Source: Thermoanaerobaculia bacterium
Lineage (GTDB): Bacteria > Acidobacteriota > Thermoanaerobaculia > UBA5066
Direction of reading: 5' to 3'
DNA: 46,698 nucleotides
Assembly: GCA_963816185.1 (NCBI GenBank)
Contig: CAWFJJ010000012.1
Span: 1-46,698, forward strand
In this document: piece after piece, positions 1 through 46,698 of the stretch
How positions within the stretch are numbered: the first letter of the stretch is position 1
Layout: every line of letters starts with the position of its first letter
The notes under the pieces: model-generated
The model's database searches: none
Seen by the model: only the letters and a program-made list of their open reading frames with translations
Told to the model about the DNA's origin: nothing
Translations under genes and position numbers: made by a program

Positions 1-166
1 AGGCGTACGACGCGCTCCCGCTCGACCCCTCTCGAGGTACCGGTTCACCGTGGCCCGGGCGAAAGAGGGCCCGCCTGCCGAAGGGTGCTGCGGTATATCG
101 ATTCACCTTGACGGTTCACGATCTGTCGGATAATGCCCGCCCGTCGCCGGTCGAGGGAGGCTGACC

Positions 167-894
167 ATGAAGATATCCGCTCGCCTCGCGCTCCCGATTG
201 CCGTGGCCGCGCTGCTCACCGGCTGCGCGCATACCGTCGAACCGAAGGTAGAACCAACGGTCGAACCGAACGGTCGAACCGAAGGTCGAAATGAAGATGG
301 CGGTCGAGGTCCTTTCCGAGCCCGAGAAAGCCACCGTGTCCTACAAGGGAGAGGTCGTCGGGGAGACGCCGAAATCTCTCAACGTGAGCACGTTCGAGGA
401 CGTCTCTTCGATCACCGTGACGAGCGCCGGATCTCGAGGTCATCGAAAAGCGCATCCGCACCCTCTCGCCCGATCAGGCCCAGGTCATCTTCCGCCTGGG
501 GAAGGGAGGCATCTCACCCATCGCGAAGAAGCTCGGCCTGACGCACATCCTCATCTTCGAGTACGGCGAGAAGGTCTGTTTCGATTCGGCCAAGGCCGAC
601 CTCAAGCCGGACGCGCTCCCCGTGCTCGTGAGGCAGGCCGAGATCCTGAATCAGTACTTTCCCAAGGCCGCCGTCTACGTCTGCGGCTACACGGACTCGA
701 CAGGCAGCGATGCCTTGAACGACAGGCTCTCGCTCCAGCGCGCCGAGACCGTGCGGACCTTCCTCGTGAGTCACAACGTGGACGCCGCCCGCCTCAAGAC
801 AGAAGGCTTCGGCAAGCAGTTCGAGGTCGCCTCGAACGCGACACCCGAGGGGCGCGCCTTGAATCGCCGGACGGAGGTCATCCTTCCGGAATGA
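167..894 (+). pseudogene. PEGA + OmpA-like peptidoglycan-binding lipoprotein, split by two +1 frameshifts
   Basis: Lipobox LTGC after a hydrophobic signal. PEGA-like SEPEKATV..GETP in the 291 frame. OmpA C-terminal motifs GYTDSTGS..LSLQRA..GFG..NRRTE in the 622 frame. Shifts lie at the 13-bp repeat unit 260-272 and near 430. Confidence 0.8.
236..290 (+). repeat. 12-bp tandem repeat (GTCGAACCGAAG-like, encoding VEPK/VEPT), about 4.5 units, one unit 13 bp
   Basis: Units at 236, 248, 260 (13 bp), 273 and 285 (partial). Confidence 0.85.
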
Positions 895-952
895 GCTTCA
901 TCGGGCCGACCGCGCGCGGCTCGTCGTCCTGCTTGCGTTCTGCGAGCTGACT

Positions 953-1178
953 TCATATCTCGCCCGGCCGCTTGCAAGTCACGAGGTGGCTCCTGAACCG
1001 ATCGCCCGGCGGGTCGCCAGCCCTCGCGTATTCCACGCGAGGAGGGTCTGTACGTCTCGTCGAGCTTGAACCGTCCGTCAGCGACGGGCCTCTGGTCGAG
1101 CGGAATCCGCGTTCTGTCAACGACCGTTTCAGCCCAGATAATCGGGGCGTTGCACGCGCGGCAGCGAGCTTCGTTCAT
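953..1178 (-). pseudogene. Small phage-like CxxC...HxxxC zinc-binding protein, copy 1 (one +1 frameshift)
   Basis: MNEARCRACNAPIIWAET..RIPLD..SHLVTC. 226 bp. Close paralog at 12287-12512. Confidence 0.6.
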
Positions 1179-1324
1179 CGAAACAGCTTCCTGTGCCCGT
1201 TCTTCTTCGGGCCCCCACGTCGCGGCCGCGGAGGAGCGAAGAAGTCCAGCACATTCGCGGGCAGCGGAGCCTCGGGCGCACCCGTAGGCGGCACGTCGAG
1301 ATCCGGGGAGCGGCGCGTGGCCAT
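1175..1324 (-). CDS. 49-aa small protein (MATRRSPD...EAPLPANV...KLFR)
   Basis: ATGA overlap with the downstream gene. EAPLPANV is shared with 12987-13196. Confidence 0.45.
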   Translation of the reverse strand: MATRRSPDLDVPPTGAPEAPLPANVLDFFAPPRPRRGGPKKNGHRKLFR

Positions 1325-1382
1325 GGTGCGGAAAGTCTCTCACGCCAGGGCCTCGCGCAAGCGTCGGCTGTAGGATCCGCAC

Positions 1383-1739
1383 GTGGCATGGTTCGCCCGC
1401 ATCGCCGGGTTTTTCAAGAGACGGCCGGCCCCTTCGACGACAGTCAGGAGGAGCGGCGAACGGGTAAGGCGAGTGAGTGACTCGGTGATGGCCGTATGTC
1501 TCTTCTGCGGTCGAACCGGCTCTGTACGGCCTTTCGCAACGACGGTGCAGCTCGACTGTTCAGACTGCGGGCCGTGCGAGGTGACAGTCGAAGTGATGCG
1601 CCTCCTCCGCGCCGACGCGAACCTAAGGGAAGCGGTCCGGCGACAGGTGCGGCGACACCTTGACACCGGCGCCGAAAGGCCGCTCGTCAATCCCGAATTC
1701 ATCCAGTCGATCAAAGGGCGTCCGCGCTCGGCGCATTGA
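1383..1739 (+). CDS. Small zinc-ribbon-like protein (CxxC...CxxC), copy 1
   Basis: CLFC and CSDC motifs. Near-identical paralogs at 13285-13623 and 27651-27855. TAGGAT lies 6 nt upstream of the GTG. Confidence 0.7.
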   Translation: MAWFARIAGFFKRRPAPSTTVRRSGERVRRVSDSVMAVCLFCGRTGSVRPFATTVQLDCSDCGPCEVTVEVMRLLRADANLREAVRRQVRRHLDTGAERPLVNPEFIQSIKGRPRSAH

Positions 1740-1904
1740 CACGCTGCCCCATGTCCGCCGGCATCGCCGGCAAGTCTTTCTCCCCGATCGGCTCGAACCT
1801 GCCGGACTTCGATAACTACTTCTGCCGTGACTGCCGGCGGATCGTTCACGTCCGGAAGGCATCGCCCGGCTTTCGCGCGTGCCCGAGTCCGGGATGCATG
1901 AGGC

Positions 1905-1963
1905 TGTAGGGGCGCAACGGGAATTGCTGGGGGTTCTGTGGCGCGAAGAGACTAAGGTCACGC
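1905..1963 (+). repeat. Solo left end of IS481/IS3-like element (R30 repeat plus leader)
   Basis: TGTAGGGGCGCAACGGGAATTGCTGGGGG followed by the conserved leader TGTGGCGCGAAGAGAC..GTCACGC. Confidence 0.85.
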
Positions 1964-2254
1964 TCCTCGACGCCCTCCAAGCCGAGGCCGCGTACGAGAG
2001 CAAGTTCAAGAAGCTGCCGTTCGGCCTGGGGGAAAAAACTGCTTCCCCCGCCAACGATCGAGATCACTGAAGCGCGCTGGCAAAGTCTGCGCGCCCGGAT
2101 CTCCGGGTTCTTCCCGGTCGTGAAGTTCGGTGGATCATGAGGCCAGTCCTCACCAGGATCGCATCCGACTGCCGAAACGTGCGCCGGTGAAGGAGGAAGG
2201 CGTCCCCTTGGTGGTTCCGCGGCTCAGTCTCGATGGAGACAGCCTCACGGTCGG
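1964..2254 (+). pseudogene. 5'-truncated copy of the hypothetical gene at 26481-26753 plus downstream DNA
   Basis: Aligns with 26578-26867 (LQAEAAYESK.KKLPFGLG). Confidence 0.75.
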
Positions 2255-2746
2255 AGACTTCGTCTTCACGACCCAGTAAGTCTTCCTGGCCAAGACGGCC
2301 GACGATGCGGTCGCACGGACGTTCGGCGTTGTCGAAGCAGCGGCAGCAGCAGCCCACCGCAGCAGATCTCCTCCCAACAGCTTCTAGCTCGGCCTCTCAA
2401 GACGCTTCTCGCCATGGCGGATCCACGCACGCGGTTCGAGCGACGGTCGCGGAGGCAGATTTTGTCTGATCCAAGTGAACAGCAGAAGCCAAAAACTGGC
2501 ATCGCAGGGCGCTAGACGAGGTTTTTGCCGTGGTCCGCAGTTTGCGTGTGACCGGCACCGGTCCGCCAGGGTCTATGCCTAATCGCTAGGAGGCCGCTTG
2601 AAGTTCGCTGTTTCGCTGCGCGCTGTTCTGCTCGCGGGAACCTCCGCTGGGCGCGGGCCCGCGTCCGCTCTCCGGCATCCACGAAGATGCGACTTGCTCC
2701 ACATCAACCGGGATGGGCGCTCGCTGAGTCCTGATGGCGGTGGAAA

Positions 2747-2971
2747 GTGAGTAAGGCCTACGCTTGTCCTGCCTGCCGTGATTCAGGGTTCCGTTTCGTC
2801 GCAGTCCACGATCCGGCCAGCGCCAACGTCAATTCAACAGGGTATGTGTTTCGCTGGCAACCATGCAACGCTAACCCCTGCCTCGCTCCCGATGACGAAG
2901 ACACACTTTCTCTCCGGAGTAAGAATGAGCCGAGGACTGCTGCGAGACGACTGGAATCAAGCGGCGGCTAG
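2747..2971 (+). CDS. Small Cys-rich hypothetical protein
   Basis: CPACRDSGF...C...C pattern only. Confidence 0.35.
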   Translation: MSKAYACPACRDSGFRFVAVHDPASANVNSTGYVFRWQPCNANPCLAPDDEDTLSLRSKNEPRTAARRLESSGG

Positions 2972-3347
2972 GGGTGCGGCGGACGGCATCCTAAGCCGGC
3001 ACACCCCGGTGTACTTCGTGTCGGTGGCGCGTTAACGGAACGGCGCGAGTTGTCCGGTGCTAAGCCGAAGTACCCGGACGCGGCACGAGGTCAGCCTGTC
3101 GATCGCCAGCGCACCGTCTGTAGGGTCGCGGAGCATCTTAGGAATACCGATGCGGCCGTTCCGTGCGGTGCGCCGACGGAGCACGGACCTGGTCCGGCAA
3201 TCAGCAGGGCCGCCCACCTCTCGAGGCGGGTTCCTTATCGTGTGCGTTGATAATGGAGGCCTGCCACTCGGATGGGATCGGCCACAACCGAGAAAGGGGA
3301 AGAGAGGAAAGCCGAGGAAGTGGTTCTGTGGGCTGGGTCTCACACCC

Positions 3348-4457
3348 ATGGGAACCAACGTACCGCATATGAGCTCAGAGGGCAGTCCGATACCGGTACG
3401 CGGTCTCGACCAAGACGCCGCTGAGGTCGCGCTGGGGCCGGATCCCGGTGTGACGGAGACGGAGAAGGTCGCGTCGTTGTTCGCCGAGATACTTGGGCTA
3501 GAGCGGGTTGGAGGCGGGGACGATTTCTTCGACCTCGGGGGGACCTCGATGGACGCAGAGGAGGCGATCAATCGCCTGTCGGAGATCTTCGGCCGGCAGC
3601 TCGAAACGGCGGAGTTCTTGCGGACCCCGACGCCTGCCGCCCTCGCCCTACGGATGACGGGACCGCCTCTGCAGGCGGCCGACCCGCTCGTCCCTCTCCG
3701 GCGGGGCCTCGGCCTGCCCGTTTTCCTCTTCCCCGCTCCCAACACAGGAAGCCTCGTCCGCCTCGCTCACTGGAGGCTCGTACATCGGGTGGTAGAGGAC
3801 CGCCCGTTTCTCGCGTTCGACCCGTGCGAGAGCGCCCTGCTCCCGACGTCCGACCTCGCGGAGGTGGCGCTGCGGACGCTTCGGACGGCCCAGCCCCGAG
3901 GACCGTACGCCCTCGTGGGGGAGTGTGCTGCCGGCATCCTCGCCTGGGAGATTGCGCGCCGGCTCTCAGAGGAGCAAGAGCGTGTCGATCTTCTCGCTCT
4001 GATCGACTCCCCTTGGCGGCCTTATTGGGGGCGGCGGCCGAGAGGCCCGTTCCGTTGGAATCCGGCTCGGTGGCGCGGCGACCTCGTCCATCGAGTCGGA
4101 CGTCACCTCCACACGTTGCGCGGCCTCTCCGTGGAGAAATGGCCGGTGTACTTGTGGGAGAAAGGCGTCGCCGCCCGAGCGACATGGCGGAGGGTCCGCA
4201 GCCCCGAGATCGCGGAGCGGCGACACCGCCGGGAGCGATACGCCGAGGCCCTCGGCGCTATACCTCCCAGACCATGGCCGGGTCGTCTTCGTTTCGTCCA
4301 GAGCGCCGATCCGCTGCACCGGCACGACGCCGAGGGTTGGGCGACACTGGCTGAATCGTTTGAGGTCGTCCGTGTCCCGGTCGAGCACAGAGTGTTGCTC
4401 GGCGGCCACGTGGAGCTCGTGGCGGCGACTCTGTCAGGCTGGCTCCGCCAGACCTGA
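3348..4457 (+). CDS. Stand-alone carrier protein (PP-binding) + thioesterase didomain
   Basis: DDFFDLGGTS phosphopantetheine site. AQPRGPYALVGECAAG..LALIDS..EH thioesterase fold. Start uncertain (3348 or 3369). Confidence 0.8.
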   Translation: MGTNVPHMSSEGSPIPVRGLDQDAAEVALGPDPGVTETEKVASLFAEILGLERVGGGDDFFDLGGTSMDAEEAINRLSEIFGRQLETAEFLRTPTPAALALRMTGPPLQAADPLVPLRRGLGLPVFLFPAPNTGSLVRLAHWRLVHRVVEDRPFLAFDPCESALLPTSDLAEVALRTLRTAQPRGPYALVGECAAGILAWEIARRLSEEQERVDLLALIDSPWRPYWGRRPRGPFRWNPARWRGDLVHRVGRHLHTLRGLSVEKWPVYLWEKGVAARATWRRVRSPEIAERRHRRERYAEALGAIPPRPWPGRLRFVQSADPLHRHDAEGWATLAESFEVVRVPVEHRVLLGGHVELVAATLSGWLRQT

Positions 4458-4485
4458 CACCAGCGGAGACTGTTCTCTCTCGAGT

Positions 4486-4675
4486 TGTAGTGGCGCAATG
4501 GGCGTGGCTGCGACCGAATTTGGCCGGCTTCGCGAGATTCGCTGGAATGTAGGGGTGCAATGGGAATTGCCGGGGGCTGTAGGGGCGCAATGGGAATTGC
4601 CGGGGGCATATAGCGCATGAAACCCTTGCCATTCTGCCGACTTCTCGTCTCCGCCGAAGCATTTTGATCCCGGCA
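4486..4675 (+). repeat. Degenerate R30 (4486) plus R30 doublet (4548, 4578) and variant leader
   Basis: Two copies at an exact 30-bp period. The leader GCGCATGAAA..TTTTGATCCCG is shared with 23178. Confidence 0.9.
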
Positions 4676-4676
4676 G

Positions 4677-5458
4677 GCCCTGCTCCTCAGGATGACGCGT
4701 GAGGCTGCCGAAATCCTCGGGGCGCCATGGGACAAGGTCCCCGAACGCCAGCGCCCGCAATACGTGCCCGAGCAGCGCTTTCGGATCCTGCACATTCGGA
4801 GTTTCCTCGGGCTCTCGCAGCGCGAGACAGCTGAGATGTTTCGAGTGTCGGTCGAGACGATCGCACGGTGGGAGATGGAGACAACGAGCGCGGACGGCGA
4901 GGCCCCACGTCCCCTGGTTGCGCCGAATCCTCCCGTCCGGCGCTTCGCCGACGTGGTCAGGGCCGTCGTGAAGACGATGGAGCTGGCTGGCTTCGGAGGA
5001 AATGACCTAATCGCACGAACGCTGGCCCGTGCGGGCTGGAAGCTGTCGGCGAGGACTGTGGGGCGGATCCGAAAGGGGGGTTGGCCAGCGCCCCGTGTGC
5101 GGGAGAAGGCCTCGACGGTTCCGCGAGCCGTTAAGGCAAAGCGCCCGAATCACGTCTGGATGGTGGATCTGACCGACGTGAAGGAGCTCTTCGGGATCGT
5201 GACGTTCAAAATCGCGGTCGTGTTCGATGCGTTCTCGCGGATGCCGCTCTCGGCCAGGGTGTTTTCCAAGGAGGCCTCTGTCCTTGAGATCGCCCGGTTC
5301 GTCGCGAAAGCCGCGCCCTTCATGCGCTCTTTCCGGTCAACGGCAGGCGGCAGTTCTTCGGCCCTGTCCGCCCTCCTGCGCGCCTCACACCTTTTCGGCC
5401 TTGCCCTCGGCTCGGCGCTCGGTCGGCTCCGGGAATCGGGGGCGACGGCTGCGGCGCG
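4677..5458 (+). pseudogene. Scrambled DDE (rve-like) transposase fragments of the R30 element
   Basis: HTH LGLSQRETAEMFRVSVETIARWE and RPNHVWMVDLT..FDAFSR up to ~5315, then a restart of the N-terminus (ATG 5322, LLRASHLFGLALGSALG). Homologous to 45705-46698. Confidence 0.85.
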
Positions 5459-5508
5459 CACGCCTTACGCGGGTGTCGTCGAGAGCGACGCCTTTGGCGG
5501 TCGCATCG

Positions 5509-5892
5509 TCACGGCTTCTGACTGATGAAGAGTTTGTTGCCGTAGAGATCCTCCAGTTGCACGCCCGTCCCCCACGGACCCGATTGTGGCTCGCCGAGGA
5601 ACTGCACGCCGAGAGGCTTCATCCGCATGTAGTCGCCAATGCAGTCGGATGTGTCCAGCCCCAGGAGGGCGTGACTGCCGGCTTGCTTGCCCACCAGCGC
5701 CTTGTCCTCGGCGGTCTTGGCGAGCTCGAGCGCGAGGGTGAACTCCCGGTTCTTCGGCAGCGAAATCGTGACCCAGCGACCTTCACCGAATGGCTTGTCC
5801 TCGATGAGCTCGAAGCCGAGCTTCAGCGTGTAGAACTCGATAGCCGCATCGTAGTCGTGGACCAGCACGCTAATGATCTTGACCTTGTTCAT
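5509..5892 (-). CDS. VOC / glyoxalase / bleomycin-resistance family protein
   Basis: SVLVHDYDAAIEFY..KLGF and PWG..EDLYGN motifs. Confidence 0.9.
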   Translation of the reverse strand: MNKVKIISVLVHDYDAAIEFYTLKLGFELIEDKPFGEGRWVTISLPKNREFTLALELAKTAEDKALVGKQAGSHALLGLDTSDCIGDYMRMKPLGVQFLGEPQSGPWGTGVQLEDLYGNKLFISQKP

Positions 5893-5933
5893 TCCTGTCG
5901 GTTTCCTCTTGAGTGGTTTGCCACGCGGTCAAT

Positions 5934-6803
5934 CTAGCCTCGGCCGGGCGACGGAACTTGTAAAAAAACGACATTGTCGTGGTCGCGAAAAAAGCCCTGG
6001 ATAGCTCGCATCTCCCGGGCGAAGTTGCCGGGCGTTCGGCCGGAAAACCCCCTGAAATCGTGGACGAAGTGGGCCTGGTCGGTGTACCCGTACTCGTGGG
6101 CCAGCATGGTCAAGCTCTGGTCCGGATCGACCATCAGCCGTTTGCGGATCTCCTCGAAACGGATCGCTCGGGCCAGAGTCTTTGGTGAAACGCCGACCAC
6201 GTCTTGGAACTGCCGCTGCAGCTGGCGGCTCGACAGATTGCAATGCGCCGCTAGCTCGGCCGCTCGAAACTGGCCCTTCTGGAGGTGCAACATTTGCGCC
6301 GCGGCCTTGATCTTCTTCAGATCGACCGTCGAAGTGAGGAGACTCTCAATCAGGTGGTCTTCGACGGTGGTGACCGCGGCGTCGTAGTCACCCGCGAGAA
6401 CGGCGGGCTCGACCTTCTTCGCCAGGTCGTCCCACTTGTGCCCGAGCGTCGTCCCCAGGTTGTTGACGCCCCGCGCCCGATCGGCGAGGAACGGGAGGGC
6501 GCCCCAGGCATGGAATCGTGTCGCCACAAGCTTGGCCCTGCCCCGGCAACGGAAAAGCAGGGGTTTCTGCTGAAAGCCAACGAGGATGGCCCTTGGCATC
6601 TCGCGATCGGGCACGCCCGCCGTGTGCAGGACGTACGGAGCGCCGAAGTTGAGGATCAGCTCAATGAAGGCATCCGGCGTCACGTCCTCGGCGGGATGCT
6701 CCGGCGTGTACTCCCGCTCCATGATCCAGAAGCACTTGACGTGATCCTGAAGCGATGCGTGAGGCAGGTACTCCTTGTATTTCACCTTCGACTCCCTTTC
6801 CAC
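5934..6803 (-). CDS. AraC-family transcriptional regulator
   Basis: LSSRQLQRQF..VGVSPK..GYTDQAHFVHDFR..GRTP. Directly upstream of the VOC gene. Confidence 0.9.
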   Translation of the reverse strand: MERESKVKYKEYLPHASLQDHVKCFWIMEREYTPEHPAEDVTPDAFIELILNFGAPYVLHTAGVPDREMPRAILVGFQQKPLLFRCRGRAKLVATRFHAWGALPFLADRARGVNNLGTTLGHKWDDLAKKVEPAVLAGDYDAAVTTVEDHLIESLLTSTVDLKKIKAAAQMLHLQKGQFRAAELAAHCNLSSRQLQRQFQDVVGVSPKTLARAIRFEEIRKRLMVDPDQSLTMLAHEYGYTDQAHFVHDFRGFSGRTPGNFAREMRAIQGFFRDHDNVVFLQVPSPGRG

Positions 6804-6955
6804 GTTACCCCACCCGCATCGTCTCCGCCGCCGCCACGGTAGCGTCAGGCACGCCTTCCAAGCGCCGGCGGAGATCAGGGTTGATCGCGCTGGTACTTGC
6901 GCCCTCTTCTCTGCACACGGTCCGATAACGTGTCATTTGTCAGAGTGACGGGAAT

Positions 6956-7112
6956 TGTAGGGGCGCAATGGGAATTGCCGGGGGTCTTGTGGCGCGTAGA
7001 GACGAGGGTCACCCCACCGGTACCTTCATCAAACCCGCCCCGAGGACGGGCATTCTGGTCCGGACCGGGCCCTTCATGCACTCTTCTCGGCCGCTGCGAG
7101 GCGGCAGTCCCG
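6956..7112 (+). repeat. R30 left end plus full leader plus first codons of the transposase (ATG 7076)
   Basis: TGTAGGGGCGCAATGGGAATTGCCGGGG..GACGGGCATTCTGG..TTCATGCACTCT. Confidence 0.9.
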
Positions 7113-7201
7113 GCCATTCTGTCGGAGGCCGTTCGCTCGACCTGGTAGCTCTTCCCGTGCTCCTGAGCGCGGGAAACGCTGGTCTCCGAGCGCCAGGACG
7201 T

Positions 7202-7228
7202 GCCGCAATTCCCATCGCGGCCCCAATA
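7202..7228 (-). repeat. Degenerate inverted R30
   Basis: GCCGCAATTCCCATCGCGGCCCC. Confidence 0.6.
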
Positions 7229-7272
7229 GTGTTCAAAACCTGACCGCCTCCTACCTTGAAGCGCCGATATGT

Positions 7273-7301
7273 TTGACAGACCTCGAATTCCAACCTATGT
7301 T
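7273..7301 (+). promoter_or_regulatory. Sigma70-type promoter of groESL
   Basis: TTGACA (7273-7278), 17 bp, TATGTT (7296-7301). Confidence 0.75.
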
Positions 7302-7302
7302 T

Positions 7303-7329
7303 CTGGCACTCACCCGGTGAGACTGCTAA
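7303..7329 (+). promoter_or_regulatory. CIRCE element (HrcA operator)
   Basis: CTGGCACTC-N9-GACTGCTAA versus consensus TTAGCACTC-N9-GAGTGCTAA, upstream of groES. Confidence 0.85.
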
Positions 7330-7402
7330 TTAGAGCGCCGGGGAGTAACACAAACAACGAGGGCATCGGACGCCCCCGCAGTCGACTGAAAGGAGTCCGA
7401 AA

Positions 7403-7696
7403 ATGAAAGTTCGTCCCCTCTACGACCGGATTCTCGTCAAGCGCATCGAGCAGGAAGAGCAAAAGCGCGGCGGGATCATCATCCCCGACACCGCCAAGGA
7501 GAAGCCGATGGAGGCCAAGGTCGAGGCCGTCGGCGAAGGCAAATTCGACGACAACGGCAAGCGGATCCCGCTCGACGTCAAGAAGGGCGACCGAATCCTG
7601 ATCGGCAAGTACGCCGGCACCGAGATCAAGATCGAAGACGACGAGTACCTCATCCTCCGTGAGGACGAAGTGCTCGCGATCGTCGAGACGAAGTAA
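7403..7696 (+). CDS. groES: Co-chaperonin GroES
   Basis: [42 protein letters not shown]. Confidence 0.98.
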
Positions 7697-9352
<1,656 letters not shown>

Positions 9353-9444
9353 GTCCCAAATCCCCCAGCTTTCGATTCTCTCGTTTCTCGACCCCGCATT
9401 CGCGGGGCCGACTTGTCCTCGGCGATCTTCGGCCCTTGCCGCCC

Positions 9445-9534
9445 TGTAGTGGTGCAATGGGAATTGCGGGGGGCCGTGGCGCGTAGTGACCAGGGCCACG
9501 CCCCGGCATCTTCCTCGATTCCGGCCCGCGGACG
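9445..9534 (+). repeat. R30 solo left end plus leader
   Basis: TGTAGTGGTGCAATGGGAATTGCGGGGGGCCGTGGCGCGTAG. Confidence 0.85.
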
Positions 9535-9989
9535 TCGCGTCGACGCGCTGGACGCGACGCCAGAAGACCCTGCGCCTGCTGCGGGCCTAAGTCCTGACGG
9601 CCCTAAGAGCCCGCACCCCTCGAGCGTAAGCCTGCCGACGTAGCCGTATCCCTCGGGGCTCAGTATCAAGACCTGGTCTCCGCTGGCGGTCTCCAGGAGG
9701 ATCGCCGCATCCCTCGACGGGTCGTAGCGTTCCACTGGCCGTTGTTACCAGCATCGCGGAGCCCGGATGAGGCTCGAGCCGAGCGGCAATCTCCGCCACA
9801 GTCTCGTAGCGTGCCTCGTCGTCACCCGTCCGAATGAGGCAGCCGCGACCGGCGATCTCGAAGGCTCGTCGGGCGTCGTCGATGGTATCGGCGATGTTCA
9901 CGGGCGGGGTCTGGCAGATTGCCTCCGGCGCCGCTGCGAATCTGGCAAGGGGCCTCTGCCCTACCGCGAAGGATGGAGGCCGTCTGGGT

Positions 9990-10607
9990 CTAGACGTGAA
10001 GAATCGTGCGACCGCGCCGCTTGGCCAACCGGCCGAAGTAGAGACAGTACAGTTCGTGGCTCTTGCCAAGGATCAAGCACTGGCACTCGTGGTGTGGTAA
10101 GCCCTCGAATTCACGGGTGTCCACTCGAGGCGCGAGCACCAACGCGACATCCTGCGTCTTCGTGAAGACGGTACGCAGCAGGCTGTCGGCTGGTGGGCGG
10201 GTGTTCGAATTCAGGAATCGGTAAACGTGATGTGGCCCAGAAACGGCCCAGTCCGGATCCAAGAAAGCCGAGTCGACTCGAGGGAGACGTTCGAAGAGCA
10301 CCGTATTAAGGACATCGCCTTTCACGAAGGTCACGACGTGATCGACACCGGCACGCGACACGTTGGCTTGCGCCTGCTGTTGATGGAGAGGCTCGATTTC
10401 GACGGTCACGACCTGCTCTGCCACGCGTGCGAGAGCTATTGTCATGAACCCCGCACCCGTACAGGTCTCGAGCACGACGCTCCCCCGAAAGCGTTCAGCC
10501 ATGGCCGCCGCGAGCCGGTGATCGATGCCCATAATGTAGGTGTGCTCGTTCACGAGGTAGTCATCGCCGAACTTCTCGTGCACCGCCCCTGGATCGACGA
10601 CAGGCAT
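9990..10607 (-). CDS. Class I SAM-dependent methyltransferase (TGS1/RsmD-like)
   Basis: VLETCTGAG motif I, VEIE, GD and AFLDPDW. SD GGAGG. Confidence 0.85.
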   Translation of the reverse strand: MPVVDPGAVHEKFGDDYLVNEHTYIMGIDHRLAAAMAERFRGSVVLETCTGAGFMTIALARVAEQVVTVEIEPLHQQQAQANVSRAGVDHVVTFVKGDVLNTVLFERLPRVDSAFLDPDWAVSGPHHVYRFLNSNTRPPADSLLRTVFTKTQDVALVLAPRVDTREFEGLPHHECQCLILGKSHELYCLYFGRLAKRRGRTILHV

Positions 10608-10662
10608 TCCGCTCCTCCCGACTCCGCTGTAGATTCTACGAGGCGTCCGGCTGCGGGCGCGC

Positions 10663-10725
10663 GTTCAACAACGCGTCACCACGGGACTCGCTTGCGGTCC
10701 CCGCTGAGCGCGCTATCGTTTGGGC
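10663..10725 (+). other. Degenerate integron attC-like site
   Basis: RYYYAAC (GTTCAAC), imperfect hairpin CGCGTCA/TGAGCGCG and GGGAC/GTCCC, then GTT(T)GGGC 11 bp before an ATG. Confidence 0.45.
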
Positions 10726-10736
10726 GGAACAACGCC

Positions 10737-11116
10737 ATGCTTACTACCCGAATCGACCGTTCGTAGCTTCATTAGACGCATCAACGCCCACGCTCTGCAC
10801 ACCCGGTCACATCTTTACGGACAGCCTCGGCAGCTGCCTGACAGGCCACGCGGCTCTTTTTCCAGCGTGGCAGGGTTACTTCTCGTTGTTTCCGAACTAC
10901 CGAGTTCAGGTTTCAAGGCTCTTCGCCTCTGGCAGTGTTGTTGCGGTGTTTGGCTCTGCAGGCGGAACCCTCGCCGGCGCTGAGGATCCTTCGGTATCGT
11001 CGTGGTCCATCCCTGCAGCCTGGCGCGCCGTTGTTAGGCACGGCCTCGTCGCGCAGTGGCAGGTCTTCGCCGACAACAAGCCCGCCTACGAACTTCTCGC
11101 CAGAACCAAGCGCTAG
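10737..11116 (+). pseudogene. SnoaL/NTF2-like protein, frameshifted or internally deleted
   Basis: VRSFIRRINAH.. and FPNYRVQV..WSIPAAWRAVVRHGLVAQWQVFADN occur in different frames. Confidence 0.65.
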
Positions 11117-11275
11117 AGCTGCACCACCACATCCAACGTGCTCCGCTCCAGACTAGCTTGCCCTCCAACCTTTGAACCGTTCCGCGTGCCCCCTCACCGC
11201 AGCGGAGTCACTGCGTTCGCCGCTGAACGACCGGAGTAATCTGGGCCGCGTGCGCCAGAACCCGCCGGAGGTCAC

Positions 11276-11485
11276 ATGAAGAATTTCCTTGTCGTCACCG
11301 AGCACCCCATCGAGCGGGTCCTCCGTGTTCTCGTCGGTATCGGGCTACTCAGCCTAGTCTTCGTCGGGCCGAAAACGGCGTGGGGCTGGATCGGGATCCT
11401 CCCCTTGCTCACAGGCTTCACGGGACTCTGTCCGCTCTACACGTTGCTGGGGATTTCTACCTGCCCGAAGAAGGCCTCGACGTAA
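11276..11485 (+). CDS. DUF2892 (YgaP-like) small membrane protein
   Basis: ERVLRVLVG..WGWIG.LPLLTG..G.CPLYTLLGISTC. SD GGAGG. Confidence 0.9.
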   Translation: MKNFLVVTEHPIERVLRVLVGIGLLSLVFVGPKTAWGWIGILPLLTGFTGLCPLYTLLGISTCPKKAST

Positions 11486-11593
11486 GGCTGCCGCTGAGCT
11501 TGCGCCGCACGACGCGCTGCGGGACTTTGCCCTTCTCGACGGTCGAGACGTCACCGAGGAGCCGGGCGAGGCGGTAGAGAACGGCGCGAAGAG

Positions 11594-12154
11594 TCACGCC
11601 TCCGGCTCCCGCTTCAGGATTTCGTCCAAGTCCAGCACGCCGAGCTTCCGGCCGAGTTTTTCGAGATCAACGTCGCTCAAGATGAGAGTGTCCCGCTCCA
11701 AGTCGACCGTGTACCAGCGCCCGAGATCTCGAAACGAACGCGAGCTCCTCGGGCAACGCCGAAGCCGTTCGCCGCGCTTCAGGAGTTTCCGATGGATCCG
11801 GAGCGCAAGTGCCGTCTCGCTGACCCTGCGCTTTGGGAGAGCCTTCTGCGCCTTCAGCCGTTCGACTCCCTCCAGTGCGACTCTAATGCTTTCGCTTTCC
11901 TTCGTGGAGGGTCCTCCCGTCAGGTACGCGTCCTTTGCCGCCTTGAGCTCCTTCCGCTCGTCCCGCGCGGCCGTTGGGAGCTGCTCGATCAGCCACGGCA
12001 CGAGGCCCTTCACGGCGGTCCGTTGACGCGACAGCGGCAGAATCCCTCGACTAAACACGTACTCGAGCAGATCGTATGCGGCGATAACCCGCGCCGCCTT
12101 CACCGTCTTCTTCGCCGCGGCGAGTGCTTCTGCGAGTCGTTGTGCCTTACTCAC
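11594..12154 (-). CDS. Hypothetical protein
   Basis: 186-aa ORF with protein-like composition, at the end of a leftward run of small genes. Confidence 0.6.
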   Translation of the reverse strand: MSKAQRLAEALAAAKKTVKAARVIAAYDLLEYVFSRGILPLSRQRTAVKGLVPWLIEQLPTAARDERKELKAAKDAYLTGGPSTKESESIRVALEGVERLKAQKALPKRRVSETALALRIHRKLLKRGERLRRCPRSSRSFRDLGRWYTVDLERDTLILSDVDLEKLGRKLGVLDLDEILKREPEA

Positions 12155-12286
12155 GCCCCCGGCTCCTCCGTGCCCGCCACCTTCTCACGCATGCGGGCGC
12201 GGCCACGCTTCAGGGTTGCCATAGATTTCTCCTGTCGAAGTGCACATCGCTCCTGTGTGCGTCGAAGCGGAGGCCAGGGAGGCCCT

Positions 12287-12512
12287 TCACGCCTCGCCCT
12301 TCCGTTTGCAGGTCGCGACATGGCTCTTGAACCGAGCACCCGGCGGGTCGCCAGCCCTCACGTATTCCACGCGAGGAGGGTCGTACGTCTCGTCGAGCTT
12401 GAATCGTCCGTCAGCAACGGGCCTCTGGTCGAGTGGAATCCGCGTTCTGTCAACGACCGTTTCAGCCCAGATAGTCGGGGCGTTCCACGCACGGGCAGCG
12501 GGCCTCGCTCAC
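12287..12512 (-). pseudogene. Small phage-like zinc-binding protein, copy 2 (one +1 frameshift near the start)
   Basis: Paralog of 953-1178 (WAETVVDRTRIPLDQRPVADGRFKLDETY..SHVATC). Confidence 0.6.
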
Positions 12513-12600
12513 CTGAACAGCTTTCCCAAGATCCGCCCGATGAATCTCCCGACGATCCGCCGCTTGACGCGCTGCGGTGCCGGCCTCTTCGCCGTTTTCT

Positions 12601-12990
12601 TCATTCGGCGTTCGGGTCGAGCAGCCATTTCCATGCCTCAGCCTCGGAGGAGAAGGCTTTCGAGAATAGCCCGCGGTTTCTGGCAACCATGATTCCGACC
12701 CCACGCGGGTCGATCTGCTCGGGTCTCATCACAAACGCGATCTTGACAGCGGCCATCGCGTGACGCGCAAGCTGTTCGCCAGCCGTGAACAGTTCAAAGG
12801 TTCCGAGTCCGAAGCCGCCCAGGTTCGTCGCGTCGATGAGGAGCCTCCCGATCGCGTTCTCACGGCAGTACACGATCGCCCGACTCCCGAGATCGAGCGC
12901 CTCCTGGAACGAGGCGTGTCCTTCCAGGCGAAAGATTGCATGGCCGTCGCCGATTTCGAGACCTTCAGGTAAATCCCTCGTTTCGCTCAC
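12601..12990 (-). CDS. STAS/SEC14 (SpoIIAA-like) domain protein
   Basis: RLLIDATNL..KIAFV..VARNRG...AFSSEAEAWKWL. GTG start overlaps the upstream stop. Confidence 0.75.
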   Translation of the reverse strand: MSETRDLPEGLEIGDGHAIFRLEGHASFQEALDLGSRAIVYCRENAIGRLLIDATNLGGFGLGTFELFTAGEQLARHAMAAVKIAFVMRPEQIDPRGVGIMVARNRGLFSKAFSSEAEAWKWLLDPNAE

Positions 12991-13196
12991 GATGAAGCCC
13001 CTAAAGGTCGGCGCCGCCTCTTTCGCCTCTCGTGCCGCGCGACGGCCTTCGCTGTCGCCCGCTCGCGCGGCCGGCGCCACATCTCGATAACGACGTCCGG
13101 CGGGATGATGAGCGGGAACTCCCGCACGTTCGCCGGTAGCGGCGCCTCCTCCTCTTTGCGCGGAGGCGGAAGGTCCCGCGAGCCGCTTGTGGTCAC
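12987..13196 (-). CDS. Small hypothetical protein (EAPLPANV motif)
   Basis: Motif shared with 1175-1324. GTGA overlap with the next gene. Confidence 0.45.
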   Translation of the reverse strand: MTTSGSRDLPPPRKEEEAPLPANVREFPLIIPPDVVIEMWRRPRERATAKAVARHERRKRRRRPLGASS

Positions 13197-13284
13197 GGCG
13201 AGGATTCTCTCTCACGGCAAGGGCCTCGTGTTTCGCGGGCACACAGCTACGCCTTGCATAAGCGTCGGCTGTAGGATCCCGAAC

Positions 13285-13623
13285 GTGTCATGGATCTCCG
13301 GCATCGCGGGGATTTTCAAGAGACGGCCGGCCCCCCCGAGGGCAAGCAGGAGCGGCGAACGGGTAAGACGGGTGAGTGATCCGTTGATGGCGGTATGTCT
13401 CTTCTGCGGTCGAACCGCGTCAGTACAGCCTTTCGGAGCGACCGTGCAGCTCGACTGTTCAGACTGTGGGCCGTGCGAGGTGACAGTCGAAGCGATGCGC
13501 CTCCTCCGCGCTGACGCGAACCTAAGAGAAGCGGTCCGGCGACAGGTGCGACGACACCTTGACACCGGCGCCGAGAGACCGCTCGTCAATCCCGAATTCA
13601 TCCAGTCACTCAAAGGGCGCTGA
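13285..13623 (+). CDS. Small zinc-ribbon-like protein, copy 2
   Basis: Paralog of 1383-1739. TAGGAT lies 7 nt upstream of the GTG. Confidence 0.7.
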   Translation: MSWISGIAGIFKRRPAPPRASRSGERVRRVSDPLMAVCLFCGRTASVQPFGATVQLDCSDCGPCEVTVEAMRLLRADANLREAVRRQVRRHLDTGAERPLVNPEFIQSLKGR

Positions 13624-13929
13624 CCGCAGCGCCCGGCAGACCCGCCCGTGCCGCCGCATCGATGAAATCGCTGAGGATTTTAAGACCAAGCACGAGGGCC
13701 TGGAGGGAATCGACACCTTCCTCGACGAGGATATGTTCGGCCTCCTCAGACGCCGGGTGGCGCCCCGTCAATAATCGGCGCCCCTAAACCCGCGCACGGC
13801 GAAAAGTTCGTCGAAGGCTGGACCGAATACCAGCATTGGCTGTTGGCGCCAGTCTTGCGGTGGGATAGCAACTCAATCGCCCGGATGGAGGTCTCGGGAA
13901 GCCGTTTCGATGAGGGGGGAGACGGAGCC

Positions 13930-14175
13930 ATGAGCGAGAGCGAAAGCAGAAAGGCCTACTCTGGATGGCTCGAGGCTTACCCACCGCGCGGTGTACCAGC
14001 CAGAACGTACTGCTCCGAGGATTGCGCAGAACACGCTCACGTCCGAGCCACGAGAATGCAGTGGGAAGGACCCCAAGCGGCTGTAGATTCGAGCGGCCTC
14101 TGTTCAAAGTGTGGCGGCGCGATCAAAGAAATGCCGGGCTGGGTAATGGACCTTGAGTCGAGCCCCAAGAAATGA
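13930..14175 (+). CDS. Small Cys-rich hypothetical protein
   Basis: YCSEDC and CSKCG motifs. SD GGAG. Confidence 0.55.
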   Translation: MSESESRKAYSGWLEAYPPRGVPARTYCSEDCAEHAHVRATRMQWEGPQAAVDSSGLCSKCGGAIKEMPGWVMDLESSPKK

Positions 14176-14206
14176 CGGTCAGGGGTCGGATCGAGATCTC
14201 TCTACT

Positions 14207-14502
14207 TGTAGGGGCGCAATGGGAATTGCCGGGGGCTTCGACGCGTAGAAACCGGGGCCGTAGACGGGCATTCTGGCCGGACGGGAGCCTTTCATGCGCT
14301 CTTTCCAGCCGCCGCGAAGTGGCATTTCTAGCCGTGCCGTCCCAGGCGCGACGGCGCTTTCCGCCCTGCTTCGCGCCTCGCACCTCTTCGGCCTCGCCCT
14401 CGGCTCGGCGCTCGGGAAGCTGCGCGACTCAGGTGTGACGGCGGCCAGGATGTTCGAAAGGGCCGAAGAGAGTGCCCTCCTCCTCAGGATGATGCGCGAG
14501 GC
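14207..14502 (+). mobile_element. R30 left end plus transposase N-terminal fragment (ATG 14294), cut by the next left end
   Basis: LLRASHLFGLALGSALG..LLRMMREA followed directly by TGTAG at 14503. Confidence 0.85.
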
Positions 14503-14565
14503 TGTAGGGGTGCAATGGGAATTGCCGGGGGGCTAAAGGCCGGGGCCGCACACGGGAGCTTCATC
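14503..14565 (+). repeat. R30 solo left end
   Basis: TGTAGGGGTGCAATGGGAATTGCCGGGGGG. Confidence 0.9.
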
Positions 14566-14640
14566 CGGCCGGTTGCTTCCCAATGGCTTCGCCGCGTGGT
14601 ACCTTCTGCCCCGCCGAGCGGCAAAGAAGGAGGGAGATCG

Positions 14641-15252
14641 ATGAAGAAACCGAGCTCGTTGCCCCTGTGCCTCGGCCTCGTTCTGGCAACCGCCGCCACG
14701 GCAGGCGACACGAAGCCCGACAAAGGGACCAAGGCCACTCGACCAGCCGCCGACTCCAAGAGCTTTGTGGAACGGGGCAAGTACCTCACCGTCATCGGCG
14801 GTTGCGGCGACTGCCACACCCCCAAGAAGATGGGCCCGAACGGACCGGAGCCCGACATGTCGCGACTGCTTTCCGGCCACCCGCAGGACTCCAAGCTCCC
14901 GCCCGCGCCGCCGCTGTTGCCGACGGAAGCCTGGAACATCACCGTGAGCGGAGACCTCACCGCTTGGGCAGGTCCATGGGGCGTCAGCTACACGTCGAAC
15001 CTCACCCCCGACACCGTGACGGGCCTCGGCGTGCCCGGCCTGTGGACCGAGGAGCTCTTCATCAAGGCGATGAGGACCGGCAAGCACATCGGTACTTCCC
15101 GGCCGATCTTGCCGCCCATGCCGTGGCCGGACTTCGGCCGGGCGACGGACCATGATCTGAAGGCGATCTGGGCGTACCTGAAGACTATCCCGCCCGTGCG
15201 GAACCTGGTGCCCGACCCCGTAATTGCGCCGCCTCCGCCCGCGAGCAAGTAG
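14641..15252 (+). CDS. Exported c-type cytochrome
   Basis: Signal peptide. VERGKYL..CGDCH, GPWGVSY..NLTPD and PPMPW. SD GAAGGAGG. Confidence 0.9.
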   Translation: MKKPSSLPLCLGLVLATAATAGDTKPDKGTKATRPAADSKSFVERGKYLTVIGGCGDCHTPKKMGPNGPEPDMSRLLSGHPQDSKLPPAPPLLPTEAWNITVSGDLTAWAGPWGVSYTSNLTPDTVTGLGVPGLWTEELFIKAMRTGKHIGTSRPILPPMPWPDFGRATDHDLKAIWAYLKTIPPVRNLVPDPVIAPPPPASK

Positions 15253-15312
15253 CCCCGCATCGTCGCCGGCAGGTTGCCGAAGGGTTGGCCGCGCGTCCGA
15301 CGCGTCCTTCAC

Positions 15313-15450
15313 TGCAGGGCGGCAATGGGAATTGCCGGGGGCTGTAGGGGTGCAATGGGAATTGCCGGGGCTGTCGAGCGTAGAGACCAGACTCACGCCC
15401 CCCGTTTCCCTCTCAACCCCGGCCCGAAGGCGGGCATTCTGTCCGGACAG
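15313..15450 (+). repeat. R30 doublet (15313, 15343) plus leader
   Basis: Exact 30-bp period. Confidence 0.9.
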
Positions 15451-15489
15451 CGGTCTAGGTTCGAGTAATCGACCCTTTTCCTGAAGGAT

Positions 15490-15589
15490 CCCCGAGTGGA
15501 TGGCTCAAAGCGCGGTGGTCAGGGACTACCGGGTTCTCGAGGTCGGGCGGCGTCGGTCGAACCGTCTCATTCTAACTGTCGCGGGATGA
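15490..15589 (+). repeat. Second dispersed repeat family (~100 bp), copy 1 of 4
   Basis: CCCGAGTGGATGGCTCAAAGCGCGGTGGTC..GCGGGATGA. Other copies at 18633-18686, 23537-23636 and 24160-24260. Confidence 0.75.
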
Positions 15590-15661
15590 AGAGATTTCCT
15601 CGGCGGACGGGGCCCACGAGGTTCGAGATAAGCTTCAAGTAAGAAGACGGAACAGATCGAG

Positions 15662-18235
15662 GTGACGCTCTCCGCAGGCACTCGTCTCGGCCCTTACGAG
15701 ATCCTCTCGCCTCTCGGCGCGGGTGGGATGGGCGAGGTCTATCGCGCGCGCGACGAGAGGCTGAAGCGCGACGTCGCGGTCAAGGTCCTGCCTGCCTCGT
15801 ACTCGCAGGACGCCGACCGCCTGCGGCGCTTCGAACAGGAGGCGCAGGCGGCCGGGGCGCTGAACCATCCGAACATCACGGCGGTCTACGACCTCGGCAC
15901 CCACGACGGCGCGCCGTACATCGTGACCGAGCTCCTCGAGGGCGAGACGCTGCGCGCGCGGCTCGCAGGTGGCGGCCTCGCCATCCGCAGGGTGATCGAC
16001 TACGCCGTCCAGATCGCAAGGGGCCTCGCCGCGGCGCACGAGAAGGGAATCATCCACCGTGACCTCAAGCCCGAGAACGTTTTCCTTACAAAGGATGGGC
16101 GGATCAAGATCCTCGACTTCGGTCTCGCGAAGCTCACGCAGACCGAAGGGCTAGGCGGTCCGCAGACGAACCTTCCGACGGCGACAGCCGGCACCGAGGC
16201 CGGCGTCGTGATGGGGACCCTCGGCTACATGTCGCCGGAACAGGTGAAGGGGCACCCGGCCGACCAGCGGTCGGACCTCTTCTCCTTCGGCGCGATCCTC
16301 TACGAGATGCTGTCGGGGAATCGCGCGTTCCACCGCGATTCGGCGGCCGAGACGATCTCAGCAATCCTCCGCGAGGAGCCGCCAGACCTCTCGGCGACTA
16401 ACCAGAACATCCCGCCCGGTCTCGACCGCATCGTGAGTCACTGCCTGGAGAAGTCACCCGGGTCCCGCTTCCAGTCCGCCGGCGACATCGCTTTCGATCT
16501 CGAATCGCTGGCCACCGCTCCGGCCGCCGTGTCGGGAGGCGTGATCCGCCCGGCGAGGCGGCGGCTCGGGTGGCGGGCCGCTGCCGGGCTCGCTCTGGTT
16601 GTGGCATCGGCCGCCGCCTTTTTCTGGGGCACGCGCGCGAGCCGCAACGAACGGCTGGGCTTTCACGCCTTCACGTTTCGCCGCGGCACGATCCGCTCCG
16701 CTCGGTTCGCGCCCGACGGCCACACGATCGTTTACGGGGCCGCGTGGCAGGGCGCGCCGATCCGGCTCTTCTCGGCGAGCACGGAACATCTCGAATCGGC
16801 TGCGATCGCGCTCCCCGATGGCGACATCTTCGCGATCAACTCCGGCGGCGAGCTTCTGATTTCCTTGGGCCGCCACTACCTGACAACCCATCACAGCGTC
16901 GGGACCCTCGCGCTCGCTCCCCTTTCGGGGGGCGCTCCGCACGAAATCCTCGAGAACGTCCAGGCGGCGGACTTCGGACCGGACGGAAGGAGCTTTGCCG
17001 CCATCCGCGAGGTGGAGGGGAAGAACCGCCTGGAGTACCCGCTCGGAACGGTTTTGTGCGAGACCGTCGGCTGGATGAGCCACCTGCGCGTTTCACCGCG
17101 AGGCGATCAGGTCGCCTTCTTCGACCACCCCGACCGATGGGACAACCGGGGAGCGGTCGCGGTCGTCGACCGACAGGGACACAGGAAGACGCTGACGCAG
17201 ATCTACAACAGCGAAGAGGGCCTCAGCTGGTCGCCCTCTGGAGACGAGATCTGGTATTCGGCCGGATTTGGACTCGGGGGAGATTCCGTTCTGGCGGTGA
17301 CGCCGGCCGGGAAGACGCGGGTGGTCTACCGCGGTCTTGGCGACATGGCCATCTTCGATTGCGCGCGGGATGGCAAAGTGCTGCTGAGCCGGGCTCTCAA
17401 CCAGCGAGAAATGATGTTCGGCCGGTCCGAAGAAGCCCGGGAGCGCGACCTCTCCTGGTTCGACTGGTCTTATCCGATCGACATGCTCGCCAGCGGCGGT
17501 GCCATCCTCTTCTCCGAGACCGGGCTGGGCGCGGGCTCGACGTATGGCGTCTTCATCCGCCGGACGGACGGCTCCCCGGCGGTTCGCATCGGGGACGGAA
17601 ACCCCCTGTCCCTGTCGCCGGACGGCAGGTTTGCCATCGCAAAGACACTCACGAGCCCACCCCAGATCGTTCTCCTGCCAACCGGCGCCGGCGAGCCGAC
17701 GATGCTGCCCTTCGGAGCCGTCGAGGGCGATCAGGCCGCCTGGTTTCCCGATGGCCGCCGGATTCTCCTGGAGGGACACGAGGCGGGCCATGGCGCGCGG
17801 CTCTACGTGGCCGGAGCGGATGGAGGATCCGTCCGGCCGATCAGCGGAGAGGGCGTCCGGATCAATGGCTCGAAGCCGGTCTCGCCCGACGGCATGTCCG
17901 TCACGGCGACCGGCCGCGACGGAAGGTCTTACATCTATCCCGTCGATGGGGGTGAGCCGCGCCTGATACCCGGCCTTTCCGAAGACGACGAGATCAGCCG
18001 CTGGACATCCGACGGAATGTCGCTCTACGTCTTCCGCCACGGCGAGCTTCCGGCGAAAGTCGTGCGCCTGAATCTCGCGACGGGAAAACGCGAGCCGTGG
18101 AAGGAGGTGCTGCCCAGCGATCCTTCCGGAGTCGTCACGATTACTCCGATTCTGCTGACACCGGATGGGAAAAGCTATGCATACAGCTATCCAAGAATCC
18201 TCTCGCAGCTCTTCCTCGGCACAGGTTTGAAATGA
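15662..18235 (+). CDS. Ser/Thr protein kinase with TM segment and TolB-like (PD40) beta-propeller
   Basis: [23 protein letters not shown] and YMSPEQ motifs. Repeated SPDG/WSP motifs. Confidence 0.95.
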
Positions 18236-18237
18236 CC

Positions 18238-18334
18238 TGTAGGGGTGCAATGGGAAATTGCCGGGGTTGTGGTGCGCAGAGAAAAGGGCCACGGCCATCC
18301 GCCAGATGGCGGTTTTGGTTCGAGAAACCGAGCC
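18238..18334 (+). repeat. R30 left end 2 bp after the kinase stop
   Basis: TGA-CC-TGTAGGGGTGCAATGGGAAATTGCCGGGG. Confidence 0.85.
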
Positions 18335-18445
18335 TGTTCACCGGCACACTGGCCCGATTGCCGCTCGGGGGTACGGCCCCCCGGGAGCCTCCGCCTCCAG
18401 TTCCACGGGAACCCCCCCGCGTCGGAGGAAGTCTTCGATAAAGTA

Positions 18446-18499
18446 AAAGCGCCGGAAGGGATGCCCCTCCGACGCTTTGAGCCAGTTAAGTGGCTCCCC
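18446..18499 (-). terminator. GGGGAGCCA followed by a terminator-like hairpin (att-like remnant)
   Basis: 15-bp stem at 18446-18478. Its two mismatches are G-U pairs only on the minus strand, followed by TTTTACTTT. Confidence 0.55.
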
Positions 18500-18924
18500 G
18501 GAGTAATGGCTCAGCGCGCGAGTCTTCGGGACCAGACGTCACTGGCTATCGAGAAGCGGCGCTCAAACCGTACCGTCTACATCCTCCAGGGCCGCGCTCG
18601 CGCAGCCTAAGAGGGCTGGGCTGATCTCTGAAAGCGGTGGTCCGGGACTATCGGGCGCTGGGGGTCGGACGACGGCGGGCGAACCGAAGAGCACTTAGCA
18701 TGCCGGCTCCGGTCGGTTTCTCATCGCCGCTCTGCTGTCACCTTCTCTCGGTTCACAGTTGACGCCATTTGCCGATGCAGTCGGTAAGGCGTGTCGAGGC
18801 GTCCTTGGCGATCGTCGAAGTAGACTCGCTCAGCGCGGCACCGATCGCGAGCAGAGAGCGGCCGCCTCGAACGCGTGCGGTTGGTTCGGGCCGGAGCCCG
18901 TGCCGGCCCCGGCAGGAGGTGCAC

Positions 18925-19812
18925 ATGTTTAGCCGGGTTCTCTTCGCGACCGATCTGTCTCCCGCCTCCGACCTCGCCCTCGACTGCATCGCGGGCTGGA
19001 AGGGCCTGGGGCTGAGGCTGTCCCACGTCACGATTGCCCACGTGCACGCGGGAGCGGGAGGCATGGAAGATGCGCTCCGGGCCGAACACGCGCCGAAACT
19101 CGAGCGTCAGGCGCAGCACGTACGGGAAGCCGGCGTCTCCGCATCCTGGCGGCTGGAGTTCGGCGTGCCCTACCTGAACATCGAGCGCATCGCCCGCGAG
19201 GAGGGCGCCGAACTGGTGGTACTCGGCTCTCACGGAGCGTCCTGGGTCAAGGAGGTGTGGCTCGGCTCCATCGCCGACGCCATCCTCCGTCACGTGCAGC
19301 TCCCGGTAATGGTGATCAAGGTCAACCGGCTCATAGGCCTGCCTCGCGAGCAATACATCAGCGACTCCCTGTTCAGCAGGGCGCTCGTCTCCCTGTTCGG
19401 CAGGGCGCTCGTCGCAACTGACTTCTCGGCCGATAGCGACGCTGCCATCGCGTTCGCACGGAGGCTCGCGGAGCGCTCGCCCGGCGAGCTACATCTCCTT
19501 CACGTCCAAGAGTATAGCCAGATCTTTCCGCACCTAGCGAGCCGCCTCGACGAGTTCAACCACGCGAACGCGGGGCGCCTCGAGGCTCTCGCCGGGGAAC
19601 TGCGGGCCGCAGGAGCCCGCGAGGTCTCCATCGAGGTGCGCACCGACCATGCCGTCACCGGTATCCTGGCAGCCATCGAGGCGTGGCGTCCGCGCCTCGT
19701 CGTTCTCGGCCGCCACGGCCGCGGCAAGGGGGGGCGCCGCCTCATCGGCTCCACGTCTCACGACGTCGCTCGTGAAAGCTCGGCTCCCGTCCTTGTGGTC
19801 CCGGAGGGTTAG
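18925..19812 (+). CDS. Tandem universal stress protein (USP)
   Basis: VLFATDLS..LGSHG..WLGSIAD..PVMVI and LVATDFS..LGRHG..IGSTS..PVLVVP. SD AGGAGG. Confidence 0.92.
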   Translation: MFSRVLFATDLSPASDLALDCIAGWKGLGLRLSHVTIAHVHAGAGGMEDALRAEHAPKLERQAQHVREAGVSASWRLEFGVPYLNIERIAREEGAELVVLGSHGASWVKEVWLGSIADAILRHVQLPVMVIKVNRLIGLPREQYISDSLFSRALVSLFGRALVATDFSADSDAAIAFARRLAERSPGELHLLHVQEYSQIFPHLASRLDEFNHANAGRLEALAGELRAAGAREVSIEVRTDHAVTGILAAIEAWRPRLVVLGRHGRGKGGRRLIGSTSHDVARESSAPVLVVPEG

Positions 19813-19816
19813 AGAG

Positions 19817-19856
19817 ATGCCTGTCTATGAGTTCGTTTGCGAGGACTGCGGGAACA
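19817..19856 (+). pseudogene. FmdB-type zinc-ribbon gene cut after 13 codons
   Basis: MPVYEFVCEDCGN followed immediately by R30. Confidence 0.7.
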
Positions 19857-19905
19857 TGCAGGGGTGCAATGGGAATTGCGGGGCGCTACGGCGCGTAGAA
19901 GCCAG
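19857..19905 (+). repeat. R30 solo left end
   Basis: TGCAGGGGTGCAATGGGAATTGCGGGG..GGCGCGTAGAA. Confidence 0.85.
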
Positions 19906-20106
19906 TGTTATGCCCTGGGGCGACAACCTCCGTGCGCATTCCGGTCCCCTGACGGCTTCCCTCGCCGCCTCGGAACGAGCTGCTCGAAACGATGCAGCAC
20001 CGCATCGAAATGAGACAGCTCAAAGCGGAATTCGCCAGCACGAGGCGCCTCAGACCGCCTCTCAGGTAACGGCACAGCGTTTGCTCTCCCGTCGGTCGGC
20101 CACAGC

Positions 20107-20334
20107 GTGATGAAGACAGGCCGCCGCAGGACCAAGCCGTCGCCGAGGTTCGTCCCCCTCAGGGACCTCGTCCCCCGAATCGACCCCAAGGGGGGCTCGT
20201 CCCAGAAGACGGTCTTCGGCGAGCCCCCGCCGGTCTCCGCGAGGGAGGAGAAGCAGGAAACTCAGGATGTTCCGACCGAACGAAGGCAGAAGCCGGGTCA
20301 CGGCCGAAACAGGAAGAAAGGAGAAGCGACATGA
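20107..20334 (+). CDS. Small basic peptide with DLxPxxDxKGG leader-like motif
   Basis: LRDLVPRIDPKGG. Stop overlaps the next ATG. Confidence 0.55.
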   Translation: MMKTGRRRTKPSPRFVPLRDLVPRIDPKGGSSQKTVFGEPPPVSAREEKQETQDVPTERRQKPGHGRNRKKGEAT

Positions 20335-20456
20335 AAAAGACCACGAAGAAGAACCCCAAGGCCTCTCAAAAGAAGGCACCCAAGAATCTCGACGTCAAAC
20401 CCGTCAGGGGCGGGAAAGTCCGTGGAGGCTCATTCAAATTTAAATATATAGAATAG
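20331..20456 (+). CDS. 41-aa peptide MKKTTKKNPKASQKKAPKNLDVKPVRGGKVRGG-SFKFKYIE (not in the ORF track)
   Basis: Strong SD AAAGGAG, double-glycine motif and short AT-rich C-terminal segment. Confidence 0.65.
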   Translation: MKKTTKKNPKASQKKAPKNLDVKPVRGGKVRGGSFKFKYIE

Positions 20457-20488
20457 ATAGGACTTATATCGAAATCTGACGAGCGCGA

Positions 20489-22039
20489 TTGCTGATCGAG
20501 ATGGCAGCCCTTGCATACGCAGGCGCGTCTGTTGGATATCCCAGTATGGGTCATAATCTGACGAGCGCCGCTTGTCGGAAGGGCCGCCGGGAGCTCGCAG
20601 CCGACAAGCATGCAAGCGCGCGCGCGGTCTTCGACTCGGTCGTCCGGGCAAGGCCGGATTGCACGGCGGCCCGGTACCACCTCGCCCGGGCGAGCTTCGC
20701 CCTGGGTGAAATCGGGAAGGCGACGGGGCAACTTCGGGCGTCGCTCCTGATCCGCACGGACATCCGAGCATTGCGGTTCCTCGCGACGATCGCCCCTTTC
20801 GACCCTCACCTCGACAATGCTGCGATCCTGAAGTACCGCCGGGCGCTGAGCGCCGCGGTTCGCGCAAGACACGGCGCGCCGACCGAGACGTTGGTCGTCG
20901 GGAGCCCGGCCCGGAAAGTACTCAAGATCGGCTATGTGTCGTCGTCCTTCGAAGCGGAAAACTGGATGAAACCGGTTTGGGGGCTGATCGATCAACACGA
21001 CGCGGGCAGGGTGGAGGTTCACCTGTTCTCCGCTGGGCCGCGCGTTTCCGTCGTGCGTCGCCGGGCGGGCGCGAGCGGCGCCCGGGTTCACGACATCTCG
21101 CGCCTCGACAACGACGCGGCGGCGCGCCGAATCGCCCGAGCCCGGCTCGATATCCTCGTGGATCTCAATCAATACTGCCGGGCGAGCCGGTTGCCGCTGT
21201 TCGCGACCAGGCCGGCGCCGATTCTTGTTGCTTGGTTCAACATCTTCGGAACGTCGGGAATGCCGGAGTTCGATGCGCTGATCGGCGATCCATGGGTCGT
21301 ACGGGACGGCGAGGAGCGCTGGTACGTCGAGCAGATCGTCAAGCTCCCGCTGTCGTATCTGACATTCGCGGTGGACTATCCGGTCCCCGACGTTGCGCCG
21401 CCGCCGTTGCTGCGCAACGGCTACGTCACGTTCGGCAGTCTGGCGTCGCTCTACAAAATCAACAACGGCGTCCTTGGCGCGTGGGCCGAGATCCTGGAAC
21501 GAAGCCCCGGAAGCCGTCTTCTCTTGGGAAACGCGGACCTCGGAGACTCCGGCAATCGAAGACACACCCTCGGCCGATTCGCCGCGCACGGCATCGAGCC
21601 GGAGCGCGTCACGTTGCTCGGTTCCGCGGATCACTACGACTTCCTGCAGAACTACGACGCCATGGACGTCGCCCTCGACACGTTCCCCTTCAGCGGAGGC
21701 ACGACGACCACCGAGGCCATCTGGCAAGGCGTCCCGGTCATTACGTTCTCGGGGGACCGGTGGATCTCGCGTACCAGCGCCTCACTGCTGAAGAACGCGG
21801 GGCTCGACGGTTTCGTCTGCAAGGACATCCGCGGCTACGTCGAAACGGCCGTCCGATGGGGGTCGGGAAAAACAGCGGAGAAACTGAGAGCGCTGCGCCG
21901 CACGATGAGGATGCGCTTGAGAGCCTCACCGGTCACCGACTGTGCGAGGCTCGCAAGGTGCATCGAAGATGTCTACCGCCAGCTGTGGGAGGGAAGGTCT
22001 CGCACGAGGAGCGCGGGGCCTCTTGACACCAGGCATTAG
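20489..22039 (+). CDS. SPINDLY/O-GlcNAc transferase-like glycosyltransferase (GT41) with short TPR region
   Basis: LKIGYVS, DILVDLN, RPAP, VTFGS..KI and [23 protein letters not shown]. Start uncertain. Confidence 0.88.
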
Positions 22040-22061
22040 CGACAGAGAGATCGAGCATCCA

Positions 22062-23144
22062 ATGACGGTCGCCGTCGTCACGGGCTCGGGTGGGCTGATC
22101 GGCTCGGAGACCGTACGCCGTCTCTGCGGGGCAGGCATCGACGTGGTCGGAATTGACAACGACATGCGTCGCGTCTTCTTCGGCCCAGAGGCCTCGACCG
22201 CCTCGAGTTGCATCGCCCTCGCCGAGCGTTTTCCGAAGACATACCACCACCTGGATATCGATATCCGAAACCGAACGGAGATCGAAGGCACTTTTCGACG
22301 ATACGGACGTGCGATCGATCTCGTCGTGCATACGGCCGCGCAACCCTCGCACGACTGGGCGGCACGGGAGCCGCTGACGGACTTCGAGGTCAACGCGACG
22401 GGGACGCTCATCCTCCTGGAAACCGCCCGGCAGCATTGCCCGGAAGCTACGTTCCTCTTCACGTCGACGAACAAGGTCTACGGAGACCTCCCGAACGCCC
22501 TTCCCTTCGTGGAAAAGGAGACGCGATGGGAGATCGAGCCCCTGCACCACTTCGTGAACGGCATCGACGAGTCGATGAGCATCGATGGCTCGACGCATTC
22601 CGTCTTCGGCGCCTCCAAGGCGGCCGCCGACGTTCTGGTCCAGGAATACGGCCGCTACTTCGGCATGAAGACGGCTTGTTTTCGCGGAGGCTGCCTGACG
22701 GGACCGCACCACGCCGGGACCGCCTTGCATGGCTTCCTCGCCTATCTGATGAAGTGCATCTGCACGGGCAGGTCCTACACGGTCTACGGCTACAAGGGAA
22801 AGCAGGTGCGAGACAACATCCACAGCGAGGATCTCGTTGACGCTTTCGTCCAGTTCCATCGGTCTCCGCGTCGGGCCGAGGTTTACAACATCGGGGGATC
22901 ACGATTCAGCAATTGCTCTATGCTCGAGGCGATTGCGCTCGGAGAACGGATCGCGGGTCGCGAGTTGAACTGGACCTACGCGGAGTCGAATCGGATCGGC
23001 GACCATATCTGGTATATCAGCGACACGGCGAAGTTCCGAGCGCACTATCCGGAATGGCGCCAGCGCTACGGTCTGGAAGATCTGGTCAAAGACATTTTCG
23101 AGAAGAACGTTGAGCGCTGGCTCTCGCAGGGCGAAAAAGGATGA
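22062..23144 (+). CDS. NAD-dependent sugar epimerase (CDP-paratose 2-epimerase-like SDR)
   Basis: [31 protein letters not shown] and GKQVRDNIH. Confidence 0.9.
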
Positions 23145-23147
23145 CCG

Positions 23148-23375
23148 TGTAGGGGCGCGATGGGAATTGCTGGGTGCTGTAGGGACGCAATGGGAATTGT
23201 CGGGGGTGTGCGGCGCATGAAAGTGGCACCTTCTGCCTGTTTCTCGTCTCGGCCGGGCGTTTTGATCCCGCCTGTAGGGTGCAATGGGAATTGCCGGGGG
23301 CCTGTGGCGCGTAGAAACCAGAGTCACGCCCTCGGTTTCTTCCTCAATCCCGCCGCGTAGACGGGCATTTTGGCC
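23148..23375 (+). repeat. R30 doublet (23148, 23178) plus a third left end (23273)
   Basis: Starts 3 bp after the epimerase stop. Confidence 0.9.
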
Positions 23376-24013
23376 TACTTCTTCGCGAGCAACACGGCAG
23401 GGTCGCCGCCCTAACAGGCCGAAGTGACCGAGAACCAGCTGCGCCTGTCGTTCCACGGAAAACCTGCGGCACGGAGGTCTTTGAGAAAATCGGCGCGCCG
23501 GGAGCGAGGGCCTCCCGACGCGCTGAGTTATTCGAGTGGCTCCCGAGTGGATGGCTCGAAGCGCGGTGGTGGGACTATGGGCACTGGAGGTGGGCGACGT
23601 CGGGCGAACCGCCTCGTCCTAACCGTGGCGGGGTAAGAGTTTATCACTTCTCGCCGCGGTGTACGCGATGCCGCCTCGTCGTGGCAGGCGGGGCGAAGGC
23701 GCGATGGATTCACCGTTTCGCATCGACTATCTCGAGTGGAACGACTGTTGCGAGAGGTGAAAGTGGCACCTTCTGCCTGTTTCTCGTCTCGGCCGGGCGT
23801 TTTGATCCCGCCTGTAGGGTGCAATGGGAATTGCCGGGGGCCTGTGGCGCGTAGAAACCAGAGTCACGCCCTCGGTTTCTTCCTCAATCCCGCCGCGTAG
23901 ACGGGCATTTTGGCCTACTTCTTCGCGAGCAACACGGCAGGGTCGCCGCCCCTAACAGGCCGAAGTGACCGAGAACCAGCTGCGCCTGTCGTTCCACGGA
24001 AAACCTGCGGCAC
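23218..24013 (+). repeat. 255-bp direct duplication (23218-23472 = 23758-24013), including R30 at 23273 and 23813
   Basis: Identical except for one extra C. 540-bp offset. Confidence 0.92.
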
Positions 24014-24275
24014 TGTAGGGGCGCAATGGGAATTGCCGGCGGCCGTGGCGCGTAGAGACCAGAGTCACGCTCTCGGTTTCTTTCTCAATCCCGCCCCGCA
24101 GACGGGCATTCTGGCTGGACGGCGGTTTAGGTTCGAGAAACCGACCCTTTCTCGAAGGATCCCCGAGTGGATGTCTCAGAGCGCGGTGGTCCGGGACTGC
24201 CGGATGCTAGAGGTTGGATGAAGGCGGGCGAACTGTCTCGTGCTAACGGTCGCGGGATGAGGAGCTTGCGGCGAC
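24014..24275 (+). repeat. R30 left end plus leader plus second repeat family, homologous to 15343-15610
   Basis: Same order of blocks as at 15343. Confidence 0.85.
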
Positions 24276-24399
24276 CGAACCCTATCTTGTCGTCGGGAGC
24301 CGTTGCTGCGGGTGTTGGTTCGAGAAGCAGCCTGAAGAGCAGTCACGAAAACTCAGCGAGGTGCAATGGAGTGGGCCGACGTGTGCGCGTCGAGAAAGG

Positions 24400-24463
24400 A
24401 GCCGAGGACGTGACTCTGATCTCTGTCCACCACAGCGTCCCGCAATCCCATTGCACCACCTCA
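24400..24463 (-). repeat. Degenerate inverted R30 left end
   Basis: GTGACTCTGATCTCT..CCGCAATCCCATTGCACCACCTCA. Confidence 0.65.
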
Positions 24464-24527
24464 GTAGCTCGCCGGAGACGCGCTCGCCCATCTAGGGCAA
24501 TAATCGGCCGGACTCCTGAGGCAAGAC

Positions 24528-26306
24528 GTGCAGAAAAGCGAATCTAAGACGGACACGCAACCCATCCGCGCCGAGAAAGGACGTCGGGCATCGGGCGTCA
24601 CGCGGCGGCCGGCGTCCCTCCTCATCGACTCCCCGGACCCCACGGCTCTCTTCGGCCGCACGGGCCGTGTCCTTCTCGCCAACGAGGCCGCGCTCGCCGA
24701 GGGCACTCCCAGCCCGGGCAACCTCGAGGAGGCACCCGGAAGCTCGCCGCCATTCTGGCTCACGCCGCCCGGGCGTGACAGCCTCATCGAGGCCACCGCG
24801 AGGCCCGGGGGAGCGAAGAACTTCGAGGTTCGGATCCCGGCCGGACCCGAATCAGGCGAGCGCGTGTTCTGGGTGACGACGCGCTTTACCTCCCGGGCGG
24901 CCGAAGGGGGATTTCTGGCCGTGGCGCGCGAGGTGACGGGAGTCGCTAGCGAGAAGCTCCGCGCCGAATCAGCGGACACCGTGACCGAGCCCGCTGATGC
25001 GCTGACGGGCTTCGCGCACCGCGAGCAGTTTCGCTTCGAACTCGAGCGCGAGATCGCCCGCGCGGACCTTTTCGGACGGCCCCTCTCGCTCATCGTCATC
25101 GGGCTCGACAACTTCAAGACCTTGAACGACACCCACGGGCTTCTCGCTGGAGACGAGTACCTCCGATCCATGGCCAATATGCTTCGCGGCACGCTCCTGG
25201 GCGGAGAGACCGCCGGGCGCGTTGGCGGTGACGAGATCGCGATCCTGCTTCCCGGTGCCTCCGCCGTCGAAGCCGCGCCGCGCGCCGAGACCGTCATCGC
25301 CCTCATTCGCCGGATGGCGCCCATCTGGGAGGGCAACGCGCTCACACTGACCGCGAGCGCCGGAGTCGCCGTGTTCCCGGATCACGCGGGCGGCGCCTCG
25401 GACCTATTTCTCGCGGCGGACCTCGCGATGCATCAGGCGAAGCGCCGCGGCGGTGGGCGCGTGCGCCTTCACGACCCGTCGGATCGCGAGCGAGACCGCA
25501 CCGGCCGCCTGCGCGAGCAGTCGGACCGCATTCGTGCGTCTCTCGCCGAGTCGCGCTTCGTCCCGTACTTTCAGCCCGTGGCCGAGGTTGGAAGCGGCCG
25601 CATCGTGGCGGTGGAGACTCTCGCCCGGATGCGCGAGCCAGATGGAAGTATCACGCTTCCCGCCGAGTTTCTCGGAGCCGCCGAGCGCTTCGGGATCGTG
25701 ACCTCGATAGACCGCGCCATCATCGCGGCCGCGTTCGACAGCCTTGCCGCAGCCCGTAAGCGCATCAGCCCCGAGCTTGAGATCGGCATCAACCTCTCGG
25801 GCCTGGACTTCGACGACGACACGCTCGTCGCCGACATCTCGCGGATGGCCCGGGCCAAGGGCATCCGCCCCGAGCGCGTCACGTTCGAGATCACCGAGAC
25901 CGCCGCCCTGCGCGACTTCGACCGCGTGCGGGATTTCACGCTCGCGCTCACCGGAGAAGGCTTTCACTTTGCGCTCGACGACTTCGGCATGGGCTTCTCT
26001 TCCTTCCGCTATCTCCGTGAGTTGCCCGTCTCCTCTCTCAAGCTCGACATCAGCTATGTGAGGGACCTTCCGAAGGAGCAGGCGAACCGGGTCTTCGTGC
26101 GGGGCATGGCGAGCATCTGCCGCGGCCTCGGCGTCAAGACCGTGGCCGAAGGCGTGGAATCGAAAGAGGTCATGGATATCCTCCCCGAGCTCGGTGTGGA
26201 CCGGGCGCAGGGCTGGCACGTGGGCTACCCCGAGCCCGGCCTCCCTCTCCCCGTGGTCGATGTGGACTCGAGCCAACCGCTCCCGCGGCGATACCGAAAC
26301 CTGTAG
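24528..26306 (+). CDS. PAS-like + GGDEF + EAL c-di-GMP turnover protein
   Basis: DALTG, DNFK..NDTHG..GD, RVGGDEI; YFQP, ETL, FEITE, DDFG and VAEGVE. Its TAG stop lies inside R30. Confidence 0.92.
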   Translation: MQKSESKTDTQPIRAEKGRRASGVTRRPASLLIDSPDPTALFGRTGRVLLANEAALAEGTPSPGNLEEAPGSSPPFWLTPPGRDSLIEATARPGGAKNFEVRIPAGPESGERVFWVTTRFTSRAAEGGFLAVAREVTGVASEKLRAESADTVTEPADALTGFAHREQFRFELEREIARADLFGRPLSLIVIGLDNFKTLNDTHGLLAGDEYLRSMANMLRGTLLGGETAGRVGGDEIAILLPGASAVEAAPRAETVIALIRRMAPIWEGNALTLTASAGVAVFPDHAGGASDLFLAADLAMHQAKRRGGGRVRLHDPSDRERDRTGRLREQSDRIRASLAESRFVPYFQPVAEVGSGRIVAVETLARMREPDGSITLPAEFLGAAERFGIVTSIDRAIIAAAFDSLAAARKRISPELEIGINLSGLDFDDDTLVADISRMARAKGIRPERVTFEITETAALRDFDRVRDFTLALTGEGFHFALDDFGMGFSSFRYLRELPVSSLKLDISYVRDLPKEQANRVFVRGMASICRGLGVKTVAEGVESKEVMDILPELGVDRAQGWHVGYPEPGLPLPVVDVDSSQPLPRRYRNL

Positions 26307-26406
26307 GGGTGCCAAGGAAATTGCAGGGCGCCGTGGCGCGTAGACCAGAGTCACGCCCTCGGTTCGCTTCTCAGTCCCGCCCCGTACACGGGCATTCTGT
26401 CCCGGA
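26302..26406 (+). repeat. R30 left end plus leader
   Basis: TGTAGGGGTGCCAAGGAAATTGC..GGCGCGTAGACCAGAGTCACGCCCTCGG. Confidence 0.85.
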
Positions 26407-26480
26407 TTGATATCGTTAGGCGAACCACCCGGAGTTGACGGCGACGCCGGCAACCAGATCGGAGCGAAGGGAACACCCCT

Positions 26481-26753
26481 GTGAAGGTAGAGGTTTCGAG
26501 ATTCAACGTGTCGATCTTCGAGCTCGTCTACCCGGACAAGAAGGAGCGCGCCTTCCTACGCCGCGTGGATCCGGAGTTCCTCGAAGCCCTGCAAGCCGAG
26601 GCCGCGTACGAGAGCAAGCTCAAGAAACTGCCGTTCGGCCTGGGGAAGAAACTGCTTTCCCCACCGACCATCGAGATCACTGAAGCGCGCTGGCAAAGCC
26701 TGCGGGCCCGAATCTCCGGGTCGTTCCCGGTCGTGAAGATCGGTGGATCATGA
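26481..26753 (+). CDS. Hypothetical protein (90 aa)
   Basis: Protein-like ORF with a truncated paralog at 1964. Confidence 0.6.
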   Translation: MKVEVSRFNVSIFELVYPDKKERAFLRRVDPEFLEALQAEAAYESKLKKLPFGLGKKLLSPPTIEITEARWQSLRARISGSFPVVKIGGS

Positions 26754-27042
26754 GGCCAGCCCTCACCAGGATCGCCTGCGACTTTCAAAAGGGGCGCCAG
26801 TGAAGGAGGAAGGTGTTCTCTTGGTGGTTCGGCGGCTCAGTCTCGACGGAGACAGCCCCACGGTCGGTTAGGACCGGTGAGACAGTCGCCCGGATAGAAT
26901 CTTGTCGGCCACGACTTAAGCCTCTCGAGGCGGCAGGCGAGGCCCGGGTGAGCGCTGCGGGACAATCGGGACGGGAAGTGCTGTCGAGAAGGGACGACAT
27001 GAGACGCCGAGGACCAGTCGGCGAGAAAGCACGGGGGAACGG

Positions 27043-27480
27043 ATGATTACGCGGAGTCGATTCTCGTCGCACGGCTACGAGATCCACCTTGGCACGGAGT
27101 TCGGCCATGGAGAGCCCTTGGGGGGGTTCCAGGACGCAACCGTGGCCGACTACAGGAACGGGACCGGCGGGCTGGCGATTCTGCGAATCCCGGGTATTCA
27201 CAAGGTGGGCGATGTGACGCTGAAACGCGGCGTGGTGGACTCGTCGAGCTTGTGGAACTGGCTGGCACAGGCGCGAACCGAGGGACCGCATCGGCGGTGG
27301 GATGCAACGATTACGTTGCGCGATAAGGCCGGCCAGCCCATTCTGTCCTGGAAGCTGAGGAACGCGAAGCCGAGGAAGTACACGGGGCCGACGCTCGGCG
27401 GAAAAGGCAGCGGCGATGCTGCGATGGAGGAGCTGGTTCTTTCCGCCGAGTCGATCGAGCTGCTACCGCCTCACAAATAG
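27043..27480 (+). CDS. T4 gp19-like tail tube protein (Afp1/Pvc1 eCIS type)
   Basis: IPG..K.GDVTLKRGV..LWNW..ITLRD..W.L.NA.P.KYTGP.L..AMEEL.L. Confidence 0.85.
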   Translation: MITRSRFSSHGYEIHLGTEFGHGEPLGGFQDATVADYRNGTGGLAILRIPGIHKVGDVTLKRGVVDSSSLWNWLAQARTEGPHRRWDATITLRDKAGQPILSWKLRNAKPRKYTGPTLGGKGSGDAAMEELVLSAESIELLPPHK

Positions 27481-27493
27481 CGCTGGTCCCCAT

Positions 27494-27517
27494 GGCGCAA
27501 TGGGAATTGCCCGGGGC
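27494..27517 (+). repeat. Partial R30 lacking the TGTAG tip
   Basis: GGCGCAATGGGAATTGCCCGGGGC, 13 bp after the tube gene stop. Confidence 0.75.
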
Positions 27518-27650
27518 TACGGAGGATAGAAAGCGCCTCCTCGCGGAAGGCCGGGCGAAGGCCCGATGAAACTCCCGTTTCGCGTCGAGTATCTAGATGC
27601 GGCGGTGCCGGTGCTCATGTGGCAGCGTTTCAGCGCACCGAGCGCAGCGG

Positions 27651-27855
27651 TCAGCGCCCTTTGAGTGACTGAATGAATTCGGGATTGACGAGCGGCCTCT
27701 CGGCGCCGGTGTCAATGTGTCGTCGCACCTGTCGCCGGACCGCTTCTCTTAGGTTCGCGTCAGCGCGGAGGAGACGAATCACTTCGACTGTCACCTCGGA
27801 CGGCCCACAGTCTGAGCAGTCGAGCTGCACGGTCGCTCCAAAAGGCCGTACTGAC
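27651..27855 (-). pseudogene. 5'-truncated third copy of the zinc-ribbon-like gene
   Basis: PFGATVQLDCSDCGP..PEFIQSLKGR. Confidence 0.75.
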
Positions 27856-27891
27856 ACCGTGACCCCTGAAGCGGCAAGCTCCCGTTGGCAC

Positions 27892-28121
27892 TTAGCCGCT
27901 CTGCCCAGCACCTGCGGTTTCCTTCCACTTGCGGGCGTTCACCCCCTTCACGATGAGCCACAACAACAGTGATATCTCCCCGGGGCCGGCGAGCGCGAGG
28001 TTGTAGGGATATAGATAGTGTGCGAGCGGTTGCCACAGAAGCGTCAGGTAACCAAACCCGGCAAGCACGCCCAGCGCGCCAATAATTCGAGGCAGGAAGG
28101 TTGACCTGAAAATCAGGTAGC
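27892..28121 (-). pseudogene. DUF4386-like membrane protein C-terminal fragment, cut by R30
   Basis: YLIFRSTFLPRIIG..GE..LWLIVKGVN. Confidence 0.7.
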
Positions 28122-28165
28122 TGCAGGGGCGCAATGGGAATTGCCGGGGGGCCTGCGGCGTACCA
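28122..28165 (+). repeat. R30 solo left end
   Basis: TGCAGGGGCGCAATGGGAATTGCCGGGGGG. Confidence 0.9.
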
Positions 28166-28168
28166 GCT

Positions 28169-28993
28169 TCACGGTGAGGCGGTGGGGGCTCCCTTCCAGC
28201 GGTCGTGCAGCCAGAGCCAGTTGTGCGGCCGCCGCCTCACGGCCTCTTCGATCCTCGCGGTGAAGGCGGCGACGTCTTCTTCGGCTCTCCCCGTCACCGG
28301 GAGAGGCGCGGAGAAGACCGCCTGGTGCTTCCCGGTCCCCTCCCGCCAGTACTCGAGGAAATGGACCGGGACGGAGGTTTTCGCCGCTGCAACTGCGATC
28401 GCCGGAGCCGTCAGGGCGAGGCGGCCGAAGAAGGGAACGGCAACACCCCGCGCGAGCCTCTGATCAATGACGAAGACGACGAGGTGCCCCCCCTCGAGGA
28501 GCTCGAAAACGCGCCTCATCGTCCCGGCCTTATTCGGTAGAAGGCCGAGCCCGTAAGAGGCCCGGACGCGCTCTATGAGCGCGGCGACGGCCTTCGACCG
28601 CGGTACTTTCACGACGACCGTTGCCATGATCCCCGCCCGGCGCGCCAGGAGCGGCCCGACGAGGTCCCACGAACCGAAGTGACCGGCAAAAACGAGGGTC
28701 CCTTTGCCCGTCTTCCCGCGCTCGGCAATCGGCCCGGCTCCCTCGATCGAGAGGTCGATGCTCTCGGGAACCCTCTCCTCGTGCAGCAGCTCGAAGTAGC
28801 CGAGGACGAGGCCGGCCATCATCCTGCGGAGCGGGACGCCCGGCGGGACACCCGGGAAGGCGCTCCGGAAGTTGAAGATGGCGAGGCGCCGCCGGATCGG
28901 GACGAGGAACCACCAGAGCCACGCGGCCACGGTCGAGACACCCGCCGCCACGGCGAGGGGCGTGCGCGCGACGATCCACGCAACGATCTTCAT
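28169..28993 (-). CDS. Lipid A lauroyl/lysophospholipid acyltransferase (LpxL/HtrB family)
   Basis: HFGSWD, IDQ, VPFFG and WLWLHDRWK. Confidence 0.88.
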   Translation of the reverse strand: MKIVAWIVARTPLAVAAGVSTVAAWLWWFLVPIRRRLAIFNFRSAFPGVPPGVPLRRMMAGLVLGYFELLHEERVPESIDLSIEGAGPIAERGKTGKGTLVFAGHFGSWDLVGPLLARRAGIMATVVVKVPRSKAVAALIERVRASYGLGLLPNKAGTMRRVFELLEGGHLVVFVIDQRLARGVAVPFFGRLALTAPAIAVAAAKTSVPVHFLEYWREGTGKHQAVFSAPLPVTGRAEEDVAAFTARIEEAVRRRPHNWLWLHDRWKGAPTASP

Positions 28994-29138
28994 GCGCCGC
29001 TGCCTGTGCGGGAGGGGGGGCTCGCCAGCCCCGTCCTCAGCCACGTGCATAAGCGCGTGGCTGAGGTCCCCGCAATGCCGTGGATGAGGACGGTTAAGTC
29101 CGTCATGCTTACCTCTGCGTCCGAGTACTATCAGGTGC

Positions 29139-29519
29139 TCAGGGGAGATTCTCAGCCCTCTGCCTCCCCCACGCCATGATCCGAACGGCACCTCTCAGCG
29201 ACCGCTCACGCAGCGGCTCTCGTCCGCCTGTCGCTTCAAGAAACAGAATCTCCTCTTGCAGGTCCGGAGCAAGGTTCGTGAGGTCGAGGATCTGCGAGAG
29301 CCTCGCCCTCGTCAGGGCGAGGCTGCGCGCAGCGTCTGCTTGATCCTTGATCTCTCCGGCGAGGATCCCCTGCCGGATCTTGTGCGCCATGGCGAGCGTC
29401 ACAGCCACCCGCGCCGGGAGGCTGGCCGGGGTCGCCGGGGCACTGGCCGTAAACCTTTGCCGCCGCCCACGCCGCTCTCGATGAAGCTCTCCGTCGATCA
29501 CTCGTCTGTCGGGTGTCAT
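29139..29519 (-). CDS. Small HTH-like protein typically found downstream of DUF2924/recombinase
   Basis: LTRARLSQILDLTNLAPDLQEEILFL. ATGA overlap with the recombinase. Confidence 0.75.
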   Translation of the reverse strand: MTPDRRVIDGELHRERRGRRQRFTASAPATPASLPARVAVTLAMAHKIRQGILAGEIKDQADAARSLALTRARLSQILDLTNLAPDLQEEILFLEATGGREPLRERSLRGAVRIMAWGRQRAENLP

Positions 29520-30817
29520 GGACTCACCTGCTGTGTCGGAAGCGCGTGTGCCGTCGGGTCCGTCAGGCAGACCCTGACCTTGTTGGAGGGCTCATCGAAA
29601 TCCACTTCCTCGACGAGGGCCCGCATGAGCCGGCCCCTGTTCTGTGGAGTCAGGACGTCCCAGACCGAGTCGAGGTCGGCGAGACAACGCCCGGCCCACG
29701 TGGTGTTGGCCTTCTTCATGCCAGCTCCCTCCTTCGCGACCTCCCGGAGCCGGTCGATCACGTAGGTCTCGATGGCGTCAGCCGGGAGAGGGGGCGACGG
29801 GCAGGCCTGGCTCCCCTGCTTGTCGCGCTTGAGGCAGCGGTAGTAGCGATAGACGGTGCGACCCCTCCGGCTGGAGGCGGGCGTGAAAGCAGAGCCACAG
29901 CACGCGCAGCGGAGGAGCCCCCGCAGAATGTAGTTCGGATTGCGGGACGGATCGTTCATGGTCCTTGCCGCCCCGTCGAGAAGAGATCGCGCGGCGGAAA
30001 ACGTCTCGCGATCGACGATGGCCTCGTGCTCGCCGTCGTACAGCTCACCGTGACTTCTGATGTAGCCCGCGTAGATGGGCGTTCTGATCAGGCGAAGGAC
30101 GTCGGCGTTCGTCCACGGGCGGGTCGCCTGCGCGGCACCGTTATCTTCTGTTGAGGAAAGACGACGCTCGTTCAGGATCCGGGCTACTGCCAGAGCCGAC
30201 CGCTGCTCAAGGTAGAGGGCGAAAATCTCGCGCACGAGGACGGCCTCGGTCTCGGCTATAAGGAGTCGTTTGTCCTTGACCGTGTACCCGAGCGGGATGG
30301 GGCCACCCGTCCACTTCCCTTTCCGGCGTGCGGCGGCGATCTTGTCCCGGGTCCTCTCGCCGATCATCTCTCTCTCGAACTCGGCGAAGGACATGAGCAT
30401 GTTGAGGGTGAGACGCCCCATGGCGTCGGCGCTGGAGAAGTTCTGGGTCACGGAGACGAAGGAAGCTCCGGCTCGTCCGAAGCGCTCCATCAGCTTCGCG
30501 AAGTCGAGGAGCGAGCGGCTTAAGCGGTCGACCTTGTAGACGACCACGACGTCGATCTTCTTTGCATCGATGTCGGTCAAGAGTCTCTGAAATGCCGGCC
30601 TTTCGATGTTCGCACCGGTGAATCCGCCGTCGTCGTAGCGGTCGGCGAGGAGGCTCCAGCCGGGCTGCTTCTTTATGTATGCCGCGCAGGCCTCTCTCTG
30701 GGCGTCTAAGGAGTTGAAGTCCTGCTCGAGACCGACCGAGGTCGACTTGCGGGTGTAGATGGCACAGCGGCGGCTCTCGGGAGCTGATTCCGGAACCGAT
30801 TTCCGCTTGGTCTTCAT
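29516..30817 (-). CDS. Large serine recombinase (resolvase + recombinase + Zn ribbon)
   Basis: AIYTRKST catalytic Ser, ERPAFQRL, VYKVDRLSRS, PLGY and CACCG..YYRC. Confidence 0.93.
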   Translation of the reverse strand: MKTKRKSVPESAPESRRCAIYTRKSTSVGLEQDFNSLDAQREACAAYIKKQPGWSLLADRYDDGGFTGANIERPAFQRLLTDIDAKKIDVVVVYKVDRLSRSLLDFAKLMERFGRAGASFVSVTQNFSSADAMGRLTLNMLMSFAEFEREMIGERTRDKIAAARRKGKWTGGPIPLGYTVKDKRLLIAETEAVLVREIFALYLEQRSALAVARILNERRLSSTEDNGAAQATRPWTNADVLRLIRTPIYAGYIRSHGELYDGEHEAIVDRETFSAARSLLDGAARTMNDPSRNPNYILRGLLRCACCGSAFTPASSRRGRTVYRYYRCLKRDKQGSQACPSPPLPADAIETYVIDRLREVAKEGAGMKKANTTWAGRCLADLDSVWDVLTPQNRGRLMRALVEEVDFDEPSNKVRVCLTDPTAHALPTQQVSP

Positions 30818-31359
30818 CGTCCCTGCGCTCCAGCCTTAGTGCCGTTCGCGCGACCGAAGAAGAAGAGATAGCCGTTCCAGGGGGTGCCTGTGATTACGCG
30901 TGCGATCTTCGAGAGGGAGCGGTACTTCTCGCCGCGGTACTCGAAGCCTTCGTCGAGGATGGTCACGCTGTGCTCGGTCTTGCCGTGGATGCGCCGGACG
31001 ACGGTCCCGGCGGGCGGGAGTCGCGGGTCACGTGCGGCTTCCGTTGATCGGCGTATCGGCGAAGCGGAGGTCCCCACGCGTACCGGGCGACGCGCAGCCG
31101 CGAGACCTGCCGAGCCGAGCTCCTCGATGCGGGCGAGGGCCCGCTCCGAAAGGCCTCCTTCGGACAGTTCCTGGATGCGCCATGCGAGCCGCTTCCTGAG
31201 AAAGTGTTTATTCCGGGAGCTGGCCGGTTGCCCGAACAGAACGAGGTACTTCTCCGCCATCTCGGCGCCCGTCATCTCGCCGAGAGCCGCAAGCTCGGTC
31301 GCGGTGCGCAGCACGGCCGCATCGTCGACGTTTCGTACCGCGTTCGACGCCTTATTCAC
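30814..31359 (-). CDS. DUF2924 domain protein
   Basis: LRKRLAWRIQE..GGLS, RDPRLPPAGT and YRSLSKIARVITGTPWNG..FF. SD GGAGG. Confidence 0.88.
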   Translation of the reverse strand: MNKASNAVRNVDDAAVLRTATELAALGEMTGAEMAEKYLVLFGQPASSRNKHFLRKRLAWRIQELSEGGLSERALARIEELGSAGLAAARRPVRVGTSASPIRRSTEAARDPRLPPAGTVVRRIHGKTEHSVTILDEGFEYRGEKYRSLSKIARVITGTPWNGYLFFFGRANGTKAGAQGR

Positions 31360-32142
31360 GCTTTCCCTCCTTTTCCGCGGCCTTAAGGCGCCGCAAGCAA
31401 GGGACATGGACGCTCTCTCTGGTGAACAAGGCAAGGTAAACCAGAGGGCGACCCAACCGGTCAGAGTGGCCCGAAAGGCCCGCCAATACGGTCGACGGCG
31501 CGCTTTTCTCGCGCGACGTTGGCCCACATCGCGGCGTCTCGGGAGAGGCGAGTAAATAACCCTGGGTCATTTATGAACCGCAGCGTTGGCGCGAGAAAGG
31601 GCACTCCGGGGCAGGCTCGATCGACTGGATTAAGTGTCCATTAGTCAGTCGCTTCGCCAGGTCGTGATCGGATTCGCCGAGGTCGTTTTCAACCGCGCAT
31701 GCGCTCGAAAATGACCCCCCTGAGGTGGGTTCTTTACTCGCTACCTGGGGTCCCTGAAAACCGCGTCAACCAGTCTCTGGCGCTCTCGACAAGAACCGCC
31801 CTGAGAGAGCGGCTCGCGGGGCCTGAAGGGGGCCGTCCGGAAGTCTCGGTGCTCTCAGTTCGACCCGTCACAGGATCGACAAGGAGTCACCTCTTCCTTT
31901 TTAGGGCGTGCGCTGGGTTCGGGTCAACCGCGCCTGCTTTGCTTTCGCGGGGAAGTTGTATGGCTCCCCACTCGGTCGGCTAGGCGAACTGTTCTCAGGT
32001 CACAATCTGAGAACTTCAAATGCTCTCAGGACAAGATCCTCTTCGGATGGAAGCGGTTGCGGCGCACACGTCCGGTGACGCCGAATAGTGCCACCCCAGA
32101 TGAAATGGCGCGAGGCCTGCGCTCCCGAGTCCGCAAACCAGC

Positions 32143-32335
32143 GCCAGCCGCAATTCCCATTGCGCCCCTACAAGTGGCCGACGCGTGTGCGCTCGGCAGG
32201 CGAACGACGATGAACCCATTCGTCTGTTCGCGCCAGGGCAAGCCGCAATTTCCATTGCGTCCCTACACTTCCGGATCCTTCGCGTCAGGAAGGGTCTCGG
32301 CCTGTCGCAACGCGAAATGGCCGAGCGCCCCTACA
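32143..32335 (-). repeat. Three stacked R30 right ends (tips at 32172, 32267, 32335) with a transposase HTH sliver
   Basis: CAGCCGCAATTCCCATTGCGCCCCTACA and variants. FRILRVRKGLGLSQREMAE at 32269-32325. Confidence 0.85.
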
Positions 32336-32349
32336 GCATTTGAGGGTGG

Positions 32350-33750
32350 TCACACGGGCTTCCCGAGGATCGCGGTTATCTTCCCAAGCAAGGATTTGAG
32401 GTTGAGGGGTTTCGGGAGGAAGTCGGCGGCGCCCATCTGGCCGGCGAAGAGCACCCGGTTCTTCTCCGGGAGACCAGACATGAACAGGACGGGAATCTGT
32501 GCCTGCTCGGGCCGCGACTTCAGGACCTGCACGGTGTCGAAGCCGTCGAGCCCCGGCATCGCGACGTCAATGAGGATGAGGTCGACCGTGAGCGTCTCGA
32601 GAAGGCTCAATGCATCCTCTCCCGACCCCGACGGCACGGACTCGAATCCACTTCGCTTCAGGTATGTGCAGACGAAGTTCCGCACCTGCTTCTCGTCGTC
32701 CACGACGAGCACGACGGGCCGGCGCCCGGGCGTCGTGGCCGCCGCGGTTACGACGCTCGTGTCGACGAGCCCGCCTCCATTGACTGCTCCTCCCGTTGCG
32801 GTTTCGGCTCTCGTGTCGACGCTCTCGGCTACTGCGACCGCTCGACTCCTCGGCAACTTTGGTAGCGCAATGGCCGCGGATGGAAGGATGGAGCTCCTTC
32901 GATGGACGGCCGTCTTCTTACGCGCCGCAACCGGAACCATCTTCATCGCTGCGTTCGGCCGCGGCGTCTGATGCCGCTCGAGCGCCGCGAGCGAGGCCAC
33001 CAAGGCGTCGGCCGCTAGAAACCTTTCCTCGGGGTTTTTCGCGAGACATCTCACGACAACGGCCGCCAGCGCGCGCGCGACGCCTTGCTCTTCGAGCGCG
33101 CCACGCGACAGGGGAGCCTCGAGATGCTTCCTTGCGACGGAGAAGAACGTGCGGCCCGTGAACAGCGCGTGCCCAGTCAGCAGCTCGAACGCGATGGCGC
33201 CGATGGCGTAGATGTCGCTTCGCTCGTCCCCGATTTGGCCGCACAGCTGCTCGGGAGACATGTACTGGGGCGTTCCTACGGCCGAACCGACACCCGTGAT
33301 CCTGGGGTCGGTGCGATTCGTGTCGTGAGCCAACCCAAAATCGAGAATGGAGACGTCGTCCGAGGGCCGGATCATCACGTTTGCGGGCTTGAGGTCACGG
33401 TGGACGATGCCGGCCGCGTGCGCAGCCGCGACGGCCCGCGTCAGCTGTGTAAGGATCCGGAGCGATCGGGGTGCAGGGATCGGACTCTCAAGCTCGATGA
33501 CGGTTCTCAGGTCCCGCCCTTCGACAAACTCCATCGTTAGGTACGACCAGTCGCCAGCAACGCCGTAGTTGTGGAGGCGGCAGACGTTCGGGTGGCTGAT
33601 CTTCCAGTTCAAGGTCACTTCGCTCTTGAAACGCTTGAGGGCGGTGTCCCCCTCAACGGGACTAGTCCGCGCGAGGACCTTGAGCGCGATCACCTCGTCC
33701 AGCTCGCGATCGGTTGCCTTGAATACGTAGCCCGCTCCGCCGTGGCCTAG
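32350..33750 (-). pseudogene. Ser/Thr kinase + C-terminal receiver domain, 3' part, interrupted by IS110
   Basis: GHGGAGYVFKA..ALK, HRDLKPAN, DFG and YMSPE; REC VVDDE..DVAMP..KP. Confidence 0.9.
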
Positions 33751-33843
33751 TAAAGATGGAACGACCGGCCCAATTCGCGAGGCCGTAGATTACGCCGCGA
33801 GTTGGAGTCGTAGCGCAGAGCTACACGCGAAAGGAGCCGGTCG

Positions 33844-34989
33844 ATGAAGAAGAATATCCGATACGTAGGGCTGGACGTGCACGCCGAGACGATCGCCGTG
33901 GCGGTGGCCGAGGCGGGCGGAGAGGTCCGATCGCTAGGGACGATTCCGAATCGGCTCAAGTCGGTGCGGAGGCTCGTCAAGAAGCTCGGACCGCCCGAGA
34001 GTCTTCGTGTCTGCTACGAGGCGGGGCCGACGGGATACGTGCTTTACTGGCAGCTGACCGAGCTGGGCGTGGCCTGTGAGGTCGTGGCTCCGAGCCTCGT
34101 GCCGACCAAGCCTGGCGATCGGGTGAAGACCGACCGAAGGGACGCCGAGAAGCTGGCCAGAAGCTACCGGAGCGGCGACCTGACCGCGGTCTGGGTACCG
34201 GATGCCGCGCACGAGGCGCTGCGAGACCTCGTTCGTGCCCGAGAAGCGGCCACCCAGGATCGCCTCAGAGCACAGCAGCGGCTCAAGAAGTTTCTGCTTC
34301 GGCGCGGCCAGCGCGCCCCCGAGGGAATCGGAAGTTGGACGCTGAAATACCACGAGTGGATGAGGGCGCACGTGCGGTTCGATCACCCAGCCCAGGATGC
34401 GACTTTCCTGGACTACGTCTGCGAGGTCGAGCATGCCGTCGAGCGCATTCAAAGACTGGAAAGGGCCATCGACCAGGCCGTGGAGGGTGTGCCGGAGCGG
34501 ATGCGCGCCGTCATCAACGCCCTGCAGTGCCTGCGAGGCGTGGCCAAGATCGCGGCCGTGACGATCGTGGCCGAGCTCGGCGAGCTGTCGCGCTTCGAAA
34601 GGCCCCGGCAGCTGATGGGCTACGGCGGCATCGTTCCGAGCGAGCATTCCACGGGCGGCAAGGCCCGGCGTGGCGCCATCACGAAGACAGGCAACGCCCA
34701 TCTCAGGAGGATCGTCGTGGAAGCGGCCTTCCCTTACCGCCACCGGCCGGCGATCGGTTTCGCGCTGCGGAAAAGGCAGGAGGGACAAAGCGAGGACGTC
34801 AAGGAGATCGCCTGGAAGGCCCAGCACCGCTTACACGGTCGCTACCGAAAGCTCCAGGCCAGAGGCAAGCCGCAGCAGCACGTGGTCACGGCCGTCGGCC
34901 GGGAGCTCCTGGGATTCATCTGGGCCATAGGGGTGAGAGTCGAGCAGGGATTTCAGACCAGGGCCCCCGGTCGTCGGGCCGTAGCGTAG
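33844..34989 (+). CDS. IS110 family DEDD recombinase/transposase
   Basis: GLDVH, CYEAGPTG, KTDRRDA, PSEHSTG and ITKTGN. Confidence 0.96.
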   Translation: MKKNIRYVGLDVHAETIAVAVAEAGGEVRSLGTIPNRLKSVRRLVKKLGPPESLRVCYEAGPTGYVLYWQLTELGVACEVVAPSLVPTKPGDRVKTDRRDAEKLARSYRSGDLTAVWVPDAAHEALRDLVRAREAATQDRLRAQQRLKKFLLRRGQRAPEGIGSWTLKYHEWMRAHVRFDHPAQDATFLDYVCEVEHAVERIQRLERAIDQAVEGVPERMRAVINALQCLRGVAKIAAVTIVAELGELSRFERPRQLMGYGGIVPSEHSTGGKARRGAITKTGNAHLRRIVVEAAFPYRHRPAIGFALRKRQEGQSEDVKEIAWKAQHRLHGRYRKLQARGKPQQHVVTAVGRELLGFIWAIGVRVEQGFQTRAPGRRAVA

Positions 34990-35270
34990 ACAAGACAAGA
35001 AAAGAAACGGAGATCAAACGAAATTGAGTCGAGCAGCCAGCGGCCGAGAGGCCCACGGAGGAGAATCCTCGAGCCCGCTATGCGACAGGGCTTCACGGCC
35101 CGGACCCGCGCCGCTAGTAAGAGGCAGCTCCCGACGAATCACTTTCATGAAGGCGGGCTCAGCCCGATCCTCGAATATCAGGGTGATCAACCGTCGAGAA
35201 CGCACCCTCGGTCGCTGACTGGTCGACTCCACGAAAGGAATTTCGAAGATTCCGAAAACTCGTCCCAACT
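34990..35270 (+). ncRNA. Putative bridge/seek RNA
   Basis: Long 3' non-coding region. GCCCGCTA (35073-35080) and CTAG (35114-35117) match the target; ATATCAG (35175-35181) matches the donor end. Boundaries approximate. Confidence 0.7.
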
Positions 35271-35291
35271 TGACCGGTCGTTCCATATCAG

Positions 35292-35375
35292 CGGGCCCAG
35301 GTATTCGTACCGCGGCAGCGACGCGAAGAAATTCGTGCGGAGGACGTCGAGGTTGGGATCGGGGCATTCGCCCAC
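35292..35375 (-). pseudogene. 5' part of the interrupted kinase
   Basis: MGECPDPNLDVLRTNFFASLPRYEYLGP joins in frame to LGHGGAGY. Confidence 0.85.
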
Positions 35376-35402
35376 GGTATTCCTTGCGATCCTACCCCGT
35401 CC

Positions 35403-36073
35403 CGTAGGGGTGCAATGGGAATTGCCGGGGGCTCTGGCGCGTACAGACCAAGGTTTCGCCCTCTGAATCCGGTCTCGAAAACGGGCATTCTGGCCGGACA
35501 GGAGCCCTTAATGCACTCTTCCCGACCGCCGCGAGGCGGCAGTTCTCCAGCGGCGCTGCCCGCCCTCCTGCGCACGGCTGCGCCTCACGCGAACGTCGGC
35601 TGTAGGATCAGACGCTCTCCCACTTCATTAGGAAGGAGTTCGGCACGAGGGCTACAACGCTGCGCGGTGGACGCTGAAGGACATGCTCGGGCTGCGCCTC
35701 CTGCGGCCGATCGTCGCGGAAGACCTCGCCGCGACGGTCGAAATGGGCCTCGTGCACTACGCCCATTTCCGCCCGCACCAGGGCCTCGGCGGGGCGACGC
35801 CAGCTGAGGTCTACTTCGGACGCGCTCCGTCGCACCTGTCAGCGATCCCGCCTCCTCGCGGCAGGCCGGGTGAAGGTCGGAAGGACTCGCCGTTTCGCAT
35901 CGACTACCTAGACGCGGAGCGGCTACTGCCAGTTCTGGTTCGAAAAGCAGCCTAAACGGGCGATTACCGGGGGCGAGCGCCGGTCGACGTGTGCGCGTAC
36001 GAAGGTGTCGCGACCGCCGAGACGCGGGTCTGTGCGCGCCAACGGCAGCCGCAATTCCCATTGCGCCCCTACA
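35403..36073 (+). mobile_element. Internally deleted R30 element with both ends
   Basis: Left end at 35403, transposase start at 35511, C-terminal fragment 35669-35955 (Y..RPHQGLGGATPAEVY..LVRKAA), right end ..CCCCTACA at 36073. Confidence 0.88.
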
Positions 36074-36093
36074 GCTGGCAGCGCATTCACGTT

Positions 36094-36375
36094 CTAAGAA
36101 ATCCCCGGTCTTCTTTCTTCATCCCGGAGGCCCGCCGTCTTTCGACTGAAGGCGAAGGCCGTGAAGGCGGCGTTGGGAGTGAAGGAGGAGAGAACGAGCC
36201 GGTCGTTAAACACCGTGTAGAAGGCTCCGCCGCCGCTCGAGTGAGCGGTCAACTCCAGGAGCCAAACCCATGCCTCGCCGGAGTCTGTCGACTTGAACAG
36301 CTCGCCGTTTATCGTCCCGACGTAGAGCGTGGAAGGCGTGACTGGGTCGATGGCGAGGTCCCACACGTAGATCAA
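36094..36375 (-). pseudogene. BNR/sortilin-like propeller remnant
   Basis: LAIDPVTPSTLYVGT..LFKSTDSG..W. Confidence 0.55.
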
Positions 36376-36406
36376 GTTTCCCTCGCTGGTCCAGGTGCGC
36401 TTGCGA

Positions 36407-37297
36407 CTATGGCAGAGAGAACGGTGGACCGGCGACCGGCGCTCCGTACGGTCGCGTTGCAGACACCGCCTGAAGCGTCCACGCGAAATTCCCCGACCCG
36501 AGCGATGGGCCGAGCGTGTACCACGATGGAGCGCCTGCGTGAATCAGACACCCCGAAGCGCAGTAACCGGATCCTCCTGTTAGAGACAGGTTGTAAGTGA
36601 CCGCATCCTGAGCGGTGGCGTTATCGGGCGCCGTCCACAGCAGGTTCCTGTCCGGCAAAGGCGCCTTCGATAGCCCCGTCGGCTGATGCAAATTGTGAGG
36701 AAAACGAACGACACCGTGAATGGGATCGGTTCCGAAATGTCCGGTCGCGGGTCCGGCGAACACCAACGTCATGTTGGAATACTGGACCTCCGACGCTCCG
36801 TCCGTTCCTCCGCTGACGCAGACCTGTAGCATTGACGCCCCGTTTTTTTCAAAGGCCGCCGCGTTTCCGTTGCCTGAAATGAAGTTGGCAGTGCCGCTGA
36901 CCACAAAGAGAGCGGTGTTGGTAGGGCTAAAGGTCGGGCAACTGCTCGTGTCGGCCGGATCGGATGACACCGTGGCATCGGTCATCAAGATGTGGTGGGT
37001 GTGGGCACCCCGGTTCGCGGCAACGCCCGCATCCTTGCCCACTCTCGAAACCCCATAATCGGACAGTTCCATAGTCATATATGCAGAAAACTCAGCCTTG
37101 CCAGAGCTTCCCTTCAAGTCCAACGCCCAGTGGCCGCGGATTTCCCACGGACCCGCGTTCGAAACTACGCTCGTATAGTCGCTGAGTATTCCGCTGACGT
37201 GCTCGGGAAGAGGAGCTTGAGCCAGAGCGCCGATGCTTGATGCCAACAATAAGACTGCGAGAATGCGTGCCGTGAATCGCAACCGCTTGCCATTCAT
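36407..37297 (-). CDS. Secreted hypothetical protein (C-terminus possibly a fusion artefact of deletion)
   Basis: Signal peptide ..ALA-QA. SD GGAGG. Lower GC than the surroundings. Confidence 0.7.
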   Translation of the reverse strand: MNGKRLRFTARILAVLLLASSIGALAQAPLPEHVSGILSDYTSVVSNAGPWEIRGHWALDLKGSSGKAEFSAYMTMELSDYGVSRVGKDAGVAANRGAHTHHILMTDATVSSDPADTSSCPTFSPTNTALFVVSGTANFISGNGNAAAFEKNGASMLQVCVSGGTDGASEVQYSNMTLVFAGPATGHFGTDPIHGVVRFPHNLHQPTGLSKAPLPDRNLLWTAPDNATAQDAVTYNLSLTGGSGYCASGCLIHAGAPSWYTLGPSLGSGNFAWTLQAVSATRPYGAPVAGPPFSLP

Positions 37298-37348
37298 GAA
37301 AGACCTCCAAATGTGAGAGCCCTGCCTTTGCCGAAGAGAGCCCCTCGA

Positions 37349-38011
37349 CTAGCACGTGACATCTTGACCGGGCGCGAGGGATTCATAATTTGAGCGAAGA
37401 AATCGATGGCCACGGCGGCAACGCCCGCAAGTGGTGCTCGCGAGGACGAGGTTGCTCGGAAAGCCATCGCCTTCGCGAATGCAGGGGGTCGAGTCAGAGG
37501 GGTATCCGAAAAACGGAATCGGGTCGAAGAGCATTCCCGAAAATGGAACGGCCGGAATCGTCAGGCCAAAGGTCCCGCCAAAGCCCGGAGTGGAGGTCAC
37601 GGAGAAGATGTCGTCGAGGCCGGAGGTGTTCGACGTGATGCCGATGGCGCCGAAATCATTCGTCTTGCCCAAGACCGAGCCGAGGACGTCGGAAAACGTC
37701 GCCGACGTTCTGGGGTCGACGTCGAAGGTCTTGTCGGGGCTGCTCGATCCGTCCTGGTTGTTTCCGAGGAACTTGAGGGTGAAGGTCGCGGCGGACCCGG
37801 TCAAGTTCGACACCAGAAGGTTCAGTCGTGTAGAAGGCCCCTCCCGGCCGGCTGAATGCGCATTCGTCGGGACGAGTACGGTGGAGGCGTTCTGGTTCGT
37901 CACCCCAGTGCCGATCCACGTGCGCCCGGCGTCGGCGGTTCTGAAGACGACGCCGGCCTCTGTCCCCGCGTAGACCGTCGAGGGAGTCAGGGGATCGATC
38001 GCGAGGACCAT
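37349..38011 (-). pseudogene. Decayed BNR-repeat surface protein with GGAFYTT-type C-terminal domain
   Basis: LAIDP.TPSTVYAGT..RTADAG.TW and TFTLKFLG..DVLGSV..GGTFG..IPA, with frameshifts. Confidence 0.55.
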
Positions 38012-38200
38012 GTGACTCTCTCCTTTCCGCTTGCGGCATTCCGCGACCGGGACTCGGCCTCTGTCGCAAGGTGGGGTGCCCGCGCACACGTCGTCAAACG
38101 GCAAAGCGCGGATTTGGATCCGCCGCCGTCGAATGCCGCGCTTTGCCGTAGTCGCCCCCGGAGGCTAGGATCGGTTTCGGGGCCAGTCAGGTAGAGCGCC

Positions 38201-40249
38201 ATGGGCGAATCCCCAGGCACGCCGGAATCTGTGAGACCGCCCAAAGACCGCCTGGATTCGTGGAAAGAAGTCGCGGCATACCTCAAGCGCGACGTGACCA
38301 CGGTTCAACGCTGGGAGAAGCGGGAGGGAATGCCCGTCCATCGGCACCTGCACGACCGGCTGGGCTCCGTCTTCGCGTCCCGGACGGAGCTCGACGCCTG
38401 GGCGCGCAGCCGGAAGCTTTCGGGCGCAGGCGCGGCGGGCGAGGGCGACGAGGTTCCGCCCGGCGCATCTGCGCGCGCGGGAAGCGCCGCGCCTTCCACC
38501 GCTCCGCGGAGAGCGCGGATCGCCCTCTGGCTGGCCACTGCCGCAGCCGCGTGCGCGGTGGGAGCCGGTTTCTGGCTGCGGGAGACGGAGCTCTTCTGGA
38601 GGAGTCCGATCGCAGACGCGCGACTCCAGACGCTCACGGACTTCGACGCGTCCACGGAGGCCGCCGCGGTGTCCCGCGACGGGCATTTCGTCGCGTTCCT
38701 TTCGGACCGGGACGGGCCGACGGACGTCTGGGTCACGCAGGTCGGCTCGGGTCAGTTCCACAACCTGACCGGGGGAACCGCGCCCGAGCTCGTCAACCCT
38801 TCGGTGCGCGTGCTCGGGTTCTCGCCCGACGGCGCTCTCGTCACCTTCTGGGTCCGCCGTCCGGCGGGGCCGGGCGGCGCCATCGGCATCTGGGCGGTGC
38901 CGACGCTGGGCGGTGTTCCGGCGCCGTACCTCGAGGGCGTGGCCGAGTACGACTGGTCGCGCGATGGGACGCGCCTCGCGTATCACACGCCCGCGCCCGG
39001 TGATCCTCTCTTCGTGTCGGAGAGGCGCTCGCGCGTGCAGGCGCGTCACGTCTTCACCGCGCCGGCCGGAATGCACAGTCACTTTCCGACCTGGGCCCCC
39101 GACGGCACGTCCCTCTATTTCGTTCTGGGCTCTCTTCCGGACAAACTGGACATCTGGCGCATCGGTACCGACGGCGGCACGCCGGTGCGGGTCACCTCCC
39201 AATCCGGGAGGGTGAGCCACCCGGTCTTCCTGGACCGGCGGACGCTGATGTATCTCGCGAGCGATCCCGACGGTTCGGGACCGTGGCTGTACAGCATGGA
39301 CGTGAAACGCCGAATTCCGCACCGGCTGACGTCCGGTCCTGACCGGTACACGTCGCTCGCGGCGAGCGCGGACGGCCACCGCCTCGTCGCGACCATCGCG
39401 AGGCCGAAGAGCACTCTCTGGCGGCTGCGGGTCGCGGACGGGCCCGCCGAGGCGCCGGCGCCGGCGCGGGTCCCGCTCACGACGGGAACGGGCTCTTCCC
39501 CGCGGCTGGGAGCGGACGGGATCGTGTACGTCGCGGCCGCAGGGACCGGCCAGAGCATCTGGAGGTTCGCCGACGGCTCCGGCGTGGAGCTCTGGAGCGG
39601 CCGCGGAGCGCAGATCCTCGGAGGTCCGGCTCTGAGTAGAGACGGGCGAAAGGTCGCTTTCTCCGTTCGCCAGGCCGGCAAGACCCTTCTCTGCGTGATG
39701 GGGATCGACGGCACGAACGTCCGGATCGTGTCCGATACGCTCGACCTGCAGGGCGCCCCCGCGTGGGCGCCCGATGGTCGTTCGCTCGCCGTCGCCTCGG
39801 ACGACCACGGCGTCCCGCGCGTCTATCGAGTTCCGGTCGGAGGCGCTCCCCTGGCCCTTCTCGCGCCGGAGTACTCGCTCGATCCCGCCTGGTCGCCCGA
39901 CGGTCGCTTCGTCGTCTACTCGGGTCCGGATATCGGCACAACGTTTTCCGTGAAGGCCGTCACCGCAGCGGCGGGACCGCATCCGCTGCCGCAGCTGACG
40001 CTGACGCGGGGATCGCGACGCCTCGCGTTCACTCTGGGTGGGCGGGCGCTCGTGTACCTGCGTGGAGAGATCTCCCACAAGGATCTCTGGCTCCTCGACC
40101 TCGAAACTGGTGCTGAGCGCCCGCTGATGCGGTTCGCGCCCAACTTCGACGTTCGCGACTTCGACATATCCGCGGACGGCAGGGACGTCGTGGTGGAACG
40201 GGTCCAGGAGCGATCGGACGTGCTGCTGATGGATCTCGCTCGTTCTTAG
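38201..40249 (+). CDS. HTH + TM + TolB-like (PD40) propeller protein
   Basis: DRLDSWKEVAAYLKRDVTTVQRWEKREGMPVHR and many WSPDG/WAPDG repeats. Confidence 0.88.
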   Translation: MGESPGTPESVRPPKDRLDSWKEVAAYLKRDVTTVQRWEKREGMPVHRHLHDRLGSVFASRTELDAWARSRKLSGAGAAGEGDEVPPGASARAGSAAPSTAPRRARIALWLATAAAACAVGAGFWLRETELFWRSPIADARLQTLTDFDASTEAAAVSRDGHFVAFLSDRDGPTDVWVTQVGSGQFHNLTGGTAPELVNPSVRVLGFSPDGALVTFWVRRPAGPGGAIGIWAVPTLGGVPAPYLEGVAEYDWSRDGTRLAYHTPAPGDPLFVSERRSRVQARHVFTAPAGMHSHFPTWAPDGTSLYFVLGSLPDKLDIWRIGTDGGTPVRVTSQSGRVSHPVFLDRRTLMYLASDPDGSGPWLYSMDVKRRIPHRLTSGPDRYTSLAASADGHRLVATIARPKSTLWRLRVADGPAEAPAPARVPLTTGTGSSPRLGADGIVYVAAAGTGQSIWRFADGSGVELWSGRGAQILGGPALSRDGRKVAFSVRQAGKTLLCVMGIDGTNVRIVSDTLDLQGAPAWAPDGRSLAVASDDHGVPRVYRVPVGGAPLALLAPEYSLDPAWSPDGRFVVYSGPDIGTTFSVKAVTAAAGPHPLPQLTLTRGSRRLAFTLGGRALVYLRGEISHKDLWLLDLETGAERPLMRFAPNFDVRDFDISADGRDVVVERVQERSDVLLMDLARS

Positions 40250-40262
40250 CCCGGTGGTCCCC

Positions 40263-41615
40263 TGTGCCTCGCCAGAATCCCATAGGGTGTCCAAACGGGG
40301 GCGTACGTACTTCAGCCGATTGAGGTTCCTTCGCTCCCCGGGCCGGCCTGCTCTGGCTCGTATCCTCCCAGCATGCTCGGCTTGATTCGACTCTTCCTGG
40401 GGTCCCTCGTCGCCCTCCTTCGCCCTCAGGCCGCACTCGTGGCCGAGAACTTCGCGCTGAGGCATCAACTCGGCGTCCTCCTGCGGTCGAGGCCCGCCCG
40501 TCTTCCCCTTACTTCGTGGGATCGAGCCCTCTGGGCCTTCGCCCTTCAGCGCTTCCCCGGGTGGCGGCAGAGGCTGGTCATTGTCAGGCCCGAAACCGTC
40601 ATCGCGTGGCATCGTCAGGCGTTTCGACTCTTCTGGAGATGGAAGTCGCAGGCCGGGCGACCGAGAGCTCATGCCGAGGTCCGGAGGCTCATTCGGGAGA
40701 TGGCCTCAGACAACCCGACCTGGGGTGCGCCCCGAATCCACGGCGAGCTTCTTAAGGTCGGTTTCGACGTGAGCGAACGGACGGTCTCCCGATACCTCGA
40801 ACGGATCCGACCAGAACCTCGAAGGACCGGATCTCAGACCTGGAGCACCTTCCTGCGCAACCAGGCCAAGGGCATCGTCGCCGTCGACCTGTTCACTGTG
40901 CCCACGGTCAGATTTCAGGTTCTTTACGTCTTCGTTGTTCTGGCACTTGAACGCCGGCGTCTGGTCTTCGCGAACGTGACAACGAACCCAACTTCATTCT
41001 GGCTCGGCCAGCAGACGATCAATGCCTTCCCCTGGAAGACGGCGCCCAGATTCCTGATCAGAGATCGCGATAGGGCATATGGAAACGAGTTCTCCCGCCG
41101 AGTCCGGGATCTCGGCATCCGTTCCATCAAGACCGCTATTCGCGCCCCGAAGATGAACTGCTACGCCGAGCGCCTCATCGGTACGATCCGCCGCGAACTG
41201 TTCGACCACGTCATCGTGTCGAGTGAGCGTCACGCGAGGCGGCTGCTTCAGGAGTTCCAGGTCTGGTACAACGAGGACCGCCTTCATCTCGCTCTCGAGA
41301 AGGACGCTCCTGATCACAGGCCCATCGAGCCGCCCGAGATGGGCGAGGTCATCTCGCTACCTCGTCTCAGCGGTCTTCATCACCGGTACTCGCGGCGCAC
41401 AGCCTGAAGCCAGGGGCGTCTACGGCGGTACTCCGACGGCCCTGCCATGCCGTCCGACTAAACCTTGATCCAGACGGTCCGCTTCCTCTTCACGAAAACC
41501 ATGGAGAGCCGCCGGCCGCAGAGCCTTCAGTCGACATCGATAATGCAGGTTGCCAGCCTCCTCAAGGACGGTTCTGTTACATCCCGAGCCCCCGCTGCGA
41601 TTTTGGCGATCCACA
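40263..41615 (+). mobile_element. Second IS481/IS3-like element with TGT...ACA ends
   Basis: 17-bp imperfect inverted repeats TGTGCCTCGCCAGAATC (40263) / GATTTTGGCGATCCACA (41599-41615), 14/17 match. Confidence 0.7.
40373..41407 (+). CDS. Integrase-core (rve) DDE transposase
   Basis: NPTWGAPRIHGEL, AVDLF, IRDRD, N.YAER..GTIRRE, YN..R.H and GLHHRY. Confidence 0.93.
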   Translation: MLGLIRLFLGSLVALLRPQAALVAENFALRHQLGVLLRSRPARLPLTSWDRALWAFALQRFPGWRQRLVIVRPETVIAWHRQAFRLFWRWKSQAGRPRAHAEVRRLIREMASDNPTWGAPRIHGELLKVGFDVSERTVSRYLERIRPEPRRTGSQTWSTFLRNQAKGIVAVDLFTVPTVRFQVLYVFVVLALERRRLVFANVTTNPTSFWLGQQTINAFPWKTAPRFLIRDRDRAYGNEFSRRVRDLGIRSIKTAIRAPKMNCYAERLIGTIRRELFDHVIVSSERHARRLLQEFQVWYNEDRLHLALEKDAPDHRPIEPPEMGEVISLPRLSGLHHRYSRRTA

Positions 41616-41667
41616 CCCTGGTTTCTACGCGCCACAGCCCCCCGGCAAGTCCCATTGCACCCCTACA
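41616..41667 (-). repeat. Inverted R30 left end
   Basis: CTACGCGCCACAGCCCCCCGGCAAGTCCCATTGCACCCCTACA. Confidence 0.85.
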
Positions 41668-41762
41668 GGTCCATCTAAATCGTCGCTCCATACACTTCGA
41701 CGACGGCTCGTGAGTAGCGCCTCGCACGGTCGATGCGCCGCAAGAAAATGGGAAGATGGCGG

Positions 41763-41975
41763 TTACTTTTTCTCGATCTGGGCTGAAGGATCGCTCGAAG
41801 CGTTCGGGTCGTCCGCGCTCGCCCCCGTCTCCGCGTTCTTGATCGCGTCCCTGAAGCCTCGGATTCCTTGCCCTAGATTCCTGCCGAGCTCCGGCAGCTT
41901 CTTCGGTCCGAAAACGAGCGTGGCGATGATCAGGATGAGAAGAAGGTGCATCGGTTGAAACAGGCCTTCGATCAT
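41763..41975 (-). CDS. tatA: Twin-arginine translocase TatA/E subunit
   Basis: LVFGPKKLPELGRNLGQGIRGF. SD GAGGAG. Confidence 0.92.
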   Translation of the reverse strand: MIEGLFQPMHLLLILIIATLVFGPKKLPELGRNLGQGIRGFRDAIKNAETGASADDPNASSDPSAQIEKK

Positions 41976-42086
41976 GAAACTCCTCGAGGCTCAGACAGAG
42001 CCACCTTGATGATAGCCGCTCATGACTGGCGAGGATTGGGCCTCTAAGAAAATACGCCGCTCTCTCAGGACGCTCTCTGACCGGGG

Positions 42087-43523
42087 TCAAATTCCCCTTC
42101 GTGCCCGGATTTTTCCGGCCTTAATCGCCTTCACGAAGGCGGCATGGTCAGATTCGGTCTGGTCGGCATAGGCGATCGCGAACCTTCCCATCGCGCGATC
42201 GAGGCGGTTGGTGTCGCCGCAATAGCCGTACAAAATCGCGGCGTCGCCGGTACGCGCGTGCGCCTTCGCGAGTACCTCTCCGCAAACCCGTGCGTATTCC
42301 TTCAGCGCGAGGCCGCTCAGCTCTGCCGGCTCGATCGAGGCCTTGTGATCCGCGAGCTGACGTACGAGGTAGTGGCGGCCCGTCAACGTCGTCCAGCCGA
42401 GGAACGGGTCTGACACGGTCTGCATCCGGTGCTGTCCCTGCGCGACGCGCCGCCCCTCGTGGGGAGGGCAGACCACACGGGGAAGGACGGAGGCGTAGCT
42501 CGAGGGCGGTTCCTCCTTGACCTGGAGAAACAGGGGATGGTCCGCCCCATCCCCGAACGCGAGAACGGCGTAGTCGCGCGTCCCCACGCTTCCTGTCCCG
42601 ACCACCTTGAAGGCGACGTCGACGAGGCAATACGCGTCGAGGACGAGCTGCCGGTCGTCGCTCACGGTGTCGCGATACGCCTTCAACGAGCCCATGACAC
42701 GTTTCGCTTTACGCGGTTCGAGAGGTTGGAGCAGGGGCGGGCGCTTGGGGAACCGTCGGAGACCCCCGCGCGCAAAGACCGTGAGCTTCTCGAGCGAATG
42801 CAAAGGCGTCGCGCGTTCAGCCTTTTCCAGGATTCGCGTCACTGGGCCACGGCGGTATCGACGGATCTCGAACCGCGCGAGATCTAGCGCTGACATCGCG
42901 GCGAATTCCTTCAGGGCTCCGCGATAGGAGGACACGAACTCCCCGACCGCTTCGGCACAGAGCGGGTCGCCATCTCCCGCCTCGCGGCCGGCGAGGACGA
43001 GGCTGGCCGCGAGGCGCTTGACGTCCCACTCCCAGGGCCCGGGCATCGTCTCGTCGAAGTCGTTGATGTCGAAGACGAGGTGGCCGTCGGGCGCCGCGAA
43101 GGCGCCGAGGTTGCGCACGTGCGCGTCGCCGCACATCTGGACGTGCACGCCGGTCACCGACGACCGGGCGAGATCGAGCGCCATGGCCGGCACGGCGCCG
43201 CGAAAGAACCCGAAGGGAGAGGCCGCCATCCTTCCCCACTTGATGGGCAGGAGCTCGGGAAGACGCCCGCGGCTCGCCTTCAGTAGCGTCGCCAGTATGT
43301 CCGGTCGTCCGTCCCATGTTTTCCATTTGCCCTGGTCGCTGCGAGGCAGCGCGCGGCGGCGGCTCTTCCCGAAAGCCAGCCTCTCTTCGACGGGATCGAA
43401 CCGGGCCGGAATCCTCTTCAAGCCGCGTCTCCGCGACGAAAGATAGCGCACACCGCAGCTCAGGCGACGAAGTGAGGTCGGAGGGTCCGCGCCAGGCGCT
43501 TTCCGACGCGCTTCAAGCAGCAC
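42087..43523 (-). CDS. DUF2252 family protein
   Basis: RMAASPFGFFRG, CGDAH..N.G, FDINDFDE, WEWDVKRL, KVVGTGSVG and LAKAHARTGD. True start probably near 43451. Confidence 0.9.
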   Translation of the reverse strand: MLLEARRKAPGADPPTSLRRLSCGVRYLSSRRRGLKRIPARFDPVEERLAFGKSRRRALPRSDQGKWKTWDGRPDILATLLKASRGRLPELLPIKWGRMAASPFGFFRGAVPAMALDLARSSVTGVHVQMCGDAHVRNLGAFAAPDGHLVFDINDFDETMPGPWEWDVKRLAASLVLAGREAGDGDPLCAEAVGEFVSSYRGALKEFAAMSALDLARFEIRRYRRGPVTRILEKAERATPLHSLEKLTVFARGGLRRFPKRPPLLQPLEPRKAKRVMGSLKAYRDTVSDDRQLVLDAYCLVDVAFKVVGTGSVGTRDYAVLAFGDGADHPLFLQVKEEPPSSYASVLPRVVCPPHEGRRVAQGQHRMQTVSDPFLGWTTLTGRHYLVRQLADHKASIEPAELSGLALKEYARVCGEVLAKAHARTGDAAILYGYCGDTNRLDRAMGRFAIAYADQTESDHAAFVKAIKAGKIRARRGI

Positions 43524-43744
43524 AGCAACTGCTGGGCGCGCGTGACGGGCTGCCCCTCGTTCGGAGATCTGTCGTGCTGTCCCGCTAGCGGACGTCGACG
43601 GCGTCAGCCTTCGCCGCCGAGCCGAGGCCGATGATGACCGTTCGGTCGCTCACCGAGGGATAGCCATCGCCGTCCGAGACCTCGTCGACGCGCTTCTAGA
43701 ATGCGCATTTCGGGAAGGGGTCAAGAATGTTCATTCGAGGGGTC

Positions 43745-44003
43745 GCGTCCGTGATGTAGACGAGCTTGTTGACGGCCGGACGTCCCGTGTCCATGGTCTG
43801 TCTCAGCGAGCAGTCGTCTGCACAATGACTTCCCCGAAAGACCTCCCAACAATGGTGGCCGATCGCCTCGTCTTGGACACTCCCGTGATGCGCTCGGCAG
43901 CGCGATTGAAGGAGCTGATCTTGCGCTCCTTGTCGACGGTGAAAACCCCGTCATTGATCGAGTCCAGAACGACGTCCTGTGCCTTCTTTTCGAGGCTTCC
44001 CAT
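43745..44003 (-). pseudogene. PAS-domain N-terminus of a probable sigma54 activator
   Basis: LDSINDGVFTVD..FNRAAERITG, then frameshifted C.EVF...C..DC.L. Confidence 0.65.
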
Positions 44004-44135
44004 GACGGACGAATCCTATCATCGCATTCTGGAGCTCGATGCTGCCCCAGACGTCTTCCGGGGCCTAGGCCGGCGCGGCCTTTCCGAACGTCTCCGTGAC
44101 CGTGAGCGTGAGGACGCACTCGAGAAGGAGCATGC

Positions 44136-44300
44136 TGTAGTGGCGCAATGGGAATTGCCGGGTCCTATAGGGGTGCAATGGGAATTGCCGGGGGCCTGTG
44201 GAGCGTGAAACCGGAGCCATTCTGTCTCTTTCTCGGTGCCGCCGAGGTGTCTTGAACCCGCCCGGTAGACGGGCATTCTGGCCCGGCGGGGCCTTTCATG
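44136..44300 (+). repeat. R30 doublet (44136, 44166) plus leader
   Basis: Exact 30-bp period. Leader ends CCTTTCATG. Confidence 0.9.
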
Positions 44301-44348
44301 TTTCTTCGTCGGCTAGAATGCCTCTCGATTTCGAAGAGGAGAACGAAC

Positions 44349-45050
44349 ATGAACGATCGTCTTCGGCACCGGCCCGCCGCCGTTGTTTTCGCGTGCCTAC
44401 TCGTCGCTGGTTGCCGCAAGGGTCCAGAAACGGCTGCCCCGGTGACGAGCAGTCCGGCGGTGAACTCTTCGGCGCCCGCACCGGCCCCCGTCGCGGCGTC
44501 CCCCGGAAACACTGAGGCTGGTCTCGGAGGAGCCGGGGCGGAGACCACGGCGAAGATGGCAGGCGCTGAATGGGCGCTCAAGCAGGACGCCATCAAGAAC
44601 GATCCCGACGGCCAGTGGGCCATCCAGGCCAAGGCATCCTCGTCCTATAACGATGCTCAAGGCGCCGCGGCATGGTCGGCCAATCAGGCCACTGGCGCAC
44701 CCAACGTAGAGAAGTACGGAGACGACGGGAGGGCCTGGGCACCGAAGACCCCAGATGGCGGCATCGAATGGTTGGAGCTGACATTCCCGAAACCGATCTT
44801 TGCCACTGAAGCGCGAATCCGCGAATCCTGTGGATCGGGCGCCGTCATCAGGGTGGAACTCTTCGACGAAAAGGGCACGCCTCACGTGGTCTGGGCAGGC
44901 AACGACCCGACCAAGGACCTGAACTACCTCCTCCTTAAGTTCGCGAAGACGACCTACAAGACTGACCGCATCAAGGTCACGCTCGCGACAAACGTCGTGC
45001 CTGGCTGGAACGAAATCGACGCCGTACAACTCGTCGGCAAGGAGAATTGA
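44349..45050 (+). CDS. Lipoprotein with discoidin/F5-8-like domain
   Basis: Lipobox VAGC. QWA..A.ASS.Y, AW.P..EWLEL.F and WNEIDAVQL.G. SD GAGGAG. Confidence 0.8.
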   Translation: MNDRLRHRPAAVVFACLLVAGCRKGPETAAPVTSSPAVNSSAPAPAPVAASPGNTEAGLGGAGAETTAKMAGAEWALKQDAIKNDPDGQWAIQAKASSSYNDAQGAAAWSANQATGAPNVEKYGDDGRAWAPKTPDGGIEWLELTFPKPIFATEARIRESCGSGAVIRVELFDEKGTPHVVWAGNDPTKDLNYLLLKFAKTTYKTDRIKVTLATNVVPGWNEIDAVQLVGKEN

Positions 45051-45159
45051 TCCATTCGTCGTGCGCTCATAACGACGCGATTCGCGAGCTCCAGAATGGT
45101 CTGAACCTGCAGGCCCTGCTGCTATCATGAGCCGCATCGCGAGAAGGAGGGATCTGATC

Positions 45160-45663
45160 ATGACGCTTCCGAGACGGACGGTGTTTGTCTTCGAGTGTGC
45201 GATGGCCGTATTGATGGTGGCCGCGCCGGCCTCCGCTGCCCCAAGCACGTACTACAACCACGGCAAGCCTGTCGCACTGACGGATTCGTACGCGTGCACC
45301 GAAGACGACATCCTCAACGACGGCAAACTCATCACGGTGGTGGCGTTCTCGAACGGCCCGATGGACAAGGCCGCGCTCAAGGCGGCAGCCAATCCATGTC
45401 GTGAGCTGACCCACCAGGTCGGCAAGGGCTTCACCACGCTGGTCGAGCTGAAGATCAAGTACGACGGCACGCCCTACAACGTCCAGGTGTTCGACGCCGG
45501 CGGCACGCACTCGCGCACCGACGCGGCGAACCTCAAGCTGACGAAGAACGATGGCAAGCGCATCGAGGGCGCGTACGCGACAAGAAACGCATCGGCCGAA
45601 CGCTCGCCCAATACCGAGGCCTTCGACCTGACGTTCGCGCTCGGCGTGGAGCCGTCGAAATAG
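45160..45663 (+). CDS. Secreted hypothetical protein
   Basis: Signal peptide ..ASA-AP. SD AAGGAGG. TAG stop overlaps a TAGGGGC end remnant. Confidence 0.75.
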   Translation: MTLPRRTVFVFECAMAVLMVAAPASAAPSTYYNHGKPVALTDSYACTEDDILNDGKLITVVAFSNGPMDKAALKAAANPCRELTHQVGKGFTTLVELKIKYDGTPYNVQVFDAGGTHSRTDAANLKLTKNDGKRIEGAYATRNASAERSPNTEAFDLTFALGVEPSK

Positions 45664-46698
45664 GGGCCCCGTAGACGGGCATCCTGGCCGGACGGGAGCC
45701 TTTCATGCATACCTCTCGGCCGCCCCGGGGTGCCAGTCCTCCGGGGGCACTTCCCGCCCTCCTACGCGCCTCGCACCTCTTCGGCCTCGCCCTCGGATCG
45801 GCGCTCGGTAGGCTCCGCGACTCGGGCGCGACGGCGGCGAGGATGTTTGAAAAGGCCGAGGAGCAGACCCTGCTCCTAAGGATGACGCGCGAGGCTTCTG
45901 CGATCCTCGGGGCGCGCTGGGACAAAGTGCCCGAGCGCCATCGCCCGCATTACGTACCCGAACAGCGCTTCCGGATCCTGCGGATCCGGAGTTTCCTCGG
46001 CCTGTCGCAACGCGAGACGGCCGAGATGTTTCGAGTGTCGGTCGAGACGATCGCACGGTGGGAGGTGGAGGCGACGAACCGCGGACGGCGAGGACGCACG
46101 TCCCCTGGTCGCTCCGATTCCTCCTGTCCGGCGTTTCGCCGACGTGGTCAGAGCCGTGGTCAAGACGATGGAGCTCGCCGGGTTTGGAGGAAACGATCTG
46201 ATCGCACGGACGCTGGCGCGTGCAGGCTGGAAGCTGTCGTCACGGACGGTGGGACGGATCCGCAAGGAGCGGTGGCCATCTCCCCGCTTCCCGCGGTGGC
46301 TCGAGGAATCGGCGAGCCGTGCGGGCGCGGCACCCGAATCACGTCTGGATGGTGGATCTGACGGACGTGAAAGGGCTGTTCTCTCTCGTCACGTTCAAGA
46401 TCGCGGTGGCCTTCGACGTGTTCTCGCGCATGCCTCTTTCGACGCGGATTTTCTCTAAGGAGCCTTCGGCCGGCGATATGGCCAGCTTCGTCTCGAGAAC
46501 GGCGAAGCGGCACGGGCGCCCGGCGCATTTCGTTTCGGATCAAGGACCTTGCTTCACGGGCCACATCTTTCGCCGCGCGCTGCGGGCGCCTCGGGGTGAA
46601 GCCGAGGTTCGGAGCAATCGGGAAGAAGGGCTCGATCGCCTTGATCGAGAGGACTGTGGAGGACGCTGAAGGACGCTCTCGGCCTGCGCCTGCTGCGG
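45661..46698 (+). mobile_element. Longest copy of the R30 element: end remnant, leader and frameshifted transposase (ATG 45705) running off the window
   Basis: HTH, WMVDLT, VSDQG and IER.W.TLK (D, D, E) in shifting frames. 46661-46698 overlaps 35669-35706. Confidence 0.88.

Follow-up and report, generated by a model that had tools for sequence, protein, structure and literature searches.

The window analysed here is a stretch of 46,698 nucleotides that makes up contig C12 of a Thermoanaerobaculia genome, and it raises the question of whether a transposon family can collect genes at one chromosomal site. An earlier note described it as an array of transposon ends that mostly point the same way and partition unrelated genes, and proposed that a DDE transposase drives it as a gene-cassette array. 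The answer depends on what the repeats are, where in the genome they lie, and what the junctions between repeats and genes tell about the way they were formed.

The repeat and the insertion sequence behind it

The window was searched with the 30-mer at thresholds of at most three and at most six mismatches, with 100 shuffles as a control. The stricter threshold gave 19 matches (17 on the + strand and 2 on the − strand), and the shuffles gave 0; the looser threshold gave 25 (21 and 4). Upstream of the TGTAG boundary the sequence is unique to each copy, conservation in the window copies runs ~50-130 nt downstream, and the 30-mer is a true transposon terminus. Every + strand start in the earlier note was recovered, some in degenerate form (18238, 23273 and 23813 have 1-nt indels and 26302 has 6 mismatches), with an exception in kind at 45661, where there is no 30-mer and an IS body that has lost its 5' part begins instead. 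The ends that the note had placed on the − strand need another reading, since + oriented elements terminate with their right ends at 7228, 24463, 32172, 32267 and 36073, and 41667 alone is a left-type end that faces the other way.

The element is 1.44-1.52 kb long, has inverted repeats of ~50 bp that start with TGTAGGGG, and encodes a single HTH-plus-rve transposase of 413-427 aa; intact copies (1437-1520 bp) with the ends TGTAGGGG...CCCCTACA, i.e., TGT...ACA, were found in five genomes. The transposase scores 32.8 bits with Pfam rve (cut-off 32.6) and 28.5 with rve_3 (cut-off 26.5), a match at the level of domains. Its closest NCBIfam model is transpos_IS481, which is covered over positions 2-284 of 284 but with 95 bits against a cut-off of 224, and the next best is IS3 with 77 bits. 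Both the TGT/ACA inverted termini and the length of ~1-1.5 kb expected of the IS481 family are present. The repeats are the termini and debris (MITE-like deletion derivatives and solo ends) of one IS481-like, rve-type insertion sequence, as the earlier note had it, the label being set by the NCBIfam and Pfam models. At least 120 metagenomic protein clusters, most of 413 aa, are at least 72% identical to the transposase.

The pieces of the element in the window, other mobile genes and the cargo discussed below are as follows:

1905..1963, +: solo left-end stub fused to the interior of a small-ORF unit of the 26302 type; the upstream flank resembles element position ~300
3057..4457, +: cargo, PP-binding and thioesterase C-terminal fragment
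4486-4502, +: 17-nt terminus remnant abutting the 3' end of the PP-binding/thioesterase cargo
4548..5453, +: rearranged, truncated IS copy with outer 30-mer (4548-4577) and left end (4578-4648, model 1-70), then a fragment of the transposase (4674-5314, model 267-905) and, displaced, model 101-242 (5315-5453)
6956..7228, +: two-ended deletion derivative (MITE), 273 bp
7403..9352, +: cargo, second groES-groEL pair, 90% identical to the pair on C1 of the same genome and 92% to those of G007, G013 and G003
9445..9545, +: solo left-end stub of ~100 nt, next gene on the − strand
14207..14535, +: left end with the transposase gene's 5' portion (model 1-300), a second co-oriented left end cutting in at 14503
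15313..15593, +: outer 30-mer and left end (model 1-100), continuing as the 24014 MITE family (83% over 253 bp), without right end
from 15662: cargo, Ser/Thr kinase gene, after the preceding left end
18238..18360, +: solo left-end stub (model 1-98), followed by a gene for a universal stress protein (18769-19812)
19857..19916, +: solo left-end stub (model 1-59), followed by a 75-aa ORF and a TPR/GT41 gene
23148..24463, +: nest of pieces that share one orientation, with a 30-mer at 23148 and left ends at 23178, 23273 and 23813; 23218-23472 and 23758-24013 are 99.6% identical
23662-23752, +: internal fragment within this nest (model 1231-1322)
24014-24463, +: two-ended MITE, 450 bp, at the end of this nest
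24528..26306, +: cargo, GGDEF-EAL protein, closest paralog on C30 (88.7% nucleotide identity)
26302..26867, +: left stub (model 1-121) and 90-aa ORF (26481-26753), joined just after the conserved box
27494..27617, +: degenerate terminus, first 8 nt lost, then internal 3' fragment (model 1241-1330)
28122..28166, +: solo left-end stub (model 1-48), directly bordering the 3' end of an acyltransferase gene on the − strand
29516..31527, −: large serine recombinase and DUF2924, 82% nucleotide identity to the pair adjoining tRNA-Asn on C29
32131..32335, +: two fragments of right ends (32131-32172, 32176-32267), then one of the transposase (32267-32323)
ending at 32335, −: 11-nt terminus remnant following these fragments
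33746..35400, +: unrelated IS110-family element, transposase gene 33844-34989
35403..36073, +: two-ended internal-deletion derivative, 671 bp (model 2-172 plus 1029-1475)
40267..41600, +: unrelated rve_3 transposase element and starting point of the near-identical stretch shared with the end of C29
41615..41667, −: left-type end, the sole one in the opposite orientation
44136..46698, +: outer 30-mer (44136) and left stub (44166-44310, model 2-120), then cargo ORFs 44298-45050 and 45127-45663
45657-46698, +: IS body from the conserved box onward (model 61-1098), running off the contig

The three two-ended deletion derivatives of the window (273, 450 and 671 bp) have both termini and lack transposase and target duplication, and more of them occur in relatives. 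Across five genomes, direct repeats were seen by eye within 40 nt of flank in none of 14 two-ended copies. The target-site duplication of IS481 elements is given as 2-15 bp, mostly 6 bp (PMC10045372). The duplications may have been lost through recombination between copies, and in the IS1202 study repeat-less copies are put down to intra-replicon recombination (bioRxiv 2022.12.17.520857).

Tandem terminal 30-mers with a spacing of 28-31 nt account for 14 among 150 termini, at left and right ends alike; they are not a flanking direct repeat of the IS1202 kind. Left ends are also nested in older copies, four times in the window at model position 30 and twice at ~300. IS copies in one genome share just 77-88% identity and thus give no hint of recent IS activity, and insertion into older copies is read from old scars. 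Copies of one array differ from each other about as much as from the copies of other species, and no near-identical IS copies or units were found besides the overlap of C12 and C29.

A polarised array next to a tRNA gene

Among the nhmmer fragments of the window 13 have a left terminus and 4 a right one, in agreement with the claim that most are left ends; right ends standing alone and two-ended MITEs are present too. After overlapping matches had been resolved, the fragments proved to be co-oriented in the window (23/23), in C6 (7/7) and in the relatives G041 (16/17), G042 (10/10) and G043 (9/9), which upholds the claimed polarity. The array direction relative to an 847-bp landmark gene is the same in all four arrays that hold this gene; relative to tRNA-Asn it is the same in G043, and the 7 matches at 438.8-455.8 kb of C29 agree. 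Orientation is mixed at 456.8-460.6 kb of C29 (4 + vs 5 −) and in C2 (2 + vs 3 −).

The clustering is equally strong. With at most 5 mismatches, 43 of the 44 genome-wide 30-mer matches lie within 2.7% of the genome, all 52 nhmmer matches are on four contigs (C12, C29, C6 and C2), and the even spread of an ordinary REP or MITE was not found. An IS110-type element of the same genome, taken as a dispersed control, is spread over C24, C25 and C2. Scanning of relatives with a 23-mer placed 22/22 termini of G041 within 65 kb, 13/13 of G043 within 31 kb and 13/17 of G042 within 20 kb, and the same confinement and polarity were seen in four relatives having long contigs. All genomes compared are MAGs, and independent genomes are fewer than the handles imply because G041 is the same genome as G003 and G044 the same as G021. 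The confinement is not absolute, since two degenerate stubs that adjoin tRNA-Ala on C25 escaped nhmmer; solo stubs are found elsewhere in the genome in G042 and G044. The target choice of this IS family cannot be random.

The tRNA-Asn(GTT) gene at C29 424342-424416 closes a block conserved in 29/29 genus genomes, and synteny is lost immediately after it in all genomes compared. The locus varies among IS-free relatives as well; in one of them, G020, the landmark gene is 90 bp from tRNA-Asn. A large serine recombinase gene (C29 425603-426676) lies directly after the tRNA at the island edge. Thus defined, the locus is a tRNA-Asn-linked variable region of the genomic-island type, and the window most likely continues C29 into the hypervariable stretch 3' of tRNA-Asn, the placement of C12 and C2 with C29 depending on overlap and binning. 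The vicinity of a linear replicon end, which the earlier note had considered, did not hold up, because the array is inside the chromosome, at least 14 kb from tRNA-Asn on a 467 kb contig with no GC skew switch.

That C12 is a chimeric walk through the repeat or a contig from another organism is very hard to believe, although the source MAG of 30 contigs has 3.4% estimated contamination and is larger than its relatives, repeats are found at contig ends, and the last 1 kb of C12 departs from C29 after 5.4 kb of near-identity. The same architecture is present inside 0.7-1.1 Mb contigs of other genomes, and a single orientation is not expected from chimeric joins. The junctions at 14207, 15313, 19857, 24463 and 26302 are bridged by short-read contigs with 0-2 differences (four runs of one study, which may include the source sample and is thus not independent support).

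Cargo, junctions and the building of the array

The claim that the ends partition unrelated genes was confirmed: the cargo genes have unrelated functions and, by Pfam coverage, most are full length. The extra groESL is nearer to other species' copies than to the host copy, and the 847-bp array gene is 94-97% identical across species as compared to ~77% for flanking core genes. The cargo is a mosaic of paralogs and xenologs that includes genes from related species. It lies on both strands independently of stub direction.

The view that a left end and the cargo next to it form a mobile unit, moved by the transposase through one-ended or end-targeted reactions or circles, possibly with expression signals supplied by the stub, seems unlikely to us. 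It would account for the excess of left termini, for the absence of target duplications from every copy, for at least 5 different sequences that follow the same point just behind the conserved box, and for IS bodies that start at the box behind cargo at three loci. Weak support comes from ORF 44298-45050, which begins exactly at the position of the transposase ATG; from the stub and small-ORF unit, which occurs in four contexts in two genomes (the 26302 type also at C6 47190 and in G041, truncated at 1905 and at C25 236753); and from a single 2.1-kb gene between two co-oriented stubs beside tRNA-Ala on C25, which is located elsewhere in 5/5 relatives searched. However, the homology of this gene to relatives ends at the start and stop codons, which may merely reflect diverged intergenic DNA, the cargo-to-body junctions vary by ~20 nt, and the cargo-terminus junction of 3057..4457 is found in G041 at 95% identity inverted relative to the array polarity. 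Solo right ends and two-ended MITEs also speak against it, as does the lack of near-identical units outside the contig overlap. Stubs precede a co-oriented gene in 8/11 cases (manual tally) vs a + strand baseline of 65% (24/37 called genes), and the two stub regions examined contain no sigma-70 consensus promoter. No evidence for active mobilisation of end-plus-cargo units was found. The identity of the ends, their left bias, polarity, clustering and partitioning of cargo stand, whereas the active cassette system of the earlier note is made less likely by copies of 77-88% identity, by stubs that vary from 30 to 300 nt and by the two stub regions with no consensus promoter. A bolder version, which we regard as quite improbable, would make the left stub (terminal repeat plus conserved palindromic box closely preceding the transposase start) a functional adaptor behind which the transposase, or a host recombinase acting on the box, joins single genes, stacked one way beside tRNA genes, so that this acidobacterial genus would have an integron counterpart based on transposon ends that harvests genes of sister species.

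It is also possible, though again not probable, that the IS is inactive and that integrative elements stack in fixed orientation at tRNA-linked sites and bring IS remnants with them, the polarity being due to site-specific integration and decay. The array begins 3' of tRNA-Asn with the recombinase gene directly after the tRNA, a second recombinase/DUF2924 pair lies within the window, the site varies in IS-free genomes too, and the stubs 3' of tRNA-Ala share the geometry, pointing toward the tRNA. The mutual divergence of copies within one array and the cross-species identity of the 847-bp gene fit as well. But about one stub per 2 kb is far too dense for one per integrated element, the source genome yielded only two copies of the recombinase and the G041-G044 arrays none, and tandem 30-mers and ends nested in ends require events at the level of the IS.

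To the remaining explanation, in which an IS family trapped at one locus builds the array through insertion of its copies into one another, or recombination among them, within the tRNA-linked island, we give an even chance. In its favour are the identity of the element, its confinement and polarity, the tandem 30-mers and nested left ends, the lack of target duplications, the tRNA linkage and the mosaic cargo. The family is trapped in the hypervariable stretch 3' of tRNA-Asn(GTT), and new copies would land there non-randomly, by insertion into or recombination with resident copies of the same orientation. Deletions and exchanges between the direct repeats would then erase target duplications, remove right halves and leave left stubs, and would trap or import intervening DNA, genes of related species included. 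The outcome would be a polarised mosaic with slow turnover, closest to an IS26-type array and formed with no dedicated cassette reaction like that of integrons. Recombination alone leaves unexplained both the left excess (13 vs 4) and the pile-up of junctions just after the conserved box, the polarity fails at C29 456.8-460.6 kb and C2, and no event was caught in the act. The locus seems better described as a zone where genes gather slowly than as an established cassette machine of a new kind.

Insertion sequences usually scatter, and here one family is held at one tRNA-linked locus, in one direction, across several species of a soil genus about which little is known. If end-targeted insertion or exchange is true, IS26-like array building would extend to the large rve/IS481 group and to environmental chromosomes, and Acidobacteriota would have a concrete route for gathering gene copies of their relatives; examples of such extra copies would be the second groESL and the array's numerous kinases and regulators. 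If the array is mere decay in stacked islands, the locus would be a marker of a genus-wide integration hotspot and a caution for the binning and assembly of such regions.

Comparison with known systems

The array resembles an integron in being polarised, in holding mostly single unrelated genes with a short conserved repeat between them, and in occupying one chromosomal site. It differs in that the repeat is a transposon terminus and not an attC hairpin site, spacing is irregular and cargo is on both strands. No tyrosine recombinase domain was found among the 27 window ORFs scanned, which together with the nature of the repeats speaks against an integron. In ISEcp1 and ISCR systems, one element end and adjacent DNA move as a unit, which gives one-sided ends by the cargo; these elements belong to other transposase families and keep an intact transposase gene beside the cargo, whereas most units here have a stub only.

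Tandem accretion of integrative or Tn7-like elements at a fixed attachment site (for island building by Tn7-like elements see PMC11014353) shares with the array one conserved chromosomal site by a tRNA gene, remnants in a common orientation and the outward displacement of older material. Genes of the Tn7 type were not encountered here, the stubs are far denser than whole elements, and the gene at the tRNA encodes a serine recombinase and not a tyrosine integrase. The IS481/IS1202 likeness consists of a single DDE transposase of the rve type that carries an N-terminal HTH and is encoded without frameshift, TGT...ACA ends and a length of ~1.5 kb. The IS1202 study describes transposase signatures specific to the family, direct repeats of 5-6, 15-17 or 27-28 bp and one subgroup inserted in fixed orientation adjoining XerCD sites (bioRxiv 2022.12.17.520857), so on that account site- and orientation-specific members are known. 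In contrast, 0/14 copies here have the 2-15 bp repeats of IS481 or the 5-28 bp repeats of IS1202; the score of 95 bits vs 224 and the presence at one locus instead of dispersal set them apart from IS481.

The IS26 arrays (PMC7885326, PMC4894685) consist of directly oriented IS copies and unrelated cargo with no flanking duplications, a pattern attributed there to an incoming copy that targets a resident one. The transposase studied here is of the rve/IS481 and not the IS6-family type, the repeats are mostly left stubs of 30-300 nt and not whole IS, the array lies on the chromosome of an environmental acidobacterium, linked to a tRNA gene, and any translocatable unit of the IS26 kind would be putative here. 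The likeness to IS26 arrays lies in the 23/23 co-oriented fragments of the window, the 0/14 copies with duplications and the unrelated cargo between them.

The terminal repeat and the fragments of the element

The 30-nt terminal repeat of the IS481-like element is real, since it matches the window 19 times with no more than 3 mismatches and none of 100 shuffled sequences; allowing up to 6 mismatches raises the number of matches to 25, 21 on the plus and 4 on the minus strand. The sequence upstream of TGTAG is different at every copy while the 50-130 nt downstream are conserved, and thus TGTAG is the genuine terminus of the element. A REP or RAYT-type repeat was rejected because the sequence leads into a transposase gene and is paired with a right end that matches it in inverted form. 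The coordinates of transposon ends listed in the earlier note all hold, with some qualifications: 4486, 27494 and 32335 are short remnants of the terminus, 45661 marks where a 5'-truncated IS body begins and is not a 30-mer, and the minus-strand matches are mostly right ends of plus-oriented elements, 41667 being the only reversed left-type end in the window.

An apparently intact copy is present on contig C6 of the source genome (G000), and further ones are found in related genomes. Intact copies are 1437-1520 bp long, with one ORF and inverted repeats of ~50 bp. The 427-aa transposase carries rve and rve_3 domains and covers the IS481 model end to end, with a score of 95 bits against a cut-off of 224. 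Its relatives form at least 120 metagenomic protein clusters at ≥72% identity, mostly of 413 aa. The relatives are placed in the Acidobacteriota, class Thermoanaerobaculia. The rve_3 gene at 40373 was rejected as the cognate transposase because its element lacks a corresponding left end.

Every fragment in the window was mapped to an element profile built from three intact copies. Three fragments are two-ended deletion derivatives:

Two-ended deletion derivatives identified with the element profile
6956-7228, plus strand, two-ended deletion derivative
24014-24463, plus strand, two-ended deletion derivative
35403-36073, plus strand, two-ended deletion derivative

Many solo left ends (stubs) stop at profile positions 30 to 300, and the window also holds a few right ends, internal pieces and one body running off the contig. 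Once overlapping profile matches are resolved, all 23 fragments lie on the plus strand, 13 with the left terminus and 4 with the right one; element sequence occupies 11% of the span. The window has just one near-identical internal repeat, a 256-bp direct duplication (23218-23472 and 23758-24013, 99.6% identity) that contains a left stub. A 90-nt tRNA-Val called by ARAGORN inside an IS fragment (5431-5520) is probably a false call since Rfam does not report it at the gathering threshold; at Rfam gathering thresholds, neither the window nor four array loci gave matches to RNA families other than tRNAs.

Confinement, polarity and assembly of the array

Genome-wide, 43 of 44 matches to the 30-mer (≤5 mismatches) are located on C12 (the contig that constitutes the window), the last 29 kb of C29, C6 and C2, together 2.7% of the source genome. 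The element matches found by nhmmer, 52 of 52, are on these four contigs. An IS110-type element of the same genome, used as a control, is dispersed over C24, C25 and C2. The pattern is present in 14 of the 41 genomes searched, the source included, and all 14 belong to one genus. In relatives that have long contigs the termini are likewise clustered, in 65 kb of G041 (22/22), 31 kb of G043 (13/13), 20 kb of G042 (13/17) and a single contig of G044 (5/6); G041 and G044 proved identical to the genomes G003 and G021, respectively. The exceptions are solo stubs elsewhere in both G042 and G044, and two degenerate stubs on C25 of the source genome.

Orientation of element fragments in arrays outside the window
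Array of G041: 16 of 17 co-oriented
Array of G042: 10 of 10 co-oriented
Array of G043: 9 of 9 co-oriented
Array on C6: 7 of 7 co-oriented
End of C29: mixed, 4 plus and 5 minus
C2: mixed, 2 plus and 3 minus

The direction of the array is constant relative to an 847-bp landmark gene in all four arrays that hold it and, relative to tRNA-Asn, G043 agrees with C29 at 438.8-455.8 kb. The landmark, a PEP-mutase/isocitrate-lyase-like gene, is found in or beside every array examined (C6 79711-80557 in the source genome; the arrays of G041, G042 and G044; 1344-2190 of locus L047). Between species its identity is 94-97%, compared with ~77% for the core genes next to it.

The tRNA-Asn(GTT) gene (C29 424342-424416) closes a block conserved in 29 of 29 genomes of the genus, and synteny ends directly past it in every genome compared, including those free of the IS; in one of the latter, G020, 90 bp separate the landmark gene from the tRNA. 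In the source genome the tRNA is followed by a truncated large serine recombinase gene, and the window holds a recombinase/DUF2924 pair paralogous to it. No clean empty site could be defined for the whole array, as the sequence flanking the G043 array on the right maps to inconsistent places in relatives. A location at the end of a replicon, raised in the earlier note, or at a terminus is unsupported: GC skew is weak and does not switch at the array.

Positions 40301-45682 of C12 are ~100% identical to the reverse complement of C29 461940-467352 in dovetail geometry, and therefore C12 most likely continues C29; when C12 is reversed, its polarity agrees with the remainder of the array. An inverted duplication was rejected: the dovetail overlap at ~100% identity is read as a single locus that was assembled two times. 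Over the final 1 kb of C12, inside an IS body, identity to C29 falls to ~86%. This drop, located at a conserved box, was not taken for recombination, since a contig that ends within a repeat may carry a mixed consensus. Shallow short-read contigs (depth ~3-5) from four runs of one study, which may include the source sample, bridge the junctions at 14207, 15313, 19857, 24463 and 26302 with 0-2 differences; stretches that they leave uncovered are uninformative. Joints of 27568/27602 to 32138/32144 in such contigs were discounted since any intact IS copy elsewhere would give them. Stronger support for the assembly is provided by the same array architecture within 0.7-1.1 Mb contigs of other genomes.

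Cargo genes and element junctions

The genes between the stubs, referred to here as cargo, are functionally unrelated to one another according to Pfam:

Cargo of the window assigned by Pfam
PP-binding/thioesterase fragment
AraC-type regulator
7403-9352, groES and groEL
methyltransferase
two Ser/Thr kinases
universal stress protein
TPR/GT41 protein
GGDEF-EAL protein
acyltransferase
serine recombinase
IS110 transposase
PD40 protein
DUF2252

Many of them have paralogs elsewhere in the source genome at 72-91% nucleotide identity, and few are shared between arrays of different species. The groESL genes at 7403-9352 are a second pair, 90% identical to the host copy, which lies at the very end of C1, and 92% identical to the copies of three other species. 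The pair is slightly closer to those species, each of which (as nearly all searched) has one full-length match, and this pattern favours import from a relative. The IS110-family element at 33746-35400 shares its first 366 bp with C1 433836-434201 (99.5% identity) and differs from the IS110-type transposase copies on C24, C25 and C2. A Ser/Thr kinase-TPR gene is present as three paralogous copies on array contigs (C2 3160-5544, C6 82852-85239 and C29 457577-459966).

A mini-array beyond the main locus (C25 236384-238977, locus L057) consists of one 2.1-kb peptidase gene between two degenerate co-oriented left stubs, at a distance of 294 nt 3' of tRNA-Ala(GGC). This gene is located elsewhere in 5 of 5 relatives searched and has no second copy in the source genome. 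Since its homology to relatives ends at the start and stop codons, the boundaries may merely reflect diverged intergenic DNA. In G020 and G011 the orthologous kinase-TPR gene adjoins this peptidase gene.

A conserved box that contains a 12-nt palindrome precedes the transposase ATG by 15-30 nt. Left stubs frequently terminate just past it, at least five different sequences continue from the point just after it, and IS bodies starting at it come after cargo at three loci. The box, which could be an internal binding site for the transposase or a regulator, is found at 44258-44300 and 45665-45705 and in other left stubs, and opens with a GTAG motif resembling the terminus. The ORF at 44298-45050 starts at the position of the transposase ATG. 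Together with the C25 mini-array, these observations hint that joining may take place at a specific point.

Possible origin of the array

Terminal 30-mers occur in tandem in 14 cases among 150 termini, with a spacing of 28-31 nt. They affect left as well as right ends, and two of them represent one locus present in C12 and C29. The longest run observed, three 30-mers, is at G043 C4 905857-905939. The left end at 14503 cuts an older copy at approximately profile position 300, and the one at 1905 probably does the same. Tandem and nested ends of this kind are read as traces of insertion into pre-existing copies. No direct repeats that could represent target duplications were found within the 40 nt of flank checked at 14 two-ended copies in five genomes. 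The earlier observation is confirmed and proves stronger than was claimed: several species have, at a conserved tRNA-linked site, the same confinement and polarity of copies without target duplications.

The integron-like reading of the array is less well supported. Against an active cassette system, IS copies within one genome are 77-88% identical, as divergent as between species, and stub lengths are variable. By our tally, 8 of 11 stubs are followed by a gene in the same orientation, compared with 24 plus-strand genes of 37 overall, and a scan restricted to sigma-70 consensus promoters found none in two stub regions, 14150-15700 and 26250-26520. The best-supported reading is an IS481-like family trapped at one locus, where its copies insert into one another or recombine. 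New copies would enter, or recombine with, resident copies of the same family, and deletion and exchange between direct repeats could then shape the mosaic of stubs and cargo.

We found no prior description of this IS481-like family or of the array pattern in the literature searched. IS481 members are reported to produce direct repeats of 2-15 bp (PMC10045372). Those of IS1202 members are reported as 5-6, 15-17 or 27-28 bp, copies without repeats being put down to intra-replicon recombination; the 14 two-ended copies described here have none. Among the systems found in this search, the IS26 array is the closest parallel.

Follow-up and report, generated by a model that had tools for sequence, protein, structure and literature searches.

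Solo ends and truncated copies of an IS481/IS1202-like insertion sequence behind genes on a contig of a soil acidobacterium

Results

Layout of an IS-packed contig

The window, by which we mean the whole stretch of 46,698 nt analysed here, is a complete contig. It is crowded with truncated copies of one insertion sequence (IS), with MITEs (short elements in which both ends are kept) and with solo left ends. The ends and the genes associated with them are as follows.

1905..1969, plus strand: solo left end, about 60 nt
4486..4515, plus strand: degenerate tip behind the thioesterase gene
4548..5315, plus strand: left end in which the 30-nt end repeat stands twice in tandem, followed by a truncated transposase gene
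6956..7227, plus strand: MITE, left end and degenerate right end
7250..9425, plus strand: additional groES-groEL copy that has a promoter, a CIRCE-like operator and a terminator of its own
9445..9535, plus strand: solo left end, about 90 nt
14207..14502, plus strand: left end and transposase leader, cut by the next tip
14503..14532, plus strand: solo left end, about 30 nt
15313..15607, plus strand: double-tip left end with a shared leader module (also at 24014-24278)
15662..18235, plus strand: Ser/Thr kinase gene
18238..18296, plus strand: solo left end, about 59 nt
19857..19919, plus strand: solo end of about 63 nt that interrupts an FmdB-type zinc-ribbon gene some 13 codons in
23148..23375, plus strand: double-tip left end, then a further left end at 23273
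24014..24463, plus strand: short derivative of 450 bp with left end, shared leader, IS 3' region and degenerate right end
24467..26301, plus strand: captured GGDEF-EAL segment
26302..26405, plus strand: left end, about 104 nt, with TAG at 26304-26306
27488..27602, plus strand: degenerate left end fused to an internal fragment from the IS 3' region
28122..28150, plus strand: solo left end of 29 nt that interrupts a DUF4386 gene on the minus strand
32138..32267, plus strand: two right ends (outer ends 32172, 32267)
35403..36073, plus strand: internally deleted derivative of 671 bp, both ends present
41615..41667, minus strand: left-end type repeat in opposite orientation
44136..46698, plus strand: double-tip left end, two passenger ORFs, then the IS minus its first ~40 nt, with the transposase gene running off the contig

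Among the 26 ends in the window, 22 point the same way and lie upstream of the transposase gene at the contig end, and in the window genome solo left ends greatly outnumber right ends. Three elements (6956-7227, 24014-24463 and 35403-36073) have both IS ends, lack a transposase gene and are well under 1 kb in length, as is characteristic of MITEs. At the loci of G009 and G013 left-type and right-type ends are about equal in number, the island of G003 holds whole IS copies with both ends, and the copies on contigs C6 and C12/C29 carry passenger DNA between the left end and the transposase gene. Positions 40267-46698 of the window repeat the end of C29 with 97.4% identity. Two further genes in the window, at 29516-30817 and 33844-34989, encode a large serine recombinase and an IS110-family transposase respectively; a Pfam search of 69 window ORFs found no tyrosine-recombinase integrase domain, which an integron would have beside its array, only those of the serine recombinase and of IS110-type and rve transposases. 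The flank of the end at 1905 was considered as a transposase and rejected, as it is a repeat also present in C28, with homology ending at 1904.

The tip and its transposase

The terminal inverted repeats of an IS481/IS1202-like IS, which has no name and is about 1.5 kb long, have the tip TGTAGGGGYGCAATGGGAATTGC as their outer end; the IS encodes one rve-type DDE transposase of 413-427 aa (about 420 aa). That the tips are IS ends is near certain. On C6 (85427-87526) they flank the transposase gene as an inverted pair with 5'-TGT...ACA-3' termini, the two ends being identical over their first 23 nt in inverted orientation, and full-length pairs were also found in G013 and G009. The ends are made of a 30-nt unit, tandem in some copies, whose inner box contains the short palindrome GCAAT-GGGA-ATTGC; a comparison of the repeats with Rfam gave no match. 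Within the genus the repeat is present in 0 to 107 copies per genome and its copy number tracks the rve transposase gene, while it was absent from all 16 genomes of other genera that were searched.

The C6 transposase is a single ORF of 427 aa with Pfam rve and rve_3 domains. Its best NCBIfam match is the IS481 model with 95.1 bits, below the curated cut-off of 224. Assignment to the IS3 family, in which two overlapping ORFs are joined by a -1 frameshift, was rejected since only a single ORF is present in the C6 copy and in its database relatives, and the score against the IS3 model, 76.7 bits, does not reach the cut-off of 160. Scoring of 8,000 candidates yielded 478 relatives at E<=1e-10, ranging from 354 to 453 aa; those with names are called InsO-family, DDE-type or putative transposases in their sources. 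The right-hand transposase copy of the window is split over two frames.

Distances between tips and genes

A reading of the sequence alone had proposed that the tips sit precisely at gene 3' ends or cut genes. Most of the distances it gave could be confirmed, namely 2 nt for the kinase (stop 18233-18235, tip 18238), 3 nt for the epimerase (stop 23142-23144, tip 23148), 28 nt for the thioesterase (stop 4457, degenerate tip 4486), 31 nt for the Cys protein (ORF 13843-14175, tip 14207), 60 nt for the cytochrome c (stop 15252, tip 15313) and 92 nt for groEL (stop 9352, tip 9445), where the gap contains a terminator-like hairpin. The 13 bp given for the tube gene have to be corrected, as what was taken for a tip at 27494 is no more than the inner box of an end that has degenerated and would start, in register, at 27488, 7 nt past the stop. 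Likewise, the TAGGGGC at the stop of ORF 45127-45663, taken for a remnant of a tip, is internal left-end IS sequence (about position 40-50). The four described cuts are real: at 14503 a transposase leader is severed, at 19857 only 13 of 41 positions of the Zn_ribbon_8 profile are left, at 28122 the last third of the minus-strand DUF4386 gene is left, and at 24014 the second copy of a 99.6% duplicate (23218-23472 and 23758-24013) is severed. Right ends, like left ends, were also found behind stops.

A sharp outer joint and a ragged inner edge

The tip had further been taken to mark one boundary of each unit through a precise reaction, and for the tip this was supported. It forms the outermost part of the inverted repeat of an IS with a DDE transposase, and the base preceding TGT is the last one with homology to IS-free orthologues. 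For the kinase compared with G016, and for four chromosomal genes of G000 compared with their G009 and G013 copies, homology ends exactly at the tip. Such a sharp edge at TGT fits what would be expected of a transposase strand-transfer joint. The inner edges of solo ends are ragged (29, 40, 48, 57, 63, 90, 104 and 135 nt, in a range from 29 to about 150 nt). In one pair of copies the cause can be seen: window positions 1964-2254 match 26578-26867, in one case behind a 57-nt end and in the other behind a 104-nt end, which amounts to a plain deletion. Later deletions probably account for the remaining inner edges.

The junctions of the window recur in G009 (86%) and G003 (95%). Kinase plus tip is common to G009, with different DNA behind the 60-nt end, the thioesterase-tip junction is found in G003 at 95% identity with an intact tip, and G003 and C6 have thioesterase-plus-tip and end-plus-cargo units in common with the window. 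Short contigs of the sequencing runs X1 and X2, which may include the source sample, span 18238, 19857, 24463-24467 and 26302 with 0-2 differences; an X2 short-read contig covers 18224-18496 with no difference, and an X2 contig covers 26152-26700.

Cargo genes

The cargo segments between IS remnants are extra, diverged copies of genes present in every genome of the genus (groESL, GGDEF-EAL, kinase). The additional groES-groEL copy is 92% identical to the copies of other species and 90.5% to the C1 copy of its own genome, and is flanked by the two-ended derivative 6956-7227 on the left and the end at 9445 on the right. The GGDEF-EAL segment, with native homology from 24467 to 26301, begins within the final 12 codons of the gene that natively lies upstream and runs as far as the native stop; it is bounded by a degenerate right end (~24463) on the left and a left end (26302) on the right. 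It thereby lies between the outer tips of two co-oriented IS-derived elements, the arrangement of a compound transposon. A left tip alone does not define such units, as both of these segments have a right end or two-ended derivative on the left and a left end on the right. No GGDEF-EAL compound unit was found at a second site with its own duplication; all other copies in the genus are native and IS-free. As had been read from the sequence, the GGDEF-EAL gene uses the TAG at 26304-26306 inside the tip as its stop, in place of the native TGA, and its C-terminus is changed by the tip from ...RYRP* to ...RYRNL*.

Closeness to stops and a TG at position -10

Compared with random placement, tips are in excess near stops in the window and in three genomes. 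In the window, 3 of 19 non-tandem ends are located -5 to +3 nt from a strictly called stop, as against 0.29% of random positions (P = 2e-5); for ends behind a gene only, the fraction is 3/8 (P = 0.02). G000, G009 and G013 together have 17 of 176 ends within -5 to 12 nt of a stop compared with 0.51-0.57% of random positions (P = 6e-16), or 14/173 after merging of shared flanks. Restricted to gene-downstream ends, 17 of 44 lie within 12 nt of the stop where 16% are expected (P = 3e-4; with merged flanks 14/41, P = 0.003), and six independent ends lie exactly 7 nt behind it. Neither the near-stop excess nor the spike at +7 was replicated in other assemblies (1 of 46 ends) or in the related G003 island (0 of 26), so that closeness to stops does not stand as a general property of the family. 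Ends 13-100 nt downstream of genes are reproducible (27-29 of 176, and 13 of 46 in other assemblies, vs 3% of random positions). Near-stop ends (within 12 nt) are no commoner among solo ends (10/115) than among paired ends (7/61), which argues against pure survivorship.

A TG is present exactly 10 nt outside the joint in 52 of 176 ends, compared with 0-15 at 28 other offsets. This share of about 30% is reproducible, with 18 of 58 ends in other assemblies (vs 0-7), or 21 of 75 with the exact pattern. Left and right ends both show the TG at -10, and it is also present in flanks that are themselves IS-derived (14503, 23273).

Target duplications and empty sites

IS481-type elements normally make a target duplication. 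No duplication of 1-40 bp was detected in 34-35 facing pairs, five of them full length; these pairs may be recombinant, which makes this weak evidence. No empty site was found for 81 pairs, and TG/CA on both sides occurs in only 2 of 35 pairs. The observations that would have spoken against a precise boundary, missing gene halves together with target duplications, were looked for and not found.

Discussion

We consider the observation mostly real and largely ordinary mobile-DNA biology, with an unusual landing-site signature. The contig would be an accretion island of full copies, internally deleted two-ended derivatives and solo ends, mostly in one orientation, and the cargo between them would consist of extra, diverged gene copies from the same genus. 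The sharp TGT edge would be the strand-transfer joint of the transposase and the ragged inner edge the product of later deletions, whereas segments between a right end and a left end may be compound transposons whose IS copies have decayed. Two reasons could explain why tips lie behind genes: the transposase may prefer sites where a TG, in many cases that of the TGA stop, lies 10 nt (one helical turn) beyond the joint, and insertions that destroy useful genes would be lost. If a joint coincides with a stop codon, TGTAG may provide its TAG as the new stop, as in the GGDEF-EAL gene. We regard this account as a whole as likely; selection that spares whole ORFs is plausible, and for the two reasons given for the closeness to stops the chances of being right are about even. 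Against the account stand the missing target duplications and empty sites, the unreplicated near-stop excess, the finding that near-stop ends are no commoner among solo than among paired ends, the rarity of TG/CA on both sides and the fact that no compound unit was seen to move as a whole. The surplus of solo left ends over right ends in the window genome is likewise something that simple decay does not predict.

The distances might also arise from random insertion of which intergenic cases persist, short distances then reflecting short intergenic spacers. The reproducible 13-100 nt class, the unreplicated near-stop class and the P of only 0.02 in the conditional test of the window would suit this idea, but survival alone cannot produce a TG at -10 that is present even in IS-derived flanks, and the 17 of 44 gene-downstream ends within 12 nt and the six ends at exactly 7 nt are at odds with it; we think it unlikely, if worth keeping in mind. 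Integron-like capture, in which a left end and its adjoining DNA form a cassette that moves by one-ended transposition or recombination into an array upstream of one transposase gene, would agree with the co-directed ends upstream of the transposase gene, the kinase-plus-tip unit whose following DNA differs in G009, the units common to G003 and C6, the passenger DNA in C6 and C12/C29 and the lack of detected target duplications. The scattered inner edges (29-135 nt) nevertheless offer no single crossover point, degenerate right ends lie left of two cargo segments, left and right ends are about equal in G009 and G013 with whole two-ended copies in the G003 island, and right ends too occur behind stops, which together leave such capture rather improbable.

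The inner-box palindrome and the serine recombinase and IS110-family genes of the window could suggest that the repeats are not transposon ends but xrs-like or attC-like sites of one of these enzymes. We give this hardly any credence, as several genomes have the rve transposase gene flanked by inverted pairs of the repeats, whose copy number tracks that gene, while the recombinase genes are single and do not adjoin most repeats, and Rfam gave no match. It is equally far-fetched that the contig is an assembly chimera, put together at repeats within a metagenome bin: the genome is indeed a 30-contig bin with 3.4% estimated contamination, its cargo genes duplicate core genes and one end repeats that of C29, yet the same junctions recur in G009 and G003, and four junctions of the window are crossed by X1/X2 contigs, from runs that may include the source sample.

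Read as an accretion island, the striking pattern is explained as the remains of one IS family, and annotation of that family in these soil Acidobacteria is now possible. Such a region would otherwise be misread by gene callers and binning tools, as duplicated core genes resemble contamination and IS ends alter C-termini. The island gathers additional chaperonin, signalling and envelope gene copies from related species, and is a clear example from nature of a stop codon contributed by an IS end. For learning how transposases of the IS481/IS1202 type gauge their target in helical turns, the reproducible TG at -10 and the lack of detected duplications offer concrete leads. As a speculation with a small chance of being right, the family may read a TG (often TGA) one helical turn off the joint, insert without target duplication, park at gene ends and package whole host genes between its ends, giving transferable arrays of housekeeping genes, a transposase-driven counterpart of integrons.

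Comparison with known systems

With the IS481 family, in which the IS1202 group is nested, the window IS shares a single rve-type DDE transposase with N-terminal helix-turn-helix, TGT...ACA termini and inverted repeats of <50 bp. It differs in its ends of 30-nt units, sometimes tandem, in an N-terminal extension of ~70 aa, in a score far under the family cut-off (95 vs 224 bits) and in that no target duplication was seen in 34 pairs. The co-oriented short elements also recall MITEs and solo ends of decaying ISs, of which the window has three two-ended examples and G009 and G013 many more, although solo left ends far exceeding right ends, co-oriented within one 46-kb stretch, set the window genome apart. 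Compound transposons and IS26-type arrays are co-oriented IS copies with cargo between them. The window resembles them in its cargo between co-oriented IS-derived elements, its whole genes copied from elsewhere and the absence of duplications at internal junctions; in contrast, its transposase comes from another family, only stubs remain of most IS copies, the cargo consists of housekeeping-type genes of the same genus, and no unit was seen to move.

For the IS481/IS1202 families, duplications of ~4-6, 15 or 25 bp, in steps of about one helical turn, are described (PMC10045372), and these steps recall the TG 10 nt outside the joint. The ISAba32 subgroup of IS1202 is reported to insert 5 bp from XerCD sites, and its copies without duplications are ascribed to recombination within the replicon (bioRxiv 10.1101/2022.12.17.520857). 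The window IS is similar in that a transposase of related type lands at a set short spacing from a sequence that can be recognised; it differs in having only a TG (often TGA) at -10 as its fixed feature, with no 28-bp site and no 5-bp duplication seen. In staphylococci, IS1272 has reportedly spread a second fabI gene (PMC4923244); that case concerns another IS family and a single gene under drug selection, but likewise links an IS to an extra copy of a core metabolic gene from a related species.

Insertion sequence ends in the window and in the genus

With a tolerance of 7 substitutions over 29 nt, we identified 26 copies of TGTAGGGGYGCAATGGGAATTGC in the window, 22 on the plus and 4 on the minus strand. 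The genome-wide count in the host genome (G000, 5.09 Mb in 30 contigs) is 52, with 24 copies on the window contig C12, 16 on C29, 6 on C6, 5 on C2 and 1 on C25. On C6 the repeat is present at 85427 and 87526 in inverted orientation, on either side of a single ORF encoding a 427-aa protein with rve and rve_3 integrase-core domains. Against the NCBIfam IS481 and IS3 models this transposase scores 95 and 77 bits (cut-offs 224 and 160, respectively). Among 8,000 candidates scored it has 478 relatives at E ≤ 1e-10, which stem mostly from metagenomes and, where named by the source, are InsO-family, DDE-type or putative transposases. Of the 24 further genomes from the genus, 15 carry the repeat (range over the genomes 0-107 copies). 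It was absent from all 16 searched genomes of other genera of the order, and is found in records mostly labelled Acidobacteria or Thermoanaerobaculia. An Rfam scan of the window, repeat included, gave no family match. The tip, i.e. the repeat starting with TGT, is therefore the outermost part of a terminal inverted repeat belonging to an IS481/IS1202-like insertion sequence (IS). The exact 23-nt tip is also present on contigs of 2-8 kb (L111, L118, L121, L149, L153, L156) from bins labelled Opitutaceae, Dormiibacterota, Tepidiformaceae and Myxococcales; these are either mis-binned acidobacterial contigs or cases of inter-phylum transfer.

At a left end the 30-nt unit, sometimes present twice, is followed by a variable stretch, a hairpin-like small box and the transposase start. 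Three short elements without the transposase gene are two-ended, as right ends are found at ~7227, ~24463 and 36073. The remaining plus-strand ends are solo stubs, in which IS homology is lost after 29 to ~150 nt.

Insertion sequence ends and derivatives in the window
4548/4578: left end with tandem 30-nt units
15313/15343: left end with tandem 30-nt units
23148/23178: left end with tandem 30-nt units
44136/44166: left end with tandem 30-nt units
32172: right end of a plus-oriented element, minus-strand match
32267: right end of a plus-oriented element, minus-strand match
36073: right end of a plus-oriented element, minus-strand match
41667: inverted left end, minus-strand match
~7227: outer limit of a degenerate right end
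~24463: outer limit of a degenerate right end
6956-7227: short two-ended derivative
24014-24463: short two-ended derivative
35403-36073: short two-ended derivative

According to a crude classifier that leaves many ends without a type call, solo left ends are far commoner than right ends in G000, and left and right ends are about equal in number at the loci of G009 and G013. The island of G003 contains whole IS copies with both ends present. At 26302 a 104-nt end is followed by cargo (26405-26867) in a unit shared with G003 and C6 at 88-89% identity, and at 1905 a 57-nt end is fused straight to the equivalent of 26578. The difference is a deletion, and the shortening of stubs can be followed in this one pair of copies. 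A second cut in the transposase leader was rejected for 1905, as its flank is homologous to C28 up to the tip.

The right-hand transposase at 45705-46669 lies in two overlapping frames (45705-46361 and, in the -1 frame, 46220 onward). The C29 copy (87%) is split likewise, and the C6 copy and database relatives are single ORFs; the split reflects either a frameshift mutation common to both copies or programmed frameshifting. Two conserved leader-like modules (15474-15607 and 24145-24278; 18495-18686) replace the transposase start after left ends. Each has three copies on C75 of G009 (L011), both are also found in G013 and G003, and they could represent a promoter or leader, a small RNA or a small ORF.

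The tip as an exact boundary

The sequence-only reading had proposed that a precise reaction sets the tip as one boundary of each unit. This is borne out, the reaction being transposition and the tips IS ends before which homology stops. The kinase gene of the window ends with AAATGACC followed at the joint by TGTAGGGG, as in G009 (86% identity over 2.4 kb). Its IS-free orthologue in G016 reads AAGTGACC followed by CGCAACCC, and homology is lost at the base preceding TGT. The same base is the homology boundary between 1905 and C28, and in four gene fragments of G009 and G013 homology breaks at TGT while the chromosomal homologues in G000 continue; the continuation of each of the four broken genes is absent from the IS-bearing contig. 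A true IS end 10 nt further out is ruled out, because the IS-free orthologues are homologous up to the base before TGT.

It had also been suggested that the TAG in the tip can supply a stop to captured ORFs, and this holds in one case, the GGDEF-EAL gene. Its native homology begins with a sharp edge at 24467, 3 nt past the degenerate right end and within the final 12 codons of the native upstream gene, and has an equally sharp edge at the stop. Native proteins end in ...RYRP or ...RPRP followed by TGA, and the window copy in ...RYRNL followed by TAG, so that its C-terminus is not native. The TG of the tip occupies the position of the native TGA, and the TAG of the tip therefore provides the stop.

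In a comparison with four sequencing runs, limited to short contigs, contigs of X1 and X2 bridge 18238, 19857, 24463-24467 and 26302 with 0-2 differences, although these runs possibly include the source sample. A joint of 18235 to 19860 in X6, a run of another study, was left out because one side measures 25 nt. Junctions shared with G009 and G003 are independent support for their reality.

Gene ends are not joined to the IS at tips only. Three genomes of the genus carry a single IS copy each (G014, L063 on C3; G020, L064 on C12; G021, L065 on C12) with an intact right end and without the left-end repeat, the truncated left end directly abutting the stop of a host gene. In G020 native CTG TGA AC has become CTG TAA CG in the IS-bearing copy, which is a duplicate spanning 6.6 kb or more (94-97% identity). 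The ORF ending at 45663 in the window has its stop in internal IS sequence. Gene ends therefore also abut the IS at non-tip sites, which points to deletion and selection acting beside transposition.

Position of the ends relative to TG dinucleotides and stop codons

We gathered 222 ends from G000 and the IS-rich contigs of G009 and G013, of which 176 were left after removal of identical flanks and second tandem tips. In 52 of the 176 a TG lies exactly 10 nt outside the joint, compared to 0-15 ends (mean 8) at 28 other offsets (P = 6e-28). TG at -10 is shared by left and right ends, and each of the three genomes has it. Among 58 ends from other assemblies 18 carry it (0-7 at other offsets), as do 21 of 75 exact tips taken from five genomes. 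The latter set overlaps the 58 ends, and roughly six of its 21 positives are tandem tips. The base after the TG is A in 24 of the 52 ends, and some 7-9 of these TGAs terminate a convincing ORF. As IS-derived flanks (14503, 23273) also carry TG at -10, it stems from the insertion and not from selection acting on genes. Host DNA outside the IS makes up the 10 nt between TG and joint.

The sequence-only reading had placed tips precisely at gene 3' ends, and we compared the stop-to-tip distances with random placement. ORFs were called strictly (≥80 codons, GC3-rich codon pattern); this misses real genes such as cytochrome c at 15313, and the counts are lower bounds in data and null alike. Ends at -5 to 12 nt behind a co-directional stop make up 17 of 176 in G000, G009 and G013 (P = 6e-16), against 0.51% of 19,983 random chromosomal positions and 0.57% of 19,137 positions in the same IS-rich DNA; with shared flanks merged, 14 of 173 remain (P = 2e-12). 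Among gene-downstream ends (-5 to 100 nt), 17 of 44 lie within 12 nt, where 16% are expected (P = 3e-4), or 14 of 41 after merging (P = 0.003). Restricted to the window, the count is 3 of 19 ends at ≤3 nt from a stop (P = 2e-5), or 3 of 8 given a gene-downstream position (P = 0.02). Seven ends, six of them independent, are exactly 7 nt behind a stop, which is TGA in six of the seven; the tube gene of the window joins this class once its degenerate end is set in register. The effect is present at both end types. Survivorship of solo ends wedged at stops is unsupported, since 10 of 115 solo ends and 7 of 61 ends of two-ended elements lie within 12 nt.

The excess stands in these three genomes; the very close class was not replicated elsewhere. 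In the replication set (58 ends at 48 loci in other assemblies, 46 with ≥300 nt of flank), a single one of the 46 ends falls within 12 nt behind a stop, its distance being 10 nt; none is at 7 nt, and 13 are at 13-100 nt. No end in the G003 island is nearer than 28 nt. The very close class is therefore concentrated in G000, G009 and G013, and the spike at 7 nt is rejected as a family-wide rule. What is reproducible is that ends prefer DNA lying 13-100 nt downstream of genes (15-16% and 28%, vs 3% at random). A keyword search of open-access literature found no IS landing at a fixed distance behind stop codons. The transposase may prefer sites with a TG at one helical turn's distance from the joint; where this TG belongs to a stop codon, the insertion would be harmless and persist, and such insertions would yield the class at 7 nt.

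Cargo and other content of the island

The segments between ends are additional copies of genes that the genus has elsewhere. The groESL segment (7403-9348), with its own promoter, CIRCE-like operator and terminator, is 92% identical to the single copies in G007, G013 and G003 and 90.5% to the copy on C1 of the host genome. The GGDEF-EAL gene is present in 29 of 29 genomes of the genus, the window copy sharing 90% identity with the G017 gene and 89% with the host genome's C30 copy. Other segments have 75-89% matches in C6, C25, C28 and C29. G003 harbors a 60-kb island with 26 ends within a 718-kb contig. Several of its units are shared with the window, including the thioesterase-plus-tip junction (95% identity).

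Further elements were noted in the island. 40267-46698 matches the terminal 6.4 kb of C29 (467352-460922) in inverted orientation with 97.4% identity; either the island edge has been duplicated in inverted form, or one locus was assembled twice because of strain variation. The IS also lies at or close to the ends of C29, C6 and C2, and these contigs are therefore probably pieces of one broken region. At 29168-31908 on the minus strand a DUF2924 gene adjoins the gene of a large serine recombinase, which has Resolvase, Recombinase and zinc-ribbon domains; the pair has copies at C29 427293-424496 (81%) and on C4 of G003 (88%). With a 29-nt left end at 28122 on one side and the right end 32172 on the other, the pair is placed like passengers of a non-autonomous element. 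Between the right ends 32172/32267 and the derivative at 35403 lies an IS110-family (DEDD) transposase gene (33746-34989), whose initial 366 nt are 99.5% identical to C1 434201-433836. Another IS is represented by a different rve_3-type transposase at 40373-41407 (344 aa; HTH_32, HTH_21). A 75-aa ORF with its upstream region (20101-20429) precedes a GT41-type glycosyltransferase; some 20 copies of it, at 75-85% identity, are found in C6 and C28. A repeat of 250-370 nt, unrelated to the IS ends and without Pfam match, occurs three times (1350-1769, 13251-13636 and, inverted, 27600-27871; 86-94% identity) and at C28 266760-267290.

Nature of the array and comparison with known insertion sequences

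No target duplication of 1-40 bp was found at 34-35 facing pairs, five of them full length; we searched 1-12 bp at the tips, 3-5 bp with boundaries shifted by -6 to +15, and 3-40 bp with mismatches. Likewise, we found no empty site, with the two flanks next to each other, for any of 81 facing pairs in G000 or the fetched loci. The array is most readily explained as an accretion island that is driven by the IS and made of decayed compound units; that it is a new cassette system is less likely. The original observation is largely correct as a whole. The reproducible TG at -10 and the absent duplications merit a bench test.

The IS of the window has the TGT...ACA termini of the IS481 and IS1202 families, described as typical of both in passages of PMC10045372. 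The same source mentions that reported duplications in members of these families step by ~10 bp, and by analogy a helical-turn ruler is thus plausible for this type of transposase. IS1202 copies without duplications are ascribed to within-replicon recombination by Siguier and co-workers (bioRxiv 10.1101/2022.12.17.520857), and the same process may account for the missing duplications in the IS family of the window.
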